Positions 1 through 64,000 are shown, numbered from the stretch's first letter. The stretch is DNA of 64,000 nucleotides from Hyphomicrobium sp. (GCA_041659545.1 JBAZYB010000001.1:119510-183509); one strand, 5' to 3'. Numbers and translations: made by a program. Notes: generated by a model not told the origin, from the letters alone.

Positions 1-425
1 TCTACCCGTTCCGAGCATGTCTATTGCCGGTAAAGCACATCTGCTTCGGAGCGGTCCTGTCTCATCAATAGACGGGCATGATGTCAGCCTTTTCTCCCTG
101 AAGTCTTGGCAACTGCGCGCCTGGGTACTTTCGCCGACTCCCAACTGGCGATACTGAGCCTGGGATCCTTGAGACCCAACTGGTCGCGACGCGGAGGTTT
201 CTCAGCCCCCCGACCATTGGGGGTCTCTGGCTTGGCTTCGCGACGCGAGGTTCTCGGCTGTGCCTTCCGACTGTCAAGAACAACCTTCATGACACGCCGA
301 CCACAGTAGCGCGCGAGATTCCCGATCAACGCTATCCCGTTACGAAGCGGCCACGTCTGAAGGGTGACGGTCGTTGAGTCCGATATCTTCATGGACAGCA
401 TCAGGCTGTCCAAGGAGGCCTTTCA

Positions 426-1412
426 ATGCGACAACTCGATCTATTTGGTCGACCCGATTTCAGTAGTGGCTTTGGTCCGAGCAGCCTTCAGAAGAATACT
501 GTGGAGTTTCTTGACCATTGTCGCAACTCCAGGCGGCTGGCGGTCCACACCACACGGGCATACACGAGCGACCTCGCGGACTTCACAAATCGGATCGGCC
601 TTGACGCGCGACTTGGAGGAGTCTCACGGGAACATCTGCACGAGTACGCAAGGCATTTGAGCGAAGAGCGGAAGCTAAAGGCGACAACCATCCGACGCCG
701 AATCGCAACCCTCAAAGTATTCTTCAAGTGGCTCTAACGAAAGGACGAGGCATCGATTAACCCGTTCGACCGTACCAATATCTCGATACGCCTTCCTCGC
801 AGGCTACCTCGGGCTCTTGAAACCCAAGAAATGATTCAACTCCTGAAGCGGGCTCGTGCCGAGGCCTCGGGTAGAGTCACTGGCAATCGGTACAACGCGC
901 TCCTGATGGAGTTTGTTGTCGTGGCTCTGTTCACGACTGGTCTCAGGATTAGTGAGCTCACCGCTGTCACGCTCCCGGACGTGTCGATTGCTAGCAAAGC
1001 CATTCGCGTGCGTGGAAAGGGTGAACGCGAACGCACTGTCTATTTCGCGGGAGCCAAAGCAACCGGTATTCTGAGCGCCTTCTTGGAGCGCAGAATGCGG
1101 CTCAAGACTCCGACCCGCCAGTTATTGACATCGTTCTCGGGGGTGGCTCTCACTTCCCACGTTGTGCGCCTGCGGCTACGCGGGCTGGCTGAAAGAGCAG
1201 GCCTGAGTCGCCGGGTGACTCCCCACATGCTTCGACACACTGCGGCCACGAAGCTGATCGAGGCCGGTGTAGATATTCGACTCGTGCAGCGCCTGCTCGG
1301 GCATTCCAGCATTACGACGACCCAAATCTATGCGCAAGTCAGCGACCTTACCCTTCGGAATCGCATGGACAGAGCTGACACCCTCTCTCGGCTCACAGCG
1401 AGGCACCAATAA
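426..1412 (+). pseudogene. Tyrosine recombinase (XerC/XerD-type phage-integrase family) interrupted by a single in-frame TAA at 735..737
   Basis: ORFs 426..737 and 831..1412 share one frame. The read-through translation is ...KVFFKWL*RKDEASINPFDRTNISIRLPRRLPRALETQEMIQLL.... The N-terminal part looks like the core-binding domain (TTRAYTSDLADF). The C-terminal part carries the catalytic signature: TGLRISEL (Arg), HMLRHTAAT (HxxR), LLGHSSITTTQIY (His, Tyr). Confidence 0.8.
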
Positions 1413-1513
1413 CTGCGAATTATCATTAGACGCGCACAACGCTAGCAGTGAGGGGCCGAACACCGTTCTCGCCCGTGCGGCCAGCCGGTCAGGACCAGAG
1501 GAATACAACAACG

Positions 1514-2914
1514 ATGGCGGGAATCCTAGTTGCCGCGCTCCTCGTTTCCTCACTGCTCCTCGTCCATTTTTCAATGCGCTCGCGGCCGTTGGACGCCAAA
1601 CGTCCGCTAGACGAAGACCATGGGCTTCCCTGGCCAGAAGCGGGCCAGGCGAGCACTGTCTTTTCCTTGACCGCACTGTTTGGAGCCTACTTCGGCATCA
1701 CGTTGATTCTCGGCCTGCCCGCATTGCTAGGCCTCGCGTTCGGGACCGTGAGCGGGCTCATTCTTACCGCCCGTCTGATCAAGAAGCGGAACCAGGACAG
1801 CTTTGAGGAGTTTCTACAGTCAGTGTTGAAGGCCCGTGGCGACAATGCCATCGTTTTTGGTGTCCTTCTGGCTGGGATTCAATGCTGTTTTGCAGCCTCC
1901 GAATTGCTAATTCTCCGAGAGATGGCCCGCACCGGACTCGGCCTGAGGGGAGAGGATGCGACCCTCTTAGCCATGGCACTAGGCGCGATCGGTTACTTTT
2001 ATGTGCTTTTTGGCGGGTACAAGGCGGTGTTTCGAACCGACGTGCTCCAGTTTTCAATGATTGCGCTGATGGGAGCAGTCCTCCTGAGCCTGGAATTTCA
2101 CAACGCCACGCGTGGCTCACTGGTTCCGCCGCTGTGGCCCAGGAGCGGATACTGGGAACTTCCAGCTTTAGCCGCGACTGGGCCGCTGCTCTACGTGTTT
2201 CAGTTTGGGGTTGCTTCCGTGATGGGCCTGGGTTTCCTGGTGGCGAGCCCGGACACATGGAAGCGCGTGTTTCTGGTAGTGAAAATGAGACGGCAGGGAC
2301 CGCGGTTTCCGATGTTTGTAGGCGTCGGCACCGCGCCCTTCCTGCTGCTAATTCCGCTGGCGGCGCTTACTCCGGCCATTGCAGATGGACCGACCGACTC
2401 AGGAGCTCTTTTTGCCGGGCTCATCTCAAGCGACATGCTGTTTGTCGCCGCCGCCTTAGGGCTTGTCGCTAGCTTCCTATCGTCTTTCAACAGTGCCCTG
2501 CTCGCGAGTGTTCACGTCGGGCTCTTGTTGCGTCGAACAGCATCTGGAGTTCGCGAAGAGATGTCACGATTTCATTGGCTGATGGCTTCCGCACTGGTCT
2601 CCATAGGCTTCGTCTTTCTCGCGCTTTCGAGCAATGGCAACCCGTACCTTCTGGCCAACGCTCTGCTCGGAGCCTATTCCGTTGTCGCCGGCGTTCAGGT
2701 CGGAACCGGCTGGAAGATATCGCGCCTTCGAGAGGGGCATTTGATCTGGCTGGCGGTTCCGAGCCTGCTTGCTTGGTTTGTTTATCTCACATCGCTCGGC
2801 GGCCTCACCGATGCGCCTAATACATACCAGCTCAATACAGTGCCTGTAGCAGCTCTCTTGTCCTTGGTGCTGGCTGCGACTTGCAGGGGCCTTGTAACTT
2901 GGTCGACAAAATGA
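1514..2914 (+). CDS. Polytopic membrane transporter, sodium:solute symporter (SSS)-like
   Basis: ORF 1448..2914 has many hydrophobic segments. GGYKAVFRTDVLQFSMIALMG resembles the SSS-family GG-K-x3-TD-x-Q region. Start placed at ATG 1514 (MAGILVAALL); GTG 1448 is also possible. Confidence 0.55.
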   Translation: MAGILVAALLVSSLLLVHFSMRSRPLDAKRPLDEDHGLPWPEAGQASTVFSLTALFGAYFGITLILGLPALLGLAFGTVSGLILTARLIKKRNQDSFEEFLQSVLKARGDNAIVFGVLLAGIQCCFAASELLILREMARTGLGLRGEDATLLAMALGAIGYFYVLFGGYKAVFRTDVLQFSMIALMGAVLLSLEFHNATRGSLVPPLWPRSGYWELPALAATGPLLYVFQFGVASVMGLGFLVASPDTWKRVFLVVKMRRQGPRFPMFVGVGTAPFLLLIPLAALTPAIADGPTDSGALFAGLISSDMLFVAAALGLVASFLSSFNSALLASVHVGLLLRRTASGVREEMSRFHWLMASALVSIGFVFLALSSNGNPYLLANALLGAYSVVAGVQVGTGWKISRLREGHLIWLAVPSLLAWFVYLTSLGGLTDAPNTYQLNTVPVAALLSLVLAATCRGLVTWSTK

Positions 2915-3522
2915 TGGATGGACTTTCAATTCTCCCGGGCCTACTCAAGAACCGTCCAAGCGGCGAAAAGGGACGGCTTTGTGCCTTCGTTCTCGCTCCT
3001 AGCTTGGTGGTGGGCCTGGCGTTCGCCGGAGGCCAACGCGCCGGTTCACTTTTTGACCTTTCAGGGCCAATTGCCATTACGGAGCTCCGCACGGAGATGT
3101 CCATCGATGGACGACCGACGCCTAGAAAGGGTATTGCGGTCATCCTCGAGCCCACTGCAGCTGAATCCCACATTTCGCTAAAGGGAGACCTCCAGAGGCG
3201 CGTTTGGAGTTCCCTAAGTGAGTCGGGAGCCGAAGCCAATCGCGATCGACTCGTACTGAGCCGCGATGGCCTCTCAAGCAAGACTCCCTTAAACGGTGTC
3301 AGTTCGCCCGTTACCCTCGTCGTGGAAGGTGAGTTGGGCTCAGGCATTCTGATTCCTGGAGGTGTTCAGTCGATCGCGTCGAGCACGCTTTCGTCCCGGC
3401 GATCCCAGTCGCTCTTATCAAGCGTTCTGTTCTCGTGCGTGTTGGCTTTCGGGATGGCGCTTGCGTCGGCTGTTCCTAGCCCGGTCCCAAGCGAGAAAGA
3501 CCGTCGCAATGTACGTGCATAG
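2911..3522 (+). CDS. Hypothetical protein with C-terminal hydrophobic segment
   Basis: In-frame ATG at 2911 forms an ATGA overlap with the stop of the upstream transporter. There is no recognisable motif. The 3' end overlaps the convergent gene 3418..3762 by about 100 nt, so this call is weak. Confidence 0.3.
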   Translation: MMDGLSILPGLLKNRPSGEKGRLCAFVLAPSLVVGLAFAGGQRAGSLFDLSGPIAITELRTEMSIDGRPTPRKGIAVILEPTAAESHISLKGDLQRRVWSSLSESGAEANRDRLVLSRDGLSSKTPLNGVSSPVTLVVEGELGSGILIPGGVQSIASSTLSSRRSQSLLSSVLFSCVLAFGMALASAVPSPVPSEKDRRNVRA

Positions 3523-3762
3523 CCACATGAAGATGAGGTCGTTCACTGGCACACCGTAGACTACGAGCCCTGGATCTCTCGGGTATCTCCAAACACCGAG
3601 GCGGATGGCAAAGAAATCCCATGGGTATGCGAACAGCGTTGTGAGCAAGCCTACACGTGCGGCCAGTGCGAACTGCAGCGGGGGAAGCGACGAACGGACG
3701 CAGATTGAAAGCAACAGAGCCAGTCCGGCAAGACCCAAGTTGTATAGGGCATAGATCGTCAT
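3418..3762 (-). CDS. Lycopene cyclase domain protein (CrtYd-like small subunit)
   Basis: Internal Met (MTIYALYNLGLAG...) of ORF 3418..4203. Its ATG (3762..3760) overlaps the TGA of the upstream gene as ATGA. About 114 aa with 3 hydrophobic helices. The PVNDLIFMW region is comparable to the PxE(E/D) motif of heterodimeric lycopene cyclases. Confidence 0.7.
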   Translation of the reverse strand: MTIYALYNLGLAGLALLLSICVRSSLPPLQFALAARVGLLTTLFAYPWDFFAIRLGVWRYPRDPGLVVYGVPVNDLIFMWLCTYIATVFLAWDRARNSRRKRHPESQHAREQNA

Positions 3763-4067
3763 TGCTGCCGTCCCTCGTACAGTCTTAAGAGCAGGACGCA
3801 CATCAGGGTGTGGATAAAGAACAGCAGATATTCTTCGAGAGGCAGATGGAGGATCCGAATCTGTAAGGTCCCGCCCGCCGGAAAGCTCCAGATTCCTGCT
3901 CTCACCGCGATCTGATCGATAGCAAACCAGAAGACCGCTAACGTTAACGCCGGTTTCCAGAAAGCTCCAGACGTCAGCTCTGTGAGCCGAAACTGCTCCC
4001 AGCAGAAACCAAGAAAGAACACAATCGTCGCGAGCTCGAGAAATAGATAGGCTGACGACGGTGGCAT
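3759..4067 (-). CDS. Lycopene cyclase domain protein (CrtYc-like small subunit)
   Basis: 102 aa and 3 TM helices. HLPLEEYLLFF matches the hPhEE motif of the lycopene cyclase domain family. Confidence 0.75.
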   Translation of the reverse strand: MPPSSAYLFLELATIVFFLGFCWEQFRLTELTSGAFWKPALTLAVFWFAIDQIAVRAGIWSFPAGGTLQIRILHLPLEEYLLFFIHTLMCVLLLRLYEGRQQ

Positions 4068-4252
4068 CGACTGGCTTCTCCTGCCGGCCTGATAATTCGC
4101 AGTTATCAGCCGGCGCCAAAGGATAGCTCAACATGGGCGAACAATGAGTGTTCATTTCCCCGAGCACCATCGAGCCGCCGCTTGAGCCTGCCGCCCTGGG
4201 CACCCACCTATTCGCTTGCTATACTTTCACTACCGCAATTAACCCCACTTAG

Positions 4253-4531
4253 GTGTCCGAACGTCAAGAACACCCAAATCACGCAGCCGGCGAAGCGTCT
4301 ATCGAACATCAACTCGCCGAGTTCGATCGCCTCGACGCAGAAGGGCAAGAACTGGCAGAACTTCACCGCGCTGTTAAGGAACTCCTCTACACCAGTCTCT
4401 CCAGCGATTTAGTCGAGAAGCTGCCGGAGCTGGAACACGAGCTGGCCAGAGTGCATCGGCGGCAACACGAAGTCATCGACCTCCAGGCAGCCCTGGAGGT
4501 CTCGATTCTTCGAGCCAGGGCCCGGAAATAG
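4253..4531 (+). CDS. Hypothetical small acidic coiled-coil protein
   Basis: 92-aa ORF with GTG start and heptad-like E/L-rich sequence. No family recognised. Confidence 0.35.
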   Translation: MSERQEHPNHAAGEASIEHQLAEFDRLDAEGQELAELHRAVKELLYTSLSSDLVEKLPELEHELARVHRRQHEVIDLQAALEVSILRARARK

Positions 4532-4992
4532 GTCGAGCGTCGACTTCGGCCGGAGGCGGTTTTTGTCATGGCCAACGGAGGGCCGAGTGCGTGGCCGTTG
4601 AACGTACATTTGCCACCTGAGCCAACGTCTGGCGAGTTGGGCGCCCCCGGACCGTTCCCACCGGTTGCAGATCGCGCGGTTCGTGGGCTAATAGGCGGCC
4701 AAGAGTGGCCGTTTCCTCAAGTGACCCTGAAAGGCCGCCTGGAGGGCCAAGGCCGACCTCTTCGACGCGACCAAAGATGAGAAAAGGCGCGGGTCTGGCC
4801 GTCTATCAAATAGATAGGCTGGATGCCCCGCGACGATCACATCCAGCGCTGCACCCGTGATTGATCCCGGCCACTCGACGTAGGGTGCGCCTCACTGATG
4901 GACGGTTGCCGCGCGCTCAGGGCGCGTCGGCTAGATACGACGTCACGGTGATTGTCACCCGCCGAGTTCTGAGGATCTGGAGGCTCTCGCCA

Positions 4993-5394
4993 ATGGACCC
5001 GAACCTATTCCACCTAGATTGGGAACGCACGTTCGAAGCAATCACCGCAATCATCGTCTTGGCGTTCGTCCTCGAAAGGGCATTGGCACTGCTATTCGAG
5101 CACCGTTGGTTTGTCAGGCGGTTTGATGAGTCTGGACTTAAGGAGCCGATCGCTTTTGCACTGTCCGCTGGGGTGTGCTGGTGGCGTGACTTCGATGCGC
5201 TAAGCATCATCATTCTCGCAGAGAAGACGTCCTTGATCGGGGTTCTGATTACGGGCGCTGTCATTGCGGGAGGCAGCAAGGCCTCCGTCAAGCTGTTCCA
5301 CGATCTGCTGGGTGTTCAGAGCGATGCAGTCAAGGCCAAGAAGGAGCGAGATGCCGCACGCAACGTGCGGTCAGACACGGTGGTCGTCCGATGA
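4993..5394 (+). CDS. Small integral membrane protein
   Basis: ATG at 4993 (MDPNLFHLDWERTFEAITAIIVLAFVL...) with 3 hydrophobic segments. Its stop overlaps the start of the next gene as ATGA. Confidence 0.5.
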   Translation: MDPNLFHLDWERTFEAITAIIVLAFVLERALALLFEHRWFVRRFDESGLKEPIAFALSAGVCWWRDFDALSIIILAEKTSLIGVLITGAVIAGGSKASVKLFHDLLGVQSDAVKAKKERDAARNVRSDTVVVR

Positions 5395-6680
5395 AGACGC
5401 GCCAACTTCTTGCGTTGCTACTAGGCCTGGGTCTGTGCACCGCTGCGCTGCAGGCCGATTTTCTTGAGGTTCGTCGCTCCGTGACGCTCAAGGGCACGCC
5501 TCAGGGTGATGCTGAGGTCTTGGACAGCCTCTCAAAGGGCGTGAATGTCGAGTTGCTCCAAGACGGACAGCAGAATGGCTACTATCGTGTCCGGGTGCCC
5601 GAAACCGGGCTTGAAGGCTGGGTTTACCGGACCTTTGTCCGCCGGCACACGGGGGGCCTGCCGAGTTCGGCGCCACCATCCCCGCCGTTGGCCGCCGCGG
5701 CAGCGGGCGGAGGTGTCTGGATTCGCTTTGATCCGGAGTTTGTTCAAAAGCACTTTGACGGAGACCTTGCCTTCTCCGAAATCACCTTTGATGGGCAATG
5801 GAGAGCCGGTCCGCTGCACAACATGCCCGCCAACAAGGTGTCTTGTAGCGGAAAGGACGGCGAGGTTCACCTTGGCGCGTACGAGTCCTCAGTCGAGTTG
5901 GACGGCTCCGAACGCCCATTCTCGCGACTCGTCGGTCAGCCGACCGTGGCTTGGGGCTTGGTAGCCGAACCGCCAAATGCTACCCGTGACGACGCGGAGC
6001 TCCTGGAGAGCCTCGAAGGGTCGCGGGTCACGTTTACCGGCTACATGCGGGTCTGGAACGAGGGCCACTACGATGACGAATCGAAGAAGAACCCTGACGG
6101 TTCAAGTAACCCGAACCACGTTGTTGAACTGCATCCTGCCTGGCATCTGGAGTCTACTGATGAGGGATCGGAGGACTACGATTTCCCCCCGACAGCTCCC
6201 ATGCCGCGCTACGCCGGATATGGCCTGAGCAAGGCCGCCAGAATTTTCAGCGCGGTCTCCGCCGGCAACTGGCCTCTCGCCTATAACGCGAATGGTCAAT
6301 TGCACATCTTCTTGTCCGAGGAGTCAAACTTCTACCAGCTACCGGTGCGCATAACTTCAGTACAGCCCCTGGAGGACGGAATCGTCTTGCGCGCAGACGT
6401 TTGCAGTACGGTCGGTTGCGTGGGGAACCAAGTCCTCTATCGGAATCTTCGTCTTGTCACGCGTAGTGATAGCCAGGACGGAAAGCCATTCAAGAAGGGT
6501 GATGTGACTGAGGTGCTCGGCATCTTCAGTGTCCACCTCGGCAAGGCGAGGCAGATCGCCGCTCCGGCGAACGGCCAGTCACAAGCAGTGTCGGTCGCCG
6601 AGGCCCTTGAGTTCTTCGTCTTCACTCGCGCCGCGCAGAAGGCAGTCATGAACAGCAAGTGTGTTCCTGAGGGTTCGTAG
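5391..6680 (+). CDS. Secreted protein with N-terminal bacterial SH3-like domain
   Basis: Signal peptide MKTRQLLALLLGLGLCTAALQA. SH3b-like segment GYYRVRVPETGLEGWVYRTFV. The last 86 codons are duplicated at 60140..60398. Confidence 0.7.
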   Translation: MKTRQLLALLLGLGLCTAALQADFLEVRRSVTLKGTPQGDAEVLDSLSKGVNVELLQDGQQNGYYRVRVPETGLEGWVYRTFVRRHTGGLPSSAPPSPPLAAAAAGGGVWIRFDPEFVQKHFDGDLAFSEITFDGQWRAGPLHNMPANKVSCSGKDGEVHLGAYESSVELDGSERPFSRLVGQPTVAWGLVAEPPNATRDDAELLESLEGSRVTFTGYMRVWNEGHYDDESKKNPDGSSNPNHVVELHPAWHLESTDEGSEDYDFPPTAPMPRYAGYGLSKAARIFSAVSAGNWPLAYNANGQLHIFLSEESNFYQLPVRITSVQPLEDGIVLRADVCSTVGCVGNQVLYRNLRLVTRSDSQDGKPFKKGDVTEVLGIFSVHLGKARQIAAPANGQSQAVSVAEALEFFVFTRAAQKAVMNSKCVPEGS

Positions 6681-6868
6681 CGTGCCCCGATGAGTCCATA
6701 AAGTAAGGCGACCTTGCGGGGTGGGTGGCCATTCGGCCAAGGGTGGGCCGAGGCAGGTTCACCTTCGTCTGCCATGGACCAAACTGTCACCCGCCAAGTG
6801 ACAAGGTCTGGCTGAGAGGCGAGGCCCCAGCCAACGTGCACTCCGTCGGAGTGGAACAGTGGCAGAGG
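6422..6868. repeat. Left copy (first part) of a long direct repeat, matching 60140..60591
   Basis: My manual alignment gives about 92-95 percent identity across the last 259 nt of gene 5391..6680 plus about 190 nt downstream. Confidence 0.9.
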
Positions 6869-6967
6869 CCTCAAGGACGATGTCAATCTCTTAGACCGTT
6901 CGCGACAAAGATCGCGCGGTCCCGCCAGTGATACGATTCGGAGCGATTCGCAATTGAGGGAGCTGCA

Positions 6968-7897
6968 GTGCAAATCAAAGCGTATATCGCTGTCCTGTTT
7001 GCGACGACGTTTACGTCATGCGGTGGGGCCACACCCCTGACAGCTCCTTCAGCTCCAGGTCAGCCTTCCCCAACTGCGAGTGTGCCCACTTCTCCAACTC
7101 CGATCGAACCCCCAAAGTACACATTGCGGGGGTCTGTAGGGGAATACGGCTCGTCTAACTTGAACAACACAACCCCGATTGCAGGGGTAAGCGTCTCCAT
7201 TGTCGACGGGCCGAACGCCGGGACATCGGCAATGAGCGATGCGAGCGGACAGTACTCGATACCTGGTGTTCTTGCCGGCACATTCAACCTTCGAGCCGCT
7301 TTGAACGGCTACCAAACGCAAGAGCGATCAACGACTCTGGCAACCGACATGACTGTCAACTTCGTGATGGTCAGAGACTGTAGTCCGTGGCCATCGGCGC
7401 TTGCGCCGATGATGGCCAGGATGTCGCTGGTCAGTAATCTTTGTCTCGTTAGGTGGCCAAGCAATCAGGCCTCCAACTATGTTGCTTCGCAGCGCGTCGT
7501 GTATTACCGCTCCCCGAGCCCGGTGGGTGGCGAGCTTGCTGCAATAGCCCACGAACTCTGCCACGTACACCAACACCGCGTGATTCTTGATTCAGGAAGG
7601 TCGGATCCGGCACATGACGGTGAGTTTGTGCCGGCGTGGACCGAAACCGCCGAGGGGCGCAGCTTTGTTGAGCTAACAGGCTGGCGGCTGGGTAGCCCGG
7701 GAGGGCAGGCACCCGGTTTTGGATGGGTTGAGGCATGCGAGAGATGGAGCTGTGGCTACGCCAACCCTATTGAAGATAATGCTGAGGCGTGTGCCTACTG
7801 GAGCAACCCTGGCAACGATGCGGGCCGCGGCAAACAGCCACTGCAAGAATTTGCCCCAAGAAGGGCTGAGTGGATGCGGCGTTGGTTGCCATACTGA
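6968..7897 (+). CDS. Lipoprotein with carboxypeptidase-regulatory-like domain and HExxH metallopeptidase motif
   Basis: Lipobox-like LFATTFTSC. GVSVSIVDGPNAGTSAMSDASGQYSIPGVLAGTFNLRAALNGYQTQ resembles CarboxypepD_reg. IAHELCHVHQH contains HExxH. GTG start. Confidence 0.6.
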   Translation: MQIKAYIAVLFATTFTSCGGATPLTAPSAPGQPSPTASVPTSPTPIEPPKYTLRGSVGEYGSSNLNNTTPIAGVSVSIVDGPNAGTSAMSDASGQYSIPGVLAGTFNLRAALNGYQTQERSTTLATDMTVNFVMVRDCSPWPSALAPMMARMSLVSNLCLVRWPSNQASNYVASQRVVYYRSPSPVGGELAAIAHELCHVHQHRVILDSGRSDPAHDGEFVPAWTETAEGRSFVELTGWRLGSPGGQAPGFGWVEACERWSCGYANPIEDNAEACAYWSNPGNDAGRGKQPLQEFAPRRAEWMRRWLPY

Positions 7898-8040
7898 GCG
7901 GCGCGCGCTAACACGTGAGCCTTGACGACGCGATCAAGGAGACTCAGATTAGGACGCCAACTGGTTCAGAATGTCTGGAATCCACAAATGGCCTAGCCGA
8001 TCTCTCTGGCTTGCTTGATTGTCTGAGACGTAGACTTGTT

Positions 8041-9203
8041 ATGTTCCTGACACGCCTCAGTGCCGTCGTGCCGCTCTGTTTACTGTGTTTTGTGGCATGT
8101 AGTGGCAAGGAGTCGCCCAAGACTCCACTGTCACCGTCGCCCTCGGCTACCGTGACTGCAATCACGGTTTCTGGAACGTCCTCGCTTGTAGCTGTGACGC
8201 AAACCACCCAGCTGCGAGCAGTTGCGTCACTTTCGAATGGCACCAGCCAAGACGTCACGACGCAAGCCTCGTGGTTGTCCAGCAATCCCAACGTTGCCAT
8301 GGTCTCGGCAACCGGACTCGTGACCGCCACGGGTTATGGCGGCGCCGACATTCAGGCCACTCACGCAGGCTTCAGTGGAATCATCTCCGTGTCGATCGCA
8401 CCACCAGCGAGCGGCAGCCTCCTTCTGTACGACGTCGCAGCGGATGTCCCCGCAGCCGATCTCGACGCGATTCGCCGAGGAATCGTTCAGGCGCAAGCGT
8501 TCCTGGCGAGCGAGCTGGGAGGAGACATCCCGGTCAACACTCAGCTCGGCATCAACGTGAAGGTGGTCGCGACGGCCTCGGCAATCCGGACCCCGGCGCT
8601 CAAATACCGGGCGGTGGTGGCGCGTGCTGCACGGCACTCGACACCTCCGGGCGGCCCCGACCGTTCTTCGACGTCAGGCATCCACATTTTGCCCAGCCCG
8701 GATGGGGCGGTGAATGGAGCTTGACGGCCCAGAAAGAAAAGACCGCGGCTCACGAATACACGCATGGGTGGCAGTCTGCGTTGGGTGGACTGAGTTTCAC
8801 ATCAAGAGAACGCCTTGTTGCCTGGATGAGCGAAGGGATGGCTGATTACATCGCGTTTTCGATGATGATCCGACGCGGTCAGATCAGGGAGGCCGACAGG
8901 GATACTTTCATGCTTCGGAACGCACTGTCGACAGGGCAGGCGGTTCGATGTTTGGGATCCCTCGAAGGCGTCATCACGTCAATTGGTGTCTGGCCCGGCG
9001 ACGTCGGCCAGATTGCGGTGAAGCGACTGGTTGCCCAAAGCTCCAATGGCATGTTGTCGCTGCGCATCCTGAACCAAGGCTTGGGTGCCGGCATGAATTT
9101 CGACCAAGCCTTCCAGGACGCCTTCGGCGTAACTAAGCAGGCTTTTTACGAGGCCTTCCCCACCTATCTGGCGAGCCTCGGCGGGCCTTCTTCATGTTCC
9201 TGA
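8041..9203 (+). pseudogene. Lipoprotein with Big_2 (bacterial Ig-like) domain and HExxH motif, apparently frameshifted
   Basis: The N-terminal part is in the frame of ORF 7915..8724: [22 protein letters not shown] lipobox, and the Big_2-like pattern [47 protein letters not shown]. The C-terminal part, with TAAHEYTHGWQ (HExxH), is in the frame of ORF 8271..9203. The frame switch lies somewhere near 8560-8700. Confidence 0.55.
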
Positions 9204-9292
9204 CCGTCCGACGAAATCCGGAGATCGGGGCCCTCAACGGCGTTCGAAGTCCGTCTTCCCAGCCACCTTGCCCTCTCAGTCGAACTGGGAAA

Positions 9293-9529
9293 TAGCGGCA
9301 GAGGATGGCAGAAGATGGAAGAAGGCGGAAGAGGATGGAAGCTATTGGCAGATGGGTGCGAAGCAGGGAGACGACCCCGAGCCTCTGCTGATTCCTGCTA
9401 GGCTCTGCCGTTGTCTGCCAAGTACTGCCGTTTCAGCCGGTTAGCCGTTTTGCCGCTCTGCCACGGTCTGCCGCGTACTGCCGTGGTATGCGGCTAGCTC
9501 CAATCAAATGACACTCGAAATGACACTCG
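9293..9529. repeat. 237-bp GGCAGA/TCTGCC phased-repeat element, copy 1 (matches 60581..60817)
   Basis: Left arm is six 10-nt units starting GGMAGA (GGCAGAGGAT GGCAGAAGAT GGAAGAAGGC GGAAGAGGAT GGAAGCTATT GGCAGATGGG). Right arm is rich in the reverse complement (CTCTGCC, GTCTGCC, ACTGCC). The element ends with the tandem AATGACACTCGAAATGACACTCG. Confidence 0.85.
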
Positions 9530-9797
9530 CCGCGAGCCTCTCCGAGATCTTCTCCTCGGAACACTTGCTGGAAAGGCTCCACCAGGTTTTCTGAAACAGT
9601 GCGGCGTCAGTCAGGATCCACCGTGAGCTTCGGACAGACCGAGCATCGACTCGGATGCCACCAGCGGGTCCCATTCTGGTCGCCGCTTGACAACCGCTGC
9701 GGAGACTGTGATCGGCGCCGTGTTCATGGACATCGCGCAAAGTGGTATTTTGCGGTCTGTGAGTAGCCCCGCCCATGAGTCACCCCAAGGTATCGAA

Positions 9798-10141
9798 ATG
9801 CGTCGCAGCGCGGAGGCGCGGGCGCTCAGGCGCGGCGGGAGTTAGGTGATCGCCAGGGGGCGGAGCGACGGTACTCGGACCAGCTCCGCCACGAGGCCGT
9901 CGCGTACTGGCGGGCGCGCGAGCCGACGGGCGACGGGGTGCGCGCGGTGGCGACCGCGCTCGGCGTCGCGCCAGTGAGCCTGCGCCGATGGGCCCAGGAT
10001 CCGCGGTGGCGCCCGGTCCGTGTCATCGCCGACGCGGCGCCCGTGCCCCCGCGCCTCGTGGTAGTCATCGACGCCACGGGCGTCCGCGTCGAGGGCGTGG
10101 ACGTCGAGACGGCTGCGCAACTGGCCGCGCGGTTGCGATGA
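9798..10141 (+). pseudogene. tnpA: IS66 Orf1 (TnpA-like), start lost or frameshifted
   Basis: The frame holding ...ERRYSDQLRHEAVAYWRAREPTGDGVRAVATALGVAPVSLRRWAQD... is open from 9779 but has no ATG/GTG/TTG before GTG 9938. An ATG at 9798 sits in another frame and stops after 15 codons. Confidence 0.5.
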
Positions 10142-10516
10142 GATGGGCCGGCCGGCGCGTCGCCGTCTACGCGCACGGTGCGCCGACGGACATGCGCAAG
10201 GGGTTCGACAGCCTCTGCGTTGATGGTCACCGAACGACTGGCGCGGAATCCCCTGAGCGGCGATGTCTTCCTGTTCGTGAGCCGGAATCGCATCCGCGCG
10301 AAGGTCCTGCACTTCGACGGGACGGGGCTCTGTCTGTATGTGAAGCGCCTGGAGCGCGGGCGCTTCGCGGCCCTGTGGCGTGACGAAGCCGCTGGTCCGA
10401 TGACGCTGACGGTGAGCGAGCTCGATCTCTTTCTCGATGGCAGCTCGCTGGTGGGGCGGATGCCGCTCACGCCGCCCGCCCTCACGCAGTTTTCGCTTGC
10501 CTCGGATCGCGCGTGA
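10138..10516 (+). pseudogene. tnpB: IS66 Orf2 (TnpB), frameshifted
   Basis: MRWAGRRVAVYAHGAPTDMRKGFDSL is in one frame (ATGA overlap with tnpA). The continuation SALMVTERLARNPLSGDVFLFVSRNRIRAKVLHFDGTGLCLYVKRLERGRF is in another. The shift is near 10205-10215. Confidence 0.75.
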
Positions 10517-10535
10517 TGATCTACTGTGCGGCAAC

Positions 10536-12020
10536 GTGGTGCCCTTGGCTGGGGAACGCGACGTCGACACGCTCCGGCAGATCAGTCGGCTCCTCGAGCG
10601 CGAGAATCAGCGACTCATCACCCAGAATCTCCAACTGACGACGGAACTCGCGCGGCTGCGCGGGCTCCCCGAGGTCGCGCAGCTGACGTTCGCCATCGAG
10701 CAGACGCTGCACCAGACACGGGCGGCCATTCTCGGGGGCGCGCCAGCCGCGCCAGCCCCGGCCATCCCGCGGCCCCCGCGGCCGGGACACGGGCCGCGCG
10801 AGCAGCCGGCCTTGCCGGTCATCGAGGTGCGGCACGAGCTGGCGCCTGATCAGCGCGGGTGCCCGGCCTGCGGGGGCACGCTCACCGAGCTGGCCGGCCA
10901 ATACGAAACGGCCGAGCGCATCACCACCGTGAAGGCCACGTATCACGTGCAGCACCATGCGCGGCAGAAGTATCGGTGTGCGTGCAACGGGGCCGTGGTC
11001 ACCGCACCCGCCCCGCCCACCCTGATCCCGGGCGGGCGGTATACCCCGGCCTTCGCGGTCAGCGTGGCCGTCGCGAAGTACACCGATCATTTGCCGCTGG
11101 AGCGTCAGGTGCGGATGATGGCGCGCGAGGGCCTGATCGTCGAGTCGCAGACGTTGTGGGATCAGATTCAGGCCCCTGGCGCGGCATCTCGAGCCCACCT
11201 ACGAGGCCTTGGTCGCCAGGCCTTGGCCGTGCCGGCGATCCATGTCGATGAAACGCGCTGGCCCCGCCTCGGATCGGACGCCCAGTCGGCCGGCACCGTC
11301 TGGGGCCTCGCGACACCGACGATCGCCTTCTATCGCATCTTGCCCGGGAAGTCCGCGGACGAGGGCCGGCAGTTCCTCGGCGGCTATCGCGGCACGGTCG
11401 TCGTGGACGGGTACGCCGTGTACGAGGTGCTGGCGCGGGACGGACCTCACTTTGCACTCGCGCACTGCTGGGCGCACACGAAGCGGAAGTATGACGCGAT
11501 CGCCGAGCACTGGCCGACTGCGTGTGCTGAGATCACCGAGCTGATCGGCGATCTGTACGCCGTCGAACGCCTCGTCCCCGGTCGGTTTCCCGGCGATGCC
11601 GCCGCGCAGGCCCTGCGGCAACAGCTTCGGTAGGCGCGATCGGGGCCGATCCTCGGTCGCATCAAGACCTGGGCGACCGAGCAAGTCGGCCTGCCGCGCA
11701 GCGAGTTTGGCAAGGCGGTGCGTTACATGCTCGAACGGTGGACCGGCCTCACCCGGTTCGTCGACGACCCCTGCATTGCACTCGACAACAATGCCGCGGA
11801 GCGGGCGCTCCGGGGGCCGGTCGTCGGCCGCAAGAATCACTACGGCTCGAAGTCGCTGCGGGGGACGCAGGTCGCCGCGCTCTTCTACACGCTGTGCGAG
11901 ACCGCGAAGCTCACCGGCGTCGATCCGCACGCGTATCTGCTGCACGCCGTCGAGGCCGCCCTCGCGCGGCCCGGCACGGTCACGCTGCCCGACGCGCTCC
12001 TGCTCGCCACCTCGGCGTAG
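10536..12020 (+). pseudogene. tnpC: IS66-family transposase (TnpC) with an in-frame TAG at 11631..11633 and a local double frameshift
   Basis: Zn-finger CPACGG...CACNG, HVDETRW, DGYAVY, CWAHTKRKY, and a C-terminal DNNAAERALRGPVVGRKNHYGSKS. ORFs 10437..11633 and 11718..12020 share one frame and are separated by TAG. Residues 11176-11220 read better in the +1 frame (LARHLEPTYEALVAR). Confidence 0.8.
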
Positions 12021-12080
12021 CGGCCCCTTTCGTTGCCCCCGGCTCAGAACACCACCACGGGCCAGGGCGAGGACTTACTG

Positions 12081-12647
12081 ACTACCGCATTGGAATCCGT
12101 TGGTGTCGCTGTGCCGTTAAGGCTACTAGCGGCATCGCCATTTGTGCTCCGGTTCCCACAGACATACCTAAATGCAGTGGACCCGGGCCGCATGCTATAT
12201 GGCATTACCTCCCGAGGTGAGGGCGGTCACCTCTCTCTTCGGCCCACACTTAGCAAGCTTTCGACAAAGGTGATTGCCGTCCGAGCTGTGACACAACGCG
12301 ACCAATTTGCAGAGGAGGCGCCGTTCCCAATTCGTCCTCAGATGCGACTGGGCGTAATTCCGTTCGGCTCCGCAGATGGAATGGATCGACTCACAGTAGG
12401 TCACGTGCTAGTGCGCGGGCGGCGCGTGCCAGTCATTTCTCGCCCTTCGCTTGAGCACACTCGCATCGATCTGACCGATGTTCCAGACGTTGGCGTTGGT
12501 GAGGAGGTAGTGATTATTGGCAAACAATTGGGTGACGCGATAGATGCGGAGACAATCACCGCGAAAACCGGCATACCTCACAACCAAATCGCGACAGCCA
12601 TCGGTCCGCGTGTCCAGCGAACTTACCTATCAACGCCTATTCTCTAA
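12081..12647 (+). pseudogene. alr: Alanine racemase, 3' fragment only (N-terminal PLP barrel missing)
   Basis: AASPFVLRFPQTYLNAVDPGRMLYGI, RLGVIPFGSADG, VLVRGRRVPVISRPSLEHTRIDLTDVP, GEEVVIIGKQ and IATAIGPRVQRTY follow the conserved order of the alanine racemase C-terminal domain. Homology starts right at the IS66 right end. Confidence 0.7.
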
Positions 12648-12957
12648 TGACGTCCGACGCGCTTCGAGGTTCGAAACAGTCCACGACTTTTCAGCGCGGC
12701 CGGCCGATTGACACTCTAGAACGCGAACGAACATATCCCTCGAGGAGAGTGAGCTGCCGGCCGTTCATCTTTCCGTCATGCCCGTTGGAACATCCTCCCG
12801 AAACCGCTCGTTGAGCGACCCGATTGCGGCGTTGTCTGCCCGCCAAACAAGTTGCGACACACCCATGTAGACAGATAGACGGCCACTAAGTAGAATTCTC
12901 TCACACGCTCGGCTGAACAAACCCTGGCCTCGAAGGCATCCTTGGAATCGGAGCATC

Positions 12958-13191
12958 ATGGAGAGCGCGCAAGTCGTTCTGCAAAAAGCACTTAGCCAGC
13001 TTGTTGCACAGAAAGTTCGAACGGAAAGGGAAATAAGGGCTGTACAGACCGCCTTGGCATCGATCGGGATCGCATCCCCGGCGCTTGCTGCGCGGCGTCG
13101 GCGGAAGCCCATGAACGCCGCCGAAAGGAAGTTGGTCAGCAAGCGAATGAAAGCCTACTGGGCCAAGAAGAGAACGCAACAGTCCTCGTAA
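12958..13191 (+). CDS. Hypothetical small basic protein (coiled-coil N-terminus, Arg/Lys-rich C-terminus)
   Basis: 77-aa ORF. Its composition looks more protein-like than the overlapping antisense ORFs. No family recognised. Confidence 0.35.
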   Translation: MESAQVVLQKALSQLVAQKVRTEREIRAVQTALASIGIASPALAARRRRKPMNAAERKLVSKRMKAYWAKKRTQQSS

Positions 13192-13384
13192 CGAGTGCCA
13201 AGGGGCATTCGCGCTCGGCGCCAAACGCCCGCTCTTAAATTCAAGCTTCCGCTACCCCCACAAAACACGGTCCGTTGGGATCCTGAGCACGATCTGCCGT
13301 ACTTCCTCCGCTGCAGGGTTTCTTTGCATCTGGAGGCGCGGAAATCGTTGCGGAATGGTATTGTCGCGTTTCCTTAAGACATAA

Positions 13385-13403
13385 GAGACATTATCAATGT
13401 CTC
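13385..13403. promoter_or_regulatory. Perfect palindrome GAGACAT-TATCA-ATGTCTC upstream of gene 13457..14182
   Basis: 7-bp arms with a 5-nt spacer in an AT-richer intergenic stretch, 54 nt upstream of the start codon. A related site lies at 14327..14344. Confidence 0.5.
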
Positions 13404-13456
13404 ATACTCGTTAGTCGTTCAGACAGGGTCGGGGCCGCTTCAGTGGAGCGTCGTAC

Positions 13457-14182
13457 ATGTCGCAGCTTATACTCTTGGCCTCAAGGGAGTCTGGCTTAAA
13501 GGCCATTCGCGAGCGACTAGAGGCCGCGGGTTTTGGCGTCGTCATGGACTCGCAACAAGACGACTCTGTTGCAGAAATTGAATGCCGAGTGCCGCAGCAT
13601 GACGAATGCTATGTCTTGGTGTTGATCGACCGCGGCATCCCAGCAAAGGCAAGTCGTCCCGAATGCTTTGGAAGCGCCGACGGACGAAATGCTACGAGAC
13701 ACACCTCGGTCTTGGATCCGTCGCTTCACGCCAGGATCGAACCTCTGTCGATCACCCACAGTTCCGGCGACACCATTCGCTATGCAGCCGCGCGTTGGGC
13801 AACGGCAGTCGTTCGCATCCTTGATTCTCCAGAAGACCCAAATACGGTGTCGGCATGGAGTTCCTGTGTGAACGCGTCCTCTGGAGCGCTGCGCAACTGG
13901 TGCAGTACTGTCGGCATCGGTGCACGGCGGTCGCTGGTCTTCGGGCGTATGTTGCGCGCGGTCGTTTTGGCAATGGACCGAGGGACAAGAGCAGAAAACC
14001 TCTTGAACGTCACAGACAAGAGAACCCTGAAGAAGTTGTTTGAACTTTCTGGCCTACCCGATCCCCGCTTGCCGCCGGGAGTTGACGACTTCTTGGATCG
14101 GCAGACCCTCGTTCGAGATCCAGACGCATTGGCCGAGATTAGGCGGCTCCTAGCAGTGAAAGGACTTCGGACGGCTAGGTAG
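13457..14182 (+). CDS. Hypothetical protein, possibly a pseudo-receiver plus HTH regulator
   Basis: The N-terminus (ILLASRESGLKAIRERLEAAGFGV...YVLVLID) resembles a receiver fold but lacks the acidic DD pair. The segment SSGALRNWCSTVGIGARRSLVFGRMLRAVVL resembles an AraC/Fis-like HTH. Both assignments are weak. Confidence 0.45.
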   Translation: MSQLILLASRESGLKAIRERLEAAGFGVVMDSQQDDSVAEIECRVPQHDECYVLVLIDRGIPAKASRPECFGSADGRNATRHTSVLDPSLHARIEPLSITHSSGDTIRYAAARWATAVVRILDSPEDPNTVSAWSSCVNASSGALRNWCSTVGIGARRSLVFGRMLRAVVLAMDRGTRAENLLNVTDKRTLKKLFELSGLPDPRLPPGVDDFLDRQTLVRDPDALAEIRRLLAVKGLRTAR

Positions 14183-14326
14183 TTATCTCTGCGCCAGTTG
14201 TTTCGTCACGCTCGACGGTTGTACTTCCGTTTGCAACTCGTCGCGCGTTACGACGTGAGCTGGCTTCCCTCCAAGGGCAAAATGTACGTCGCTTCCTGCC
14301 TCACTCTGCTCTTGATCAATTCAATT

Positions 14327-14344
14327 AGACATCTAAAGTGTCTC
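14327..14344. promoter_or_regulatory. Second copy of the GAGACAY-N5-ATGTCT palindrome (on the opposite strand), upstream of gene 14434..14832
   Basis: AGACATCTAAAGTGTCTC; its reverse complement is GAGACACTTTAGATGTCT. It lies 90 nt upstream of the start codon. Confidence 0.45.
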
Positions 14345-14433
14345 TAATCAGTCGCAGGTTTGGCGTCTCACACTTCAAAGGCCCGACGACTGCCTGTGAC
14401 TGAGAGGGCGAAGCTCCATCCGGCCCTTTAGAA

Positions 14434-14832
14434 ATGACTTCCCAATACACCTTTATCAGGGCCAGCTTGGCCAATGCGCTGCCAGCCGTCGAATTTGCCG
14501 GTCCGCTGTTAATTCGCCTATTCGCGAAGGATAGGAACGCAGACCTTGGCGCGCGCTTGGAAACTATCCTTGAGCGCGTGGCCCTGGACTGTGGGTGTGA
14601 AGCAGAACTGGCCGCACTAAGGACATCATCTCACCAGGCTTCCGGCTCTGCCAGCAGGTTCCTCGATGCAGCCTCTCAACTACGCTATCTGGTGGAATGC
14701 GCTTGTGGATCCACGATTGAATATCGCCTGTCCGAGGCACTCGGCGTTGATTGTCCAAGGTGGATTCGGCTTCGCTGCATCGCCTGCGACGCCGAGATTA
14801 GATGGTTTGTGCCCTCATTACCCTGTGAATGA
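14434..14832 (+). CDS. Hypothetical Cys-rich protein
   Basis: 132-aa ORF with the cysteine clusters CGCEAE, VECACGS and CPRWIRLRCIACDAE. No family recognised. Confidence 0.4.
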   Translation: MTSQYTFIRASLANALPAVEFAGPLLIRLFAKDRNADLGARLETILERVALDCGCEAELAALRTSSHQASGSASRFLDAASQLRYLVECACGSTIEYRLSEALGVDCPRWIRLRCIACDAEIRWFVPSLPCE

Positions 14833-14913
14833 ACGCTGTGCGGGACGGTGTGCAGAAGTGGCTTCTGCAAGTATAGAATGGCCGCCAAGGACCCACTACA
14901 CTGAGGAGCCGCC

Positions 14914-17313
14914 ATGCTGAGACATGTTGTCTATGCTCTCCGATCTCTATTGAGAGATCCTTTGTTGACCACCATGGCGTCTCTCACCATGGCTGTGGGA
15001 CTCGCTGCTGTTACTGCTACGTTCAGCATCATTGATACGACCCTGCTGAAACCTCTGCCGTATCCTCGATCCTCCGATCTTTACTTTCTTGGAACGGGCA
15101 CGCTGGATGGAAGTGTCTCCACCGGAAAGGTCGCACCGGTGGAACTGTCTCGGCTTAACGACGCCAGGAAGTCGGTGGCACACGCGGCTTTCACCGCGCG
15201 TACGGAAACAGCGATCATCGATGGTGCCGGTATCCCAACTCCTACCGTGGCTGTGAGTGTGAGTGACGAGTTCTTTCAAGTATTGGGACTGCCGATGGCG
15301 CTCGGGCGAGTGTTCACGCCAGACGAGCACAAAGGGAAGGGCCCCTCAGTCGCAGTGCTCGCGTTCGATACCTGGACGAACCTGTTCGGCAGCGCGCCAG
15401 ACATCGTCGGACGTTCGATTCGTCTGACAGAAGGTCCTGTTACCGTCGTGGGCGTTGCGCCTCCGAGCCTAAGAACGCCAGCCGATACTGCGCTCTGGAC
15501 AAACTCGCGCCTGGATCGCCAGAGCACCGTTCACAGGTACGATGGGTACGTCCGGCTTCACCCTGGTAGAACTGCCGAAGAGCTGCGGGCAGAACTTGAC
15601 GTCACGATGGCCGCACTCGCGGTCGAGTACCCCGCAGAAGAGCGCAATCGCCGATACACATCTCGGTCACTACTTGACCACGTTGTTGGTGACTTAAGAC
15701 CGGTCCTGGGACTCCTGGCGATTGGGTCGGTGGTCGTTCTATTACTGGCGTTGGTTAACGTGACCAATCTTCTCCTTGTTCGTGGATTATACCGCTCGCG
15801 CGAGGTCGCATTGCGTGCCGCATTGGGCGCGAGCCGCGGAGATCTCGTACGGCAACAGATTTCCGAGGCATTGGTACTGACGACCATCGCGGTAGTTGTT
15901 GGGTCCGGGATTGCTTTCGGGAGCTTACGAGCCCTCTTAGCTATGGGAAGTGCGATCCTGCCCCGCTTTGAGACGGTCTCGGTCGACCTTCCGGTTGTGG
16001 CTTTCGTTGGTGGGATTTCATTGGTCACCGCCTTATTGGTTGCGGCCATACCGGCTTGGCGAATCTCGCAAGCGGACGTGCGAGGCACCTTGAATGAAGG
16101 CGGACGGGGTATAACCCTAGGCAAGTCGCCGCGCCGCCTGTTCGCGACAATGATCGTGGCAGAAATAGCGCTCGCGATCCTGTTGATCGGTAACGTCGGC
16201 GTGGTGTCACAGAGTCTGTCACTGCTTGAGGAAACCCATCCCGGATTTGACTCTGAGGGGCGGCTGACGGCGGAAGTGCTTTTGGAGCCAACGAAGTACA
16301 GGACAGCCGACCAGTTGGCTACTTGGTTTCGAGCAGTTAGCGAGCGAATAGGCGCGATACCCGGAGTCGAGTCTGTTGCTTCAGCGTCGTCATTTCCTCT
16401 CGGAACCGAGCGGGACACGGCCTGGTTTCTCGCAGTCGCCGGAGCTGCTCAAGATCCGAACAGGCAAGACTCAGCGAGGGTCAGGCGCGTAAGTCCTGGC
16501 TTTTTCGGGACAATGGGTATCGCGTTGCTTAACGGCCGCGAGTTCAACTGGCAGGACTTACCGACAAACCCGCCAATTGCCATTGTTAACCGCTCATTCG
16601 CCCAGAAGTTCCTGGCGGGACGCGAACCATTGAGCTCACAGTTCGCCGTCGGCTATCCGACCGTAAACCCCAAAGTCCTCATCAATGTTGTCGGGGTGGT
16701 TGATGATGCAAAGTACGCGACGTTAGACGGCTCGGCTGAGCCCACTTTCTACTTCTCACAGAGTCAGGCGACCTATTGGCGCCAAACAGTAATTGTCCGG
16801 ACGCAGATTGCTGATCCGACTGTCATCGGCGGCGCTGTCACGTCTGCAATTCGGGAGGCGGACCCCGAAGTGCCGATCGTAATCAACACGGCGGACCGGG
16901 TTGTAGCGGACTCACTGCGGATGCAACGTATCGGGGTGGTGCTGATGATGATGTTTGCGGGATGCGCTCTCGTCATGGCGGCCGGAGGTATCTACGGCGT
17001 AGTCGCTCATACTGTCGGACAACGGACTGCTGAAGTCGCCACCCGTTTGGCGCTTGGTGCCACACCTCAGGACGTCGTGCTGCTCATCGCTAAGCAGGGT
17101 GCGAGTCTGATTCTCGTCGGCGGTGCCTTAGGGCTCTTTGGTGTCTATGCTGGAGGGCGTCTCCTTCGCAGCCAAATCTCTTACGTTGCCGGCACAGACT
17201 TGGCGATGGTTTCTGCGGCGGTCGCCGTGGTCGTCGTTGTCGCCGCCGGCGGAGTACTGCTTCCTGCAGTGCGAATCAGTCGGATGCACGCCCGGGAGAG
17301 TCTGAGAGCCTGA
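14914..17313 (+). CDS. ADOP-family (MacB/FtsX-like duplicated) ABC-type permease
   Basis: 799 aa. The N-terminus MLRHVVYALRSLLRDPLLTTMASLTMAVGLAAVTATFSIIDTTLLKPLPYPRSSDLYFLG matches the ADOP/MacB-like pattern. There are two FtsX-type 4-TM blocks and large periplasmic domains. No ATPase gene is adjacent. Confidence 0.85.
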   Translation: MLRHVVYALRSLLRDPLLTTMASLTMAVGLAAVTATFSIIDTTLLKPLPYPRSSDLYFLGTGTLDGSVSTGKVAPVELSRLNDARKSVAHAAFTARTETAIIDGAGIPTPTVAVSVSDEFFQVLGLPMALGRVFTPDEHKGKGPSVAVLAFDTWTNLFGSAPDIVGRSIRLTEGPVTVVGVAPPSLRTPADTALWTNSRLDRQSTVHRYDGYVRLHPGRTAEELRAELDVTMAALAVEYPAEERNRRYTSRSLLDHVVGDLRPVLGLLAIGSVVVLLLALVNVTNLLLVRGLYRSREVALRAALGASRGDLVRQQISEALVLTTIAVVVGSGIAFGSLRALLAMGSAILPRFETVSVDLPVVAFVGGISLVTALLVAAIPAWRISQADVRGTLNEGGRGITLGKSPRRLFATMIVAEIALAILLIGNVGVVSQSLSLLEETHPGFDSEGRLTAEVLLEPTKYRTADQLATWFRAVSERIGAIPGVESVASASSFPLGTERDTAWFLAVAGAAQDPNRQDSARVRRVSPGFFGTMGIALLNGREFNWQDLPTNPPIAIVNRSFAQKFLAGREPLSSQFAVGYPTVNPKVLINVVGVVDDAKYATLDGSAEPTFYFSQSQATYWRQTVIVRTQIADPTVIGGAVTSAIREADPEVPIVINTADRVVADSLRMQRIGVVLMMMFAGCALVMAAGGIYGVVAHTVGQRTAEVATRLALGATPQDVVLLIAKQGASLILVGGALGLFGVYAGGRLLRSQISYVAGTDLAMVSAAVAVVVVVAAGGVLLPAVRISRMHARESLRA

Positions 17314-17318
17314 CAGCT

Positions 17319-18398
17319 TTGTCACCCGGACGGTCATTCGTCTCCAAGATGCTCGTGAAGTCTAAAGTTGAAACGTTAAGGTCCGAAGGGAATAGCCTCG
17401 CGATCCTCGGTGAGGCGGAAGAGGCGGTGCTCGGCCGATTGGCTGCCGCCTTCGACCCCTTGGCGACCGACATTGTCTTCGTGTCTGGCTCGCGAATGGA
17501 GGGGCTCGGCAACTCGACATCGGATTTCGACCTCTACGTCGTGCAGTCCGAGAAATACACTGGGGACCCGTTCGTGACAGTTGTACTGGACGCTCAGTAC
17601 GCCGTTTACGAGATCTTTAGCCTGGCCCACGCTACGCGAGTGGCTACAACGCTTAACGCTATCGATCGGAACGACTATCGGCAAATAGCCTCCCTGTCGC
17701 TGTTCGAGCTTGAGTTCTACTATCGCGTCTTAATTGGCCGGGCTCTCACCAGCCACCACTCTTTCGAGCAACTACGGGATTCATTCCGGCGCTCAACAAT
17801 AGATGAATGTGTGGCGACATGGTGCGGGCTGCGCTCGGTGGTTTTGCTCGGTGAGGCTCGGCAAAAGCTTGCATTGTGTCGCGAGGCCGGAGCGTACGTA
17901 GCCGCTCAACAGGCGGCGGCGGCGGCACTCGACTCATTTCTGGCGGCACATGGGCAGTCTTATCCTGGATTCAAGTGGCGGTTCGAGAAATTGCTCAGGA
18001 TCGTTCCAAAGACTTCGCCAGATTTCAAACGCGCCTGGGACATCAAGTCATTGGGCCGTCGGGATGTTTCCCAATATCTCGATGCGGTCGCCGAGTTTTG
18101 TCGCGACATGGGCATGCAGGCGTTTGAGTCCTGGTCGTTGAACGACGTGATGTGCCGTCAGGCGAAGACAGCCCAGGCTATCGTGGTGAACGGTCAATGC
18201 TTCATCGTCGAGAACAAGACAACGTTGTTTGAGCTGGATGAAGCCAGCTCTAAGCTCTGGCAATGGATTGCGACTCCGACCCGGCGAGGCGATCTTCTCG
18301 ACCGCGCTGAGCAGGAGCAAGTCATGACTGCGCTCGAGGTGGACGAAGTCCTGTTCGACCTAGCAATGCACGGTCTTCTTCGGCAGGGAAGCGTATGA
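17319..18398 (+). CDS. Nucleotidyltransferase-domain protein with C-terminal PqqD-like (RRE-like) domain
   Basis: Pol-beta-type NTase motif FVSGSRMEGLGNSTSDFDLYVV. The C-terminal ~85 aa (AIVVNGQCFIVENKTTLFELDEASSKLWQWIATPTRRGDLLDRAEQEQVMTALEVDEVLFDLAMHGLL) follow the PqqD pattern. Start is TTG 17319 or ATG 17349. Confidence 0.6.
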   Translation: MSPGRSFVSKMLVKSKVETLRSEGNSLAILGEAEEAVLGRLAAAFDPLATDIVFVSGSRMEGLGNSTSDFDLYVVQSEKYTGDPFVTVVLDAQYAVYEIFSLAHATRVATTLNAIDRNDYRQIASLSLFELEFYYRVLIGRALTSHHSFEQLRDSFRRSTIDECVATWCGLRSVVLLGEARQKLALCREAGAYVAAQQAAAAALDSFLAAHGQSYPGFKWRFEKLLRIVPKTSPDFKRAWDIKSLGRRDVSQYLDAVAEFCRDMGMQAFESWSLNDVMCRQAKTAQAIVVNGQCFIVENKTTLFELDEASSKLWQWIATPTRRGDLLDRAEQEQVMTALEVDEVLFDLAMHGLLRQGSV

Positions 18399-19240
18399 CA
18401 GTCCCGGTGCGCCGTTTGCGAAGGATGCCTCGCGCTGCCAGCGCGCACTTCGTCGCCGATGCGCTCGCAACGAGGGTCGTCACCGCACACAGTGGGTACC
18501 ATCTCGATATCGAGGGTGGTCTGCAAGCGAGTCAATACGGCATGGTGTTTGTTGCAGCGCGACTAGCCCTATATGCCGCGCTGTACGTTCATCTGGCGAG
18601 ACAGGGGAAAGTGGCGATGCTGCCCGCGGACATGCGAGAGATAGGCAGCCAAGTGTTCGACCTATTAGCCGCGGACCCAGCAGAAGCGGACGTGCTAGCA
18701 ACGGCAATGGAGTTCGAGCGCGCGAATCCGTCAACCCCTGACGAGGTGCGCCAGTTCGTCGAAGCGTATCGCGCGTTCTTTGCGAACGTCCTGCAGCTCG
18801 ATCGCGGATTTGCGCATGCCACACTGTTCTCGGACAACACCTACGATCAGTACTTGAACTATGCCTCCGAGCTGACCAAGGCATTCGAATTGATTGGTAT
18901 TGCCGGCATCAATATTCCGGACATCCGCGCGCGCGCAGCGAAGCGGACCGCTGTGGCGGGTCGCCTCTCCGTAGGAGAGCCGAATGTGCCTTCCCTCTCG
19001 ATAGCTAAACCGATTGAGGAAACAGCGCCAGATGTCCGACAGGTCGTCGTGTCGCTTGACGAACGCGATGTCGAGCCACTGCGTGCGGCGCTGCGTGCGC
19101 TAACCGAGGCAATCACGGCCGAGCTTGCATCGACCGACGGCCGCGATGAGCGGCGCGAACTACTAGTTCGCCAAGGTGGGTTCGAGCGGACGCTGGAGCG
19201 GTTGGCTGAACAGGCACGGCCGACTTTATCAAAGCCATGA
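18395..19240 (+). CDS. Hypothetical helical protein coupled to the NTase gene
   Basis: ATGA overlap with both neighbours. 281 aa, Ala/Leu-rich. No motif recognised. Confidence 0.55.
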   Translation: MTVPVRRLRRMPRAASAHFVADALATRVVTAHSGYHLDIEGGLQASQYGMVFVAARLALYAALYVHLARQGKVAMLPADMREIGSQVFDLLAADPAEADVLATAMEFERANPSTPDEVRQFVEAYRAFFANVLQLDRGFAHATLFSDNTYDQYLNYASELTKAFELIGIAGINIPDIRARAAKRTAVAGRLSVGEPNVPSLSIAKPIEETAPDVRQVVVSLDERDVEPLRAALRALTEAITAELASTDGRDERRELLVRQGGFERTLERLAEQARPTLSKP

Positions 19241-20691
19241 TTGACGAGCCCGCGACGCAGGGGCCGCGATGGTCCTTCGGCGACCGGGTGAACCGCGTCG
19301 ATGAATCCATGATGATTGCCGGAGAGCTGCGCGAAGCTATTGATGGCGAGCGTTACGTCGTCTTCAATCCGGCCGATAGCTTGGAGGTCGGCACGGCGCC
19401 GCTCGGAACTCCGGCAGATGCAAGGACCGCTGTAGATGCTGCGGAGCGAGCTGGTGAAAAGTGGCGAGCCGTCAGTGTGAAAGAACGCGCGCGCCTACTT
19501 GAGACTGCTGTGGACGCTGTAGCAAGCGAATGTGACGGTCTGTCCCAATTGCTAACGGCTGAACAGGGGAAGCCTTTACACGAGGCACGCGCCGAAGTTC
19601 TTAGCTTTATACAGAGGATGCGAGTCTTCGCTAGGATCGCTCGTGGCAACGCTGACGGCCACGTGCCTTTGGTGTCTGCGGTCCCGAGCAGACGCTCCGC
19701 GACAGCATCGGATACCCGGCCCGTAGTCGGACTGGTCGCTTGGAACTATCCGGTGGGCCTCGCGGCTAAGAAGGTCGGTCCGAACCTCTTAGCTGGGCGC
19801 GCAGTTGTTCTCAAGCCGGCGCTAACGACACCACTGACGACCCTCCGTCTAGTGCAGCTCATGAACCACGCAGGTTTGCCTGAGGGTGTTCTCAACTGCG
19901 TCACGGGTAGGGGCGACGTGATCGGCAAGGCTCTCGTCGCCGACTCGCGGGTCGGGCGAATTCACCTGTCCGGAAGCGATCAGACCGGCACCTCAGTCGC
20001 ACGCAACGTTCGATCGAACTTTCCAGAAATGATTCTTGAGTTGGCAGGATCGGACCCGATGGTGGTCTGCGCGGATGCCGATATCGCGGCCGCCGCCACG
20101 GCCGCGACCGTCGGGAGATTCAAGAATGCTGGTCAAGCATGCATAGCGGTCAAACGGCTGTATGTCGACCGCGACATCTATCCTGAGTTCGTGGCACGGC
20201 TGCGCGATGAAGTCAGCAGGCTCGAACCCGGAGACGGCCGCATTGAGACAGTCCCGCCGCGCATACGGATGGGCCCTCTTCACACGGGTGCTCAGCGAGA
20301 ACGGGTTGAGGCGCAATTGTTCGACGCTCTTGAAAGTGGTGCGTCCTTAATTATCGGCGGCTCGCGGCCAGCCAAAGCGGCCCTCTGCTCTGGGTACTTT
20401 CTCGATCCGACGGTAGTCGCGCACGGACCAACTTCGAGCCGCCTCCTGACGGAGGAAGTGTTTGGTCCGGTATTGCCCGTTGTCAAGACCTCCGGTCTGG
20501 ATGATGCAATCACGAAAGCCAACCAAAGCACCTGGGACCTGAACGCATCTATCTGGACCCGCGATCAGACCGTCATTGACACCGCTCGGGCGAGTCTTAA
20601 ATGCCGTTCACTCTGGGTGAACCGCCTGCCATTTGGATTCGAGCCCGGCGATAAGGTTGAGCGCACCACGGCCCTGAGCCAATCCCATTGA
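19237..20691 (+). CDS. NAD(P)-dependent aldehyde dehydrogenase family protein
   Basis: VLKPALTTPLT, ILELAGSDP (general-base Glu context) and FKNAGQACIAVKRLYV (catalytic Cys context), at ALDH length. Confidence 0.85.
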   Translation: MIDEPATQGPRWSFGDRVNRVDESMMIAGELREAIDGERYVVFNPADSLEVGTAPLGTPADARTAVDAAERAGEKWRAVSVKERARLLETAVDAVASECDGLSQLLTAEQGKPLHEARAEVLSFIQRMRVFARIARGNADGHVPLVSAVPSRRSATASDTRPVVGLVAWNYPVGLAAKKVGPNLLAGRAVVLKPALTTPLTTLRLVQLMNHAGLPEGVLNCVTGRGDVIGKALVADSRVGRIHLSGSDQTGTSVARNVRSNFPEMILELAGSDPMVVCADADIAAAATAATVGRFKNAGQACIAVKRLYVDRDIYPEFVARLRDEVSRLEPGDGRIETVPPRIRMGPLHTGAQRERVEAQLFDALESGASLIIGGSRPAKAALCSGYFLDPTVVAHGPTSSRLLTEEVFGPVLPVVKTSGLDDAITKANQSTWDLNASIWTRDQTVIDTARASLKCRSLWVNRLPFGFEPGDKVERTTALSQSH

Positions 20692-21557
20692 GGCGCCGGT
20701 TGCTTGGGAGGAGTGGAATAGAGGTCTCGGCCATAGGGTTCGGCTGCATGGGCCTCTCGGAATTTCGCGGCCCTACGTCGGCAGAGGATGGGATCAAGGC
20801 CATCCACCGCGCCCTCGAATTGGGCATTGATCATTTCGACACCGCCGACATGTATGGCCACGGAGCCAATGAAGAACTCGTCGGAGCCGCGCTTGCCGGA
20901 AGGTGCGGTCAAGTTGTGATCGCGACCAAGTGCGGCATCGTCCGGAGCGCCGACGGTCATCGCCGGGATGGCCGCCCCCAGTACATCCGCGACGCCTGTC
21001 TGTGCAGTCTGAAGCGGCTGCGTCGCGAATACGTCGATCTGCTGTATTTGCACCGCGTGGATCCGTGCGTCCCAATCGAAGATAGCGTGGGTGAGATCGC
21101 CAGGCTGGTTGCTGAAGGCAAGGTCCGGGCCATTGGTCTGTCAAAGATCGATGGCGGACTGCTGCGCCGGGCGAGGACTGTCGCCCCGATTGCGACGGTG
21201 CAAATGTCTTACTCGGCTTCGGACCGGAGAGTGGAAGCGGAATTGCTGCAGGTCTGTCGGGAGGTCGGCAGCGCCCTTGTCGCATACTCGCCTCTCGGTG
21301 GTGGCAGCATGGCGAGGGCGGACGTGGCCGGAAAACTCGAGAGAGTGGCGCGCGACTACAATGCGACGCCAGCACAACTGGCGTTAGCCTGGCTGCTATC
21401 TCGGGGGCCCGACGTGGTGCCGATTCCCGGGATGCGCCTAGTCGCGCATGTAGAAGAGAACGTAGCCGCTTGTAGGAAGGTCGAGCGGGCAGAACTCGAG
21501 GGAGCCGTAGAAGCTGTGAGCCGGATTGTTACGAGTTCCGCGTGGGCGATTCATTGA
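20688..21557 (+). CDS. Aldo/keto reductase
   Basis: LGRSGIEVSAIGFGCMGLS and HFDTADMYGHGANEELVG, about 289 aa. TTG start overlaps the upstream TGA. Confidence 0.85.
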   Translation: MRRRLLGRSGIEVSAIGFGCMGLSEFRGPTSAEDGIKAIHRALELGIDHFDTADMYGHGANEELVGAALAGRCGQVVIATKCGIVRSADGHRRDGRPQYIRDACLCSLKRLRREYVDLLYLHRVDPCVPIEDSVGEIARLVAEGKVRAIGLSKIDGGLLRRARTVAPIATVQMSYSASDRRVEAELLQVCREVGSALVAYSPLGGGSMARADVAGKLERVARDYNATPAQLALAWLLSRGPDVVPIPGMRLVAHVEENVAACRKVERAELEGAVEAVSRIVTSSAWAIH

Positions 21558-22390
21558 AGCCGATCGCGGCTCTGAGCCGGGCCGACCGTTGCGTCTACGG
21601 ATCAAAGGCGACGGCGCTCGGCGAATTGACTCGGGCCGGATTCTCAGTGCCGGACGGCGTGGCGCTGCCAATGTCCGTGTTCGACGCCGTCGTCGACGGC
21701 GCCGGTCTCAGCGAACGAGTCCGCCTGTATGAGAGCGATGCCGCATCGGCTACGCCGCGGGAATTGATCGCGCTTGAAACGACCATGACCGGGCTGTTCG
21801 AGGGGGCGGCGCTTTCGGAACCAGATACCGTCGCCCTCGCTGCATTCGCTGAGGAAGGCACGACGTTTGCTGTCCGGAGTAGCGCAGCGAACGAGGATCT
21901 TGAAGGAGCGACCTTCGCAGGTCAGTATGTGTCATTTCTCAACGTCCCGCCCCACCTCCTTGTCTCACGGGTGTTGCAGTGCTTTGCGTCTCTCTTTGGT
22001 GCTCGCGCTGCGCTTTATCGCCGGAGAAAGCGCATCGAAGGAGTGGGGCGAATGGGCGTGATCGTGCAACAGATGGTGCAGGCGTCACATTCGGGTATCG
22101 TGTTTACGAAAGCGCCTCGGCACCCCGGAAAACTTCTGCTGGAATGCGGTTTAGGTTTGTGCGATGCAATTGTGTCTGGCCAGCTGGCGCCAAGCCGTTA
22201 CTACATTGACCGCTCCACGCTGGAGATTGACACCGCGCAGGAAACGTTTTCGCTGAGCGACAGCGACATCCGCCGAATTACACAGAAGGCACTTGTCATC
22301 GAAGCGCTGATGGGACACCCGCAGGACATCGAGTACAGCATCTTGAACGACGACTTGCTTGTGTTGCAGGCACGCCCGATTACGTCATGA
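21542..22390 (+). CDS. PEP synthase/PPDK N-terminal nucleotide-binding (PPDK_N) domain protein, stand-alone
   Basis: YGSKATALGELTRAGFSVPDG, FAVRSSAANEDLEGATFAGQYVSFLNV, MGVIVQQMV, GLGLCDAIVSGQ and PQDIEYSILNDDLLVLQARPIT match the PPDK_N pattern. It ends without swivel or PEP/pyruvate domains. Confidence 0.8.
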   Translation: MGDSLKPIAALSRADRCVYGSKATALGELTRAGFSVPDGVALPMSVFDAVVDGAGLSERVRLYESDAASATPRELIALETTMTGLFEGAALSEPDTVALAAFAEEGTTFAVRSSAANEDLEGATFAGQYVSFLNVPPHLLVSRVLQCFASLFGARAALYRRRKRIEGVGRMGVIVQQMVQASHSGIVFTKAPRHPGKLLLECGLGLCDAIVSGQLAPSRYYIDRSTLEIDTAQETFSLSDSDIRRITQKALVIEALMGHPQDIEYSILNDDLLVLQARPITS

Positions 22391-23241
22391 CTCGCCAGAC
22401 GGAAACCGGTGCGGCAGATTGGAACGACCGAGCGGTGCTCTACGGGTACGGCCTGTTCGAGACCATGCGTGTCTATCGCGGCGTGCCGTTCGTCTTCGAT
22501 GCGCATCTCGATCGCTTGGAGGCGTCGTTATCGTCGCTTGCCCTGAACAGGGTTCCGAATCGTGTGGCCTATCGTCGCGACGTGTTAGCGCTTGCCGCCT
22601 CGCTCGATGAGGGCGCAATCCGCCTGATGGTCACTGCTGGCAACCCCGATATGGATGTCGCGCCGACGCACCACGTCGCGGTCAGGGCTCTGCCCTATTC
22701 GCCCCGGTTGTACGCGACCGGAGCGACGGTCTGCATGGCGCGTGAACCTCGCAACGAACTCTCGATGCTGTGCCGCCACAAGACGCTGAACCAGCTTCAG
22801 AACATCATCGAGTGGCAGGCCGCCGTGAAGGCCGGCAGCCTGGATTGTCTGTTTCTGAACACGACGGGGCACCTGGCAGAAGGCTCGCGCAGCAACGTGT
22901 TCATAGTAAAACAGGGACGACTAATCACTCCCTCGCTGTCGTGTGGCATTCTTCCAGGCATTGCGCGCCTGATGGTGTTGGACCTGGCGCGGCAAGCCGG
23001 TCTATTCGTGACCGAGGCGCCTGTGACGACAGCGGACTTGTTCTCGAGTGATGAGTGCTTCTTGACGAACTCACTTGCCGAAGTGCTCCCCGTGCGTCAG
23101 ATTGGCACCGCTCGGCCGCAGCACTGTCCCGGCCCGATCACGAGCCTGCTGGCACAGCGATATCGCCAATGTACCGACGGCGTCACGCCCTACGCATTGC
23201 CGTCTCTTCTTCTATCCGAATGTGGAGATAGCCGCACGTAA
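22387..23241 (+). CDS. Class IV (fold type IV) PLP enzyme, aminodeoxychorismate-lyase/branched-chain aminotransferase-like
   Basis: YGYGLFETMRVYRGVPFVFDAHLDRL, the Lys context CRHKTLNQLQN, SNVFIVKQGRLITP and ECFLTNSLAEVLPV. ATGA overlap upstream. Confidence 0.75.
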   Translation: MTRQTETGAADWNDRAVLYGYGLFETMRVYRGVPFVFDAHLDRLEASLSSLALNRVPNRVAYRRDVLALAASLDEGAIRLMVTAGNPDMDVAPTHHVAVRALPYSPRLYATGATVCMAREPRNELSMLCRHKTLNQLQNIIEWQAAVKAGSLDCLFLNTTGHLAEGSRSNVFIVKQGRLITPSLSCGILPGIARLMVLDLARQAGLFVTEAPVTTADLFSSDECFLTNSLAEVLPVRQIGTARPQHCPGPITSLLAQRYRQCTDGVTPYALPSLLLSECGDSRT

Positions 23242-23248
23242 CGCTCGC

Positions 23249-24646
23249 GTGGGAAATCGCTGCGTGCTCGTGCACAATGCGATCCGGTACTCGGGTTCTC
23301 GACTTGATGGCCTGTCCGGGCAGTTGGCAGAAACCCTGGCGGCGTCGGGAGTGTCGGTCCACAGTCGCGTTGCGGTTTGCCTGGGAAACTCGCCGGCCTT
23401 TGTGATCGCGGTGCTGGCCTTGGACAAGCTGGGTTGCGGCGTCTTCTACCTGAGCCCGCGATCCACTCAGGCAGAGGGCCAGGATTTCATCACGAGAGCA
23501 AAGCCAGCGGCTTTGCTGCTGCCGGGCGGGGACGCTTCGACGCACTTCGCCTGCCCTGATGCAACTGAGTTCAGGCCCGGGCAGCCGTTCTCAATATCTA
23601 TCGTCAGGCTCTCAGGTGTCGATGCGAAGGGCTCGGTCACCGCGCACATGACTTCGGGGGTCTCAGGTCGCTCGAAGATCTCCCTGAGACCACCTGCGGC
23701 GATCGAAGATGAGCTCGAGACGTTTGCGGCCCGGCTGGATCTAGGGCATGAGGACGCGACTGTTTGCCCCTGCAGCCTGGCGCACATGTACGGGTTTGTG
23801 AACGGCTTGCTCCTACCGTTGTGGTCTGGACGTCCGCTTGTGCTCGTCGACAACTGGTTGTTGCCAAACGAGCTGATCCGCCAGATTCGCCTGTTCCGGC
23901 CCCGCGTGCTGATCGGCGTGCCGGTCATGTTCGACGCCTTGTCACGCGCCTACGGAGCTGCCGCCGATGACCTGGCATCGCTGCGGATCTGTTTTTCGGC
24001 CGGGGCGCCGCTCACGCGAGCTACGGTGGACGCATTCGGCAGGACGTTCGGCTTGCCCATTCATCAGCAGTATGGTTCGACCGAGACCGGTGTCATCGCC
24101 GTCAACCTACTCGAGCAGCCTGGGCGAGATCCGCTCTCGGTGGGAAGGCCCCTGGCTGGCCGCCATGTGACGGTCTGCACGGACGACGGCGAGGCGTTGC
24201 CTGGAGTGCGTGGAGAGATCGTCGTTCGAGGCCGAGCCGTGGCGTCGGGATACTTGGACGACCAGGACGATTTGTCCCGGTTGCGGGAGGGCGCGTTCTA
24301 CACCGGCGATCTCGGCGCCTTCGATGCAGACTCAGGTCTTCATGTCGTCGGGAGGGCCACCGCGACCATCAACGTCGCCGGCCTGAAGGTCGATCCGGTT
24401 GAAGTGGAGGCGGTGTTGAGCGCCTGCGATGCGGTCGCCGAATGCGCGGTGGTGCCGGGTGTCGATCGATCCGGCAACGAAGTGGTCCAGGCGTTTGTGG
24501 TTCAGAGGCGGGAAATCTCTGCCCGAGAGATTCAGCTGTTCTGCCGGCGGCGTCTGTCGGCGCACAAGATCCCGAGGCTGGTGCGATTCGTTGACGCGTT
24601 ACCCCGAACGGCGAGCGGCAAGGTGCTCGTCAGGCAGCTCATGTGA
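23249..24646 (+). CDS. AMP-dependent (ANL superfamily) ligase 1
   Basis: Divergent A3-like TSGVSGRSK, QQYGSTETG, YTGDLG and the C-terminal LPRTASGKVLVRQL. Start set to GTG 23249, just after the upstream stop. Confidence 0.8.
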   Translation: MGNRCVLVHNAIRYSGSRLDGLSGQLAETLAASGVSVHSRVAVCLGNSPAFVIAVLALDKLGCGVFYLSPRSTQAEGQDFITRAKPAALLLPGGDASTHFACPDATEFRPGQPFSISIVRLSGVDAKGSVTAHMTSGVSGRSKISLRPPAAIEDELETFAARLDLGHEDATVCPCSLAHMYGFVNGLLLPLWSGRPLVLVDNWLLPNELIRQIRLFRPRVLIGVPVMFDALSRAYGAAADDLASLRICFSAGAPLTRATVDAFGRTFGLPIHQQYGSTETGVIAVNLLEQPGRDPLSVGRPLAGRHVTVCTDDGEALPGVRGEIVVRGRAVASGYLDDQDDLSRLREGAFYTGDLGAFDADSGLHVVGRATATINVAGLKVDPVEVEAVLSACDAVAECAVVPGVDRSGNEVVQAFVVQRREISAREIQLFCRRRLSAHKIPRLVRFVDALPRTASGKVLVRQLM

Positions 24647-24655
24647 GGAGCGATC

Positions 24656-24958
24656 ATGACCCATCAAGAGATTAAGACGGATCTCATTCGGATCCTGACG
24701 TCCGAAAAGTTTAAGGAACTCGAAATCGATCCGGCCGATATTCATGACGATACTTCGTTGTTGAATGAAGTAATGGTCGATTCGCTCCAGTTGCTCGATT
24801 TCATCGCGGAGATCGAGCACGTGTTCGGCTTCAAGGCTACCGCGAAATACCTCAACCTGGACGTGTTCGACCGGTTCGCAGACGTCATCGACTTCGTTCA
24901 TCGATCCATGAAGGACGCACAGGTGGCGACTCTAGTCGGAGATCAAGGTGGCGACTAA
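24656..24958 (+). CDS. Acyl/peptidyl carrier protein 1
   Basis: 100 aa. LLNEVMVDSLQLLDFIAEIE carries the DSL phosphopantetheine-attachment motif. Confidence 0.75.
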   Translation: MTHQEIKTDLIRILTSEKFKELEIDPADIHDDTSLLNEVMVDSLQLLDFIAEIEHVFGFKATAKYLNLDVFDRFADVIDFVHRSMKDAQVATLVGDQGGD

Positions 24959-25274
24959 GATCCTGCACGGTGAGCCGGTCGGCGGTGGCGTGGTCACGGG
25001 CCGTGTCCGAGTGGTGATCAATCCCCGCGACGCCGTGACCGTTGAGGCTGGCGAGATTGTCGTAATTCCGCACAGCAGCCCCGAATACGCAATCGGCGTA
25101 ATGCAGGCGGCTGGTCTTATCTGCGAGTACGGTGGTGTCATCTGCCACATCTGCACCGTGGCCGCCGAACTAGGGATTCCTTGCGTTACCGAGGTCAAAG
25201 GAGCGACGGCTCTGTTGTCGACGTCCATGTCGGTAACGTTGGACGGTGACAACGGGATCGTCTATGCCGCCTGA
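24948..25274 (+). CDS. PEP-utilising enzyme mobile (phosphohistidine swivel) domain protein, stand-alone
   Basis: 108 aa. GRVRVV...EIVVIPHSSPEY...AGLICEYGGVICHICTVAAELGIPCV matches the PEP_mobile pattern, including the conserved His. GTG start. Confidence 0.75.
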   Translation: MATKILHGEPVGGGVVTGRVRVVINPRDAVTVEAGEIVVIPHSSPEYAIGVMQAAGLICEYGGVICHICTVAAELGIPCVTEVKGATALLSTSMSVTLDGDNGIVYAA

Positions 25275-26310
25275 CAGCGGCCAGGCCAGGGTGGACCGCT
25301 ATCGGGAGAGCCTGCGAAAGGGATGGCGGCACAACGGTGACTCTTACGTCTGGCCCATTAAACTCAGTGCGGCGATGCACTTGTTCGCAAAAGCGTATGG
25401 CGACGAGTTGATAGAAGACATCAACGCCCTGGAAGCCAGTGGAAAATCCCTCGCCGAGATCGCCCGCCCGTTCTACAACCCTGCTCGACCGTATCGCCTG
25501 ATCGACTATGCCATCTACAGTATGCGACGCAACCGTTGTTCCCTGAAGGAGCAGCGACAGATGGTGTTGCGGATGCTGGACATGATGAGATCCCTCAAAG
25601 ACAGCGACGAGTTCACCGAAGATGGGCGCAGCATCATTTATCGTCCGACCCAGGCCAAAGGTATCGCCGATCACCTAGCCTCATTGCCTCCAGCCTCTCT
25701 CGCGGAGTCGCAAGTCGTTCATCGATTCTGCGCAGCGATGTGGGCCTATACCGAGGCGATTTGGTTTCGCGCTCACGACGTAACGAAAGAGTTTCACGGC
25801 CCTTATGCGCCCCGCGACGATCAACACCCGTTCGTGGTAAAGGAGTACATGAACCTCAGTCCGCGGGAGCTGTGGCCGGACGAGCCGCTGCTCGAGTGTC
25901 AGCACATCGTCATCTACAAGTCGTACCGGCCTCCCGTGCGCGCGCGGGTTGATTGCCATAACCGTGTCTTCCACGAGGGCGGCGCACTGATTCCGCACCT
26001 CGACCGATACTCCGTCAGTGTTGACGGGGTCTGGCAGCCTTGCGACGTTTTGCCGCCGTACGTGGCCGCGATTCAACGCGCAATCCCCGCCATTGCCAGG
26101 GTCGTGGAGCAAATGAACTGGAACGAGGTTGCGCTGAAATACGCCGATATCTTCTGGTTCCGCAAGAAGCCCCTCACCGACCAACGTGGCCGGGACTGGA
26201 GGGTGCCCGAGTCGGTCCGTGACGCAGTGCGCGCGGGCAAGGAGTTGGACCGACGGCGAGTTGCCCTGTCCGAAGACGATTGCGAGAAATTGGCGCTGCT
26301 CACGATCTAA
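25264..26310 (+). CDS. Hypothetical protein (no recognisable family)
   Basis: 348-aa ORF whose start overlaps the end of the swivel-domain gene by 11 nt. Confidence 0.55.
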   Translation: MPPDSGQARVDRYRESLRKGWRHNGDSYVWPIKLSAAMHLFAKAYGDELIEDINALEASGKSLAEIARPFYNPARPYRLIDYAIYSMRRNRCSLKEQRQMVLRMLDMMRSLKDSDEFTEDGRSIIYRPTQAKGIADHLASLPPASLAESQVVHRFCAAMWAYTEAIWFRAHDVTKEFHGPYAPRDDQHPFVVKEYMNLSPRELWPDEPLLECQHIVIYKSYRPPVRARVDCHNRVFHEGGALIPHLDRYSVSVDGVWQPCDVLPPYVAAIQRAIPAIARVVEQMNWNEVALKYADIFWFRKKPLTDQRGRDWRVPESVRDAVRAGKELDRRRVALSEDDCEKLALLTI

Positions 26311-26326
26311 GGCCTAGAACAGTGGT

Positions 26327-27112
26327 TTGTTGTCGATGAGTGCCACAGAAAGCATGACGAGGCAACGGTTGCGCGACCGGTTCGAATCGATCGACGCGTC
26401 GCTGCCAACGGCGTATAGAGCGTTCGCGACTTTCCTGAACCTCGGCTACGTCCCGAATGGCGCCCCTCAGCGAGCGAGAGGTGGTCTTGCACTTCCCAAA
26501 CTGAATGCCGCCTCGACCAGATTGTTGTTTGAAGTCATCGGGTCATGCTCTTTGGATGGGAGAGCAGTCGTGGAGGTGGGAGCTGGTCGTGGCGGGAACC
26601 TCGCGGCAATTCAGCGGCACTATGGGCCACGAGTTCTGGTCGGGGCCGACCTTCTGTTCGGTAACACGAGATTCTGCGTCGAACATCACGACATCGGTTC
26701 AGGCGGATTCATCACGGCTGACTCGGAGGCGCTGCCGCTGCAGAGCGCCGCGGTTGACGTCGTCATCAACATTGAGTCGTCCCACTACTACCCGAACCGC
26801 CGTTCCTTCTTCGCTGAAGTCCAGCGCGTCCTCGCCGGGGGAGGCGACTTTCTTTACGCCGACATCCTGCCGGTCGACGAATTCGAGCGCGCGAAGACGT
26901 CTCTGGCCTCCCTCGGGCTCGCGATTGTTCGAGACGACGACATTACGGCCAACGTCGTTTTGTCATGCGAAGAGATTGGCAGGAGGAGGGCAGCGGGTCG
27001 TGGTGGTGGTCTGTATGACACCTTCGTCGTCGTTCCAGGCAGTCCCGAGTTCGACGCGCTGGCGTCTGGCCGCACGCCGTATCGAATTCTTGCCTTGACC
27101 AAGCCGCTCTGA
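26327..27112 (+). CDS. Class I SAM-dependent methyltransferase
   Basis: Motif I VVEVGAGRGGNL, then VDVVINIESSHYY and GGDFLYADI. Confidence 0.75.
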   Translation: MLSMSATESMTRQRLRDRFESIDASLPTAYRAFATFLNLGYVPNGAPQRARGGLALPKLNAASTRLLFEVIGSCSLDGRAVVEVGAGRGGNLAAIQRHYGPRVLVGADLLFGNTRFCVEHHDIGSGGFITADSEALPLQSAAVDVVINIESSHYYPNRRSFFAEVQRVLAGGGDFLYADILPVDEFERAKTSLASLGLAIVRDDDITANVVLSCEEIGRRRAAGRGGGLYDTFVVVPGSPEFDALASGRTPYRILALTKPL

Positions 27113-27135
27113 GTGCTACACGCGTTCGTCCGTTT

Positions 27136-27750
27136 GTGTCGATAAGCAAACACATTGCGTTAATCGATAACTACGACTCGTTCACCTTTAACTTATTTCA
27201 ATGGTTGAGGGGGGCCGGGGTCGGAGTGGATGTCGTGCGGAACGATAAGGCGACAGTCGGTGAAATTCGCGCCATGTGTCCAGACGGGATCGTAATCTCC
27301 CCGGGCCCCAAGGCGCCGGTCGACGCCGGCATCAGCATGGGCGTGATTAGCGAGCTTCGTGAAGTGTGCCCCATCCTTGGTGTCTGCCTGGGCCATCAAT
27401 GCATCAACGAGGTCTTCGGCGGCCGTACGGTGCGTGCCCCGTCGCCTTGGCACGGCAAGACCTCAGCTATTCGACACGATGGCCGACAGTTGTTTGCGGG
27501 CATTCCTCAGTCTTTCGAGGCCGCCCGGTACCACTCCTTGGTGGCGGAACGTCGCAGCATTCCAGATTCGCTGGCGATCAGCGCCTGGACCGAGGACGGG
27601 CTCGTGATGGGTCTGCGTCACCGAACCCTGCCCATTGAGGGTGTGCAGTTCCATCCGGAATCATTTCTGACCGGCTGGGGTGGAGCGATCCTGCAGAACT
27701 TTGTGAACCAACTAGCTACGAGCCCTCTCAAGTACGGCAAGGCAGGATGA
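27136..27750 (+). CDS. Glutamine amidotransferase subunit of aminodeoxychorismate/anthranilate synthase (PabA/TrpG type)
   Basis: LIDNYDSFTFNL, GVCLGHQ (nucleophile Cys) and VQFHPES. GTG start. Confidence 0.85.
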   Translation: MSISKHIALIDNYDSFTFNLFQWLRGAGVGVDVVRNDKATVGEIRAMCPDGIVISPGPKAPVDAGISMGVISELREVCPILGVCLGHQCINEVFGGRTVRAPSPWHGKTSAIRHDGRQLFAGIPQSFEAARYHSLVAERRSIPDSLAISAWTEDGLVMGLRHRTLPIEGVQFHPESFLTGWGGAILQNFVNQLATSPLKYGKAG

Positions 27751-29237
27751 GTCCCCCCCGCCTCTCGGTGATGGATCTCCCGATCGACGCACCGGGCTCG
27801 TCGTTCCTTGACATGGCAGAAGCCTGCTCTGGGGAGCCGGAGTTTGTGTTCCTGGATGCGCAGGGAGACCACCCAGGGTGGGGAATGTCGATGTTCGCTT
27901 TCGCGCCAGTGGCCACCATCGTGGCGCGCAGCGATGAGACCACGGTCCGGAAGTGCGGGGTGGAGCGGCGGTCATCGCTGCCTGTTCTGGAGAGCATCGA
28001 AGAAGAATTGCGTCCTTACCGTCTGGACCTGCCAGATGGTCAAGCGCATCCCCACTTCGTCGGCGGCGCCGTCGGATACCTGGCATACGAACTCGGCCGC
28101 CAGTTGGAGGTGCTGCCATCCTCCGCGGTAAATGATCTCAGGTTGCCCACAGCCTATTTCAATATCTACAATTTTGCCGTTTGCTACGACCATCAGAGTG
28201 GTCGCTGCCGTTTGGCCTATGTTGACGGCTTTCCCTCTGACGCGCCCACGCGAGAAGCAATTCTGCGGCGCCTTGAATCGGCGTCGGCGACCCCGCGGGT
28301 TGCGGCAGCAGATTGGCGTGGACGGTTCGGAGCCATCACTTCCGACCTATCGAAGGCGGAGTATCTCGACGCGCTGAGTCGAATCAAGGAGTACATACGA
28401 AGCGGAGACGTGTACCAGGTGAACATGACCCAGCGTTTCCGGGCTCCACTGGGGATGTCTCCCTGGTCTCTCTGGAGGCGACTGGCTGCCATCAACCCCG
28501 CGCCCTTCGCGGCATATCTCAACCTGGATGAGCATTCAGTGATTTCGTCATCACCGGAGCTATTTCTCCGCGTTCGCGGCGACCGTGTGGAAACCAGGCC
28601 CATCAAGGGGACGATCCGTCGCAGCGCAGATTCCGTTGAAGACGCCATGTTCGCGCGTGAGCTGCTAGGCAGCGCGAAGAACAATGCCGAACTGGCGATG
28701 ATCGTCGATCTGATGAGGAATGATCTCGGCCGCGTGGCAATGCCGGGTACGGTCGAGGTCGAGGCTTGCCCAGTCCTGGAAACATACCCGTCGGTGCATC
28801 ACCTGGTCGCCACGGTGGCCGGCCGCCGCGATCCGTCCCTGTCGTTGTCAACGCTATTGCGCGCGACATTTCCGGGCGGCTCGATCACCGGTGCGCCGAA
28901 GATCCGCGCGATGGAGATCATCGACGAGCTTGAGCCCGTAGCACGCGGTGTATACACGGGCAGCATCGGGTATATCAGCTGCCACGGCACGATGGACCTC
29001 AACATCGCGATCCGGACGGTCATTGTGAAAGGGGACACGGCCTACTTTCACGCCGGCGGAGGCGTTGTCGCCGACTCCGAACCGGAACAGGAATATGAGG
29101 AACTGCTGCTCAAGGCGAGCCGTCTCGCGCAGGCCCTCACAGCCGACGGCCCGGTCGGGACGGAGAGCCCCTCCGGTCGTCTGCGCAGTGCCAGCGAAAG
29201 CCGAAACCCTTCCGCCATAACACAGAGGAGTAAGTGA
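27747..29237 (+). CDS. Chorismate-utilising enzyme component I (aminodeoxychorismate synthase PabB-like, or anthranilate/ADIC synthase)
   Basis: GDVYQVNMTQRF, SSSPELFLRV, FPGGSITGAPKIRAMEIIDELE and RGVYTGSIGY. ATGA overlap with the amidotransferase gene. Confidence 0.85.
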   Translation: MSPPRLSVMDLPIDAPGSSFLDMAEACSGEPEFVFLDAQGDHPGWGMSMFAFAPVATIVARSDETTVRKCGVERRSSLPVLESIEEELRPYRLDLPDGQAHPHFVGGAVGYLAYELGRQLEVLPSSAVNDLRLPTAYFNIYNFAVCYDHQSGRCRLAYVDGFPSDAPTREAILRRLESASATPRVAAADWRGRFGAITSDLSKAEYLDALSRIKEYIRSGDVYQVNMTQRFRAPLGMSPWSLWRRLAAINPAPFAAYLNLDEHSVISSSPELFLRVRGDRVETRPIKGTIRRSADSVEDAMFARELLGSAKNNAELAMIVDLMRNDLGRVAMPGTVEVEACPVLETYPSVHHLVATVAGRRDPSLSLSTLLRATFPGGSITGAPKIRAMEIIDELEPVARGVYTGSIGYISCHGTMDLNIAIRTVIVKGDTAYFHAGGGVVADSEPEQEYEELLLKASRLAQALTADGPVGTESPSGRLRSASESRNPSAITQRSK

Positions 29238-31198
29238 TGAAGAGTGTCGCGATCCTTGAGCTGGGCCTGATGGACCAGATGGTCCCGCTCGTCGGCGGCT
29301 ACCTCGAAGCGTATGCGAACCGCGACCCCTGGCTGCGCCAGTCCTATCGAATCGAAAAGCTCTGGGAGAGCGCGCGGGTCGACCAAGAACTGCTGCTGAA
29401 GCGCCTGGTGGACTGTGACGCCGATATCTACGCCCTCAGTTGCTATGTCTGGAACACCGGGTTGATCAAGGCGCTGCTGCCGCAACTACGAGCGCTCAAA
29501 CCGGAGGCCCAGTACATTCTTGGTGGGCCGCAGGTAATGGATCAAGCGCCGCGGATCCTGTTGCCGGAGACGGCAAACGTGACTATTTGCAATGGTGAGG
29601 GCGAAACCACCTTTGCCGACTATCTCAGGGAACTGACCGAGTCCAAGCCGGACCTGCACAAAGTGGGAGGCCTGAGTTTCATCGCCGACGGAACCGTTGT
29701 GACGACAGATAAACGGCAGCGGCTGACATCGATCGACGATATCCCGTCGCCGTTTCTGACGGGACTCTTCCGGGGGCAGTACCGCATGTCGATCCTGGAA
29801 ACCAACCGCGGTTGCCCGTTTCACTGCAGCTTCTGTTACTGGGGGGCCGCCACCAACGATCGGGTCTACAGCTTCGATCGGGATCGCGTGCGAGACGAGA
29901 TTGCTTGGATTGCCAAACAGGGGATTCCGTTCATGTTCCTGGCGGATGCCAATTGGGGCATGCGGACGCTGGACGTCGAGCAGACGCGGCACATCGCTGA
30001 GTGTCGGAAACAATACCTGTGCCCGCAGACCGTCTTTTACTCTGCGGCAAAGAACTCGCCAGACCGTGTCTGCGAAATCGTCGAGATTCTCGATAGTGCT
30101 GGAATTCTCGCGGCTCAACCGATTTCGCTGCAAACACAGGACGATCACACGCTGCAGGTCATCTCTCGAGAAAACATCAAGAAAGACGCCTATGCGCGAG
30201 TGCAAAAACGACTGGCGGAACGGCACATCAGCTCGTTCACTGAGGTGATCTGGCCCCTGCCGGGAGAGACGCTCACGACCTATACGACCGGAGTCGCCAG
30301 CGTTTGCCGAGCGGCCGGCCACACCAACACGATCATTTCGTATCCGCATCTCCTACTCGTCAACACACCCATGCATCGCCAACGCGAGGCGCTGGGATTG
30401 GTGACCAAGGGCATTGGCGACGGCCGCTGCGAGTCGGAACTCATCATCTCGACCGCCACAGCAAGCTACGATGACTACCTCGACGGGTTGCGCTTCTATT
30501 TCGCGACACTGCTCGCCTACAATTCACGTGGTCTGCGAAATCTCATGGCGTATCTGGACGCGGGTAACCGCGCCAGTTACGAAAGGGTGCTCTCGGAATT
30601 TGGCGAGTATTGCCGCGCCAACGTTGACCGTTCGCCGCTCTTCAGATACATAGAGGACGAGTCGATCGCAGGCCTGGAGGCGGCACGCTACAACAACTTC
30701 GGTGCTGTGATGCACTACGCGCTATGGCAACACCGCTCCGATTTCCAAGACCTATTGTGTGACTTCGTTGCCTCGCGATCCTATTGCGCCGACCGGGAAG
30801 CGCGGCTAGTGTTTGAGCTGGATCGCGTCCTGCTGCCCTTTATCTACAGCACCCCAACCCGCCAGAAATCCAATAGGCCGTTCGACTTGCTGTCCGTGAC
30901 CGCGAAGCCGGAGCGCAACATCAGCATCAGTGTACCTGAAGATCTGCGGGCCCTGGCCGCGACTATCCTCGCGCCTTACGGCGGAATAAATCAATCGACC
31001 GCGCGGTCCTACTCTATCGACCATGTGCGCCATCAGTTTCCCCATTGGCCGGCCAAGGGTATGCAGCAGAACGCCGACTATTGCTACGCCATGCTGTTGC
31101 GTATCGAGCGAATTACGCCCGTATGCTACGAGTCTGACAGTCCCGCCGCGGCACTCGGCGCGCGCACCGAAGAAAGCGCACTCGGGCGCATGCTGTGA
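29234..31198 (+). CDS. Cobalamin-binding-domain radical SAM enzyme (class B type), paralog 1
   Basis: N-terminal B12-like domain (VAILELGLMDQMVPLVGGYLEAY...DIYALSCYVWN...ILGGPQV) and the CX3CX2C cluster motif NRGCPFHCSFCYWG. 654 aa. Confidence 0.85.
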   Translation: MMKSVAILELGLMDQMVPLVGGYLEAYANRDPWLRQSYRIEKLWESARVDQELLLKRLVDCDADIYALSCYVWNTGLIKALLPQLRALKPEAQYILGGPQVMDQAPRILLPETANVTICNGEGETTFADYLRELTESKPDLHKVGGLSFIADGTVVTTDKRQRLTSIDDIPSPFLTGLFRGQYRMSILETNRGCPFHCSFCYWGAATNDRVYSFDRDRVRDEIAWIAKQGIPFMFLADANWGMRTLDVEQTRHIAECRKQYLCPQTVFYSAAKNSPDRVCEIVEILDSAGILAAQPISLQTQDDHTLQVISRENIKKDAYARVQKRLAERHISSFTEVIWPLPGETLTTYTTGVASVCRAAGHTNTIISYPHLLLVNTPMHRQREALGLVTKGIGDGRCESELIISTATASYDDYLDGLRFYFATLLAYNSRGLRNLMAYLDAGNRASYERVLSEFGEYCRANVDRSPLFRYIEDESIAGLEAARYNNFGAVMHYALWQHRSDFQDLLCDFVASRSYCADREARLVFELDRVLLPFIYSTPTRQKSNRPFDLLSVTAKPERNISISVPEDLRALAATILAPYGGINQSTARSYSIDHVRHQFPHWPAKGMQQNADYCYAMLLRIERITPVCYESDSPAAALGARTEESALGRML

Positions 31199-31205
31199 CG
31201 GGCGC

Positions 31206-32015
31206 ATGACCGTTTCGCACATGGCCCGTCTACGACATCGTTCGAAGTTCGCAGTCCTCACCGACGGCACTCGGTTGCACTACGTTGAGGCCGGCGCCGG
31301 GCCCACCTTGCTCATGGTGCCTGGTTGGATGGGGTCGGTCGAATACTGGACTGACCAGATCGAAGCGCTTGCCGCTAGCCACCGAGTGATCGCTTTGGAT
31401 CCGCGATCCCACGGCCGTTCCGAACAGACTGCCGACGGCAACTCGATCGCACAGCGGGGAGCGGATATCTGGAACCTAATCGAGAGGTTGGATCTGGCGC
31501 CGACTGGCATCGTCGCGTGGTCACTAGCTGTCGCCGATGTGCTGAGCATGGTCAAGGAGCGTGGGACCGGGCATGTTCGTCAACTTATTCTGGTCGATGG
31601 TCCCATCGTCAGTTGGACCCTTCAGCCGGAGATGTTGCAGCGGTGGATGCAGCAGCTGCGTGTGCTTCAACAGAACCGACCTCAGTTCGTGGAGGACTGG
31701 ACCAAGCGAATGTTCAAGCGACCGCCAGACCCCGTCAGGCTCGCACGGCTGGTCAAAGAGGCCATGAAAGTGCCGACCAATACCTCCCTGGCAATCCAGA
31801 TGGACTCCCTCGACTTCGACTACCGGGAAACGCTGCGCTCGCTCGACCGACCGACGATGTACATCGGACGCGGCGAGACGCCGGGAACGCAGTTCGACAT
31901 GTTCACACAGCTACTGCCAGAAGCACCAACCGTCGTGTTCCCCGGATGCGGACACGCGATGTTCATGGACGACCCGCGAAGATTCAACGAGCTTGTCCGC
32001 GAGTTTTGTTCCTGA
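31206..32015 (+). CDS. Alpha/beta hydrolase (Ser nucleophile)
   Basis: LHYVEAGAGPTLLMVPGW, nucleophile elbow VAWSLAV and FPGCGHAMFMDDP. Confidence 0.75.
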   Translation: MTVSHMARLRHRSKFAVLTDGTRLHYVEAGAGPTLLMVPGWMGSVEYWTDQIEALAASHRVIALDPRSHGRSEQTADGNSIAQRGADIWNLIERLDLAPTGIVAWSLAVADVLSMVKERGTGHVRQLILVDGPIVSWTLQPEMLQRWMQQLRVLQQNRPQFVEDWTKRMFKRPPDPVRLARLVKEAMKVPTNTSLAIQMDSLDFDYRETLRSLDRPTMYIGRGETPGTQFDMFTQLLPEAPTVVFPGCGHAMFMDDPRRFNELVREFCS

Positions 32016-32025
32016 AAGCGCAGTC

Positions 32026-32730
32026 GTGAAACGAATCGGCATTCTCGGCGGGTCAAGCGAGCACTCAACGGCAGATTACTACCGGCGTCTGAACGCGGCC
32101 ATCAACATGCGACTTGGCGGGCTAAATACCGCCGAACTGCTCATATCATCGATGAACTTCGCCCTGAGTGCGGACTGCGTGCATGAGAATCGATGGCGCG
32201 AACTCGGAGCGTACTTGGCTGAGAGAGCCAAGGCTCTCCAGCGCGCGGGTGCGGACCTGCTGATCTGTTCTTCGAATACCTTGCATCTCGTGGCCGACCA
32301 GTTCTGCGAGGGGTTACAGATGCCATTTCTACACATCGCCGATCCCACCGCGACTGCGATGGTCTCGGCCGGTGTGAGGCGGGCGGCTCTCCTCGGAACG
32401 TTGCCAGTCATGTCGACAGAGTCGTTCCCCCGTCGCTACGAGGCGCGCGGCGTCGAGATTATGGTGCCGCGGCCGGACGAGCAGGCGGTCATTCATCGGA
32501 TAATTTATGACGAGTTGTGTCTCGGATGCATTCGTGATGAGTCACGCCTGCGGTACCTCGAGATTGTCGATGCCCTTGTCTCGCGTGGGGCCACCGGGGT
32601 GGTGCTCGGCTGCACCGAGATTCCGTTGTTGCTACGACAAAGCGATCGGCCCAATGTCCTGATGTTCGACACTACGGGATTGCACGTCGATGCCGCTGCC
32701 GACGCCGCACTGAACCCTTCCGCAGAATAG
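32026..32730 (+). CDS. Aspartate/glutamate racemase family protein, YgeA/RacX-like
   Basis: IGILGGSSEHSTADYYRRLN, LLICSSNTLHLVAD and VLGCTEIPLL. From memory it is collinear with E. coli YgeA. GTG start. Confidence 0.75.
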   Translation: MKRIGILGGSSEHSTADYYRRLNAAINMRLGGLNTAELLISSMNFALSADCVHENRWRELGAYLAERAKALQRAGADLLICSSNTLHLVADQFCEGLQMPFLHIADPTATAMVSAGVRRAALLGTLPVMSTESFPRRYEARGVEIMVPRPDEQAVIHRIIYDELCLGCIRDESRLRYLEIVDALVSRGATGVVLGCTEIPLLLRQSDRPNVLMFDTTGLHVDAAADAALNPSAE

Positions 32731-32790
32731 TTGGATAGAACCGTTTCATCGTGTCGCGTTCTCGATCGGACCGCGTGCCGCCGGGAACAG

Positions 32791-33804
32791 ATGGTTATCG
32801 CGAGCGAGTGTTTTCGAAGCAATCTGGTCGGAGAGCCGTCGACGCGTACGGCTCAAGTGGTCTTGCCGGCGGACTACGACAGTTCGAGCGACAGGTATCC
32901 AGTTGTTGTTCTGCTTCACGGCTTCGGTCGGAACTCGGCTAGGTCGGGCCTGTGGTTTGGCGAAGGTTACGCCGCCGATCTGGACCTAACTGCTGTACTC
33001 GCCTCTGCAGTCGGACTAGGCAGAGCGCGGCCGATGATTCTTGTGTGTCCAGATGGCGGGACGTGGCTTGGTGGCGGGATGTGGCACGACTCACCGATTT
33101 CCGGCATGGCGGCGACGTTCGTCGCCGACGAACTGGTTCGCGAGGTCGACCGTCAGTTTAGAACAGTTGCTCTGCCAGCCTATCGAGGCATTGCTGGTCA
33201 CTCCATGGGAGGCCAGGGTGCGCTGCAAATTGTGATGAACCATCCCAAGGTGTTCGCCTCGGCGTACTCGCTTAACGCGATGATGTCGTTCAACGAGTCA
33301 CAGCTGCTCCGGTACTCGGACGCTTGGCGTCTGGCTTTGTCAGAGGGGCAGCGTTCGGAAGACTGGAGCGAAATGGCGTGCGCCTATCTCGCCATGTGCA
33401 TGGCGTTCTGCTGGACCGGTCGCCAGCCGATGTGTGGGGTCAAGTTTCCAATAGTCGATTCGCCGCGCGGACCCCGAGTCGAGCCCGCGGTCGCCGAGCG
33501 CTTCCTTTCACAGTGGCCATCGCAGACCTTCCAGACATCCAATGCGGCAGCAACTCTGCGCGGTTTACTCGGACTCGGTCTCGAAGTCGCCCTTGACGAC
33601 GAGTTCGACTGGGGTGTTGAGTCGAATCGCAGATTCATCCGTCAGTTGCAAGCCGCTGGCGTGCCGTATCAGTACACGGAAGCCGCCGGAAGCCACACGT
33701 CTGGGATCGCGGAGAGGCTTGAGAACCGGGTACTGCCCTTCTTCTCAACATGTTTCGCTAAGGCCGGGGCAGTGCGAGACGACCTGATAGAGAGCAGAGC
33801 ATGA
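32791..33804 (+). CDS. Esterase (putative esterase / esterase D-like family)
   Basis: YPVVVLLHGFGRN, GIAGHSMGGQGAL and a C-terminal GSHTSG. Start is ATG 32791 or TTG 32731. Confidence 0.7.
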   Translation: MVIASECFRSNLVGEPSTRTAQVVLPADYDSSSDRYPVVVLLHGFGRNSARSGLWFGEGYAADLDLTAVLASAVGLGRARPMILVCPDGGTWLGGGMWHDSPISGMAATFVADELVREVDRQFRTVALPAYRGIAGHSMGGQGALQIVMNHPKVFASAYSLNAMMSFNESQLLRYSDAWRLALSEGQRSEDWSEMACAYLAMCMAFCWTGRQPMCGVKFPIVDSPRGPRVEPAVAERFLSQWPSQTFQTSNAAATLRGLLGLGLEVALDDEFDWGVESNRRFIRQLQAAGVPYQYTEAAGSHTSGIAERLENRVLPFFSTCFAKAGAVRDDLIESRA

Positions 33805-34568
33805 ATCCAAAAGCAGCGGCGTGGGATCGGGTTGGCGGTGCCTTTTGGAGACTCGGGCGGCCCTCCGCCAAGCCGTCGCAAGCCGCAATCGATCTCTACC
33901 TCGCAGGTATGCGAACGAACGATCGCGTGTGCGTGGTAGGTGCAAGTACGAAGAGCGTTGTGGCCGCTGCCCTTGACCGGGGGCTCGAAGTATCAGTGAT
34001 CGACTTTTCCTCGGTCATGTGTGAGGACCTGGAGACGGAGATTCCGTCGGCGCGGCTGCGTTGTTACCATCGGGACATCCTCGCAGAGCCCGAGCCTTCG
34101 CTCCGAGGCCGTTTTGACCTGCTGATCGCGGACCGCCTAGTCAACCGAATGGAACGTGATGAGATTCCGCGTCTCTTCATCAACATGGCTGCGATGCTTC
34201 GGCCCGGCCGTGAACTGCGAGTTGGCGTCAAGATCGGTTTCTATCCATCAGATTCCTTGCTGATCGAGGAAGGACGGCGTGCAGGGACGCTGTCTCGTTT
34301 TTTTGACGAGCGCAATTCCACGATTGACTACTCAAAGGCTACCGACGAGCTGTCGCGGATTGCCTTGACCCATGGCGATATTCCTCGCGAGACCCTATTG
34401 GTCTGGTACGCCGGTCGTGGCCGGGAGAGTCGATTCGAGTTGGCCGACTTGTCCCGGGCCGTCGCGGTCGCGCAAACGTCTAGTTCAGGTTTGTCGTCAC
34501 ACTCAGTGCGTGACTTGCCGGATGCTGACTCAAGCGTCCTACTGACGCTGCGGTTGGCGGCAGCCTGA
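33801..34568 (+). CDS. Methyltransferase-fold protein with divergent SAM motif I
   Basis: Rossmann-like VCVVGASTKSVVAAALDRGLEVSVIDFS and FDLLIADRLVNRM. The Gly-rich motif I is degenerate. ATGA overlap upstream. Confidence 0.45.
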   Translation: MNPKAAAWDRVGGAFWRLGRPSAKPSQAAIDLYLAGMRTNDRVCVVGASTKSVVAAALDRGLEVSVIDFSSVMCEDLETEIPSARLRCYHRDILAEPEPSLRGRFDLLIADRLVNRMERDEIPRLFINMAAMLRPGRELRVGVKIGFYPSDSLLIEEGRRAGTLSRFFDERNSTIDYSKATDELSRIALTHGDIPRETLLVWYAGRGRESRFELADLSRAVAVAQTSSSGLSSHSVRDLPDADSSVLLTLRLAAA

Positions 34569-34578
34569 GTCCATCGGA

Positions 34579-36330
34579 ATGTGCGGTATTGCCGGCGTGT
34601 TGCATCCTACGGATGCGCCTCTCCTCGTTGCGTCCTTGCTTCACCGGCTGCGCCATCGAGGTCCTGACGGGGAGTTGGTGGTGTCCGGAGAAGGCTGTGC
34701 CCTCGGAGTACGAAGGCTGGCGGTACGCGGCGCCGCTTCCGACCGGAATCCCATAATCGAGGCTAGTCGAATCGTGGCGCTGAACGGCGAGATCTATCGG
34801 TTTCCGCAAACCGGGCCGGTCCGTGGACGCGTTCCGACCAATCCGCTTGAGGAGGTTAGGGCGATCTTGGCGTCCGAAGCAGCTGGCGTGAGACCCGAAG
34901 GAATGTATGCAATCGCGGAGTTCGAGGGCGCTCTTGGCGAGTTGAGATTGCAACGGGATCAGTTTGGGATGAAGCCCCTTTTCTGGCGCGTCCATGGCGA
35001 CACGCTCCTGTTTGCGTCCGAAACCAAGGCCCTGCGAATGCAAACAGCGCCCGAAGCGGTCGATTGCTCGGCAATAGATGACATTCTCGCGTTTGGTCGG
35101 CCTCTAGGTTCCAGGACCCCTTACCGAGGCATCCGGCCGGTACCTCGAGGAAAGTCTGTTGTTTTCTTCAAGCGAGGCGAAGTCATAAGCCCTGCGATGA
35201 CTCGTCCGCTGCTTCCCGCGCCGTCCTACCCTGGGGGCCTGCGACAGGCTGTGCGCGAATCGTTGCTGGCCTGCCTTCAAACCAACCGAGCCGTGGGACT
35301 TGCCATCAGTGGCGGCATTGACTCGACCATCCTCGCGTGGGAGCTCAATGACTTGGGCGTCGAAGCCCTGACGACATTCAGTGTCCATGTGGAAGGTGCT
35401 GCCGACGGGGTCCGAGATCTGGGAAACCTTGGCCTCCCTGCGAACGGGCCATGGCGGCGGTGGCGCCACGTCAACGTGCCGGTGCGTGCTGACCAATTGT
35501 TCGAATTGACGAACGAGTCGGTCCAGGCAATGGACACGCCGCATCGAATGACGAGTGCGCCCTTGTGCATCGCACTGGCTCGAGCCGTGGCGAAAGATGA
35601 GATCTCGGTTCTGCTGACCGGCGAAGGGCCAGACGAATTGTTCTTTGGCTATGAAAGCCATCGCCGGTTCTTTCAGGGCATCACCAGCCGGCCTCGGTCC
35701 CGACAAACAGCCCGGTTGGCAGACTTGACCAATTTCGCGCTGCAGGGGACCGGCCGGCACATGTTGAACCTCGTCTTGCCTAATCGGCGCTCCGAGGCGT
35801 GCGTCGAGCGGTTTGCGCGCCGCTATAGGGCTCTGGCCCATGGCTCGCCCGCGGCCGCGCTAGGCGAAGTCGAATTGGACCTGAGTCTGGAACCCCTGCT
35901 GGCGCGTACTGATCAGTGCCTGATGAAGTACGGCATCGAGGGACGAATGCCGTTCTTGCATGACGCTGTGCCCGCACTGGCTGCCAGTGTGTCCGAGAGG
36001 GCGGCGGGCCAGACCGTGTCCAAGCAACAGTTCCGTGAAGCGTGGGCCGACTGTCTGCCCCCGCAACTGCTGTTCAAGAAGAAAGTGGCGTTCCGGAGTC
36101 CGCTACGCGATTGGGTCGCCAAAGGCGACGGCGGATGGCTGAGAGCGTACTTGGTAGATGCGCGCGACGAGTTAGCCAAGATCGGCCTGAATGTAGATCC
36201 CCTGGTGACGCGCGCGGAATCAACCCAGAAACACGTCTTGATGTCGTTCGCCCTGTGCACGACTGCGATGTGGCTGCGCTCAATGTCCCAGCAGTCGGCG
36301 AGTCAACTCAACCATCCCACAGCCAGCTAG
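34579..36330 (+). CDS. Asparagine synthetase (glutamine-hydrolysing, AsnB) family amidotransferase
   Basis: N-terminal MCGIAG (Ntn Cys2), GMKPLFW, and the PP-loop GLAISGGIDSTILA. 583 aa. Confidence 0.85.
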   Translation: MCGIAGVLHPTDAPLLVASLLHRLRHRGPDGELVVSGEGCALGVRRLAVRGAASDRNPIIEASRIVALNGEIYRFPQTGPVRGRVPTNPLEEVRAILASEAAGVRPEGMYAIAEFEGALGELRLQRDQFGMKPLFWRVHGDTLLFASETKALRMQTAPEAVDCSAIDDILAFGRPLGSRTPYRGIRPVPRGKSVVFFKRGEVISPAMTRPLLPAPSYPGGLRQAVRESLLACLQTNRAVGLAISGGIDSTILAWELNDLGVEALTTFSVHVEGAADGVRDLGNLGLPANGPWRRWRHVNVPVRADQLFELTNESVQAMDTPHRMTSAPLCIALARAVAKDEISVLLTGEGPDELFFGYESHRRFFQGITSRPRSRQTARLADLTNFALQGTGRHMLNLVLPNRRSEACVERFARRYRALAHGSPAAALGEVELDLSLEPLLARTDQCLMKYGIEGRMPFLHDAVPALAASVSERAAGQTVSKQQFREAWADCLPPQLLFKKKVAFRSPLRDWVAKGDGGWLRAYLVDARDELAKIGLNVDPLVTRAESTQKHVLMSFALCTTAMWLRSMSQQSASQLNHPTAS

Positions 36331-36346
36331 CTAACGAGGTCGATGA

Positions 36347-37147
36347 ATGACACAGAACACCACAGCCGGATTGAGTTTCGGTGCTCGAACTGCTGCCTAC
36401 AAGAAGTTTCGGCTGTCATACCCTCCGGAACTGCACTCGACAATCGAATCGCTCGTGCCGCCGGAGCGCCGCGGATTGGCGGTCGACGTTGGCAGCGGAA
36501 CAGGCCATTCGGTCCTGCCTCTGATTGGGCGCTTCAGAAACGTCATTGCGGTCGAACCCGACGCTCGAATGGCCAATGAGATCCCGCCGAGCGCAAACCT
36601 CGAGGTGCGCAACGTCCGGGCCGAAGAGGCCGAGTTTGCCTTTCAATCTGTCGATCTGGTGACTTGCGGGACAGCGTTCTATTGGATGGACGGGCCGGTG
36701 GTGCTAGACCGAATTCGACGCTGGCTGAAACCGGAGTCACCGTTCGCGATCTTCAGGTATGCCCTGCCGGAACTGCCGCCAGCGGTGGGGGCGATCCTGG
36801 ATAGAGAGTTCAGGAATCACTGGGATAAATTCCGGCACGTTCGCCTACTGGACGAAGACTACAGCCGGCGCGTTGTCGAAGCAGACGCCCGGTTTGTCAA
36901 CAAGCAGGTGCATCGGCTGCCGCTGTACACGGAGATGACCGCAGAAAGCTTCACCGGGTTCTTTGGATCAACTTCTTATGTCGGCGCCTACTTGCGCACC
37001 ATCGCCAACGGCGACGAGTACCTCTCGGCTCTCGAACGCGAGGTCGCGCAGGCAGTTGACGGCAAGGAATTTCGCGTCAACTTCCCAACTGAGCTAATTG
37101 TTGGGTTTACCCTCCCCGCCGAAGACTGGAGCGATGATGTTTGCTAA
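36347..37147 (+). CDS. Class I SAM-dependent methyltransferase
   Basis: LAVDVGSGTGHSVLPL, IAVEPDARM and VDLVTCGTAFYWMD. Confidence 0.75.
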   Translation: MTQNTTAGLSFGARTAAYKKFRLSYPPELHSTIESLVPPERRGLAVDVGSGTGHSVLPLIGRFRNVIAVEPDARMANEIPPSANLEVRNVRAEEAEFAFQSVDLVTCGTAFYWMDGPVVLDRIRRWLKPESPFAIFRYALPELPPAVGAILDREFRNHWDKFRHVRLLDEDYSRRVVEADARFVNKQVHRLPLYTEMTAESFTGFFGSTSYVGAYLRTIANGDEYLSALEREVAQAVDGKEFRVNFPTELIVGFTLPAEDWSDDVC

Positions 37148-37892
37148 CTTCACTGAAACCGCACTCCACGAGCACCTAGGCGCGTATCAGCGCGATGGGT
37201 ATTGTGTGTTCAAGCAGGCCGTCTCGCCACCAAGCATCAAAACGATCGGCAAATGGCTCGATTCAGCATGTGAGCGGGCGGCCGACACACCCACGTTTGA
37301 AGCGCAGTTTGAGAATCAGGCGCAGCCACGGGCGGCTGAAGTGCGGAAGCTGCGCCGGCTCTTCTGGAACGACGAGGCATTCTGGCGACAGCTGCTGGGC
37401 GCCGAAGGATTCTTTGGCCTTGTCAAACGAATCGTCTCACCCGATCCGGCGTTGGTGTTTCACGCGGCCTTTCTGAAACCGGCGTCTGTTGGTAGTAAGG
37501 TCGCCTATCATCAGGATCAAGCGCTCTGGAAGTACAACTACCCGAACGCCGCCAACCTGTGGCTGGCAGTCACACCCTCGAAAGTGCGCAACGGCTGCAT
37601 TCGAGTGTGTCCAGGTTCGCATAAGAAGGGCGTGATTCCGCATATCGCGGTGCCTGACTATCCACACCACGACAGTATTGATCTCGTGGCAAACGGCTTG
37701 GTGTCACATCCGGTCGAAATGGACGCTGGCGATGTCTTATTGTGGGACCGATTCTTGGTCCACGGAAGCGAAGCCAACACAAGTCCTGAAGCCCGCAAGG
37801 GCGTGGTCATGGTCTTTGTCGATGGCTCTGTGAAGGACTTCAAGGCCACGGACGCGTTCTTCGTGAATGAGCACTCGCCAGTGGCGAGTTAG
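37134..37892 (+). CDS. Phytanoyl-CoA dioxygenase (PhyH) family Fe(II)/2-oxoglutarate oxygenase
   Basis: AYHQDQALW (HxD) and LWDRFLVHGSEANTS (distal His). ATG 37134 overlaps the upstream gene by 14 nt. Confidence 0.75.
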   Translation: MMFANFTETALHEHLGAYQRDGYCVFKQAVSPPSIKTIGKWLDSACERAADTPTFEAQFENQAQPRAAEVRKLRRLFWNDEAFWRQLLGAEGFFGLVKRIVSPDPALVFHAAFLKPASVGSKVAYHQDQALWKYNYPNAANLWLAVTPSKVRNGCIRVCPGSHKKGVIPHIAVPDYPHHDSIDLVANGLVSHPVEMDAGDVLLWDRFLVHGSEANTSPEARKGVVMVFVDGSVKDFKATDAFFVNEHSPVAS

Positions 37893-37924
37893 CCGAGCGA
37901 TGCATTGGCTTAGACTGTCGGTAG

Positions 37925-38701
37925 ATGGACGGCAACGTCGATTTCTCTGCCAATGCAGGACTCTACGACCGGCGCCATGGTGCGCGCTTGCCTCAGGACG
38001 TGCTCGAGGCCCTCTGCGTTGCCTCCGGCTTGGCTGAACACAGCCGAATCCTGGAAATCGGCGCCGGCACCGGCCGGGTGTCGGTCCCGATGGCGGAGGG
38101 ACGATTCAGGATGACGGCCCTCGACATATCAGCTGAGATGCTTCGCACCCTTCGGACGAAAGCGGCTCCCGGTCTGTTGGCAGTCGTCTGCGCCGACGCT
38201 GCTGCGGCGCCGTTCAAAGCCCAAGCCTTCGATGCGGTCATCATCGCGAGGGTTGTCTACCTAGTTCCGAACTGGCGGTCGATGCTTGGTGAGGCGCGGC
38301 GAGTGCTCAAGGCGCAAGGCCCGATACTGTACGAATGGGGAAACGGCACGGGCCGTGAGATGTGGGCCCGAATTCGTGACCGGGCGAGGGAGATCCTCGA
38401 GCGGGCTGGGGTCGATACGCCGTTTCATCCAGGCGCCCGCTCTGATGCCGATGTAGACCGCTGTCTGCAGCGCTCCGGTCTCCGGTGCGTGGCAGAGATC
38501 GCCGGCGAAGCGTTACCTGCGATCAGCCCGTCACAGTTCGTGACGCAGATCGCCACAGGGGAGTGCTCGTACATGTGGCGGGTGCCGGCGCACTTGCGCG
38601 CGGCATGCCTGCATGAGCTCAATGCGTGGGTTCAAGACCAGTTCGCTCAGGATCTTGTCGAGAATGCCACCGGTTCGTGGAAAGTGTATCGCCAGCCTTA
38701 G
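37925..38701 (+). CDS. Class I SAM-dependent methyltransferase
   Basis: ILEIGAGTGRVSVPM, ALDISAEML and FDAVIIARVVYLVPNW. Confidence 0.75.
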   Translation: MDGNVDFSANAGLYDRRHGARLPQDVLEALCVASGLAEHSRILEIGAGTGRVSVPMAEGRFRMTALDISAEMLRTLRTKAAPGLLAVVCADAAAAPFKAQAFDAVIIARVVYLVPNWRSMLGEARRVLKAQGPILYEWGNGTGREMWARIRDRAREILERAGVDTPFHPGARSDADVDRCLQRSGLRCVAEIAGEALPAISPSQFVTQIATGECSYMWRVPAHLRAACLHELNAWVQDQFAQDLVENATGSWKVYRQP

Positions 38702-38748
38702 CCGGCAGAACTCTCCTTCTTGCCTGACCTTCCGAGTCGGGAGCTGAC

Positions 38749-39015
38749 ATGTCTGAAGTAAGTCTCGAAGAGTTCGCGAGAGTCGTGCTCACGTTCGTCG
38801 CGAAACGGTCTGGCGCGGACATGGCTACGTTGCATTCCGACTCTGAGTACATCGCCAACGGGCTGCTCGACTCGCTTGGGACGATGGACCTGTTCCTGCT
38901 GGTGGAGGAGCACTTTGGAGTGAAATTCCGGCTCGAGGCATTTGATGTCCAGCAGGCGACGACCGCACGACGTCTCTACGCGCAGTACGTCAATGCGCAC
39001 CATCGACTTAATTAG
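38749..39015 (+). CDS. Acyl/peptidyl carrier protein 2
   Basis: 88 aa. YIANGLLDSLGTMDLFLLVEEHFGVKF contains the Ser attachment motif. It is a paralog of the C-terminal domain of 44000..45751. Confidence 0.75.
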   Translation: MSEVSLEEFARVVLTFVAKRSGADMATLHSDSEYIANGLLDSLGTMDLFLLVEEHFGVKFRLEAFDVQQATTARRLYAQYVNAHHRLN

Positions 39016-39034
39016 CGCGACCAAACCCACTTCT

Positions 39035-40951
39035 ATGTCCCTTAAAGTCGCCCTGCTAGAGTTTTCGGTATGGGATCGCATGGTCCCACTCGTTGGTGGC
39101 CTCCTAGAGGCTTCTGCCCTGCAGCGGCCTCGGCTCAGAGATAGCTGTGAGTTTGTGAAGTTCTCGACCTCGGTGCGCGGCGCCGAACTCACGCCGATTC
39201 TTGCCATCGAGGCGGACGTCTACGCCGTGTCCTGTTACGTGTGGAACACAGGCTTCGTCACGAAGCGCTTGCTCCCCGAGATCCTGGCGAGAAATCCGAA
39301 GGCTCGGATACTGCTCGGCGGGCCACAGGTCATGCATAAAGCGGAACGGTACATTCCGCAGCAGAGCCACCGAGTGACGGTCTGCAATGGCGAGGGCGAG
39401 GACACCTTCGCGAACTACCTCGAGCAGTTACTCGTCGAACGCGGTGACCTCGCGAACGTTAACGGACTGTCCTTCTATCGAGGGGGCACGCTCGTCACCA
39501 CGCCGCCGCAAAGCAAGATCGCAGACTTTGCGGCCTACCCGTCGCCTTATTTGGCAGGCGCTTTTGATGGCGGGCGATTCATGTGCGCGGTCATCGAAAC
39601 CAATCGAGGTTGTCCCTTCAAGTGCACGTTCTGCTATTGGGGCGCGGCCACCAACAGTCAAGTGCGGAAGTTCGATCAGGATCGCGTGATGGCTGAGATC
39701 GAGTGGGCGAGCCGAAACCAGGTGTACCTGCTGGTTTTGGCCGACGCCAACTTCGGGATGCTAAAGCGAGACCACGAGATCGCCGAATGGATCGCCGAGT
39801 GCCGGCGGCGCAGTGGCTTTCCGAAGGCGGTATCTTTCAGTGCATCGAAGAACACGCAGCCTTCTCGTAATGCTGCAACGGTCGATACGTTGGCCGGCGC
39901 CGGTCTGCTGAGCAATTTTCCAGTGTCGATTCAGTCGATCAGCGAGAACGTGCTTGAGAACGTCAATCGCAGCAACATCTCAACTGAGGGTTACGTCACC
40001 CTGCAGGGGCTCTTGAATGACCGTGGCCATGATTCCACGATCGAGCTGATATTCCCGTTGCCAGGAGAGACCTTGCCGTCGTTCAAGCAGGGTGTCGCAA
40101 AACTATTCAAGCTCGGCGCTTCCACCTTCAACGTGTTTCCATTGCTGCTGATCAACAACGTGCCAATGGAGACCCAGCGCGAGGAGTTCGGGCTGGTGAC
40201 GGTCGAAGACCCTGACGCGAATAGCGACGCCGAGCTCGTCGTGCAGACCAAATCGGTGAGCCACGAAGACTACCTGCGGGGATTGCGCTTCATCGCCCAC
40301 GCGACGTCGTTGCTCAGCTGTCATACGCTCCGTTGCGTGGCCCGCACGCTGGATGCCAAGAGCGGAATTGGCGTGGACGAGTTGATCGATGCCTTTGACG
40401 CCTACTGTCACAGCCGGCCGGACCATCCTTATGTCGAGTACGTCTCGATGGCGACCGCCAACTCGCGGTTCTTCAGTTTTGGGATGCTTGGTTCGCTATT
40501 GCACCGCTGCGCCGGAGTTTGGGTGCACGAGGTCGATCAATTGTTGGCCGGCTTCATGGAGCAACATGAGTATTGGAATGATGACGAGGTAAGGGTAGCT
40601 TTTGAGCTGGACCTTCTGAACCGTCCCCACATCTACTCCAACCAGTCGATCGTCGAGAAGTCGAAGTTTCTGGGTCACCTCACGATGACTCCGTTAGATG
40701 ACGGTGATCGCGTCAGCGTGACGGTGCCGGACGAGTTCCGTGCGACGGCAGCAAGGCTGCTGACCCGGGGGGCAGCTCCGCTCCCGCCGAGCAGCAGCTA
40801 CGTCATCAACTACAAGTCTCAGCAGTCACAGCATGTGTATGTGGCGGGCAAGCCGGACGACAACTACAACTACTACTGCACTGGGTTGTTAGTGCGGATC
40901 AACACCGTCCTGCCGAAATGGACGCCTGCCGGCGCCACGCGCCCGCACTAG
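39035..40951 (+). CDS. Cobalamin-binding-domain radical SAM enzyme, paralog 2
   Basis: VALLEFSVWDRMVPLVGGLLEAS, DVYAVSCYVWN and NRGCPFKCTFCYWG. By eye it is more similar to 50473..52437 than to 29234..31198. Confidence 0.85.
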   Translation: MSLKVALLEFSVWDRMVPLVGGLLEASALQRPRLRDSCEFVKFSTSVRGAELTPILAIEADVYAVSCYVWNTGFVTKRLLPEILARNPKARILLGGPQVMHKAERYIPQQSHRVTVCNGEGEDTFANYLEQLLVERGDLANVNGLSFYRGGTLVTTPPQSKIADFAAYPSPYLAGAFDGGRFMCAVIETNRGCPFKCTFCYWGAATNSQVRKFDQDRVMAEIEWASRNQVYLLVLADANFGMLKRDHEIAEWIAECRRRSGFPKAVSFSASKNTQPSRNAATVDTLAGAGLLSNFPVSIQSISENVLENVNRSNISTEGYVTLQGLLNDRGHDSTIELIFPLPGETLPSFKQGVAKLFKLGASTFNVFPLLLINNVPMETQREEFGLVTVEDPDANSDAELVVQTKSVSHEDYLRGLRFIAHATSLLSCHTLRCVARTLDAKSGIGVDELIDAFDAYCHSRPDHPYVEYVSMATANSRFFSFGMLGSLLHRCAGVWVHEVDQLLAGFMEQHEYWNDDEVRVAFELDLLNRPHIYSNQSIVEKSKFLGHLTMTPLDDGDRVSVTVPDEFRATAARLLTRGAAPLPPSSSYVINYKSQQSQHVYVAGKPDDNYNYYCTGLLVRINTVLPKWTPAGATRPH

Positions 40952-40983
40952 TAACGCCGGTCAAGTCGCCCAGGGAGTCTTCC

Positions 40984-42024
40984 ATGCCAATCGTCGACAA
41001 GAAATGGCCGATTTGCGATGTCGTACCGGATTCACTCGCCGAGCGTTGGCGACGGCAGCAGGGCTGGCGGGGCGACGGCTTGGCCAAGCGTGACTGGCTG
41101 GTCGAGTTGCCGGCAGGGTTCGCAGAGGTGGTGCACGAGACTGTCGCCGACCGGTCTGACGCGTCCGCCGCGGCCCAACGGCTGTCGGACCACGCGTTCG
41201 TCATGCAGCTTCGACTGGATGTTGAGCAACGGTTGGAGGGAGGGCATGGCTTCTGCGTGCTTCGGGGAATCCCGCCAACGAGCGACGACAGACTCAACGC
41301 ACGAGTGGCGCTCGCGGTCAGCCTGCTCTTCGGGCAGCCCGTCACGCAAACCCTTCAGGGTGACATCGTCGCTCGCGTGGAAGACCGCACCGGCCGAACG
41401 CTCGAGCCGACGAAACGGGGGCACACGACGTCAGCCGAACTCGCATTTCATGCCGATCGCGCAGACCGGGTGCTGCTGTACTGCGTGAGGCCAAGCAGAA
41501 GCGGAGGAGAGTCGAGCGTCGTGAGCAGCGTGTTTCTGCGAGACGAAATGCGCAGGGAGGTGCCGCACCTGTTAGAGGCGTTGGCACAACCCCTTCCCGA
41601 GGACCGGCGAGGCGAGCAACCGGCGCATGAGCCGCCGTTCGCTCTGATTCCTGTGTTCTCCGACTGTGGAGGAGTCTTTGTCTGTCGTTATATCAGGCGC
41701 TTCCTTCAGGATTCGTGCCGGCACGCTGGCGCGCCGCCACTTTCAGAAACCGCTGTTGAAGCCTTGAACTATCTGGACGCACTGACGGCCAGGGAGGGCG
41801 TTGCGTTCTCGCACCGGCTGGAGGCTGGCGACCTTCAGATGCTCAACAACTGCGTTGTGTTGCATTCGAGAACCGCGTTCGTCGACGATCCGCTGGCCCC
41901 TCGCTTGTTGCTGCGGACGTGGCTCAGCCATCGGTCGTCCCGGCCGCTGCCGCCATCTTTCGCGCCGTTGTACGGTTCCACGGAGGCCGGGGCCGTTCGC
42001 GGCGGAGTGCAGCAGAAATCGTGA
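40984..42024 (+). CDS. TauD/TfdA-family Fe(II)/2-oxoglutarate oxygenase
   Basis: ELAFHADRAD (HxD), SGGESSVVS and NNCVVLHSRTAF (distal His, Arg). Confidence 0.7.
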   Translation: MPIVDKKWPICDVVPDSLAERWRRQQGWRGDGLAKRDWLVELPAGFAEVVHETVADRSDASAAAQRLSDHAFVMQLRLDVEQRLEGGHGFCVLRGIPPTSDDRLNARVALAVSLLFGQPVTQTLQGDIVARVEDRTGRTLEPTKRGHTTSAELAFHADRADRVLLYCVRPSRSGGESSVVSSVFLRDEMRREVPHLLEALAQPLPEDRRGEQPAHEPPFALIPVFSDCGGVFVCRYIRRFLQDSCRHAGAPPLSETAVEALNYLDALTAREGVAFSHRLEAGDLQMLNNCVVLHSRTAFVDDPLAPRLLLRTWLSHRSSRPLPPSFAPLYGSTEAGAVRGGVQQKS

Positions 42025-44021
42025 CCCATCTCTTTTCAGATCGCGTGTCGCGCGATCAGGGCCCGTCTTCGGAACTGCCGCCATCCATTGCCGTGATTGG
42101 CGGCACACATGCCTGCGTTGACGCGTTGGCGACGGAGTGCCGGCGCCTCCAGCCGGCGTGGCACGTTACGACCGGCATCGTCAGCCGATCGGCAAGCCGA
42201 AACGAAGCAACAGAAGACGCGCGCCCTGACAGGGCGCTGGCCGTCGTCACGTGGTCGGAACTCTCAGAGTGCGGCCCCGCACTGCTCGCGAGCCGGCTGA
42301 AACACGATGCTACTGAATTGGCCGGCCGGCCGGATGTGCCGTGCCTGATCGCGGTTGTTCCGTACTCGTCGTTCCGGGACGAGCACGGGCAGGTCGTCAG
42401 GTCCTATTGCCCGCCAACGTCCGGTCACGCCGCTGGCGCCTGCGCCCGATTGGTTGCTCGGTTCAGGCAGGAATGCGAAGCCTTTGGCAACTGTCGCGTT
42501 GTCGAGACGCCGATGGTGATCACATCGGCCATCGTTTCGCCCTGCGCCTATGCCAGCGAGATGAGCCGAATCATTGCTGCGATCAAGTGCTTGGTTTACG
42601 AAGTGCGCTCTAAGGTTCCTGCCTATTTCGAGCAGCATCCGCTCCGGCTGGCTCCAACTTCTGGTAACCCAGATCTACTGAGCTGGGAAGCATTGGTGCG
42701 GTGGCTCTTGTCGGAGTCGGTCAGGTCCGATGGCAGCGCATCCACCGACGCATTTGTGAGCGATGCGAACTGGGCGGCAGTAGCCGACGGGTGCCATCGT
42801 GGCTTGAAAGTGCGGTTGGAACGTGAGGACGATAGCGGACAACACAATTGGTTGGACGAAGTGTTCAACGAGCTTGTCGTCGCCGTTAAGCCGATGTGCG
42901 GCGTTACGACCAGGCTGCAATGGTCTGATTCAAGCCATGTTGTCCGCGCGATTGGCCTCGGTGATGAGATCGAGAAGTTCGCGAGTATGCCGCCATTCGA
43001 CTGGGAAGACAGCTATCGCGTCGTTCCAAAGATCGACATTGCAACCGCCGGCCTCGAGCCTCGGCATTACCTTGGCGGGCACGCTCAAGGTGACAGGGCG
43101 TGTTTGGACCGTACCTATTTTGTCGGCGGACGGGGCCCACGGACCGTAGTGGCCCTGGTGCCGCTGGGCGTAGATCCTGGCTATTTCGCCGATCTGTTGC
43201 GGCGGCTCGACGCCGATCACCGGCTGATGGTGTGGGAGATGGGTGGACACGACTGGCAAGGCATCGATGCAGATGCGAGGGCGCTGGACCAGCTTCTGGC
43301 AGCCGAGACGGAGCTGCATCTGGTGGCTTGGTGCGGCAGTATCCGGCTGGTCGCGAAACTTCTCGAGCGCTCGCCGGAGAAGATCCAATCGGTCTGTCTG
43401 TTCGCGCCTGAGCCGGACGCCGATGATCAGCAGACCGAAGGTTACCGGGGACTCGTCCGCTTTTTCAGCCAGCTGACAGCCAGCGATGATGGGGTCGACC
43501 GCGCGATCGCCAGGGCGCAGGCATCCTGGCGCGCCGCTGTTCGAGATGCGCCGTCCGCCAACCTCGCGCAATACAACGTCAGCGCGGAGCAGAAACGGTC
43601 GCCGCTTCAATATCACCCGGCCGGGTTCTCGTCGGCGGTGACCGAGGAGTTGTTCGGCGATTCGCGTCGAATTCTGGACATCGCCCGAAGTATCGACGCA
43701 CGAATCGACGCGGCGGCGGCTCAAGTTCTGTGCGCTTATCCCAACAGGGTGATGGTCGTGGCGGGCACTGCGGACGCACTCATCCGCTACCAATCGGCGC
43801 GACACCGGTTCGGCCAGCTGGCCAACGGTGTTCTAGTCAGTGTCAGAGGCGGCAACCACTATGCGTTGACTGAGCACGCGAGCGCTCTGGCGCCCCTGTT
43901 GCGCGAGTTCATCGGCGGACGTCAGTTTGTCGAGGGCCAATGGCCACGACACGGAATCGGTCGCATTCGTATCGAACGCACAAGAGAAGTGGAGCTCAGA
44001 TGTCGAGTACAGAGCCTGTAA
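42021..44021 (+). CDS. Two-part protein: unknown N-terminal ~330 aa plus alpha/beta-hydrolase-fold C-terminal domain with a Cys at the nucleophile elbow
   Basis: GTG 42021 makes a GTGA overlap with the upstream stop. The C-terminal VVALVPLGVDPGYFADLLRRLDADHRLMVWEMGG...HLVAWCGSIRLVA...VVAGTADALI...GGNHYAL follows alpha/beta-fold order. Confidence 0.6.
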   Translation: MTHLFSDRVSRDQGPSSELPPSIAVIGGTHACVDALATECRRLQPAWHVTTGIVSRSASRNEATEDARPDRALAVVTWSELSECGPALLASRLKHDATELAGRPDVPCLIAVVPYSSFRDEHGQVVRSYCPPTSGHAAGACARLVARFRQECEAFGNCRVVETPMVITSAIVSPCAYASEMSRIIAAIKCLVYEVRSKVPAYFEQHPLRLAPTSGNPDLLSWEALVRWLLSESVRSDGSASTDAFVSDANWAAVADGCHRGLKVRLEREDDSGQHNWLDEVFNELVVAVKPMCGVTTRLQWSDSSHVVRAIGLGDEIEKFASMPPFDWEDSYRVVPKIDIATAGLEPRHYLGGHAQGDRACLDRTYFVGGRGPRTVVALVPLGVDPGYFADLLRRLDADHRLMVWEMGGHDWQGIDADARALDQLLAAETELHLVAWCGSIRLVAKLLERSPEKIQSVCLFAPEPDADDQQTEGYRGLVRFFSQLTASDDGVDRAIARAQASWRAAVRDAPSANLAQYNVSAEQKRSPLQYHPAGFSSAVTEELFGDSRRILDIARSIDARIDAAAAQVLCAYPNRVMVVAGTADALIRYQSARHRFGQLANGVLVSVRGGNHYALTEHASALAPLLREFIGGRQFVEGQWPRHGIGRIRIERTREVELRCRVQSL

Positions 44022-45751
44022 GAATCATTGACGCGACCCTTCGGGAGGGGAACCAGGCCCCGGGGGTCAGATTCACGATCGAGCAGTCCTGTGTCATTGC
44101 CTCGATGCTGGCGACTGCGGGCGTCGACTCGATCGAGTGCGGACATGCGTCGGCGTCTGACCACGAGATGGCTCGCGTCAAGGCGGTCGTCGAGCTCAAC
44201 CTCTCGACGCCGATCCTCAGCCACGCTCGAGCTTGCGTGGAAGACGTGCAGCGCGTCGCGGATGCCGGCGCGCGGTGGGTGGGGATCTTTGCCGGCGTCA
44301 ACACTCTCTCTCGAACCACTCGATTGTCTGGCCGGAGCCACGCGGACGTCATTCGGCTGATCGGTAGTTCCGTCGAGTTTGGCAAACGCCGTGGCTTGAA
44401 CGTGCGCTACACCCTCGAGGACGCCAGTCGAACCCCGCGGGACCAGGCACTCGACGCCTTCCGCGCCGCCCTCGACAGCGGCGCCGACCGTCTCTGTTTC
44501 GCAGACACGGTCGGCGCGCTCACGCCCGACGAGATATGGCAGGCCATCCGTTTCCTGGCTGATGAGCTCGGCAACCCGAGCTTTGAGGTTCATATTCATG
44601 ACGATCGGGGCCTCGCGGTCGCCTCGGCCCTCAAGGCGATCGATGCCGGCGTGCGCTGGATATCGGCATCGGTCAATGGCCTCGGAGAACGATCGGGGAT
44701 CGTCGACACCGCAACCCTCGCCGCGAATCTGGACGTCGGCGGTCCGAGCAGCCGATGGAACTTCGGATCGCTGCAGGAGTTGTCCACGCTGGTTGGAGCA
44801 ATTTCACGCGAGCACCCTGACGCGCGCCGGCCGGTAATCGGGAAATACGCCTTCACGCACTCCGCCAAGCTGCATGCCGATGCTGTCAGCCGTGATGAGA
44901 TGGCTTACTCGTGGCGTGCGCCCAGCTCGCTCGCCCGCTCGACGTCGATCGCCGCGCCGGCGCTGGACGATGTGCTGGCCCTTATCAACAAGGCCGTGCC
45001 AATCTGCGCTACCGAGCTTCCACATCACCGCCGGGGGCCGGGCACACGATACGTCATGTTGGACGATCGCTTTGTACCCAACGCCAAGCAGTACTGCATC
45101 GTCCGTGAGATTCCGCCTCAAGATACCGCCCCGACGCCTCATGTCGATGCCCACCGGCACAATGTCGACAGCATCTTCGTATTCATCGGCAGTGGTGAAC
45201 GGCTGACCGGTCTAACCGTCTCGGTGAAGCTTGGCGCTACCGATATAACGGTCGAGAGTCCATCGAGTGTGCTGATTCCTGGCGGCCTCGAGCACAGCTA
45301 TTCGATTCTCAACGGCAGTGGCTACTTCATCCACTTCGTCAATGCGGGCGACTACGCCAGCAGTCTCCTCAAGCTTGCACCCGTCCGATCTGCTCCAGCC
45401 CCGATGATGAATCAGTCTTGCCAGGCCGATCTTACAACGGCGACCGCGAGGGGCATGCATGCGGCCATGACCACCAACGGACGCGCTAATGGAGTGGGTT
45501 TGTCCGCAATGCCGTTCGAAGAGTTCGCGCTGCTTGTCGCCGAGTTCGTGGCGAATCGCAGCGGCAAGCGGCCGGCGGAGATCGCACCGGACTTTGACTA
45601 CGTCAGTGCGGGACTGCTGGACTCCCTTGGACTGGCGGAGTTGTTTTTTTATGTCGAGGACACTCTCGACCGCAAGTTCCAGGCAGAAGAACTTCGTCTC
45701 GAACGGCTGAGCACCGCCGCCCGTTTCTACGCCTTTGTTCAGGCGCAATGA
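44000..45751 (+). CDS. HMGL-like (homocitrate/isopropylmalate synthase-type) domain fused to a cupin-like domain and a C-terminal carrier-protein domain
   Basis: IIDATLREGNQAPG and EVHIHDDRGLAVASALKAIDAG...SVNGLGERSGI (HxH metal site); cupin-like HVDAHRHNVDSIFVF...VLIPGGLEHSY; carrier domain YVSAGLLDSLGLAELFFYVED. Confidence 0.75.
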   Translation: MSSTEPVRIIDATLREGNQAPGVRFTIEQSCVIASMLATAGVDSIECGHASASDHEMARVKAVVELNLSTPILSHARACVEDVQRVADAGARWVGIFAGVNTLSRTTRLSGRSHADVIRLIGSSVEFGKRRGLNVRYTLEDASRTPRDQALDAFRAALDSGADRLCFADTVGALTPDEIWQAIRFLADELGNPSFEVHIHDDRGLAVASALKAIDAGVRWISASVNGLGERSGIVDTATLAANLDVGGPSSRWNFGSLQELSTLVGAISREHPDARRPVIGKYAFTHSAKLHADAVSRDEMAYSWRAPSSLARSTSIAAPALDDVLALINKAVPICATELPHHRRGPGTRYVMLDDRFVPNAKQYCIVREIPPQDTAPTPHVDAHRHNVDSIFVFIGSGERLTGLTVSVKLGATDITVESPSSVLIPGGLEHSYSILNGSGYFIHFVNAGDYASSLLKLAPVRSAPAPMMNQSCQADLTTATARGMHAAMTTNGRANGVGLSAMPFEEFALLVAEFVANRSGKRPAEIAPDFDYVSAGLLDSLGLAELFFYVEDTLDRKFQAEELRLERLSTAARFYAFVQAQ

Positions 45752-47337
45752 ACGCCAATCGGCCGTCACACATTGCGGACGTCTATTTTCGGGTCGAGGC
45801 CGGATGTCCACCCTTGACAATGCCGCTCGACGCGGTCTTGAGAATGCGGGCTGAACGAACGGGGTCCGATCCGTTTCTCGAGTTTGGTAGGGCACCGCAC
45901 AAGGGACTGACAATTTCCTGGTCCGAACTCGACGAACGCGCTGACGCTGCCGCCGGTGTGTTTGCGATGAGGGGCATCTCAACCCATGATCGGGTCGGCG
46001 TCGTCCTCGAGGACACTCCGGAGTGCTTGGCAGCGATCATCGGGTTGTGGCGATTGCGTGCCGTTCTCGTTCCGATCGACCGTCGCTGGGGGACCCAAAC
46101 CACGCAAACGATCTGCGCCCATGCGGGCATGCGCGCGATTGTCGCCGCCGGGGATTTTATCGCCCGGCTGGGAGCTGACCTCGGGGATGCTCTCAGGATT
46201 GACGTCGAGGAGGTCGAAGGCCATCGCGGCGAGCGCCGACAACTGCTGAGCCGTCCAGAAGATGTCGCGATCATCGCGTATACCTCGGGAACGACGTCCA
46301 GCCCCAAAGGCGTCGTGATTCGGCATTCGCAACTGCGCTGGGCGTACAGCATTGCCCGACGTCACCTATTTGCCGGCGAACCGCCGCGCCGGTTCGGGAA
46401 TGTCTTCCGCATGGGTGGGCTTGGCGTTCTTGGTCTGAACTATTTGTTCCCGCTGGAGTGTGGTTCGGCGGTCGTAGCCTTGCCCGAGCTTTCTATCGAG
46501 ACCGCCGCGACGCTATGGCGAGATGTGGATGAAGCGCAGGTGGACTTTCTCTACCTGGTACCAACGCTGGTCCAGGTGGTCGTCCGGTTGTCACGGGCGG
46601 TATCGCCGTCAGCGCGAGTCGATTGCGTCACCGGTGCGGCGCCGATCTCGCCCGAGCTTCACGACTCCTTTCATAACCGCTTTGGCCATCGGCTGCGGAA
46701 TATTTACGGAATCAGCGAAGCCAGTTTTGGTGTGTTCTATGGCGCCTACGATGGAACGGATCGCGGTGCATGGCACTTGGGGAAGCCGGCGACGCCAATC
46801 ACGGTGCGTCTGCGCGCGCCGGACGGCGGTCTGATCGAAGGGCCAGGCGCAGGCGAACTCGAAGTGAATGGCCCAGTACTGTCAGACGGCTATTGGCGCA
46901 ACGAGGCCGCGACGCACGAGCGGTTTGTCGATGGATGGCTCCGGACTGGTGATGTCGCGGCCCGCGATGCTGAGGGCAACTACACGATTGTGGGACGTCT
47001 GAAAGACGTAGTTATCAGGGGGGGATTCAACATCCACCTGGACGAAGTTGATCAGACGCTGGCCAGCCATCCGCAGGTGCTCGGCGCCTGCGCCATCGGT
47101 ACCGATACCGCCGGCGTGGACGAGGGACTATCCGCTCTGGTCCATACCGCCGCCGGCGCGCCAGTGACTGCCGGCGACCTGGCTGACTGGTGCCGCCAGC
47201 GATTGGGACCAGCGAAGACGCCTTCGCCGATAATCCTGACTCACGATCCGCTGCCACAGAACAGTTCAGGGAAAGTGGTGCGCCGAGATGTTGCGGCGTT
47301 GGTGCGAGCCTTGTCCGCTCCAGGAAGGGGCTTCTAG
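45748..47337 (+). CDS. AMP-dependent (ANL superfamily) ligase 2
   Basis: IAYTSGTTSSPKGVVIRH, NIYGISEA, LRTGDVA and LPQNSSGKVVRRDV. ATGA overlap upstream. Confidence 0.85.
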   Translation: MNANRPSHIADVYFRVEAGCPPLTMPLDAVLRMRAERTGSDPFLEFGRAPHKGLTISWSELDERADAAAGVFAMRGISTHDRVGVVLEDTPECLAAIIGLWRLRAVLVPIDRRWGTQTTQTICAHAGMRAIVAAGDFIARLGADLGDALRIDVEEVEGHRGERRQLLSRPEDVAIIAYTSGTTSSPKGVVIRHSQLRWAYSIARRHLFAGEPPRRFGNVFRMGGLGVLGLNYLFPLECGSAVVALPELSIETAATLWRDVDEAQVDFLYLVPTLVQVVVRLSRAVSPSARVDCVTGAAPISPELHDSFHNRFGHRLRNIYGISEASFGVFYGAYDGTDRGAWHLGKPATPITVRLRAPDGGLIEGPGAGELEVNGPVLSDGYWRNEAATHERFVDGWLRTGDVAARDAEGNYTIVGRLKDVVIRGGFNIHLDEVDQTLASHPQVLGACAIGTDTAGVDEGLSALVHTAAGAPVTAGDLADWCRQRLGPAKTPSPIILTHDPLPQNSSGKVVRRDVAALVRALSAPGRGF

Positions 47338-48161
47338 TGTTCAACGAGAGTTTCCTGAGCAGCATTGCCGATCTCGCGTCACCACGGATGGGCACCGAGG
47401 GCATGGGACCCTTCCTGTACAGTCTCGTCCGCATGCTTCGCCCCCGGTCCGTCCTCGAGGTAGGTATCGGCTATTCGACTCCCTTCATCCTGAAGGCCCT
47501 GGATGACAACGTCAGCGAGATTGAGCGCGAACTTAACTTGGTGCCGGACAAGAACCGCCTGTTGTCTCCGGACGCTTTGTCTGGCACGGCGGTGACCGAT
47601 GCATTGAATTCCGTTGACAAGGCGACCAAGGTGCGATGGCTGGTCGCCGCGCCGCCACTGGCTGATCCGGCATTCTATGAGGCGCCCTATCGCCCCAGCC
47701 TGACCGCCATCGACGACCTGTCGAGTCCGCACGCCACGGCACGAAAGCTGAAGGACCGCGTCGAGTCTCTGCCCGGCGCCCAGTACCTGAACGTCGTCAA
47801 GGGGTCATTCCGCGGTCAAGGGGCCGCCATCGCCTCGGCCGCCGGCGGATTGGACTTCATGTGGTTCGATTGCGGTGGACACCGTGAATATCGGGACTTT
47901 CTCGATGAGTACTGGCCGTTGCTTGACGCGAACGGCGGCACCCTTCTTCTTCACTACACACTCACCAACCTCACCATCGGCAGCATCGTTAAAGATCTAA
48001 AGATCAAGCAAGCGACGACTGGATTCTCGGATTTCGAGCTATTGAGCCTTCGCGAACCCCACAAGATGATGCAGAACAGCGTCTCGGTTGTGCGCAAGAC
48101 CTCAGGGTTCCGCGACCGCATCTATTACGAGATCCGAGACGTCAGCCTCGAATCAGACTAG
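47337..48161 (+). CDS. Class I methyltransferase-fold protein (O-methyltransferase family 3 / Methyltransf_24-like)
   Basis: VLEVGIGYSTPFILKAL and FMWFDCGGHREYRDFLDEYWPLLDANGGTLLLHYT. GTG 47337 overlaps the upstream TAG by 1 nt. Confidence 0.6.
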   Translation: MFNESFLSSIADLASPRMGTEGMGPFLYSLVRMLRPRSVLEVGIGYSTPFILKALDDNVSEIERELNLVPDKNRLLSPDALSGTAVTDALNSVDKATKVRWLVAAPPLADPAFYEAPYRPSLTAIDDLSSPHATARKLKDRVESLPGAQYLNVVKGSFRGQGAAIASAAGGLDFMWFDCGGHREYRDFLDEYWPLLDANGGTLLLHYTLTNLTIGSIVKDLKIKQATTGFSDFELLSLREPHKMMQNSVSVVRKTSGFRDRIYYEIRDVSLESD

Positions 48162-48226
48162 TCCTCTCCGGCGGCTCGTCTTATCGCAATCGAGTCCACG
48201 CCCCGACAACAATTCAGAGGTGACCC

Positions 48227-50413
48227 GTGCGAGTGCAGCTGATGTACGCGCCTACCGCCGACCCCACGTGCCCGTGGGGCAGCCTGTATATGCTGAAGGG
48301 CTATCTCAACGATCGGACGGATCACGAGGTGACCGTGCGCGACCTGAACATCGAGTGGTTGCACTACATGTTCGAAGCGGGATCGCTGACGAGAGCGCAG
48401 GGGGTGATCGAGGGCCGCTTGGCTGAACTGGAGAACAAGTCCCGATTGGAGCCCATGGAGCAGTTTGCTTATACCAGGCTTCTGCAACCGATTGCGATGC
48501 CGACCGCTAGCGTTCTGGCTGAGGCGGTCTCCATCCTGCAATCCGGTGATCGATTCTACGACGTCGACGAGTATTTCGACGCGATGACGGCCCTGAAGCA
48601 ATGGGAAAGGGCAATGTCGCGAATCTCGTTCCCCGGAGTTTTCGACAAGTTCAGCCGCTACGGCATGGGGCCGTTTCTTAATCCGACCAGCGCCGCGGAC
48701 ATCGTTTGCGCCACCTCGGATGCCCAGTTGGGTTTCTTCTCATCCTTCCTGGACGAGCGAGTGCTTCCCGGTATGTCAAAGGTGCCGCCGGATGTGGTCG
48801 GGATCTCGATACCTTTCCGATTCCAGCTCTGGCACGCGGTTGCTCTTGCTCGAGCATTGCGTGCTCGGTTTCCCGCGACCAAGTTGGTTGTCGGTGGCAC
48901 TGCCCTGCAACTACAGAAGTATGCGCAACTGCACGGTCGTCACGACGGCCTCTACGAGTTTTTCAAGCTGTTCGACGCCGTGGTGGTTGGTGAGGGCGAA
49001 GAACCGCTTTGCGAACTGCTGGCGCTTTGGGAGCGAGGCGGCACTGTGAGCCGCGCGCTCCCGCAGGCAGGAAAGGGCGCGACGACCACAATGCCGAACG
49101 TGCTAGTAGTCGATCCTCATCGACCGATCGTCTATGCGCCACCGTCATTCAGATATCACGACCTGAACGCCTTGTCGGTGCCTGACTATTCAGACGTGAG
49201 ATGGGATCTCTATCTGTCGCCGGAACCGGTCCTCACTTACTCACCGACGCGGGGATGCTACTGGGACCGATGCACATTCTGCGAGATTGGCCTGGCCACC
49301 GATCGCCCGACTGCTCCTTCTCGCGAACGAACCCCGGACCGCGTGATCGAAGACCTAAAGGTCCTGCGCAAGATCGGCCGCCACATCTACTGGTCGGTCG
49401 ATGCCATTCGACCCGCTTGGCTGGTCCAGGTCTCGAGAGGCATCGCGGCCGCAGGGCTGGACGTCCTATGGGGAGCCGAAGTGCGACTTGACCGGATGTA
49501 TACCGACGAGGAGGTGGCGGTGCTCAAGAAGGGCGGATGCCTTGCCATCTCTGTTGGCCTGGAGACAGGCTCGAATCGCCTGCTTAAGCTGATGGATAAG
49601 GGGACGACGACCGAGCGCTACGGTACAACGCTAGCGCGCCTGCGGTCGGCGGGAATCGGTGTATATCCGATGACATTCATCGGCTTCCCAACCGAGACCA
49701 TTGACGAGGCCAATCAGACGATCGATTTCCTCGAACAGCACGCGGACGAACTGGCGATGCTCGCGATGCCCGCCACCTTCTACCTCGAAGGGAACGCGAT
49801 CATCACACAGAAGCCGGAACAGTACTCGCTGAGGCGCCTGGAGCGGTTCAAGAACCTCGACGCTCCTAATGGCTGGTACTGGGAGGGACCCGAGCGATGG
49901 CCGATTGGGGAGCAACGACAGCTCATGGCTCGACTCGTCGAGACATCGACACAGATCATGGGTCTGTTGGATCGGCCATTCCTCGGCGGGGTCGACACTC
50001 CTCACAGTGCCTTATATCTGGAACGCCACGGTCTGACTGCGATCAAGACGGCTTCGGCCCGGTTCAAGAGCCGTGTCAAGGAACGGCCAGCACTCGCCTC
50101 ACGGAACCGCGTAGCGTCGCCGTTCGATCTCGAGGAGATTCGAGCAAATGTGTGGCGCCTGATCGACTTACTCGAAGAGGAGTATCGAGAGGGGCTGTGC
50201 GCGAGCGGGGAAATCACCGTGCCGCTGTTGGCATCCCTGCCGAGTGTTGCACGCCAGCAGGTGCGATACCAGGACCTCGATGCTGACATTCAAACGCCTC
50301 TCGATCAGTGGCTGGACATCAACTTCTCCCGCGACCGGTCCCGTGATGAGCCGATGTACACGCAGTATCGACCCGCCGCGCACAGTGGCGCGGAGGTAGT
50401 CCGCTCCAGCTGA
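48227..50413 (+). CDS. Cobalamin-binding-domain radical SAM enzyme of a different subtype, with a CX4CX2C cysteine motif
   Basis: 728 aa. B12-like region DVVGISIPFRFQLWHAVALARALRARFPATKLVVGGTAL. The cluster motif TRGCYWDRCTFCEIG was read directly from nt 49249-49293. GTG start. Confidence 0.8.
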   Translation: MRVQLMYAPTADPTCPWGSLYMLKGYLNDRTDHEVTVRDLNIEWLHYMFEAGSLTRAQGVIEGRLAELENKSRLEPMEQFAYTRLLQPIAMPTASVLAEAVSILQSGDRFYDVDEYFDAMTALKQWERAMSRISFPGVFDKFSRYGMGPFLNPTSAADIVCATSDAQLGFFSSFLDERVLPGMSKVPPDVVGISIPFRFQLWHAVALARALRARFPATKLVVGGTALQLQKYAQLHGRHDGLYEFFKLFDAVVVGEGEEPLCELLALWERGGTVSRALPQAGKGATTTMPNVLVVDPHRPIVYAPPSFRYHDLNALSVPDYSDVRWDLYLSPEPVLTYSPTRGCYWDRCTFCEIGLATDRPTAPSRERTPDRVIEDLKVLRKIGRHIYWSVDAIRPAWLVQVSRGIAAAGLDVLWGAEVRLDRMYTDEEVAVLKKGGCLAISVGLETGSNRLLKLMDKGTTTERYGTTLARLRSAGIGVYPMTFIGFPTETIDEANQTIDFLEQHADELAMLAMPATFYLEGNAIITQKPEQYSLRRLERFKNLDAPNGWYWEGPERWPIGEQRQLMARLVETSTQIMGLLDRPFLGGVDTPHSALYLERHGLTAIKTASARFKSRVKERPALASRNRVASPFDLEEIRANVWRLIDLLEEEYREGLCASGEITVPLLASLPSVARQQVRYQDLDADIQTPLDQWLDINFSRDRSRDEPMYTQYRPAAHSGAEVVRSS

Positions 50414-50472
50414 TTCGCCGCAGTGGCCAGACCGCTGCCGTCTATTTCAACTCCGCGACTATAAGGTGACGC

Positions 50473-52437
50473 ATGACTGCACAGAAGAGACACGTCGCTC
50501 TGTTCGAGTTCTCCGTGTGGGATAGGATGGTGCCCCTCGTAAGCGGCTTGCTGGAGGCTGGTGCGTGCGCCCGGCCGGAATTGCGAGACAGCTACCGGTT
50601 CTCGAAGTACAGCACCAGCACCGGCGCCGCTGCCATTGATCGCGTCATCGACGTCGAGGCCGACGTCTATGCTTTCTCTTGCTACGTCTGGAACACCGGA
50701 TTGGTGCGACGGATTCTTCCGGCGGTGTTGGAGCAACGGCCGCACGCAAGGATTTTGCTGGGTGGTCCGCAAGTAATGAACAAGGCCGCCTCGTATCTGC
50801 CAAAGGATTGCGAGAGAACCGCCGTGTGCAATGGGGAGGGCGAGATTACGTTCTCGAACTACCTTGCCGAACTCCTGAATGAAGAACCAGACCTTGGTCG
50901 GGTCAATGGACTGAGTTTCTACCGGGATGGGACTCTCATCGACACACCCAAGCAGGATCGAATCGCGGACCTAGACAGCTATCCGTCTCCTTACCTTGCG
51001 GGCTGCTTCACCGGCCAGCGGTTCGTCTATGGCGTCATCGAGACGAATCGTGGTTGCCCCTTTAAGTGCACTTATTGTTACTGGGGTGCTTCGACTAACA
51101 GCAAGGTACGGAAGCAGTCCGAAGACCGCGTGTTTCAGGAACTTGAGTGGCTGAGCCAGCAGAAAACACACATGATCCTCATCGCCGACGCCAACTTTGG
51201 CATGTTGAAGCGTGATCAGGACATTGCCGCCCATATCGTCGCTTGTAAGTCGAAGTACGGGTTTCCGATGACCGTCTCGTTCAGCGCGTCGAAGAATACT
51301 CCAGACAAGAACGCGGAGTTGGTCAAGGTCCTGGCGGATTCCGGTCTCTTGAGCACACTACCGATTGCCATTCAGTCGACCAATCCGGAGGTGCTCAAGA
51401 ACGTCGATCGCAGCAATATTTCTTCCGCGGGGTACATTCAGCTGCAGAACGCCGTCAATGAACGTGGGCAGAGCTCCTATGTCGAGCTGATCTGGCCGTT
51501 GCCAGGCGAAACCCTTTCCTCCTTCCGCGCCGGAATCGAAGACTTGTTCCGCCAGGGCGCGAGTACTTTCAATGCCCATCCGCTGATGCTCATCAACAAT
51601 GTTGAGATGGACGACCATCGTGAGCGCTTCGGCTTGGTCACCGTGCCGGACCAGGATCCGAACAGCGAGGCGAGTCTCGTCGTGTCCACCGCGTCGGTGT
51701 CTGCCGGTGAGTACCTCGATGGCCTGCGGTACATGTGCCATGTGACGGCCTTGCTCAGCTGTCGCGGGCTGGCGCATTCGGCGAAGTGGCTCGACCAGCG
51801 GCAGCAACTCTCGTTGGGGCAACTGTTCGCTCGGTTTGACGACTTCTGCCTTGCCCGGCCGGATCATCCCTACACGGCGCACGTCGGCACTGCGACATCG
51901 GGTGACGGCGCCTACAGTTTCGCCATGCTGGGGTCGGTCTTCCATCTCACCTGTGGCGCGTTGATTCGAGAGTTCGACCAATTGCTTCATGAGTTCGTGC
52001 AGACTCTAGAGCAGTGGTCTGATCCTCGACTGCGCGCACTTTTTGCTCTTGACCTATTGAATCGGCCGTACGCGTACCGGAACACACGAATCGTCGAACG
52101 GGGCGGCCTGCTTCAGGGATTCAATTGCCGCCCTCTCGCAAAGAATGACCGGGCGCAGGTCGAAGTGCCTCCAGCCTATGTCGCACTCATTGCGGAGGCT
52201 TTGGGCGTGCCGGAGGCTGGAAGGTGCGCTGTTTACGAGGTGTCTTACAAGTCCGAGCAGTATCCGTATGTGGCCGGCAAGAAGGAGCTCGACTACCACA
52301 CCTATTGCACTGGGATGCTGTTACGTATGAACGCCGTGGCAGCCCGCTGGACACCCTTGGGGCAATCCCGCGAGTTCTCAATTTCGAGCGATGTCAGCCG
52401 AATCGGCGTCCCCTCCGAATCGGCGGTCACTGAATAG
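50473..52437 (+). CDS. Cobalamin-binding-domain radical SAM enzyme, paralog 3
   Basis: VALFEFSVWDRMVPLVSGLLEAG, DVYAFSCYVWN and NRGCPFKCTYCYWG. 654 aa. Confidence 0.85.
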   Translation: MTAQKRHVALFEFSVWDRMVPLVSGLLEAGACARPELRDSYRFSKYSTSTGAAAIDRVIDVEADVYAFSCYVWNTGLVRRILPAVLEQRPHARILLGGPQVMNKAASYLPKDCERTAVCNGEGEITFSNYLAELLNEEPDLGRVNGLSFYRDGTLIDTPKQDRIADLDSYPSPYLAGCFTGQRFVYGVIETNRGCPFKCTYCYWGASTNSKVRKQSEDRVFQELEWLSQQKTHMILIADANFGMLKRDQDIAAHIVACKSKYGFPMTVSFSASKNTPDKNAELVKVLADSGLLSTLPIAIQSTNPEVLKNVDRSNISSAGYIQLQNAVNERGQSSYVELIWPLPGETLSSFRAGIEDLFRQGASTFNAHPLMLINNVEMDDHRERFGLVTVPDQDPNSEASLVVSTASVSAGEYLDGLRYMCHVTALLSCRGLAHSAKWLDQRQQLSLGQLFARFDDFCLARPDHPYTAHVGTATSGDGAYSFAMLGSVFHLTCGALIREFDQLLHEFVQTLEQWSDPRLRALFALDLLNRPYAYRNTRIVERGGLLQGFNCRPLAKNDRAQVEVPPAYVALIAEALGVPEAGRCAVYEVSYKSEQYPYVAGKKELDYHTYCTGMLLRMNAVAARWTPLGQSREFSISSDVSRIGVPSESAVTE

Positions 52438-52471
52438 GGCCTCCGGCCGTTTCCCAGCGAAGTGAGTCGCC

Positions 52472-53323
52472 ATGCCAGTGCCACGCGTTGAACGTTTTGA
52501 CAAGAGCTCGAGGGACGGCACCTTACTGAAGTGCTGCCGAATCGGCGTCGGTAGTCCTCTCGTCGTTGCTAACCCGATCGGTATCCACCCTGATGCTTGG
52601 ATGCCTGTCGCCGCAGAACTCGACGGCCAGTTTTGCCTTCTGCTTTGGGAGGGACGCGGGTTGGGCAGTTCCGCCTATCCTGTCAACCCTGCTGCCATGG
52701 AAGTGACGGACCATGCCGCGGACTTGCGGGCCGTCGCATCCACTTGCGGGAGTTCTCCGTTCGGGTTGATCGCATTTTGCTCTGCCGCGCTGGTCGCGTG
52801 TGAGGCACTTCAGGACAGAGCGTTTGCTCCCCATCGCGTGATGTTCATCAGTGCCCCGTTGGCTCAAAGGCCTCAGGACCAGGTAATTCTCCGGTTCTTG
52901 AAGAGGGTGGCGAGCGAAAAGAACGGATGGCGCGGAATGGCGGAGATCTGCCAGGCGTTCGTGCCCGATGAATTCAGAAGCGGAGTTGCGGCGATGTTCG
53001 AACAAAAGCGCGGTGCCGATGCGTTCATGAGGACCATCGAGAGCTATGTTCGCTACCGGCCTAGTCCTGCGTTCTCCACCGCGCCGCTATGGCTGGCTCT
53101 CGCTGAGTCCGACGATGCAGCAACGAGAACTGGAAACGAGATCTTTCTGAAGGCGAGGCGTGACCCTCGCGACCGCATGGTGACATTGCCTGGAAAGCGT
53201 TATGCGTCGCTGGTCAGACCGGCAGAATTCGCAAGAATGCTAGCAGAATGGTGGCAAGAGGGCGTCACCGTGCCGCCTGACGTCTTACAGTCGGTCCAGA
53301 AGATCGGCGGTCACTTCGGGTGA
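52472..53323 (+). CDS. Alpha/beta-hydrolase-fold protein with Cys at the nucleophile elbow
   Basis: VVANPIGIHPDAWMPVAAELDGQFCLLLWEGRG and FGLIAFCSAALVA. It is a paralog of the C-terminal domain of 42021..44021. Confidence 0.65.
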   Translation: MPVPRVERFDKSSRDGTLLKCCRIGVGSPLVVANPIGIHPDAWMPVAAELDGQFCLLLWEGRGLGSSAYPVNPAAMEVTDHAADLRAVASTCGSSPFGLIAFCSAALVACEALQDRAFAPHRVMFISAPLAQRPQDQVILRFLKRVASEKNGWRGMAEICQAFVPDEFRSGVAAMFEQKRGADAFMRTIESYVRYRPSPAFSTAPLWLALAESDDAATRTGNEIFLKARRDPRDRMVTLPGKRYASLVRPAEFARMLAEWWQEGVTVPPDVLQSVQKIGGHFG

Positions 53324-53902
53324 GGTTCTGGCGGCGTCCAGCGTCGTCCAGTTGTCCCTTGCCGACCATAGATCCAGTTGAGCTGTTATCTTGCGTTGAT
53401 GGCTCAAGAAGCTACCGTAGCTACAAGTCGCGTCCATTCCGCATTCATAGGGAACGACTTGGCCTCGCTGCTTGCGAGACCAAGCTAGATCAGGATCTAG
53501 CCTCAGATAGAACACCCGATCCGGCCGACGCAGTCCAGCCACGACATTCTCGGTCCATGTGGCGTCGAGGCCATAGGCAATCTCGCTGGCAGCATGCTTC
53601 ATCCAATAGCCGTCCATAACGAACACGTGCGACCTGTGTGACTCTGCACGAGTCACGGCCAAGGAGATGGTCCACATCAAGAACAGGAAACGCGGCACCT
53701 GCCGCATCTCGATCAAGCCTTCGCGAATTTCTCCGCTCTGGGCCCTCAAGAACGTGGCAGTCGGATAATGGCCCGGGTTGTTGAGGATATCCCAGCGGTC
53801 CAATACCGTGGCGTGTGTGCCGCGCTGACGCAGCTCCGCAGTGAGTGCGGCGGCCGCAGTCGATTTGCCGGCACCATCACTTCCGACAATTGCAATCAGC
53901 AT
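53285..53902 (-). CDS. P-loop kinase of the thymidylate-kinase fold family
   Basis: MLIAIVGSDGAGKSTAAAAL (Walker A) and VFVMDGYWMKHAASEIAYG (the DRY-like region, diverged). It is the only minus-strand gene inside the cluster and overlaps the convergent hydrolase gene by 39 nt. The start is uncertain (up to 53965). Confidence 0.6.
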   Translation of the reverse strand: MLIAIVGSDGAGKSTAAAALTAELRQRGTHATVLDRWDILNNPGHYPTATFLRAQSGEIREGLIEMRQVPRFLFLMWTISLAVTRAESHRSHVFVMDGYWMKHAASEIAYGLDATWTENVVAGLRRPDRVFYLRLDPDLAWSRKQRGQVVPYECGMDATCSYGSFLSHQRKITAQLDLWSARDNWTTLDAARTSPEVTADLLDRL

Positions 53903-54046
53903 AGTCGAGTCGCGCAACACCGCCGGCTCGTGAGTGCAGCCGGCCATTGAAGTGTATAGCGTCAACCCTACGACAGTCGACCTGACAGGAAGTACGTCAT
54001 TCTATGTCGTTCGTGACCGCACCTGGCCAGCTGTGACTCTCGCTTA

Positions 54047-55012
54047 ATGATGCTATCGGCGTCTGTGTCTGCAATCAGGGTCTCACACATCGCGAAGAGG
54101 TTCGGGAAGCGGGATGCCCTGCGCGACATCACGTTTGATGTGGCGCCAGGCGAAGTGTTCGGACTCGTGGGTCCGAATGGGGCCGGGAAGTCTACGTTGA
54201 TCCGGATTCTGTCGACGCTGGTGCGGCCCTGCGCCGGCACGGCATTCGTCGGCCCGCATAGCGTCACTGATGCCCCGAACGCCGTAAGACGACTGCTTGG
54301 CGTAGTGCCGCAGGCGCATACCAGCGATCCTCACATGAGCGTCGAGGAAAACCTTCGTCTGTTCGCAAAGCTGTACGAGGTTCCGGCCGCGAAGCGACGG
54401 CAACGGATTCCGGAGGCGATGGAGGCGGTCGGCGTTCTAGAACATCGCTCAACTCCAGTGAAGAATCTATCGGGCGGGCTGAGAAGGCGGGTCGAGATTG
54501 CAAGGGCCTTGGTGCATGAACCAGCCGTGTTGATCCTGGACGAACCAACCTCCAGTCTTGACCCGGTGTCGAGGACCAACATCTGGTCCGTTATTAAGAC
54601 CCTTGTTAGGGATCGAGGCATGGCGTTAGTTCTGGCAACTCACTATATGGAAGAAGCCGAGAGCCTGTGCGATCGAGTTGCAATCCTCAATACTGGGCGA
54701 ATCGTTGCGCTCGACTCGCCGGGGCGGATGAAACAGGCGTTGAGGAAAAACGATGTGATCGACCTCGTGTTTGAGGAGCCGGGTCAACAACGAGATTGGG
54801 CGGCGGCACTGTCAACATTGCCCGGACTCGTGAGCATAGCCCAGGCGCCGAGCGGCGTTACGATTGAGAGCACGAATGGCTTCCGGACGCTGCAGGCTCT
54901 GTCCTGCCACGTCGAGGATCAACAGGCTCGAATCGCGTCATGCTCAATGCGTCCTATCACTCTGAATGATGTATTTGCCCACTATACGTCGAACCTCGGA
55001 GCGAAAGCCTGA
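54047..55012 (+). CDS. ABC transporter ATP-binding protein (ABC-2/DrrA-like)
   Basis: GPNGAGKST, LSGGLRRRVEIA and VLILDEPTSSLD. Confidence 0.9.
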   Translation: MMLSASVSAIRVSHIAKRFGKRDALRDITFDVAPGEVFGLVGPNGAGKSTLIRILSTLVRPCAGTAFVGPHSVTDAPNAVRRLLGVVPQAHTSDPHMSVEENLRLFAKLYEVPAAKRRQRIPEAMEAVGVLEHRSTPVKNLSGGLRRRVEIARALVHEPAVLILDEPTSSLDPVSRTNIWSVIKTLVRDRGMALVLATHYMEEAESLCDRVAILNTGRIVALDSPGRMKQALRKNDVIDLVFEEPGQQRDWAAALSTLPGLVSIAQAPSGVTIESTNGFRTLQALSCHVEDQQARIASCSMRPITLNDVFAHYTSNLGAKA

Positions 55013-55036
55013 TCGGAGAGCGCTTCTAACGCAGTA

Positions 55037-56122
55037 ATGTGGAAGACCCTTGCGATTGTCGAGCGGGAACTGTGGCGCCTTGCCCGTCGTCCCACACTGA
55101 TCGTCATGGCTCTCCTTCTGCCAGCAATCCAGTTGCTGGTTCTTGGTTACGCGGTTGGCGGTGATATCCCTGAGTTGCGGGTTGCGGTGGTTGGCGATGA
55201 TCCAGTCATACAACTTCTCGTGCCCGATTCGGCCGAGGGCAGATCCGACGCTGAGGCGCTTCGGGGGATCCGATTTCAGTCGATAGATGCAGCACGGCAA
55301 GCCCTCTTGGCCGGTGAGGTGCATGGGGTCCTGGCGATACCGCGCGATCTTCGGGCCGAAGCGGTCAGAATCGAAGTCGATAGCGCGGACAAGTTTCTCG
55401 CAGACGCGATGGTCGACCGTGTCACGTCTGCCCTGCGCCGCTACGATCTCGCGATCGCTCCCGAGTTGCTGGCACAGACGACAAACCTGAATGTGACGGA
55501 GGTGTTCGGTCAAGTTCCGTATATCCAGTACTTGCTCGCAGGGGTTGTGTCTTTAGCGGTTTTCATGATGTCGACGGTAGGGGGCGGCATTACTTTCGTG
55601 GACGACAAGGTCAGGGGCGTCCACGAGGGGTATCTCGTAACTCCAATCACGACCGTCCAGTTAGTCGGCGGCTTTGGCATCGCGGGTGTGATCAAAGCGG
55701 CGTTAGCCGGTATCTGTCTCTTGGTCATCGGCAGCGTGCTGGCTGATCTGCCCAGCATAATGGCGCTCGGCCAGTTCCTGAGACTGAGCATCGTTGTCGC
55801 GGCGACGGCTTGTGCTCTGGTCGGATTGACGTTCGTGATGATCGTGCGCGCGCAAGACCTGTTCTGGCCGAGGGCTATGTTTGCCGTGGCGAACACCGCG
55901 CTGTACTTTCCTAGCGGAGCGCTCTATCCAACCGACGCGTTCCCAGAATGGATGCGGGTGCTGTCGTATGTAAACCCCTTCTACTATTCGGTGCACGCTT
56001 TGCGCGCTGTCATGCTCAGGAGCGCAAACCTGTGGCAAGTACAGGCCGACCTGGGGGCGTTGCTCCTATTCGCTGCCGTGGCCTTCGCCATTGTCGTCTT
56101 CGCGTTTAAGCGCACCCTATGA
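55037..56122 (+). CDS. ABC-2 type transporter permease
   Basis: 361 aa. One N-terminal TM, an extracytoplasmic loop, then about 5 C-terminal TM helices. It directly follows the ATPase gene. Confidence 0.8.
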   Translation: MWKTLAIVERELWRLARRPTLIVMALLLPAIQLLVLGYAVGGDIPELRVAVVGDDPVIQLLVPDSAEGRSDAEALRGIRFQSIDAARQALLAGEVHGVLAIPRDLRAEAVRIEVDSADKFLADAMVDRVTSALRRYDLAIAPELLAQTTNLNVTEVFGQVPYIQYLLAGVVSLAVFMMSTVGGGITFVDDKVRGVHEGYLVTPITTVQLVGGFGIAGVIKAALAGICLLVIGSVLADLPSIMALGQFLRLSIVVAATACALVGLTFVMIVRAQDLFWPRAMFAVANTALYFPSGALYPTDAFPEWMRVLSYVNPFYYSVHALRAVMLRSANLWQVQADLGALLLFAAVAFAIVVFAFKRTL

Positions 56123-56152
56123 CCACTTCGTGAGCTGTGGTCCCTTGACCTC

Positions 56153-57004
56153 ATGCCGATCATGAACCCTGAGGAATTTGCGCTCGCAAGTCGGCGCGCC
56201 CATCAAGCGGACTCAGTGGTCGATGTATATGGGGTAACGGTGGGTGGGCTGAGACCCGTGGTGTGCGCCGGCCCCTGCTCTGTGGAGACACCGGAGCAGA
56301 TATTGGCATGTGCTGAAGCAGTCCGGAAATCCGGGGCACATCTGCTTCGAGCCGGAGCGTACAAACCGCGCACGTCACCCTATTCCTTCCAGGGCCTCGG
56401 CGAGAGAGGTCTCAAGCTTCTCGCCGAGGTGCGGGAGGAAACGGGCCTCGGGATCGTGACCGAGGCGGTTGATACCGACACATTCGACCTCGTCGAGGAA
56501 TATGCTGACTGCGTGCAAATCGGCGCACGAAACATGCAGAATTTCTCGCTCCTGCGCCGTGCAGGTAGATCGGTTCGCCCAATTCTTCTAAAGCGCGGGC
56601 TCTGCGCAACATTGCAAGAGTTCTTGTTAGCCGCCGAGTATGTCTTGGCTGGCGGCAATCCGCGGGTGATCCTCTGTGAACGCGGCGTGCGAACATTCGC
56701 GGATCATTCGCGTACGACACTCGACCTCAGCATCGTGCCGGCCGTGAAGAGGCTGAGTCACCTTCCAATCATCGTGGATCCGAGTCACGCTACCGGCGTT
56801 CGGGACGCGGTGCCTTCGATGTCCCTAGCGGCGATAGCTGCGGGCGCGCATGGTTTGTTGATAGAGATGCATGTGCAGCCGAATCAGGCGCTCACTGACG
56901 GCCCGCAGGCGATTTATCCGTCGCAGCTGGAACGAATCGTATCTGATACCGCTTCGATTGCAGCCATTCTTGCCCAATCCAAAGTGCCCCAACCGCTTAT
57001 TTAA
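56153..57004 (+). CDS. 3-deoxy-7-phosphoheptulonate (DAHP) synthase, type I-beta (KDO8PS-like) family
   Basis: CAGPCSVE, LRAGAYKPRTSPYSFQGLG, VQIGARNMQN, LLKRG and VDPSHATG. Confidence 0.8.
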   Translation: MPIMNPEEFALASRRAHQADSVVDVYGVTVGGLRPVVCAGPCSVETPEQILACAEAVRKSGAHLLRAGAYKPRTSPYSFQGLGERGLKLLAEVREETGLGIVTEAVDTDTFDLVEEYADCVQIGARNMQNFSLLRRAGRSVRPILLKRGLCATLQEFLLAAEYVLAGGNPRVILCERGVRTFADHSRTTLDLSIVPAVKRLSHLPIIVDPSHATGVRDAVPSMSLAAIAAGAHGLLIEMHVQPNQALTDGPQAIYPSQLERIVSDTASIAAILAQSKVPQPLI

Positions 57005-57151
57005 CTGGCTGGTGTTCGGCAGGACAACAGCTGCGAGTCAGTATGTCCAGTGCACGTTCTGCCGTACTTACTGACAGCGCGAGCGTCCAGGCTACGGGAG
57101 GGTATAGTGTCGCATCGCTTAAGCGCGTGAGTTCTTCAACCGGAGGGTGTG

Positions 57152-57361
57152 ATGTCCAAGGTTAGCAAAGAGTTGGTCGTTGGGGTATCGCGGAAGACAG
57201 GAGTCAGCGAAGCTGACGTTGAGAAAGTGCTGAATTCGCTTGGACTGAACAAGGTGCTGTCCAATGTTCAGGCGTCTGCCGGAGCAACGAAGATGTCCTC
57301 TTTGAAGGTTGGAGACCTCAAGCTGGGAGTGCGGTTGGGCCGGTCTTCGGTGTCGGTCTAG
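57152..57361 (+). CDS. Small protein (69 aa), function unknown; the only short ORF that fits in the cluster's intergenic space
   Basis: GGAGGG sits 4 nt upstream of ATG 57152. The translation is MSKVSKELVVGVSRKTGVSEADVEKVLNSLGLNKVLSNVQASAGATKMSSLKVGDLKLGVRLGRSSVSV. It ends 28 nt before the next gene. Confidence 0.5.
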   Translation: MSKVSKELVVGVSRKTGVSEADVEKVLNSLGLNKVLSNVQASAGATKMSSLKVGDLKLGVRLGRSSVSV

Positions 57362-57389
57362 GCAGGTGCACTCGTGAGAGTGCGTCTGC

Positions 57390-58670
57390 GTGAAGCAATG
57401 TGGCTTGTCCGAGTATCCAGTGACTGAGAGCGATCTGGCGATTCCCGTAGACATCACTCCCGCGATCGAGTGTTTGCCGCTACGGGAAGCGCTGTTGTCT
57501 TACAGCGAGGCTCGCACAATTCAATCCGACCCGGTGCGGTTGAGCGATTTGATTGCAACGCTCAACGAGCGGGCCCTTTACGACGTACCTGCCCTGTCCT
57601 CTTTCGCGGCAACACCGAGAACAACGAAGGAAGGCCTGCGTGATCATCAGGCGCTCTGGCTAAACAGGCTGGCTCTTGCGGATGAACTGTGGCTCAAGTA
57701 CACGACGGGTACCACGGGACCTCCTTTGCCCATTCCACAGACTGGCCTATTTCAGTTTGACCAGCTGTTTCTGGCGCCTTTGCGCGCTGCGAGACACCGC
57801 GCTCCGCACCTGAAGCCCAGCGCCACTATTCTGGCTCTCACCGACAATCCGGACTGCGAGACCGTGATTTGGCCCAACCCGTGGGGTGGGATGGTGTGCC
57901 AGTACTATTTTAGTGACGAACTAGCAGCCGCAACCGACCTGTCCCGCACGTTAGCGGAACTGGAGCCGGATCTAATAACGGCTAAACCGAGTCTCACTCA
58001 AAGGCTGGCGACCCTGTCCTTAACCGGCGAGCTGTCTGTGCCCTGTCCTATCTTGGTCAGCGGCGCCGACATCTCCGCTGTCGCAAAAACGTCTTACGAG
58101 CAGGCGCTGGGTGTCCACGTAATCGAAGCGTTCGGACTGACGGAGACCGGACTCATCGCGTCAGATTGCAGCTGCGGAGGCGGCTTGGCCATAGACAGGG
58201 ATGTCGCAATCGAGGTCTTGGACGGGGATGAGCGACCGGTCGCCATAGGCGAGTTTGGCGGTCTGATCTTGACGTCACTACGAAACAGCGTCTTGCCGAT
58301 AGTCAGGTATGCCACCGGTGACACAGTGTCCATTGGCGAAGCGTCGCCTCAGTGCAACCGGGGGCAGCACATCGTGGCGATTGGAGGCCGATTATTGCGG
58401 CCGTTCCGTGGGCGCGATGGACGACTGTTGCCGGCGGCCAGATTCCATTCGCTGTTTGCGAACTTCGAGATTACTGAGTTCCAAATGGTTCAAACGCATA
58501 TCGGTCAATTGGACGTTGTAGTGCAGGGGCGGGACGGCGTTACGCTCGATGCGCGGGCGATTGAGGGCTGGATCGTCGCCCGGTCTTCGTGTGATGTCAG
58601 AGCTCGAGTGCGGCTCGATACGGTAGATACATCCGGAAAATTTCAACGGTACGTGAGCATGATCGATTAA
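57390..58670 (+). CDS. Phenylacetate-CoA ligase / coenzyme F390 synthetase-like adenylate-forming enzyme
   Basis: LKYTTGTTGPPLPIP (P-loop of the PaaK-like subgroup), EAFGLTETG, RYATGD, and a C-terminal SGKFQRYV. The start codon is uncertain. Confidence 0.65.
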   Translation: MKQCGLSEYPVTESDLAIPVDITPAIECLPLREALLSYSEARTIQSDPVRLSDLIATLNERALYDVPALSSFAATPRTTKEGLRDHQALWLNRLALADELWLKYTTGTTGPPLPIPQTGLFQFDQLFLAPLRAARHRAPHLKPSATILALTDNPDCETVIWPNPWGGMVCQYYFSDELAAATDLSRTLAELEPDLITAKPSLTQRLATLSLTGELSVPCPILVSGADISAVAKTSYEQALGVHVIEAFGLTETGLIASDCSCGGGLAIDRDVAIEVLDGDERPVAIGEFGGLILTSLRNSVLPIVRYATGDTVSIGEASPQCNRGQHIVAIGGRLLRPFRGRDGRLLPAARFHSLFANFEITEFQMVQTHIGQLDVVVQGRDGVTLDARAIEGWIVARSSCDVRARVRLDTVDTSGKFQRYVSMID

Positions 58671-58775
58671 CAGAAGAACGGGTCACTGCCACGATGAAGC
58701 CGCGGCTGCCGTCCGCGGCTTCGCTGCGTACGGGCAAGCCCTTCAGCCCCGTTCACGAGTCGAGATCGCTGAGCG

Positions 58776-58973
58776 TCAGTTTGGACATTGTTCCGCTCTC
58801 AACGCCGCGAGGGTGCGGATCACGCCCGCGATCAACCCTAGGCACTGCGTGCAGGACGCAATGTGCTCCTCCAGCTTCGTTCGGTCCCGCCTTCCGAGCC
58901 CGCGATCGACGTACGCTGCCAGAGCCTCACAATCCGGACAGTCTTTTGCAGCCGTGGTATCGAGGCACAACAC
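58776..58973 (-). CDS. zf-HC2 anti-sigma-factor N-terminal domain protein (short or truncated, no sigma partner seen)
   Basis: CPDCEALAAYVDRGLGRRDRTKLEEHIASCTQC carries the HxxxCxxC signature. It is only 65 aa with no clear TM segment. Confidence 0.55.
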   Translation of the reverse strand: MLCLDTTAAKDCPDCEALAAYVDRGLGRRDRTKLEEHIASCTQCLGLIAGVIRTLAALRAEQCPN

Positions 58974-58985
58974 GGTGGCAGTTGC

Positions 58986-59253
58986 CTAGAGCGCTTTCAG
59001 GTCTGCAAGCGTCACGCCGAACGCAACGCCAGCATTTAAGTAAGCAACGTTGAGCACCGCACAGAGGTGATCCACGGCCACTTCAATCTCGTCGCGGGCG
59101 GATGGCGGCTCGACTTGCGTCAGCGCGGCATCCAGGGCCGTCCTGACAGCGCCCAGGTCCAAATACTTGATGGCGACGCCATCGATCTCGTTGAACAGTT
59201 GATCGTCGGACAGTGGCAGGGCGCTGCGAACAGGAATCCGAATTCTTGCGAGC
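58986..59253 (-). other. Possible 3' fragment of a gene whose 5' end was replaced by the IS21 left end
   Basis: The minus-strand ORF 58986..59462 runs into the IS21 terminal repeats. Only ...LARIRIPVRSALPLSDDQLFNEIDG...VTLADLKAL lies outside the IS. No family recognised. Confidence 0.25.
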
Positions 59254-59268
59254 TGTCCCAGTTTGCGT

Positions 59269-59424
59269 ATTCCGGTCCATCGTGAACACTCATTCCGTTT
59301 CAACGTGAACCCCGATTCCGCTGATGCTGAACAGCGATTCCGGCCATCGTGAACACCCATTCCGGTCATGGTGAACACGGATTCCGGTGATCGTGAACGG
59401 CGAATCCGGGTGATCTGAACACTC
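59269..59424. repeat. Seven tandem 21-23 bp repeats, consensus ATTCCGGTNATCGTGAACAC
   Basis: Units start at 59269, 59292, 59315, 59337, 59359, 59381 and 59404, directly upstream of istA. Confidence 0.85.
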
Positions 59425-59477
59425 ATCGGGCGTTGTGCGCGATCCTGAGGGGTTTCCCGCAAGGAGGGACCCCCTGG

Positions 59478-60139
59478 ATGGCAGCCCCACGGCTACTGAT
59501 GAGACGACTCCGCGAATTACTCCGTCTGAAATACGAGGCCGGCCTGACCCACCGGGCGATTGCCCAGGCGTGTGCCGTGGGCCTGGCACGGTGTCGGCGT
59601 ATCTGGCCCGCGCGACCGCCGGCGGGCGTGACGTGGCCGCTGCCCGCCGATCTGGACGACGCGGCCCTGGAGGCGCGGCTGTTTGCGCGCCCGGCCGACC
59701 CGGCCCGTCTCGACCGCACCGTCCCGGCGTGGCCGCACCTGCACCAAGAACTCAAACGGCCCGGGGTCACCCTGCAGCTGCTGTGGACGGAGTATCGCGG
59801 CGCGCACCCGACGGGCTACGCCTACGGCCAGTTTTGCGAGCGCCATCGCCGCTGGGCGCGAGTGCTCAAGCCGTCGATGCGCCAGGTGCATCGCGCCGAC
59901 GAGAAACTCTTTGTCGATTTCTCTGGCAAGCGGCCGGCGCTGGTCGACGCGACGACGGGCGAACTCGTCCTCGTCGAGCTCTTCGTCGGTGTGCTCGGGG
60001 CGAGCGGTCTGATCTATGCGGAGGCCACGCGGAGCCAGGACTTGGCGTCGTGGGTGGGCGCGCACGTGCGCATGGTCGAGTACTACGGCGGGAGTCCCGC
60101 GATCTGGGTGCCGGATAATTTGAAGAGCGGCGTGATGTC
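59478..60139 (+). pseudogene. istA: IS21-family transposase IstA, 3'-truncated and locally frameshifted
   Basis: MAAPRLLMRRLRELLRLKYEAGLTHRAIAQA..., WPLPADLDDAALEARLF, LLWTEYRGAHPTGYAYGQFCERHRRW and KLFVDFSGKRPALVD. The HTH segment GTVSAYLARATAGG is readable only in another frame (about 59575-59632). The DDE region is cut after VPDNLKSGV. Confidence 0.75.
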
Positions 60140-60398
60140 GGGGAACCAAGTCCTCTATCGGAATCTTCGTCTTGTGACGCGCAGTGACAGCCAGGACGGC
60201 AAGCCATTCAAACAGGGCGATGTGACTGAGGTGCTCGGCATTTTCAGCGTCCACCTCGGCAAGGCGTGGCAGATCGCTGCTCCGGCGAACGGCCAGTCAC
60301 AAGCAGTATCGGTCGCCGAGGCCCTTGAGTTCTTCGTCTTCACTCGCGCCGCGCAGAAGGCAGTCATGAACAGCAAATGTGTTCCTGAGGGTTCGTAG
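60140..60398 (+). pseudogene. Duplicate of the last 86 codons of gene 5391..6680, fused in frame to truncated istA
   Basis: GNQVLYRNLRLVTRSDSQDGKPFKQGDVTEVLGIFSVHLGKAWQIAAP...NSKCVPEGS differs from the left copy at 2 residues. Confidence 0.85.
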
Positions 60399-60580
60399 TG
60401 TGCCCCGATGAGTCCATCAAGTCAGGCGACCTTGCGGGGCTGGGTGACCATTCGGCCAAGGGATGGGCCGAGGCAGGTCCCTCTTCGTCTGCCATGGACC
60501 AGACTGTCGCCCGCTAAGTGACAAGGTTCTGGCTGAGAGGCGAGGCCACTCAGCCAACGTGCACTCCGTCGGAGTGGAAC

Positions 60581-60817
60581 TAGCGGCAGAGGATGGCAGA
60601 AGACGGAAGAAGGTGGCAGAGGATGGAAGCTATTGGCAGATGGGTGCGAAGCAGGGAGACGAGGTTCGGGCTCTTCCGATTTCTGCCGTGCTCTGCCGCC
60701 TTCTGCCAAGCACTGCTGTTTCTGCTAGTTAGCGGCGCGGCTGCTCTTCTGCGTACTGCCATGCTCTGCCGCCTGATGCCGGCAAATATTCTTGAATGAC
60801 ACTCGAAATGTCACTCG
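60581..60817. repeat. 237-bp GGCAGA/TCTGCC phased-repeat element, copy 2
   Basis: GGCAGAGGAT GGCAGAAGAC GGAAGAAGGT GGCAGAGGAT GGAAGCTATT GGCAGATGGG, then a centre, then TCTTCC/TCTGCC units at 10-nt spacing. It ends AATGACACTCGAAATGTCACTCG. Confidence 0.85.
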
Positions 60818-60870
60818 TTTCGGTCGTCTCACATGAACCCAGTTCGGCCAACAAAGCGCGATAATCTTAC

Positions 60871-61527
60871 GTGGACTTGAACGTCGCGAAAGCGATGCTC
60901 CAAACGATTCGTATTGAGCAAGAACGTCGGCTCAATAGTGATTCGAGCGACCTGGAAGCGGAACTCGCGCAATGGTCTGAGACAGATCTGCCATTTCTCA
61001 ACGAGCTGGCGTTGCTCCTCTTGGCTGCCGTGTGGCACGGAGTCGAGCGCGAGTTGATATGGCTCGCCGCAGGTCACAGGGCAGGGGGCTGCGAACTTCA
61101 CAGCAAGAGTCACAAGGCACTGATAGGAGCGCAGCAACGAGCATTTGGCAAACGCCGCCAGGAGTTTATCGCCGAGTTCGCCCTTACCGAACTGGCGCAG
61201 TGGCCAACGATCGAAATGCTGCGGCTACTTGCGAATTCGTACAAGCACGAGTCCTCACGAAGGCCGCGAACTGAACTGTTAACGCACCTTGGGCTTTGCA
61301 CTGTTGTTCAGCGCAAGCCCCTCAAGATTGTCTATGGCCCGCTCCCGGACAGCCTCCTCTTTAGGCGCGGGTTGGCGAAGTGGCTTGAATTGGACGCCGG
61401 ATGCGACTATTGCTCCATCGTTGAGGAAGTCATTCGCAGAGTCGAGCAGTTCCTCGCGGCCGCCAACGATGCTATTCCTCAGCACACCGCATTCGGCAGG
61501 GTATCGCTCAGGAGCTTTGAGGGATGA
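60871..61527 (+). CDS. Hypothetical protein
   Basis: 218-aa ORF with GTG start, helical composition, no family recognised. LRLLANSYKHE only vaguely resembles a HEPN Rx4-6H region. Confidence 0.45.
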   Translation: MDLNVAKAMLQTIRIEQERRLNSDSSDLEAELAQWSETDLPFLNELALLLLAAVWHGVERELIWLAAGHRAGGCELHSKSHKALIGAQQRAFGKRRQEFIAEFALTELAQWPTIEMLRLLANSYKHESSRRPRTELLTHLGLCTVVQRKPLKIVYGPLPDSLLFRRGLAKWLELDAGCDYCSIVEEVIRRVEQFLAAANDAIPQHTAFGRVSLRSFEG

Positions 61528-61578
61528 GACGTCAACGACCAAGCCGTCTCTGTTCAACTCGATAAAGGAAGCATAGTC

Positions 61579-62496
61579 GTGTCCGCCTCACCATTCTTGC
61601 GTTCCTTCGCCCCGGAAACGTGGAGCTACGCCCGGAAGTTTAGGGAGTTTATGGGACCCCCGTTCAGACTCGATCAGGAGTTGAGAACAGGAACATCGGC
61701 AGTCCTAAGCCACCGGGATAAGTATGAGTTGCTCGCTGCGATCGCGACAGACCTTGCGGCGCGCATCGACCGTGACGAAGTAGAACTCGATACACAGGGG
61801 TATAGCCCGGCTCTCGGAACCCGGTCGTTCGCCGCGCTGTTCGAAACGCTCGTCGCCGAGCAATACGGCATTCTGGATGGCCTTCGGCGGGCTGCCACGT
61901 CCGTCTTTGAGAACGTCCGCAACTTGCCCCAGGGTTCAACCAAGAGATTTTTTGAACTCGCCGGAAGAGGTGTGTACGGCACACCCCGCGCAGATCATCC
62001 TTTGGCGGCAGCATTCCCAGAATTGACGATGGCGTTAGCCCAAGCACACGGTTCGTGGTTCCCGCTACTGCGTCAGGTGCGAACGCTAACAACGCATGGC
62101 GAAATCGGCTCGTGCTATAGAGACCGGGCGGGTGTCGCGATCTCGTATCGGCACCGAGCGATCCGAGAGGTCTTCGTTCCGGACGCCGTCCATTGGCTCA
62201 ACGAAACCTCCGCTCACATTTTCCAACTGACGGAGTTGTTCTATCGCGGTTGCTATCTTGCCCTGGAGCCGGCCGAGCGCGCGATGGCCTGCGGCATGCA
62301 CAACGGATTGCTCTACGAGAGATTCGTCTCGCCGTCGCCAGCCATATCCCTCAACGACGGCCGATGTCTGTCGCGCGGCTGGTTTGAGATCAGGCCCGGC
62401 GCGGAATGCCCAATGCGCCTTTCCTGCAGTGCCTATTTGCGCCCAGTTCCACAGCTTGAGCGCGAGGCTCACTACGGCGTCATCTCGAGGAGCTGA
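61579..62496 (+). CDS. Hypothetical protein
   Basis: 305-aa ORF with GTG start. No family recognised. Confidence 0.45.
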   Translation: MSASPFLRSFAPETWSYARKFREFMGPPFRLDQELRTGTSAVLSHRDKYELLAAIATDLAARIDRDEVELDTQGYSPALGTRSFAALFETLVAEQYGILDGLRRAATSVFENVRNLPQGSTKRFFELAGRGVYGTPRADHPLAAAFPELTMALAQAHGSWFPLLRQVRTLTTHGEIGSCYRDRAGVAISYRHRAIREVFVPDAVHWLNETSAHIFQLTELFYRGCYLALEPAERAMACGMHNGLLYERFVSPSPAISLNDGRCLSRGWFEIRPGAECPMRLSCSAYLRPVPQLEREAHYGVISRS

Positions 62497-62650
62497 CTCT
62501 CGCAGTCGCGTCAGCACAAGGACATCGTCCAGGAGGGCAACGAGTCGCCCATCCGCGCGCTGGTTTCTCAGTTCCGACGGATTGATAATGAGGCGTATCC
62601 TGACTAATGTATAGCCCGCGTAAGCTTCCGTCTGCAGCATCCCGAGAACT

Positions 62651-64000
62651 ATGAAAATCGTTATCGGTTCCGACTCGTTGTTGAAGGCGCGCGACTGGTT
62701 CGGGTCTCCACAACATAATTCTCTGTTCGTTGACATAGTCAGTTGGGCGACGGCCCGCGAACCGACGTGGGGCCAATGCGCCTTCTTTGTTGAGGTCGAC
62801 ATACCGGGCAACGGTCGGACCAAGGCTACGAATGTCGACCTAATCCTCGCGTTCTCAAGCCGAGTCGCGGTGTGTGAGATCAAGCACTACCGGAGCCTCA
62901 GCCGCGCTCAGGATTCGTTAAGCGACTCCCTGGATCAATGCCGCACGAACGCTGACTTGGTGAAGGAGCACCTTTCACTAGCGCATATCTTGCCGGAGCA
63001 AGCGATTAGGCCGTTCCTGTTCCTGCCCGCTTTGAACAGCAAGGAGATCACTGCGTTAGTAGACGAACAACTGTTGAAGAGTTCGTTACGGCACATCGCC
63101 ATCGCTGGCGGCGGCGACTGTCGCGAAGAGCCAGTGATGAAGAATGGCCATCCTGTGTTCTTTCCTCGAGCGCTGGACGGTCGACTTGGCCAAATTAGAG
63201 CAGCAGATCGACGGTTCTATAGAAATGGGGCCGAGGTGTTTCTCGAGAACCTCGTCAATCCTCGAGTACACGTGTTTGCTGCGTTGGATCAGGCCATCGA
63301 GTACGTGCGCACCCAGGCTGACACTGCGCATCGGCTTCGCCTACCCATCGGTCACGTTAGCAACCTCAGGCCAGAATCGATGCAACGCGCCCAGGAAGCC
63401 CTCGCGAACTTTGGCGTCGTCGAAATCTGCGCACCGTTTGGGGTCGGGAAGTCTGCCTTTATCAAGGAATTGATTTACACGGTTGCCCAACAGTCTTCTA
63501 CTCGGATTCGCCTTGCGGCAATCAGTATCGAAGGTGTGACGTCGATAACCGAACTAACACGCAGGTTTGTGTTCGCGTTTGACCTGGACTCCAAGCCCGA
63601 CACCGATGAAGACAAGTTAACGGCGCAGCTATTTGAGGTGGAGGGCATCGCGTGGATTACGTCGTACGGATCGGAAGCGACAGTCGCGGTCCGACGGCTC
63701 ATCGACTCTGCGCTGGCGACTTCTGATCGTCGTTGTAAGTTTATTGTCGAGTCGAAGATTCCACTTCATCCATACACTCGGGAGAGTGGAACACGAAAAT
63801 TCAACATTCATTTCACTGAACTTCGTGCCGGTGCTATAGGCAAGATCGTGGAGTTCAATGCTGCTGGCAATCCGGACTTTCCATTAGCGGCAATGAAAGG
63901 ATGGAAGAATCCACGTTTGGCACTTGCGCGGTGGCAGTCACCGAGTCTGGAAGAGGAGTCGCCTGAACTGGTCCACGAGTTTTCGTGGTTCAACGAGATC
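62651..64000 (+). CDS. Partial ORF (continues beyond the window): NERD/PD-(D/E)xK-like nuclease domain fused to a P-loop NTPase
   Basis: Absent from the supplied ORF track because it has no stop in the window. I translated it by hand from ATG 62651 and found no stop to position 64000. NVDLILAFSSRVAVCEIKHYRS fits a D...ExK nuclease core. VEICAPFGVGKSAFIKEL is a Walker A motif. Confidence 0.6.
   Translation, partial: MKIVIGSDSLLKARDWFGSPQHNSLFVDIVSWATAREPTWGQCAFFVEVDIPGNGRTKATNVDLILAFSSRVAVCEIKHYRSLSRAQDSLSDSLDQCRTNADLVKEHLSLAHILPEQAIRPFLFLPALNSKEITALVDEQLLKSSLRHIAIAGGGDCREEPVMKNGHPVFFPRALDGRLGQIRAADRRFYRNGAEVFLENLVNPRVHVFAALDQAIEYVRTQADTAHRLRLPIGHVSNLRPESMQRAQEALANFGVVEICAPFGVGKSAFIKELIYTVAQQSSTRIRLAAISIEGVTSITELTRRFVFAFDLDSKPDTDEDKLTAQLFEVEGIAWITSYGSEATVAVRRLIDSALATSDRRCKFIVESKIPLHPYTRESGTRKFNIHFTELRAGAIGKIVEFNAAGNPDFPLAAMKGWKNPRLALARWQSPSLEEESPELVHEFSWFNEI

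What the first reader, a model, noticed from the sequence alone, without database searches (positions are those of the whole stretch)
29234..52437. Three paralogous ~640-654 aa cobalamin-type radical SAM enzymes in one operon
Genes 29234..31198, 39035..40951 and 50473..52437 share three features:
- the same architecture
- the same N-terminal signature: (V)A(I/L)(L/F)E(L/F)..(W/M)D(R/Q)MVPLV.G.LEA and D(I/V)YA.SCYVWNTG
- near-identical cluster motifs: NRGCPF(H/K)C(S/T)(F/Y)CYWG

Paralogs 2 and 3 are clearly closer to each other than to paralog 1 (by eye). That suggests a recent duplication on top of an older one.

In known systems, multiple class B rSAM paralogs in one cluster perform successive or regiospecific methylations at unactivated carbons. 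Examples from memory are bottromycin BotRMT1-3, polytheonamide PoyB/PoyC, and iterative CysS, TokK and ThnK. Three copies imply several distinct C-H functionalisations on one scaffold.
Basis: partly seen in the sequence, partly recalled or inferred. Interest (0 to 1): 0.75.

Follow-up and report, generated by a model that had tools for sequence, protein, structure and literature searches.

The report
Three CysS-type B12 radical SAM methylases
One long gene cluster from an uncultured bacterium encodes three related vitamin-B12-dependent radical enzymes of the kind that builds branched alkoxy groups on the antibiotic cystobactamid, so it is a solid genome-mining lead but not a new kind of enzyme.

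Summary
Three + strand genes (29234-31198, 39035-40951, 50473-52437; called r1, r2, r3 here) encode 654, 638 and 654 aa paralogs, and all three quoted motifs are present. The paralogs align end to end with the solved iterative methylase CysS (PDB 9n1b; E 2e-178 for r3, 2e-139 for r1). An AlphaFold model of r1, the most divergent copy, superposes on CysS with TM 0.90. The [4Fe-4S] CX3CX2C motif and the Trp that sits under the cobalt are conserved, so the class B (cobalamin) call is right.

Three corrections:
- r2/r3 (55% identical) is not a recent duplication. Each has its own orthologs (61-63%) in other metagenomes.
- r1 (36-38% to r2/r3) belongs to a separate lineage. It is no closer to r2/r3 than to CysS.
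- A fourth, unrelated class B enzyme lies at 48227-50413.

Most CysS substrate-contact residues are replaced, in a pattern specific to each lineage.

The setting is a 38-kb co-directional run. It carries PABA synthesis genes, stand-alone adenylating enzymes, two free carrier proteins (one 19 nt before r2), methyltransferases and Fe/2OG oxygenases, but no NRPS.

Most likely these are three non-redundant methylases acting on carrier-bound intermediates. Substrates and product are unknown.

The parts
29234..31198 (+). r1: CysS-type cobalamin-dependent radical SAM enzyme, 654 aa; CX3CX2C at C194/C198/C201; Trp73 is the residue equivalent to the Trp under the cobalt
   Evidence: PDB CysS 9n1b E 1.6e-139 over residues 4-638. 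AF2 model pLDDT 91.2, TM 0.90/0.94 to 9n1b. Motif positions. Start overlaps the PabB stop by 4 nt.
39035..40951 (+). r2: CysS-type cobalamin-dependent radical SAM enzyme, 638 aa; CX3CX2C starting at C193
   Evidence: Orthologs P0006 (92%) and P0004/P0005 (62-63%); clade bootstrap 100.
50473..52437 (+). r3: CysS-type cobalamin-dependent radical SAM enzyme, 654 aa; CX3CX2C starting at C195
   Evidence: CysS 9n1b E 2e-178 over residues 6-629. Orthologs P0001 (92%) and P0002/P0003 (63%); clade bootstrap 99.
48227..50413 (+). Fourth class B radical SAM enzyme (728 aa) of an unrelated subfamily, with an N-terminal extension of about 170 aa
   Evidence: Pfam Radical_SAM 58.8 bits, B12-binding 29.5 bits. 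Best NCBIfam hits are rSAM_ocin_1 at 85 bits and PhpK at 74 bits, both far below cut-off. No significant similarity to r3. A 73% ortholog sits next to the r3 ortholog in L011.
38749..39015 (+). Free-standing carrier protein CP2 (88 aa, GLLDSLG motif), 19 nt upstream of r2
   Evidence: PP-binding 20.8 bits, equal to the cut-off. Sequence. The CP2-r2 adjacency is conserved in L012 and L013.
24656..24958 (+). Free-standing carrier protein CP1 (100 aa, VDSL motif), 9 nt downstream of an adenylating enzyme
   Evidence: PP-binding 32.1 bits. Sequence.
27136..29237 (+). PabA (glutamine amidotransferase, 27136-27750) and PabB (aminodeoxychorismate synthase component I, 27747-29237), immediately upstream of r1
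   Evidence: GATase 185 bits; Chorismate_bind 304 bits. TIGR00553 pabB 365.9 bits, above its 328.4 cut-off. 47% and 39% identical to the fused PabAB of the cystobactamid cluster.
22387..23241 (+). Class IV aminotransferase-fold protein, a candidate aminodeoxychorismate lyase (PabC)
   Evidence: Aminotran_4 187 bits. NCBIfam is ambiguous between branched-chain aminotransferase and ADC lyase, all below cut-off.
23075..24646 (+). Stand-alone adenylating enzyme A (AMP-binding); the true start is probably near 23240
45748..47337 (+). Stand-alone adenylating enzyme B (AMP-binding)
   Evidence: A 57% ortholog in L011 is preceded by a carrier-protein gene.
37925..38701 (+). SAM methyltransferase MT4, upstream of CP2-r2
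   Evidence: Methyltransf_11/25 at 67 bits. The order MT4-CP2-r2-TauD is conserved in L012.
40918..42024 (+). TauD-family Fe/2OG oxygenase immediately downstream of r2
   Evidence: TauD 97.8 bits. PDB 7n7v 'predicted hydroxylase' 4e-41, FrbJ 4e-29, asparagine oxygenase 6e-6.
26327..27112 (+). SAM methyltransferase MT1; its best matches are O-methyltransferases
   Evidence: NCBIfam phthiotriol/phenolphthiotriol dimycocerosates methyltransferase 106 bits and fatty-acid O-methyltransferase 104 bits, both below cut-off.
47337..48161 (+). 274-aa protein with a weak class I methyltransferase signal, lying between adenylating enzyme B and the fourth rSAM
   Evidence: Methyltransf_24 E 0.0026, below cut-off. 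PDB family-3 O-methyltransferases only at E 0.19-0.75, not significant. A 63% ortholog occupies the same position in L011.
56153..57004 (+). DAHP synthase, likely a dedicated supply of shikimate-pathway precursor
   Evidence: DAHP_synth_1 244 bits. NF006421 409 bits, above its 335 cut-off.
14914..53323 (+). Co-directional run of 33 genes (MacB-type exporter to alpha/beta hydrolase) that contains all four rSAM genes. No NRPS condensation domain or PKS ketosynthase domain was detected.
   Evidence: Pfam scans. Junctions are all 80 nt or less and 17 of 32 overlap.

Best explanation
r1, r2 and r3 are three non-redundant cobalamin-dependent radical SAM methylases with the CysS/TokK three-domain design: an N-terminal Rossmann-type cobalamin domain, a radical SAM barrel with a CX3CX2C [4Fe-4S] site, and a C-terminal helical domain.

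By analogy with CysS, each would consume two SAM per turnover. One SAM methylates cob(I)alamin. The other is cleaved to a 5'-deoxyadenosyl radical, which abstracts H from an unactivated carbon; the substrate radical then takes the methyl group from methylcobalamin.

I infer that each enzyme acts on a different intermediate of one pathway, and that these intermediates carry a pantetheine arm or are bound to a carrier protein. The pathway uses stand-alone adenylating enzymes and free carrier proteins instead of an NRPS and includes p-aminobenzoate.

The most likely target carbons are O-methyl groups installed by the neighbouring SAM methyltransferases, after hydroxylation by the Fe/2OG oxygenases. 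Methylation would extend them to ethoxy or branched alkoxy groups.

What is shown: fold, cofactor motifs, family placement, gene context, and conservation of the trio in one other sample. What is inferred: methyl transfer itself, carrier-bound substrates, alkoxy targets, and whether methylation is iterative.
For: Family and fold:
- Full-length matches to solved CysS: E 2.5e-222 with a profile of the three paralogs, 2e-178 for r3, 1.6e-139 for r1. TokK is next at 8e-61 and 2e-59.
- The AF2 model of r1 (pLDDT 91.2) superposes on 9n1b at TM 0.90/0.94, rmsd 2.5 A over 635 columns.
- The CX3CX2C motif is present in all three.
- The Trp under the cobalt (CysS W75, TokK W76) and W206 are invariant in 123 of 123 family members, r1-r3 included (residue roles from PMC12846815).

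Non-redundancy:
- One other sample (SRR12030760) holds orthologs of all three, at 57%, 61% and 62% identity, on contigs L014, L012 and L011.
- The r2 and r3 clades each have fixed, different residues at CysS substrate-contact positions: position 188 is C vs Y, 371 is F vs H/Y, 607 is N vs D, 617 is V/I vs L.

Carrier-bound substrates:
- Both solved relatives were crystallised with pantetheinylated substrates.
- The carrier protein CP2 lies 19 nt upstream of r2, and this adjacency is conserved in L012 and L013.
- A second carrier protein follows adenylating enzyme A.

PABA link:
- PabA-PabB-r1 overlap each other by 4 nt.
- PabB scores above its NCBIfam cut-off and a DAHP synthase is present.
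- CysS S273, which H-bonds the aromatic amine of the substrate, is kept as Ser in all three.

Methoxy supply:
- Four SAM methyltransferases, plus a fifth weak candidate, and two Fe/2OG oxygenases are in the run.
- The order MT4-CP2-r2-TauD is conserved in L012.
Against: - No activity data exist for any member of the r1, r2 or r3 clades.
- Most CysS substrate-contact residues are replaced: F17 to M/W/W, W188 to M/C/Y, the gate residue W271 to F/S/S, H617 to L/V/L. The substrate is therefore not the CysS substrate, and the Trp271 gating proposed for CysS cannot operate in the same way.
- The window has no homolog of CysC (the PaaA-like PABA hydroxylase), of the O-methyltransferases CysF and CysQ, or of CysR (AurF) from the cystobactamid cluster. 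No aromatic hydroxylase was identified.
- The r1-PabB adjacency is not conserved. In L014 the r1 ortholog sits between the aldehyde dehydrogenase and the aldo-keto reductase.
- The class IV aminotransferase is not clearly a PabC.
- Cobalamin-dependent radical SAM enzymes also catalyse ring contraction, ring formation and thioether formation (abstract of PMC13331322).
Confidence: 0.6

Rival explanations
1. The three enzymes are methylases but build alkyl branches on aliphatic or ring carbons, as TokK and ThnK build the C6 ethyl or isopropyl chain of carbapenems. They would not extend O-methyl groups and need not act on the PABA unit at all.
For: - TokK is the second-closest solved relative.
- Most CysS residues that contact the aminobenzoate are replaced.
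- No aromatic hydroxylase or CysF-type O-methyltransferase was found.
- The cluster carries amino-acid-type tailoring genes: Asp/Glu racemase, an asparagine-synthase-like enzyme, an isopropylmalate-synthase-like enzyme and a TauD oxygenase.
Against: - All three align with CysS over the whole length, including the C-terminal domain. TokK aligns only to about residue 460.
- Ser273 is kept in all three.
- Four to five SAM methyltransferases and two oxygenases could supply methoxy groups, and MT1's best matches are O-methyltransferases.
- No crotonase-type carbapenam synthase was seen in the Pfam scans.
Confidence: 0.25
2. At least one paralog, most plausibly r1, uses the same fold for non-methylating radical chemistry such as C-S or C-C bond formation or a rearrangement. 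A paralog set inside one cluster would then have diverged in reaction type.
For: - Reaction diversity is documented for cobalamin-dependent radical SAM enzymes (abstract of PMC13331322).
- r1 belongs to a different lineage from r2/r3 and from CysS.
- The two His residues proposed to position SAM for cobalamin methylation in CysS (H371, H617) are Y and L in r1.
- From my own memory, not checked here: ThnL in the thienamycin cluster is a paralog of the methylase ThnK and forms a thioether.
Against: - H371 and H617 vary across the whole family: position 371 is Y in 94 of 123 sequences, and position 617 is H in only 47 of 123. Their loss is therefore not diagnostic.
- The Trp under the cobalt and W206 are kept in all three paralogs.
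- The characterised enzymes named in this report within the full-length CysS-type group (CysS from two species) are methylases.
Confidence: 0.12
3. The paralogs are functionally redundant copies, or one is a decaying copy, so the trio says nothing about the number of modifications.
For: Tandem pairs of CysS-like genes occur in other clusters (L001, and L007/L008). Gene amplification is therefore common in this family.
Against: - All three are intact full-length ORFs with the cluster motif and the cofactor residues.
- Identities between them are only 36-55%.
- Each lineage has its own fixed pocket residues.
- Orthologs of all three persist in a sample whose copies have diverged to 57-62% identity.
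Confidence: 0.03

Closest known systems
CysS, the iterative cobalamin-dependent radical SAM methylase of cystobactamid biosynthesis (Cystobacter sp. Cbv34; structure of the Corallococcus homolog, PDB 9n1b/c/d; PMC12846815)
   Same: - Same three-domain architecture over the full length.
- 38%, 43% and 45% identity for r1, r2 and r3.
- CX3CX2C motif, the Trp under the cobalt, W206 and S273 are all conserved.
- The r1 model superposes at TM 0.90.
- Both clusters also encode PABA synthase.
   Different: - Most substrate-contact residues differ, including the gate residue Trp271 (F/S/S in r1/r2/r3) and W188, H617 and F17.
- Cystobactamid uses one CysS on an NRPS assembly line. Here there are three paralogs plus a fourth B12 enzyme, free carrier proteins, stand-alone adenylating enzymes and no NRPS.
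- No homologs of CysC, CysF, CysQ, CysR or CysB, and no pentapeptide-repeat resistance gene.
TokK (and ThnK), carbapenem C6 alkyl-chain methylases (PDB 7kdx/7kdy)
   Same: - Same cobalamin and radical SAM domains, and the same Trp under the cobalt.
- Sequential methylations on a pantetheinylated substrate.
- E 2e-59 to 8e-61; TM 0.78.
   Different: - Only about 24% identity in the structural alignment.
- The sequence match stops near residue 400-460, so the C-terminal domain differs.
- No carbapenam core genes are detected in the window.
NCBIfam NF033712, KedN5 family methylcobalamin-dependent radical SAM C-methyltransferase
   Same: It is the best-scoring curated family for all three paralogs, at 290-313 bits.
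   Different: The scores are far below the 700-bit cut-off. CysS itself scores only 286-292 bits. The model therefore defines a narrower clade to which neither CysS nor r1-r3 belongs.
Uncharacterised metagenomic clusters with two tandem CysS-like genes (L007/L008 from a farmland metagenome; L001 from an Acidobacteriota MAG)
   Same: More than one CysS-type paralog sits in one locus. L007 also carries a class IV aminotransferase-fold gene.
   Different: L007 is an NRPS cluster. Its two copies are both of the r1 type (46-48% to r1) and adjacent to each other. In the window the three copies come from two lineages and are dispersed over 23 kb, each with different neighbours.

Membership tests
Class B (cobalamin-dependent) radical SAM enzymes | CX3CX2C motif for the SAM-cleaving [4Fe-4S] cluster within a radical SAM core | tested here: met
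   CPFHCSFC at residue 194 (r1), CPFKCTFC at 193 (r2), CPFKCTYC at 195 (r3). Pfam Radical_SAM 34-57 bits, above the 29.5 cut-off.
Class B (cobalamin-dependent) radical SAM enzymes | N-terminal Rossmann-type cobalamin-binding domain | tested here: met
   Pfam B12-binding 27.8-31.7 bits, just under the 32.1 cut-off. The sequences align with the CysS cobalamin domain from residue 4-8 onward. The AF2 model of r1 has alternating strands and helices in residues 3-157 and superposes on 9n1b at TM 0.90.
Class B (cobalamin-dependent) radical SAM enzymes | Actual binding of cobalamin and of an iron-sulfur cluster | not testable with these tools
   Requires purified protein (UV-vis spectra, iron and cobalamin quantification).
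CysS/TokK-type three-domain methylases | Bulky hydrophobic residue (Trp75 in CysS, Trp76 in TokK) under the cobalt, keeping it five-coordinate | tested here: met
   The Trp of the CYVWNTG motif is invariant in 123 of 123 aligned family members, r1-r3 included.
CysS/TokK-type three-domain methylases | Full-length CysS-type architecture, including the C-terminal helical domain that closes the substrate channel | tested here: met
   r1 residues 4-638 align to chain residues 8-632, and r3 residues 6-629 to chain residues 7-629. Foldseek aligns 635 columns.
CysS/TokK-type three-domain methylases | Methyl transfer from methylcobalamin to a substrate carbon radical | not testable with these tools
   Requires an enzyme assay.
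CysS proper (same substrate as the cystobactamid enzyme) | The substrate-contact set F17, W188, F238, W271, L272, S273, H371, F485, D607, H617, which is nearly fixed in the CysS clade (7 of the 8 sequences checked carry the full set) | tested here: not met
   In that order: r1 has M, M, F, F, Y, S, Y, Y, Q, L; r2 has W, C, V, S, F, S, F, F, N, V; r3 has W, Y, L, S, F, S, H, F, D, L. r1 keeps F238 and S273, r2 keeps S273 and F485, and r3 keeps S273, H371, F485 and D607.
NCBIfam NF033712 KedN5 family | Whole-protein score of at least 700 bits | tested here: not met
   312.7, 290.6 and 289.5 bits. CysS scores 286-292 bits.
Cystobactamid/albicidin-type gene cluster | NRPS assembly line with PABA-activating modules | tested here: not met
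   No Condensation domain and no multidomain NRPS was found in the ORFs scanned, which cover nearly all ORFs of 180 aa or more outside overlaps. The longest ORF is 799 aa, a MacB permease.
Cystobactamid/albicidin-type gene cluster | Dedicated PABA synthesis genes | tested here: met
   PabA and PabB are present and PabB scores above the TIGR00553 cut-off. They are 47% and 39% identical to the fused PabAB in L015. The PabC assignment is inconclusive.
Cystobactamid/albicidin-type gene cluster | Tailoring set CysC (PaaA-like hydroxylase), CysF and CysQ O-methyltransferases, CysR (AurF), and a pentapeptide-repeat resistance protein | tested here: not met
   tblastn of all window proteins against the C. 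ferrugineus tailoring region at E 1e-3 hits only PabA, PabB and CysS.

The most novel reading that the evidence does not exclude
The cluster makes a PABA-containing metabolite without an NRPS, on free carrier proteins. Three specialised CysS-type enzymes each elaborate a different carbon.

For at least one of them, the CP2-r2-TauD-MT4 module, the target would be an aliphatic O-methyl group: TauD hydroxylates a carrier-bound residue, MT4 methylates the hydroxyl, and r2 extends the methoxy. That would extend CysS chemistry from aryl methyl ethers to a new substrate class.

It would also mean the enzyme works without the Trp271 gate that is proposed to switch CysS between cobalamin methylation and substrate methylation.
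Probability: 0.2. Interest if true: 0.65.

Novelty: new member of a known kind. Interest (0 to 1): 0.45.

Why it matters
[quoted passage not shown] Few members of the family have been characterised.

A cluster that keeps three diverged copies, each with its own pocket, plus a fourth B12 enzyme, is a compact natural experiment. It could show how substrate choice and the number of methylations are encoded in this fold.

It also points to an unknown, probably heavily C-methylated, PABA-related product from an uncultured bacterium.

In the r2/r3 lineage the Trp271 'gate' of CysS is replaced by Ser. This offers a direct test of how general that gating model is.

The finding is a good mining and enzymology lead. 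It does not challenge current understanding.

Tried and rejected
- Source organism. The genome-contig scan found no close genome; the best match is 53% identity, in an Acidobacteriota MAG. The exact proteins occur only on Logan contigs from SRR18595301, and the database lists a 213-kb JGI contig that could not be retrieved. Taxonomy stays unresolved.
- Phosphonate pathway. I considered this because of weak hits: FrbJ for the TauD protein, PhpK for the fourth rSAM, PhnY* for the PhyH protein, and an isopropylmalate/homocitrate-synthase-like gene. I rejected it because no PEP mutase domain turned up in any ORF scanned.
- Carbapenem-type (ThnK/L/P-like) cluster. I considered this because of TokK similarity and an asparagine-synthase-like gene. 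I rejected it because no crotonase-type gene is present and the paralogs match CysS over their full length, not TokK.
- Candidate hydroxylase or O-methyltransferase. PDB sequence searches with the unknown 354-aa and 274-aa proteins gave nothing significant.
- ccCysS contig. The exact contig was not on record, so I used the C. ferrugineus cluster instead.
- Literature. A search for 'KedN5' returned no papers, and none of the three paper searches run turned up a cluster with three CysS homologs.
- RNA elements. Rfam at gathering thresholds and the tRNA scan found nothing in the window, so no cobalamin riboswitch was detected.
- Operon structure. The promoter and terminator consensus scans were uninformative, with counts equal to shuffled sequence.
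- Failed calls. The first MAFFT run timed out, and two scan calls failed on a range limit.

Full report
**Observation**

I call the three genes r1 (29234-31198), r2 (39035-40951) and r3 (50473-52437). All three ORFs exist on the + strand at the stated coordinates and translate to proteins of 654, 638 and 654 aa.

- The r2 ORF can be opened at a TTG at 38942. The ATG at 39035 is the better start, because an 88-aa gene fills 38749-39015 and a 92%-identical ortholog is also 638 aa.
- Pairwise BLASTP gives 55% identity for r2/r3, 39% for r1/r2 and 37% for r1/r3, with E-values from 2e-141 to 0.

**What the proteins are**

- Pfam finds Radical_SAM above its cut-off and B12-binding just below it.
- The best curated NCBIfam model is the KedN5 family of methylcobalamin-dependent C-methyltransferases, at 290-313 bits against a 700-bit cut-off. 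CysS itself scores only 286-292 bits on that model. The model therefore marks a narrower clade, and the sub-threshold score does not count against a CysS-like function.
- Against solved structures, a profile of the three paralogs hits CysS from Corallococcus (9n1b) at E 2.5e-222 over the whole length. TokK follows at 2.6e-86, and OxsB is distant. Individually, r3 gives 2e-178 and r1 gives 1.6e-139.
- I modelled r1, the most divergent copy, from a 54-sequence alignment. Mean pLDDT is 91.2 and pTM 0.90. Foldseek returns the three CysS entries first (TM 0.90/0.94, rmsd 2.5 A, 635 columns), then TokK at TM 0.78.

**Reading the motifs against the CysS structure paper (PMC12846815)**

I mapped the paper's numbering onto the native sequence: paper number = native number + 3, and all 12 named residues match at that offset.

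It is invariant in 123 of 123 aligned family members, as is W206.
- The CX3CX2C motif is intact in all three.
- The residues that contact the pantetheinylated 3-methoxy-4-aminobenzoate in CysS are mostly replaced. In the order r1/r2/r3:
  - F17 becomes M/W/W
  - W188 becomes M/C/Y
  - F238 becomes F/V/L
  - the gate residue W271 becomes F/S/S
  - L272 becomes Y/F/F
  - H371 becomes Y/F/H
  - D607 becomes Q/N/D
  - H617 becomes L/V/L
  - S273, which binds the aromatic amine, stays Ser in all three
- In the CysS clade this set is nearly fixed: seven of the eight sequences checked carry the full set. The r2 clade and the r3 clade each have their own conserved set. The r1 clade is more variable.

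These are relatives of CysS with different pockets, not additional copies of CysS.

**Evolution**

I built a neighbour-joining tree from 238 sequences and 432 columns, with a TokK fragment as outgroup and 100 bootstraps.

- r2 groups with P0006, P0004, P0005 and P0007 (bootstrap 100).
- r3 groups with P0001, P0002 and P0003 (bootstrap 99).
- The two groups together have bootstrap 100.
- Orthologs in other samples are 61-63% identical, more than the 55% between r2 and r3. The duplication is therefore older than the split between the organisms that carry the cluster, and it is not recent.
- r1 groups with P0122 and P0123 (bootstrap 100) inside a different assemblage of about 120 members, with 63% support.
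- r1 is 36-38% identical to r2/r3 and 38% to CysS. r2/r3 are 43-45% identical to CysS. r1 is best described as a separately recruited lineage of the same family.

Deep nodes in this tree are weak and should be re-examined with maximum likelihood.

A search of 1.84 billion cluster representatives puts the whole r2/r3 clade under a single 50%-identity representative. Roughly 60-70 of the listed representatives match over most or all of the length, and 1117 hits in total have E of 1e-30 or better.

**Context**

From 14914 to 53323 there are 33 + strand genes. Every junction is 80 nt or less and 17 of the 32 overlap. Pfam and NCBIfam scans give the following.

- Transport: a MacB-type permease.
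- Redox: an aldehyde dehydrogenase and an aldo-keto reductase.
- A split PEP-synthase/PigC-like enzyme (PPDK_N and PEP-utilizers domains on separate genes).
- A class IV aminotransferase-fold protein, a possible ADC lyase.
- Adenylating enzyme A followed by a 100-aa carrier protein (CP1).
- PabA-PabB-r1, overlapping each other by 4 nt.
- Several alpha/beta hydrolases.
- An Asp/Glu racemase and an asparagine-synthase-like protein.
- Four SAM methyltransferases.
- A PhyH oxygenase.
- An 88-aa carrier protein (CP2) 19 nt before r2, followed by a TauD oxygenase.
- An isopropylmalate-synthase-like protein.
- Adenylating enzyme B.
- A 274-aa protein with a weak methyltransferase signal.
- A fourth class B radical SAM enzyme, followed by r3.

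ABC transporter genes and a DAHP synthase lie just downstream. No condensation or ketosynthase domain was found in the ORFs scanned.

**Related loci**

- Sample SRR12030760 has contigs with orthologs of all three paralogs:
  - L014: ALDH - r1 ortholog (57%) - AKR - PPDK_N.
  - L012: AsnS - PhyH - P450 - MT4 - CP2 - r2 ortholog (61%) - TauD.
  - L011: carrier protein - adenylating enzyme B - unknown 274 - fourth rSAM (73%) - r3 ortholog (62%) - hydrolase - MacB ... CP1 - PEP-utilizers - unknown 354.
- L013, from a further sample, also has CP2 followed by an r2 ortholog.
- The trio, the CP2-r2 pair and the pairing of the fourth rSAM with r3 are therefore conserved features of a small cluster family. 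The r1-PabB adjacency is not conserved.
- Tandem CysS-like pairs also occur elsewhere: in an Acidobacteriota MAG (L001) and inside an NRPS cluster from farmland soil (L007/L008).
- A direct comparison with the cystobactamid tailoring region of Cystobacter ferrugineus (L015) shows that only PabA/PabB and CysS are shared.

**Mechanism**

The best-supported reading is three non-redundant CysS-type methylases using the two-SAM ping-pong mechanism described for CysS.

I infer pantetheine-bearing or carrier-bound substrates for three reasons. Both solved relatives bind pantetheinylated substrates. A carrier-protein gene is conserved immediately upstream of r2. The cluster loads acids with stand-alone adenylating enzymes.

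I favour O-methyl groups as targets, made by the neighbouring oxygenases and methyltransferases, with PABA as one building block. This step is inference only, and no aromatic hydroxylase was identified.

Rival readings are listed with their probabilities: alkyl-chain building of the TokK type, a non-methylating paralog, and redundancy.

**Verdict**

The class B assignment is confirmed and sharpened to the CysS type. The duplication history is corrected, and a fourth B12 enzyme and two carrier proteins are added.

These are new members of a known enzyme kind in an uncharacterised, NRPS-free cluster from an uncultured bacterium. The finding is a useful lead of moderate interest.

Noticed in passing
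window 48227-50413 (+): A fourth cobalamin-type radical SAM enzyme (728 aa) with an N-terminal extension of about 170 aa, unrelated to r1-r3 beyond the radical SAM core. Its best family hits are the RiPP C-methyltransferase model (85 bits) and the PhpK P-methyltransferase model (74 bits), both far below cut-off. Its best PDB match is AprD4 (2e-7). A 73% ortholog sits next to the r3 ortholog in L011.
   Followed up: partly
window 24656-24958 and 38749-39015 (+): Two small free-standing carrier proteins (PP-binding, with VDSL and LDSL serine motifs). One follows adenylating enzyme A. The other lies 19 nt before r2, and that pairing is conserved in L012 and L013.
   Followed up: yes
window 21542-22390, 24948-25274, 25246-26310 (+): A PEP-synthase/rifampicin-phosphotransferase/PigC-RedH-like enzyme appears to be split into separate genes: an ATP-binding PPDK_N domain, the swivelling PEP-utilizers domain, and an unannotated 354-aa protein that may be the substrate-binding domain. 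The order PEP-utilizers then unknown-354 recurs in L011.
   Followed up: partly
window 831-1412, 10001-12647: The cluster lies next to mobile DNA. There is a phage-integrase-family ORF of only 193 aa (it may be a fragment), an IS66-family transposase inside a 70% GC island (the rest of the window is about 58-62% GC), and an ORF that carries only the C-terminal domain of alanine racemase.
   Followed up: partly
window 53285-53965 (-): A minus-strand P-loop protein with a weak thymidylate-kinase match (35 bits) breaks the otherwise co-directional gene run. It lies between the hydrolase after r3 and the ABC transporter genes.
   Followed up: no
P0195 (homolog from a Logan metagenome contig): A CysS-like protein with a PP-binding-like domain fused at its C-terminus. 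The usual LGGxSL serine is a tryptophan (LGGEWL), so the domain may not be able to carry a phosphopantetheine arm.
   Followed up: no
L007 7954-13499 (and L008), farmland metagenome ERZ1761208: An NRPS cluster: a 5022-aa NRPS, then two tandem r1-type CysS-like genes, then a fused class IV aminotransferase-SnoaL protein, then a C-A-T-TE module. It looks like an uncharacterised cystobactamid/albicidin-like assembly line with two CysS paralogs.
   Followed up: no
window 1-64000: No Rfam family reached its gathering score anywhere in the window and no tRNA genes were found. So no cobalamin riboswitch was detected near four B12-dependent enzyme genes.
   Followed up: yes
window 50420-50438 (+): A terminator-like hairpin (7 pairs, 5 of them G-C) with a weak T tail lies in the 59-nt gap between the fourth rSAM gene and r3. 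It is the only such site in an intergenic gap flanking one of the three paralogs, but overall counts are no higher than in shuffled sequence.
   Followed up: no
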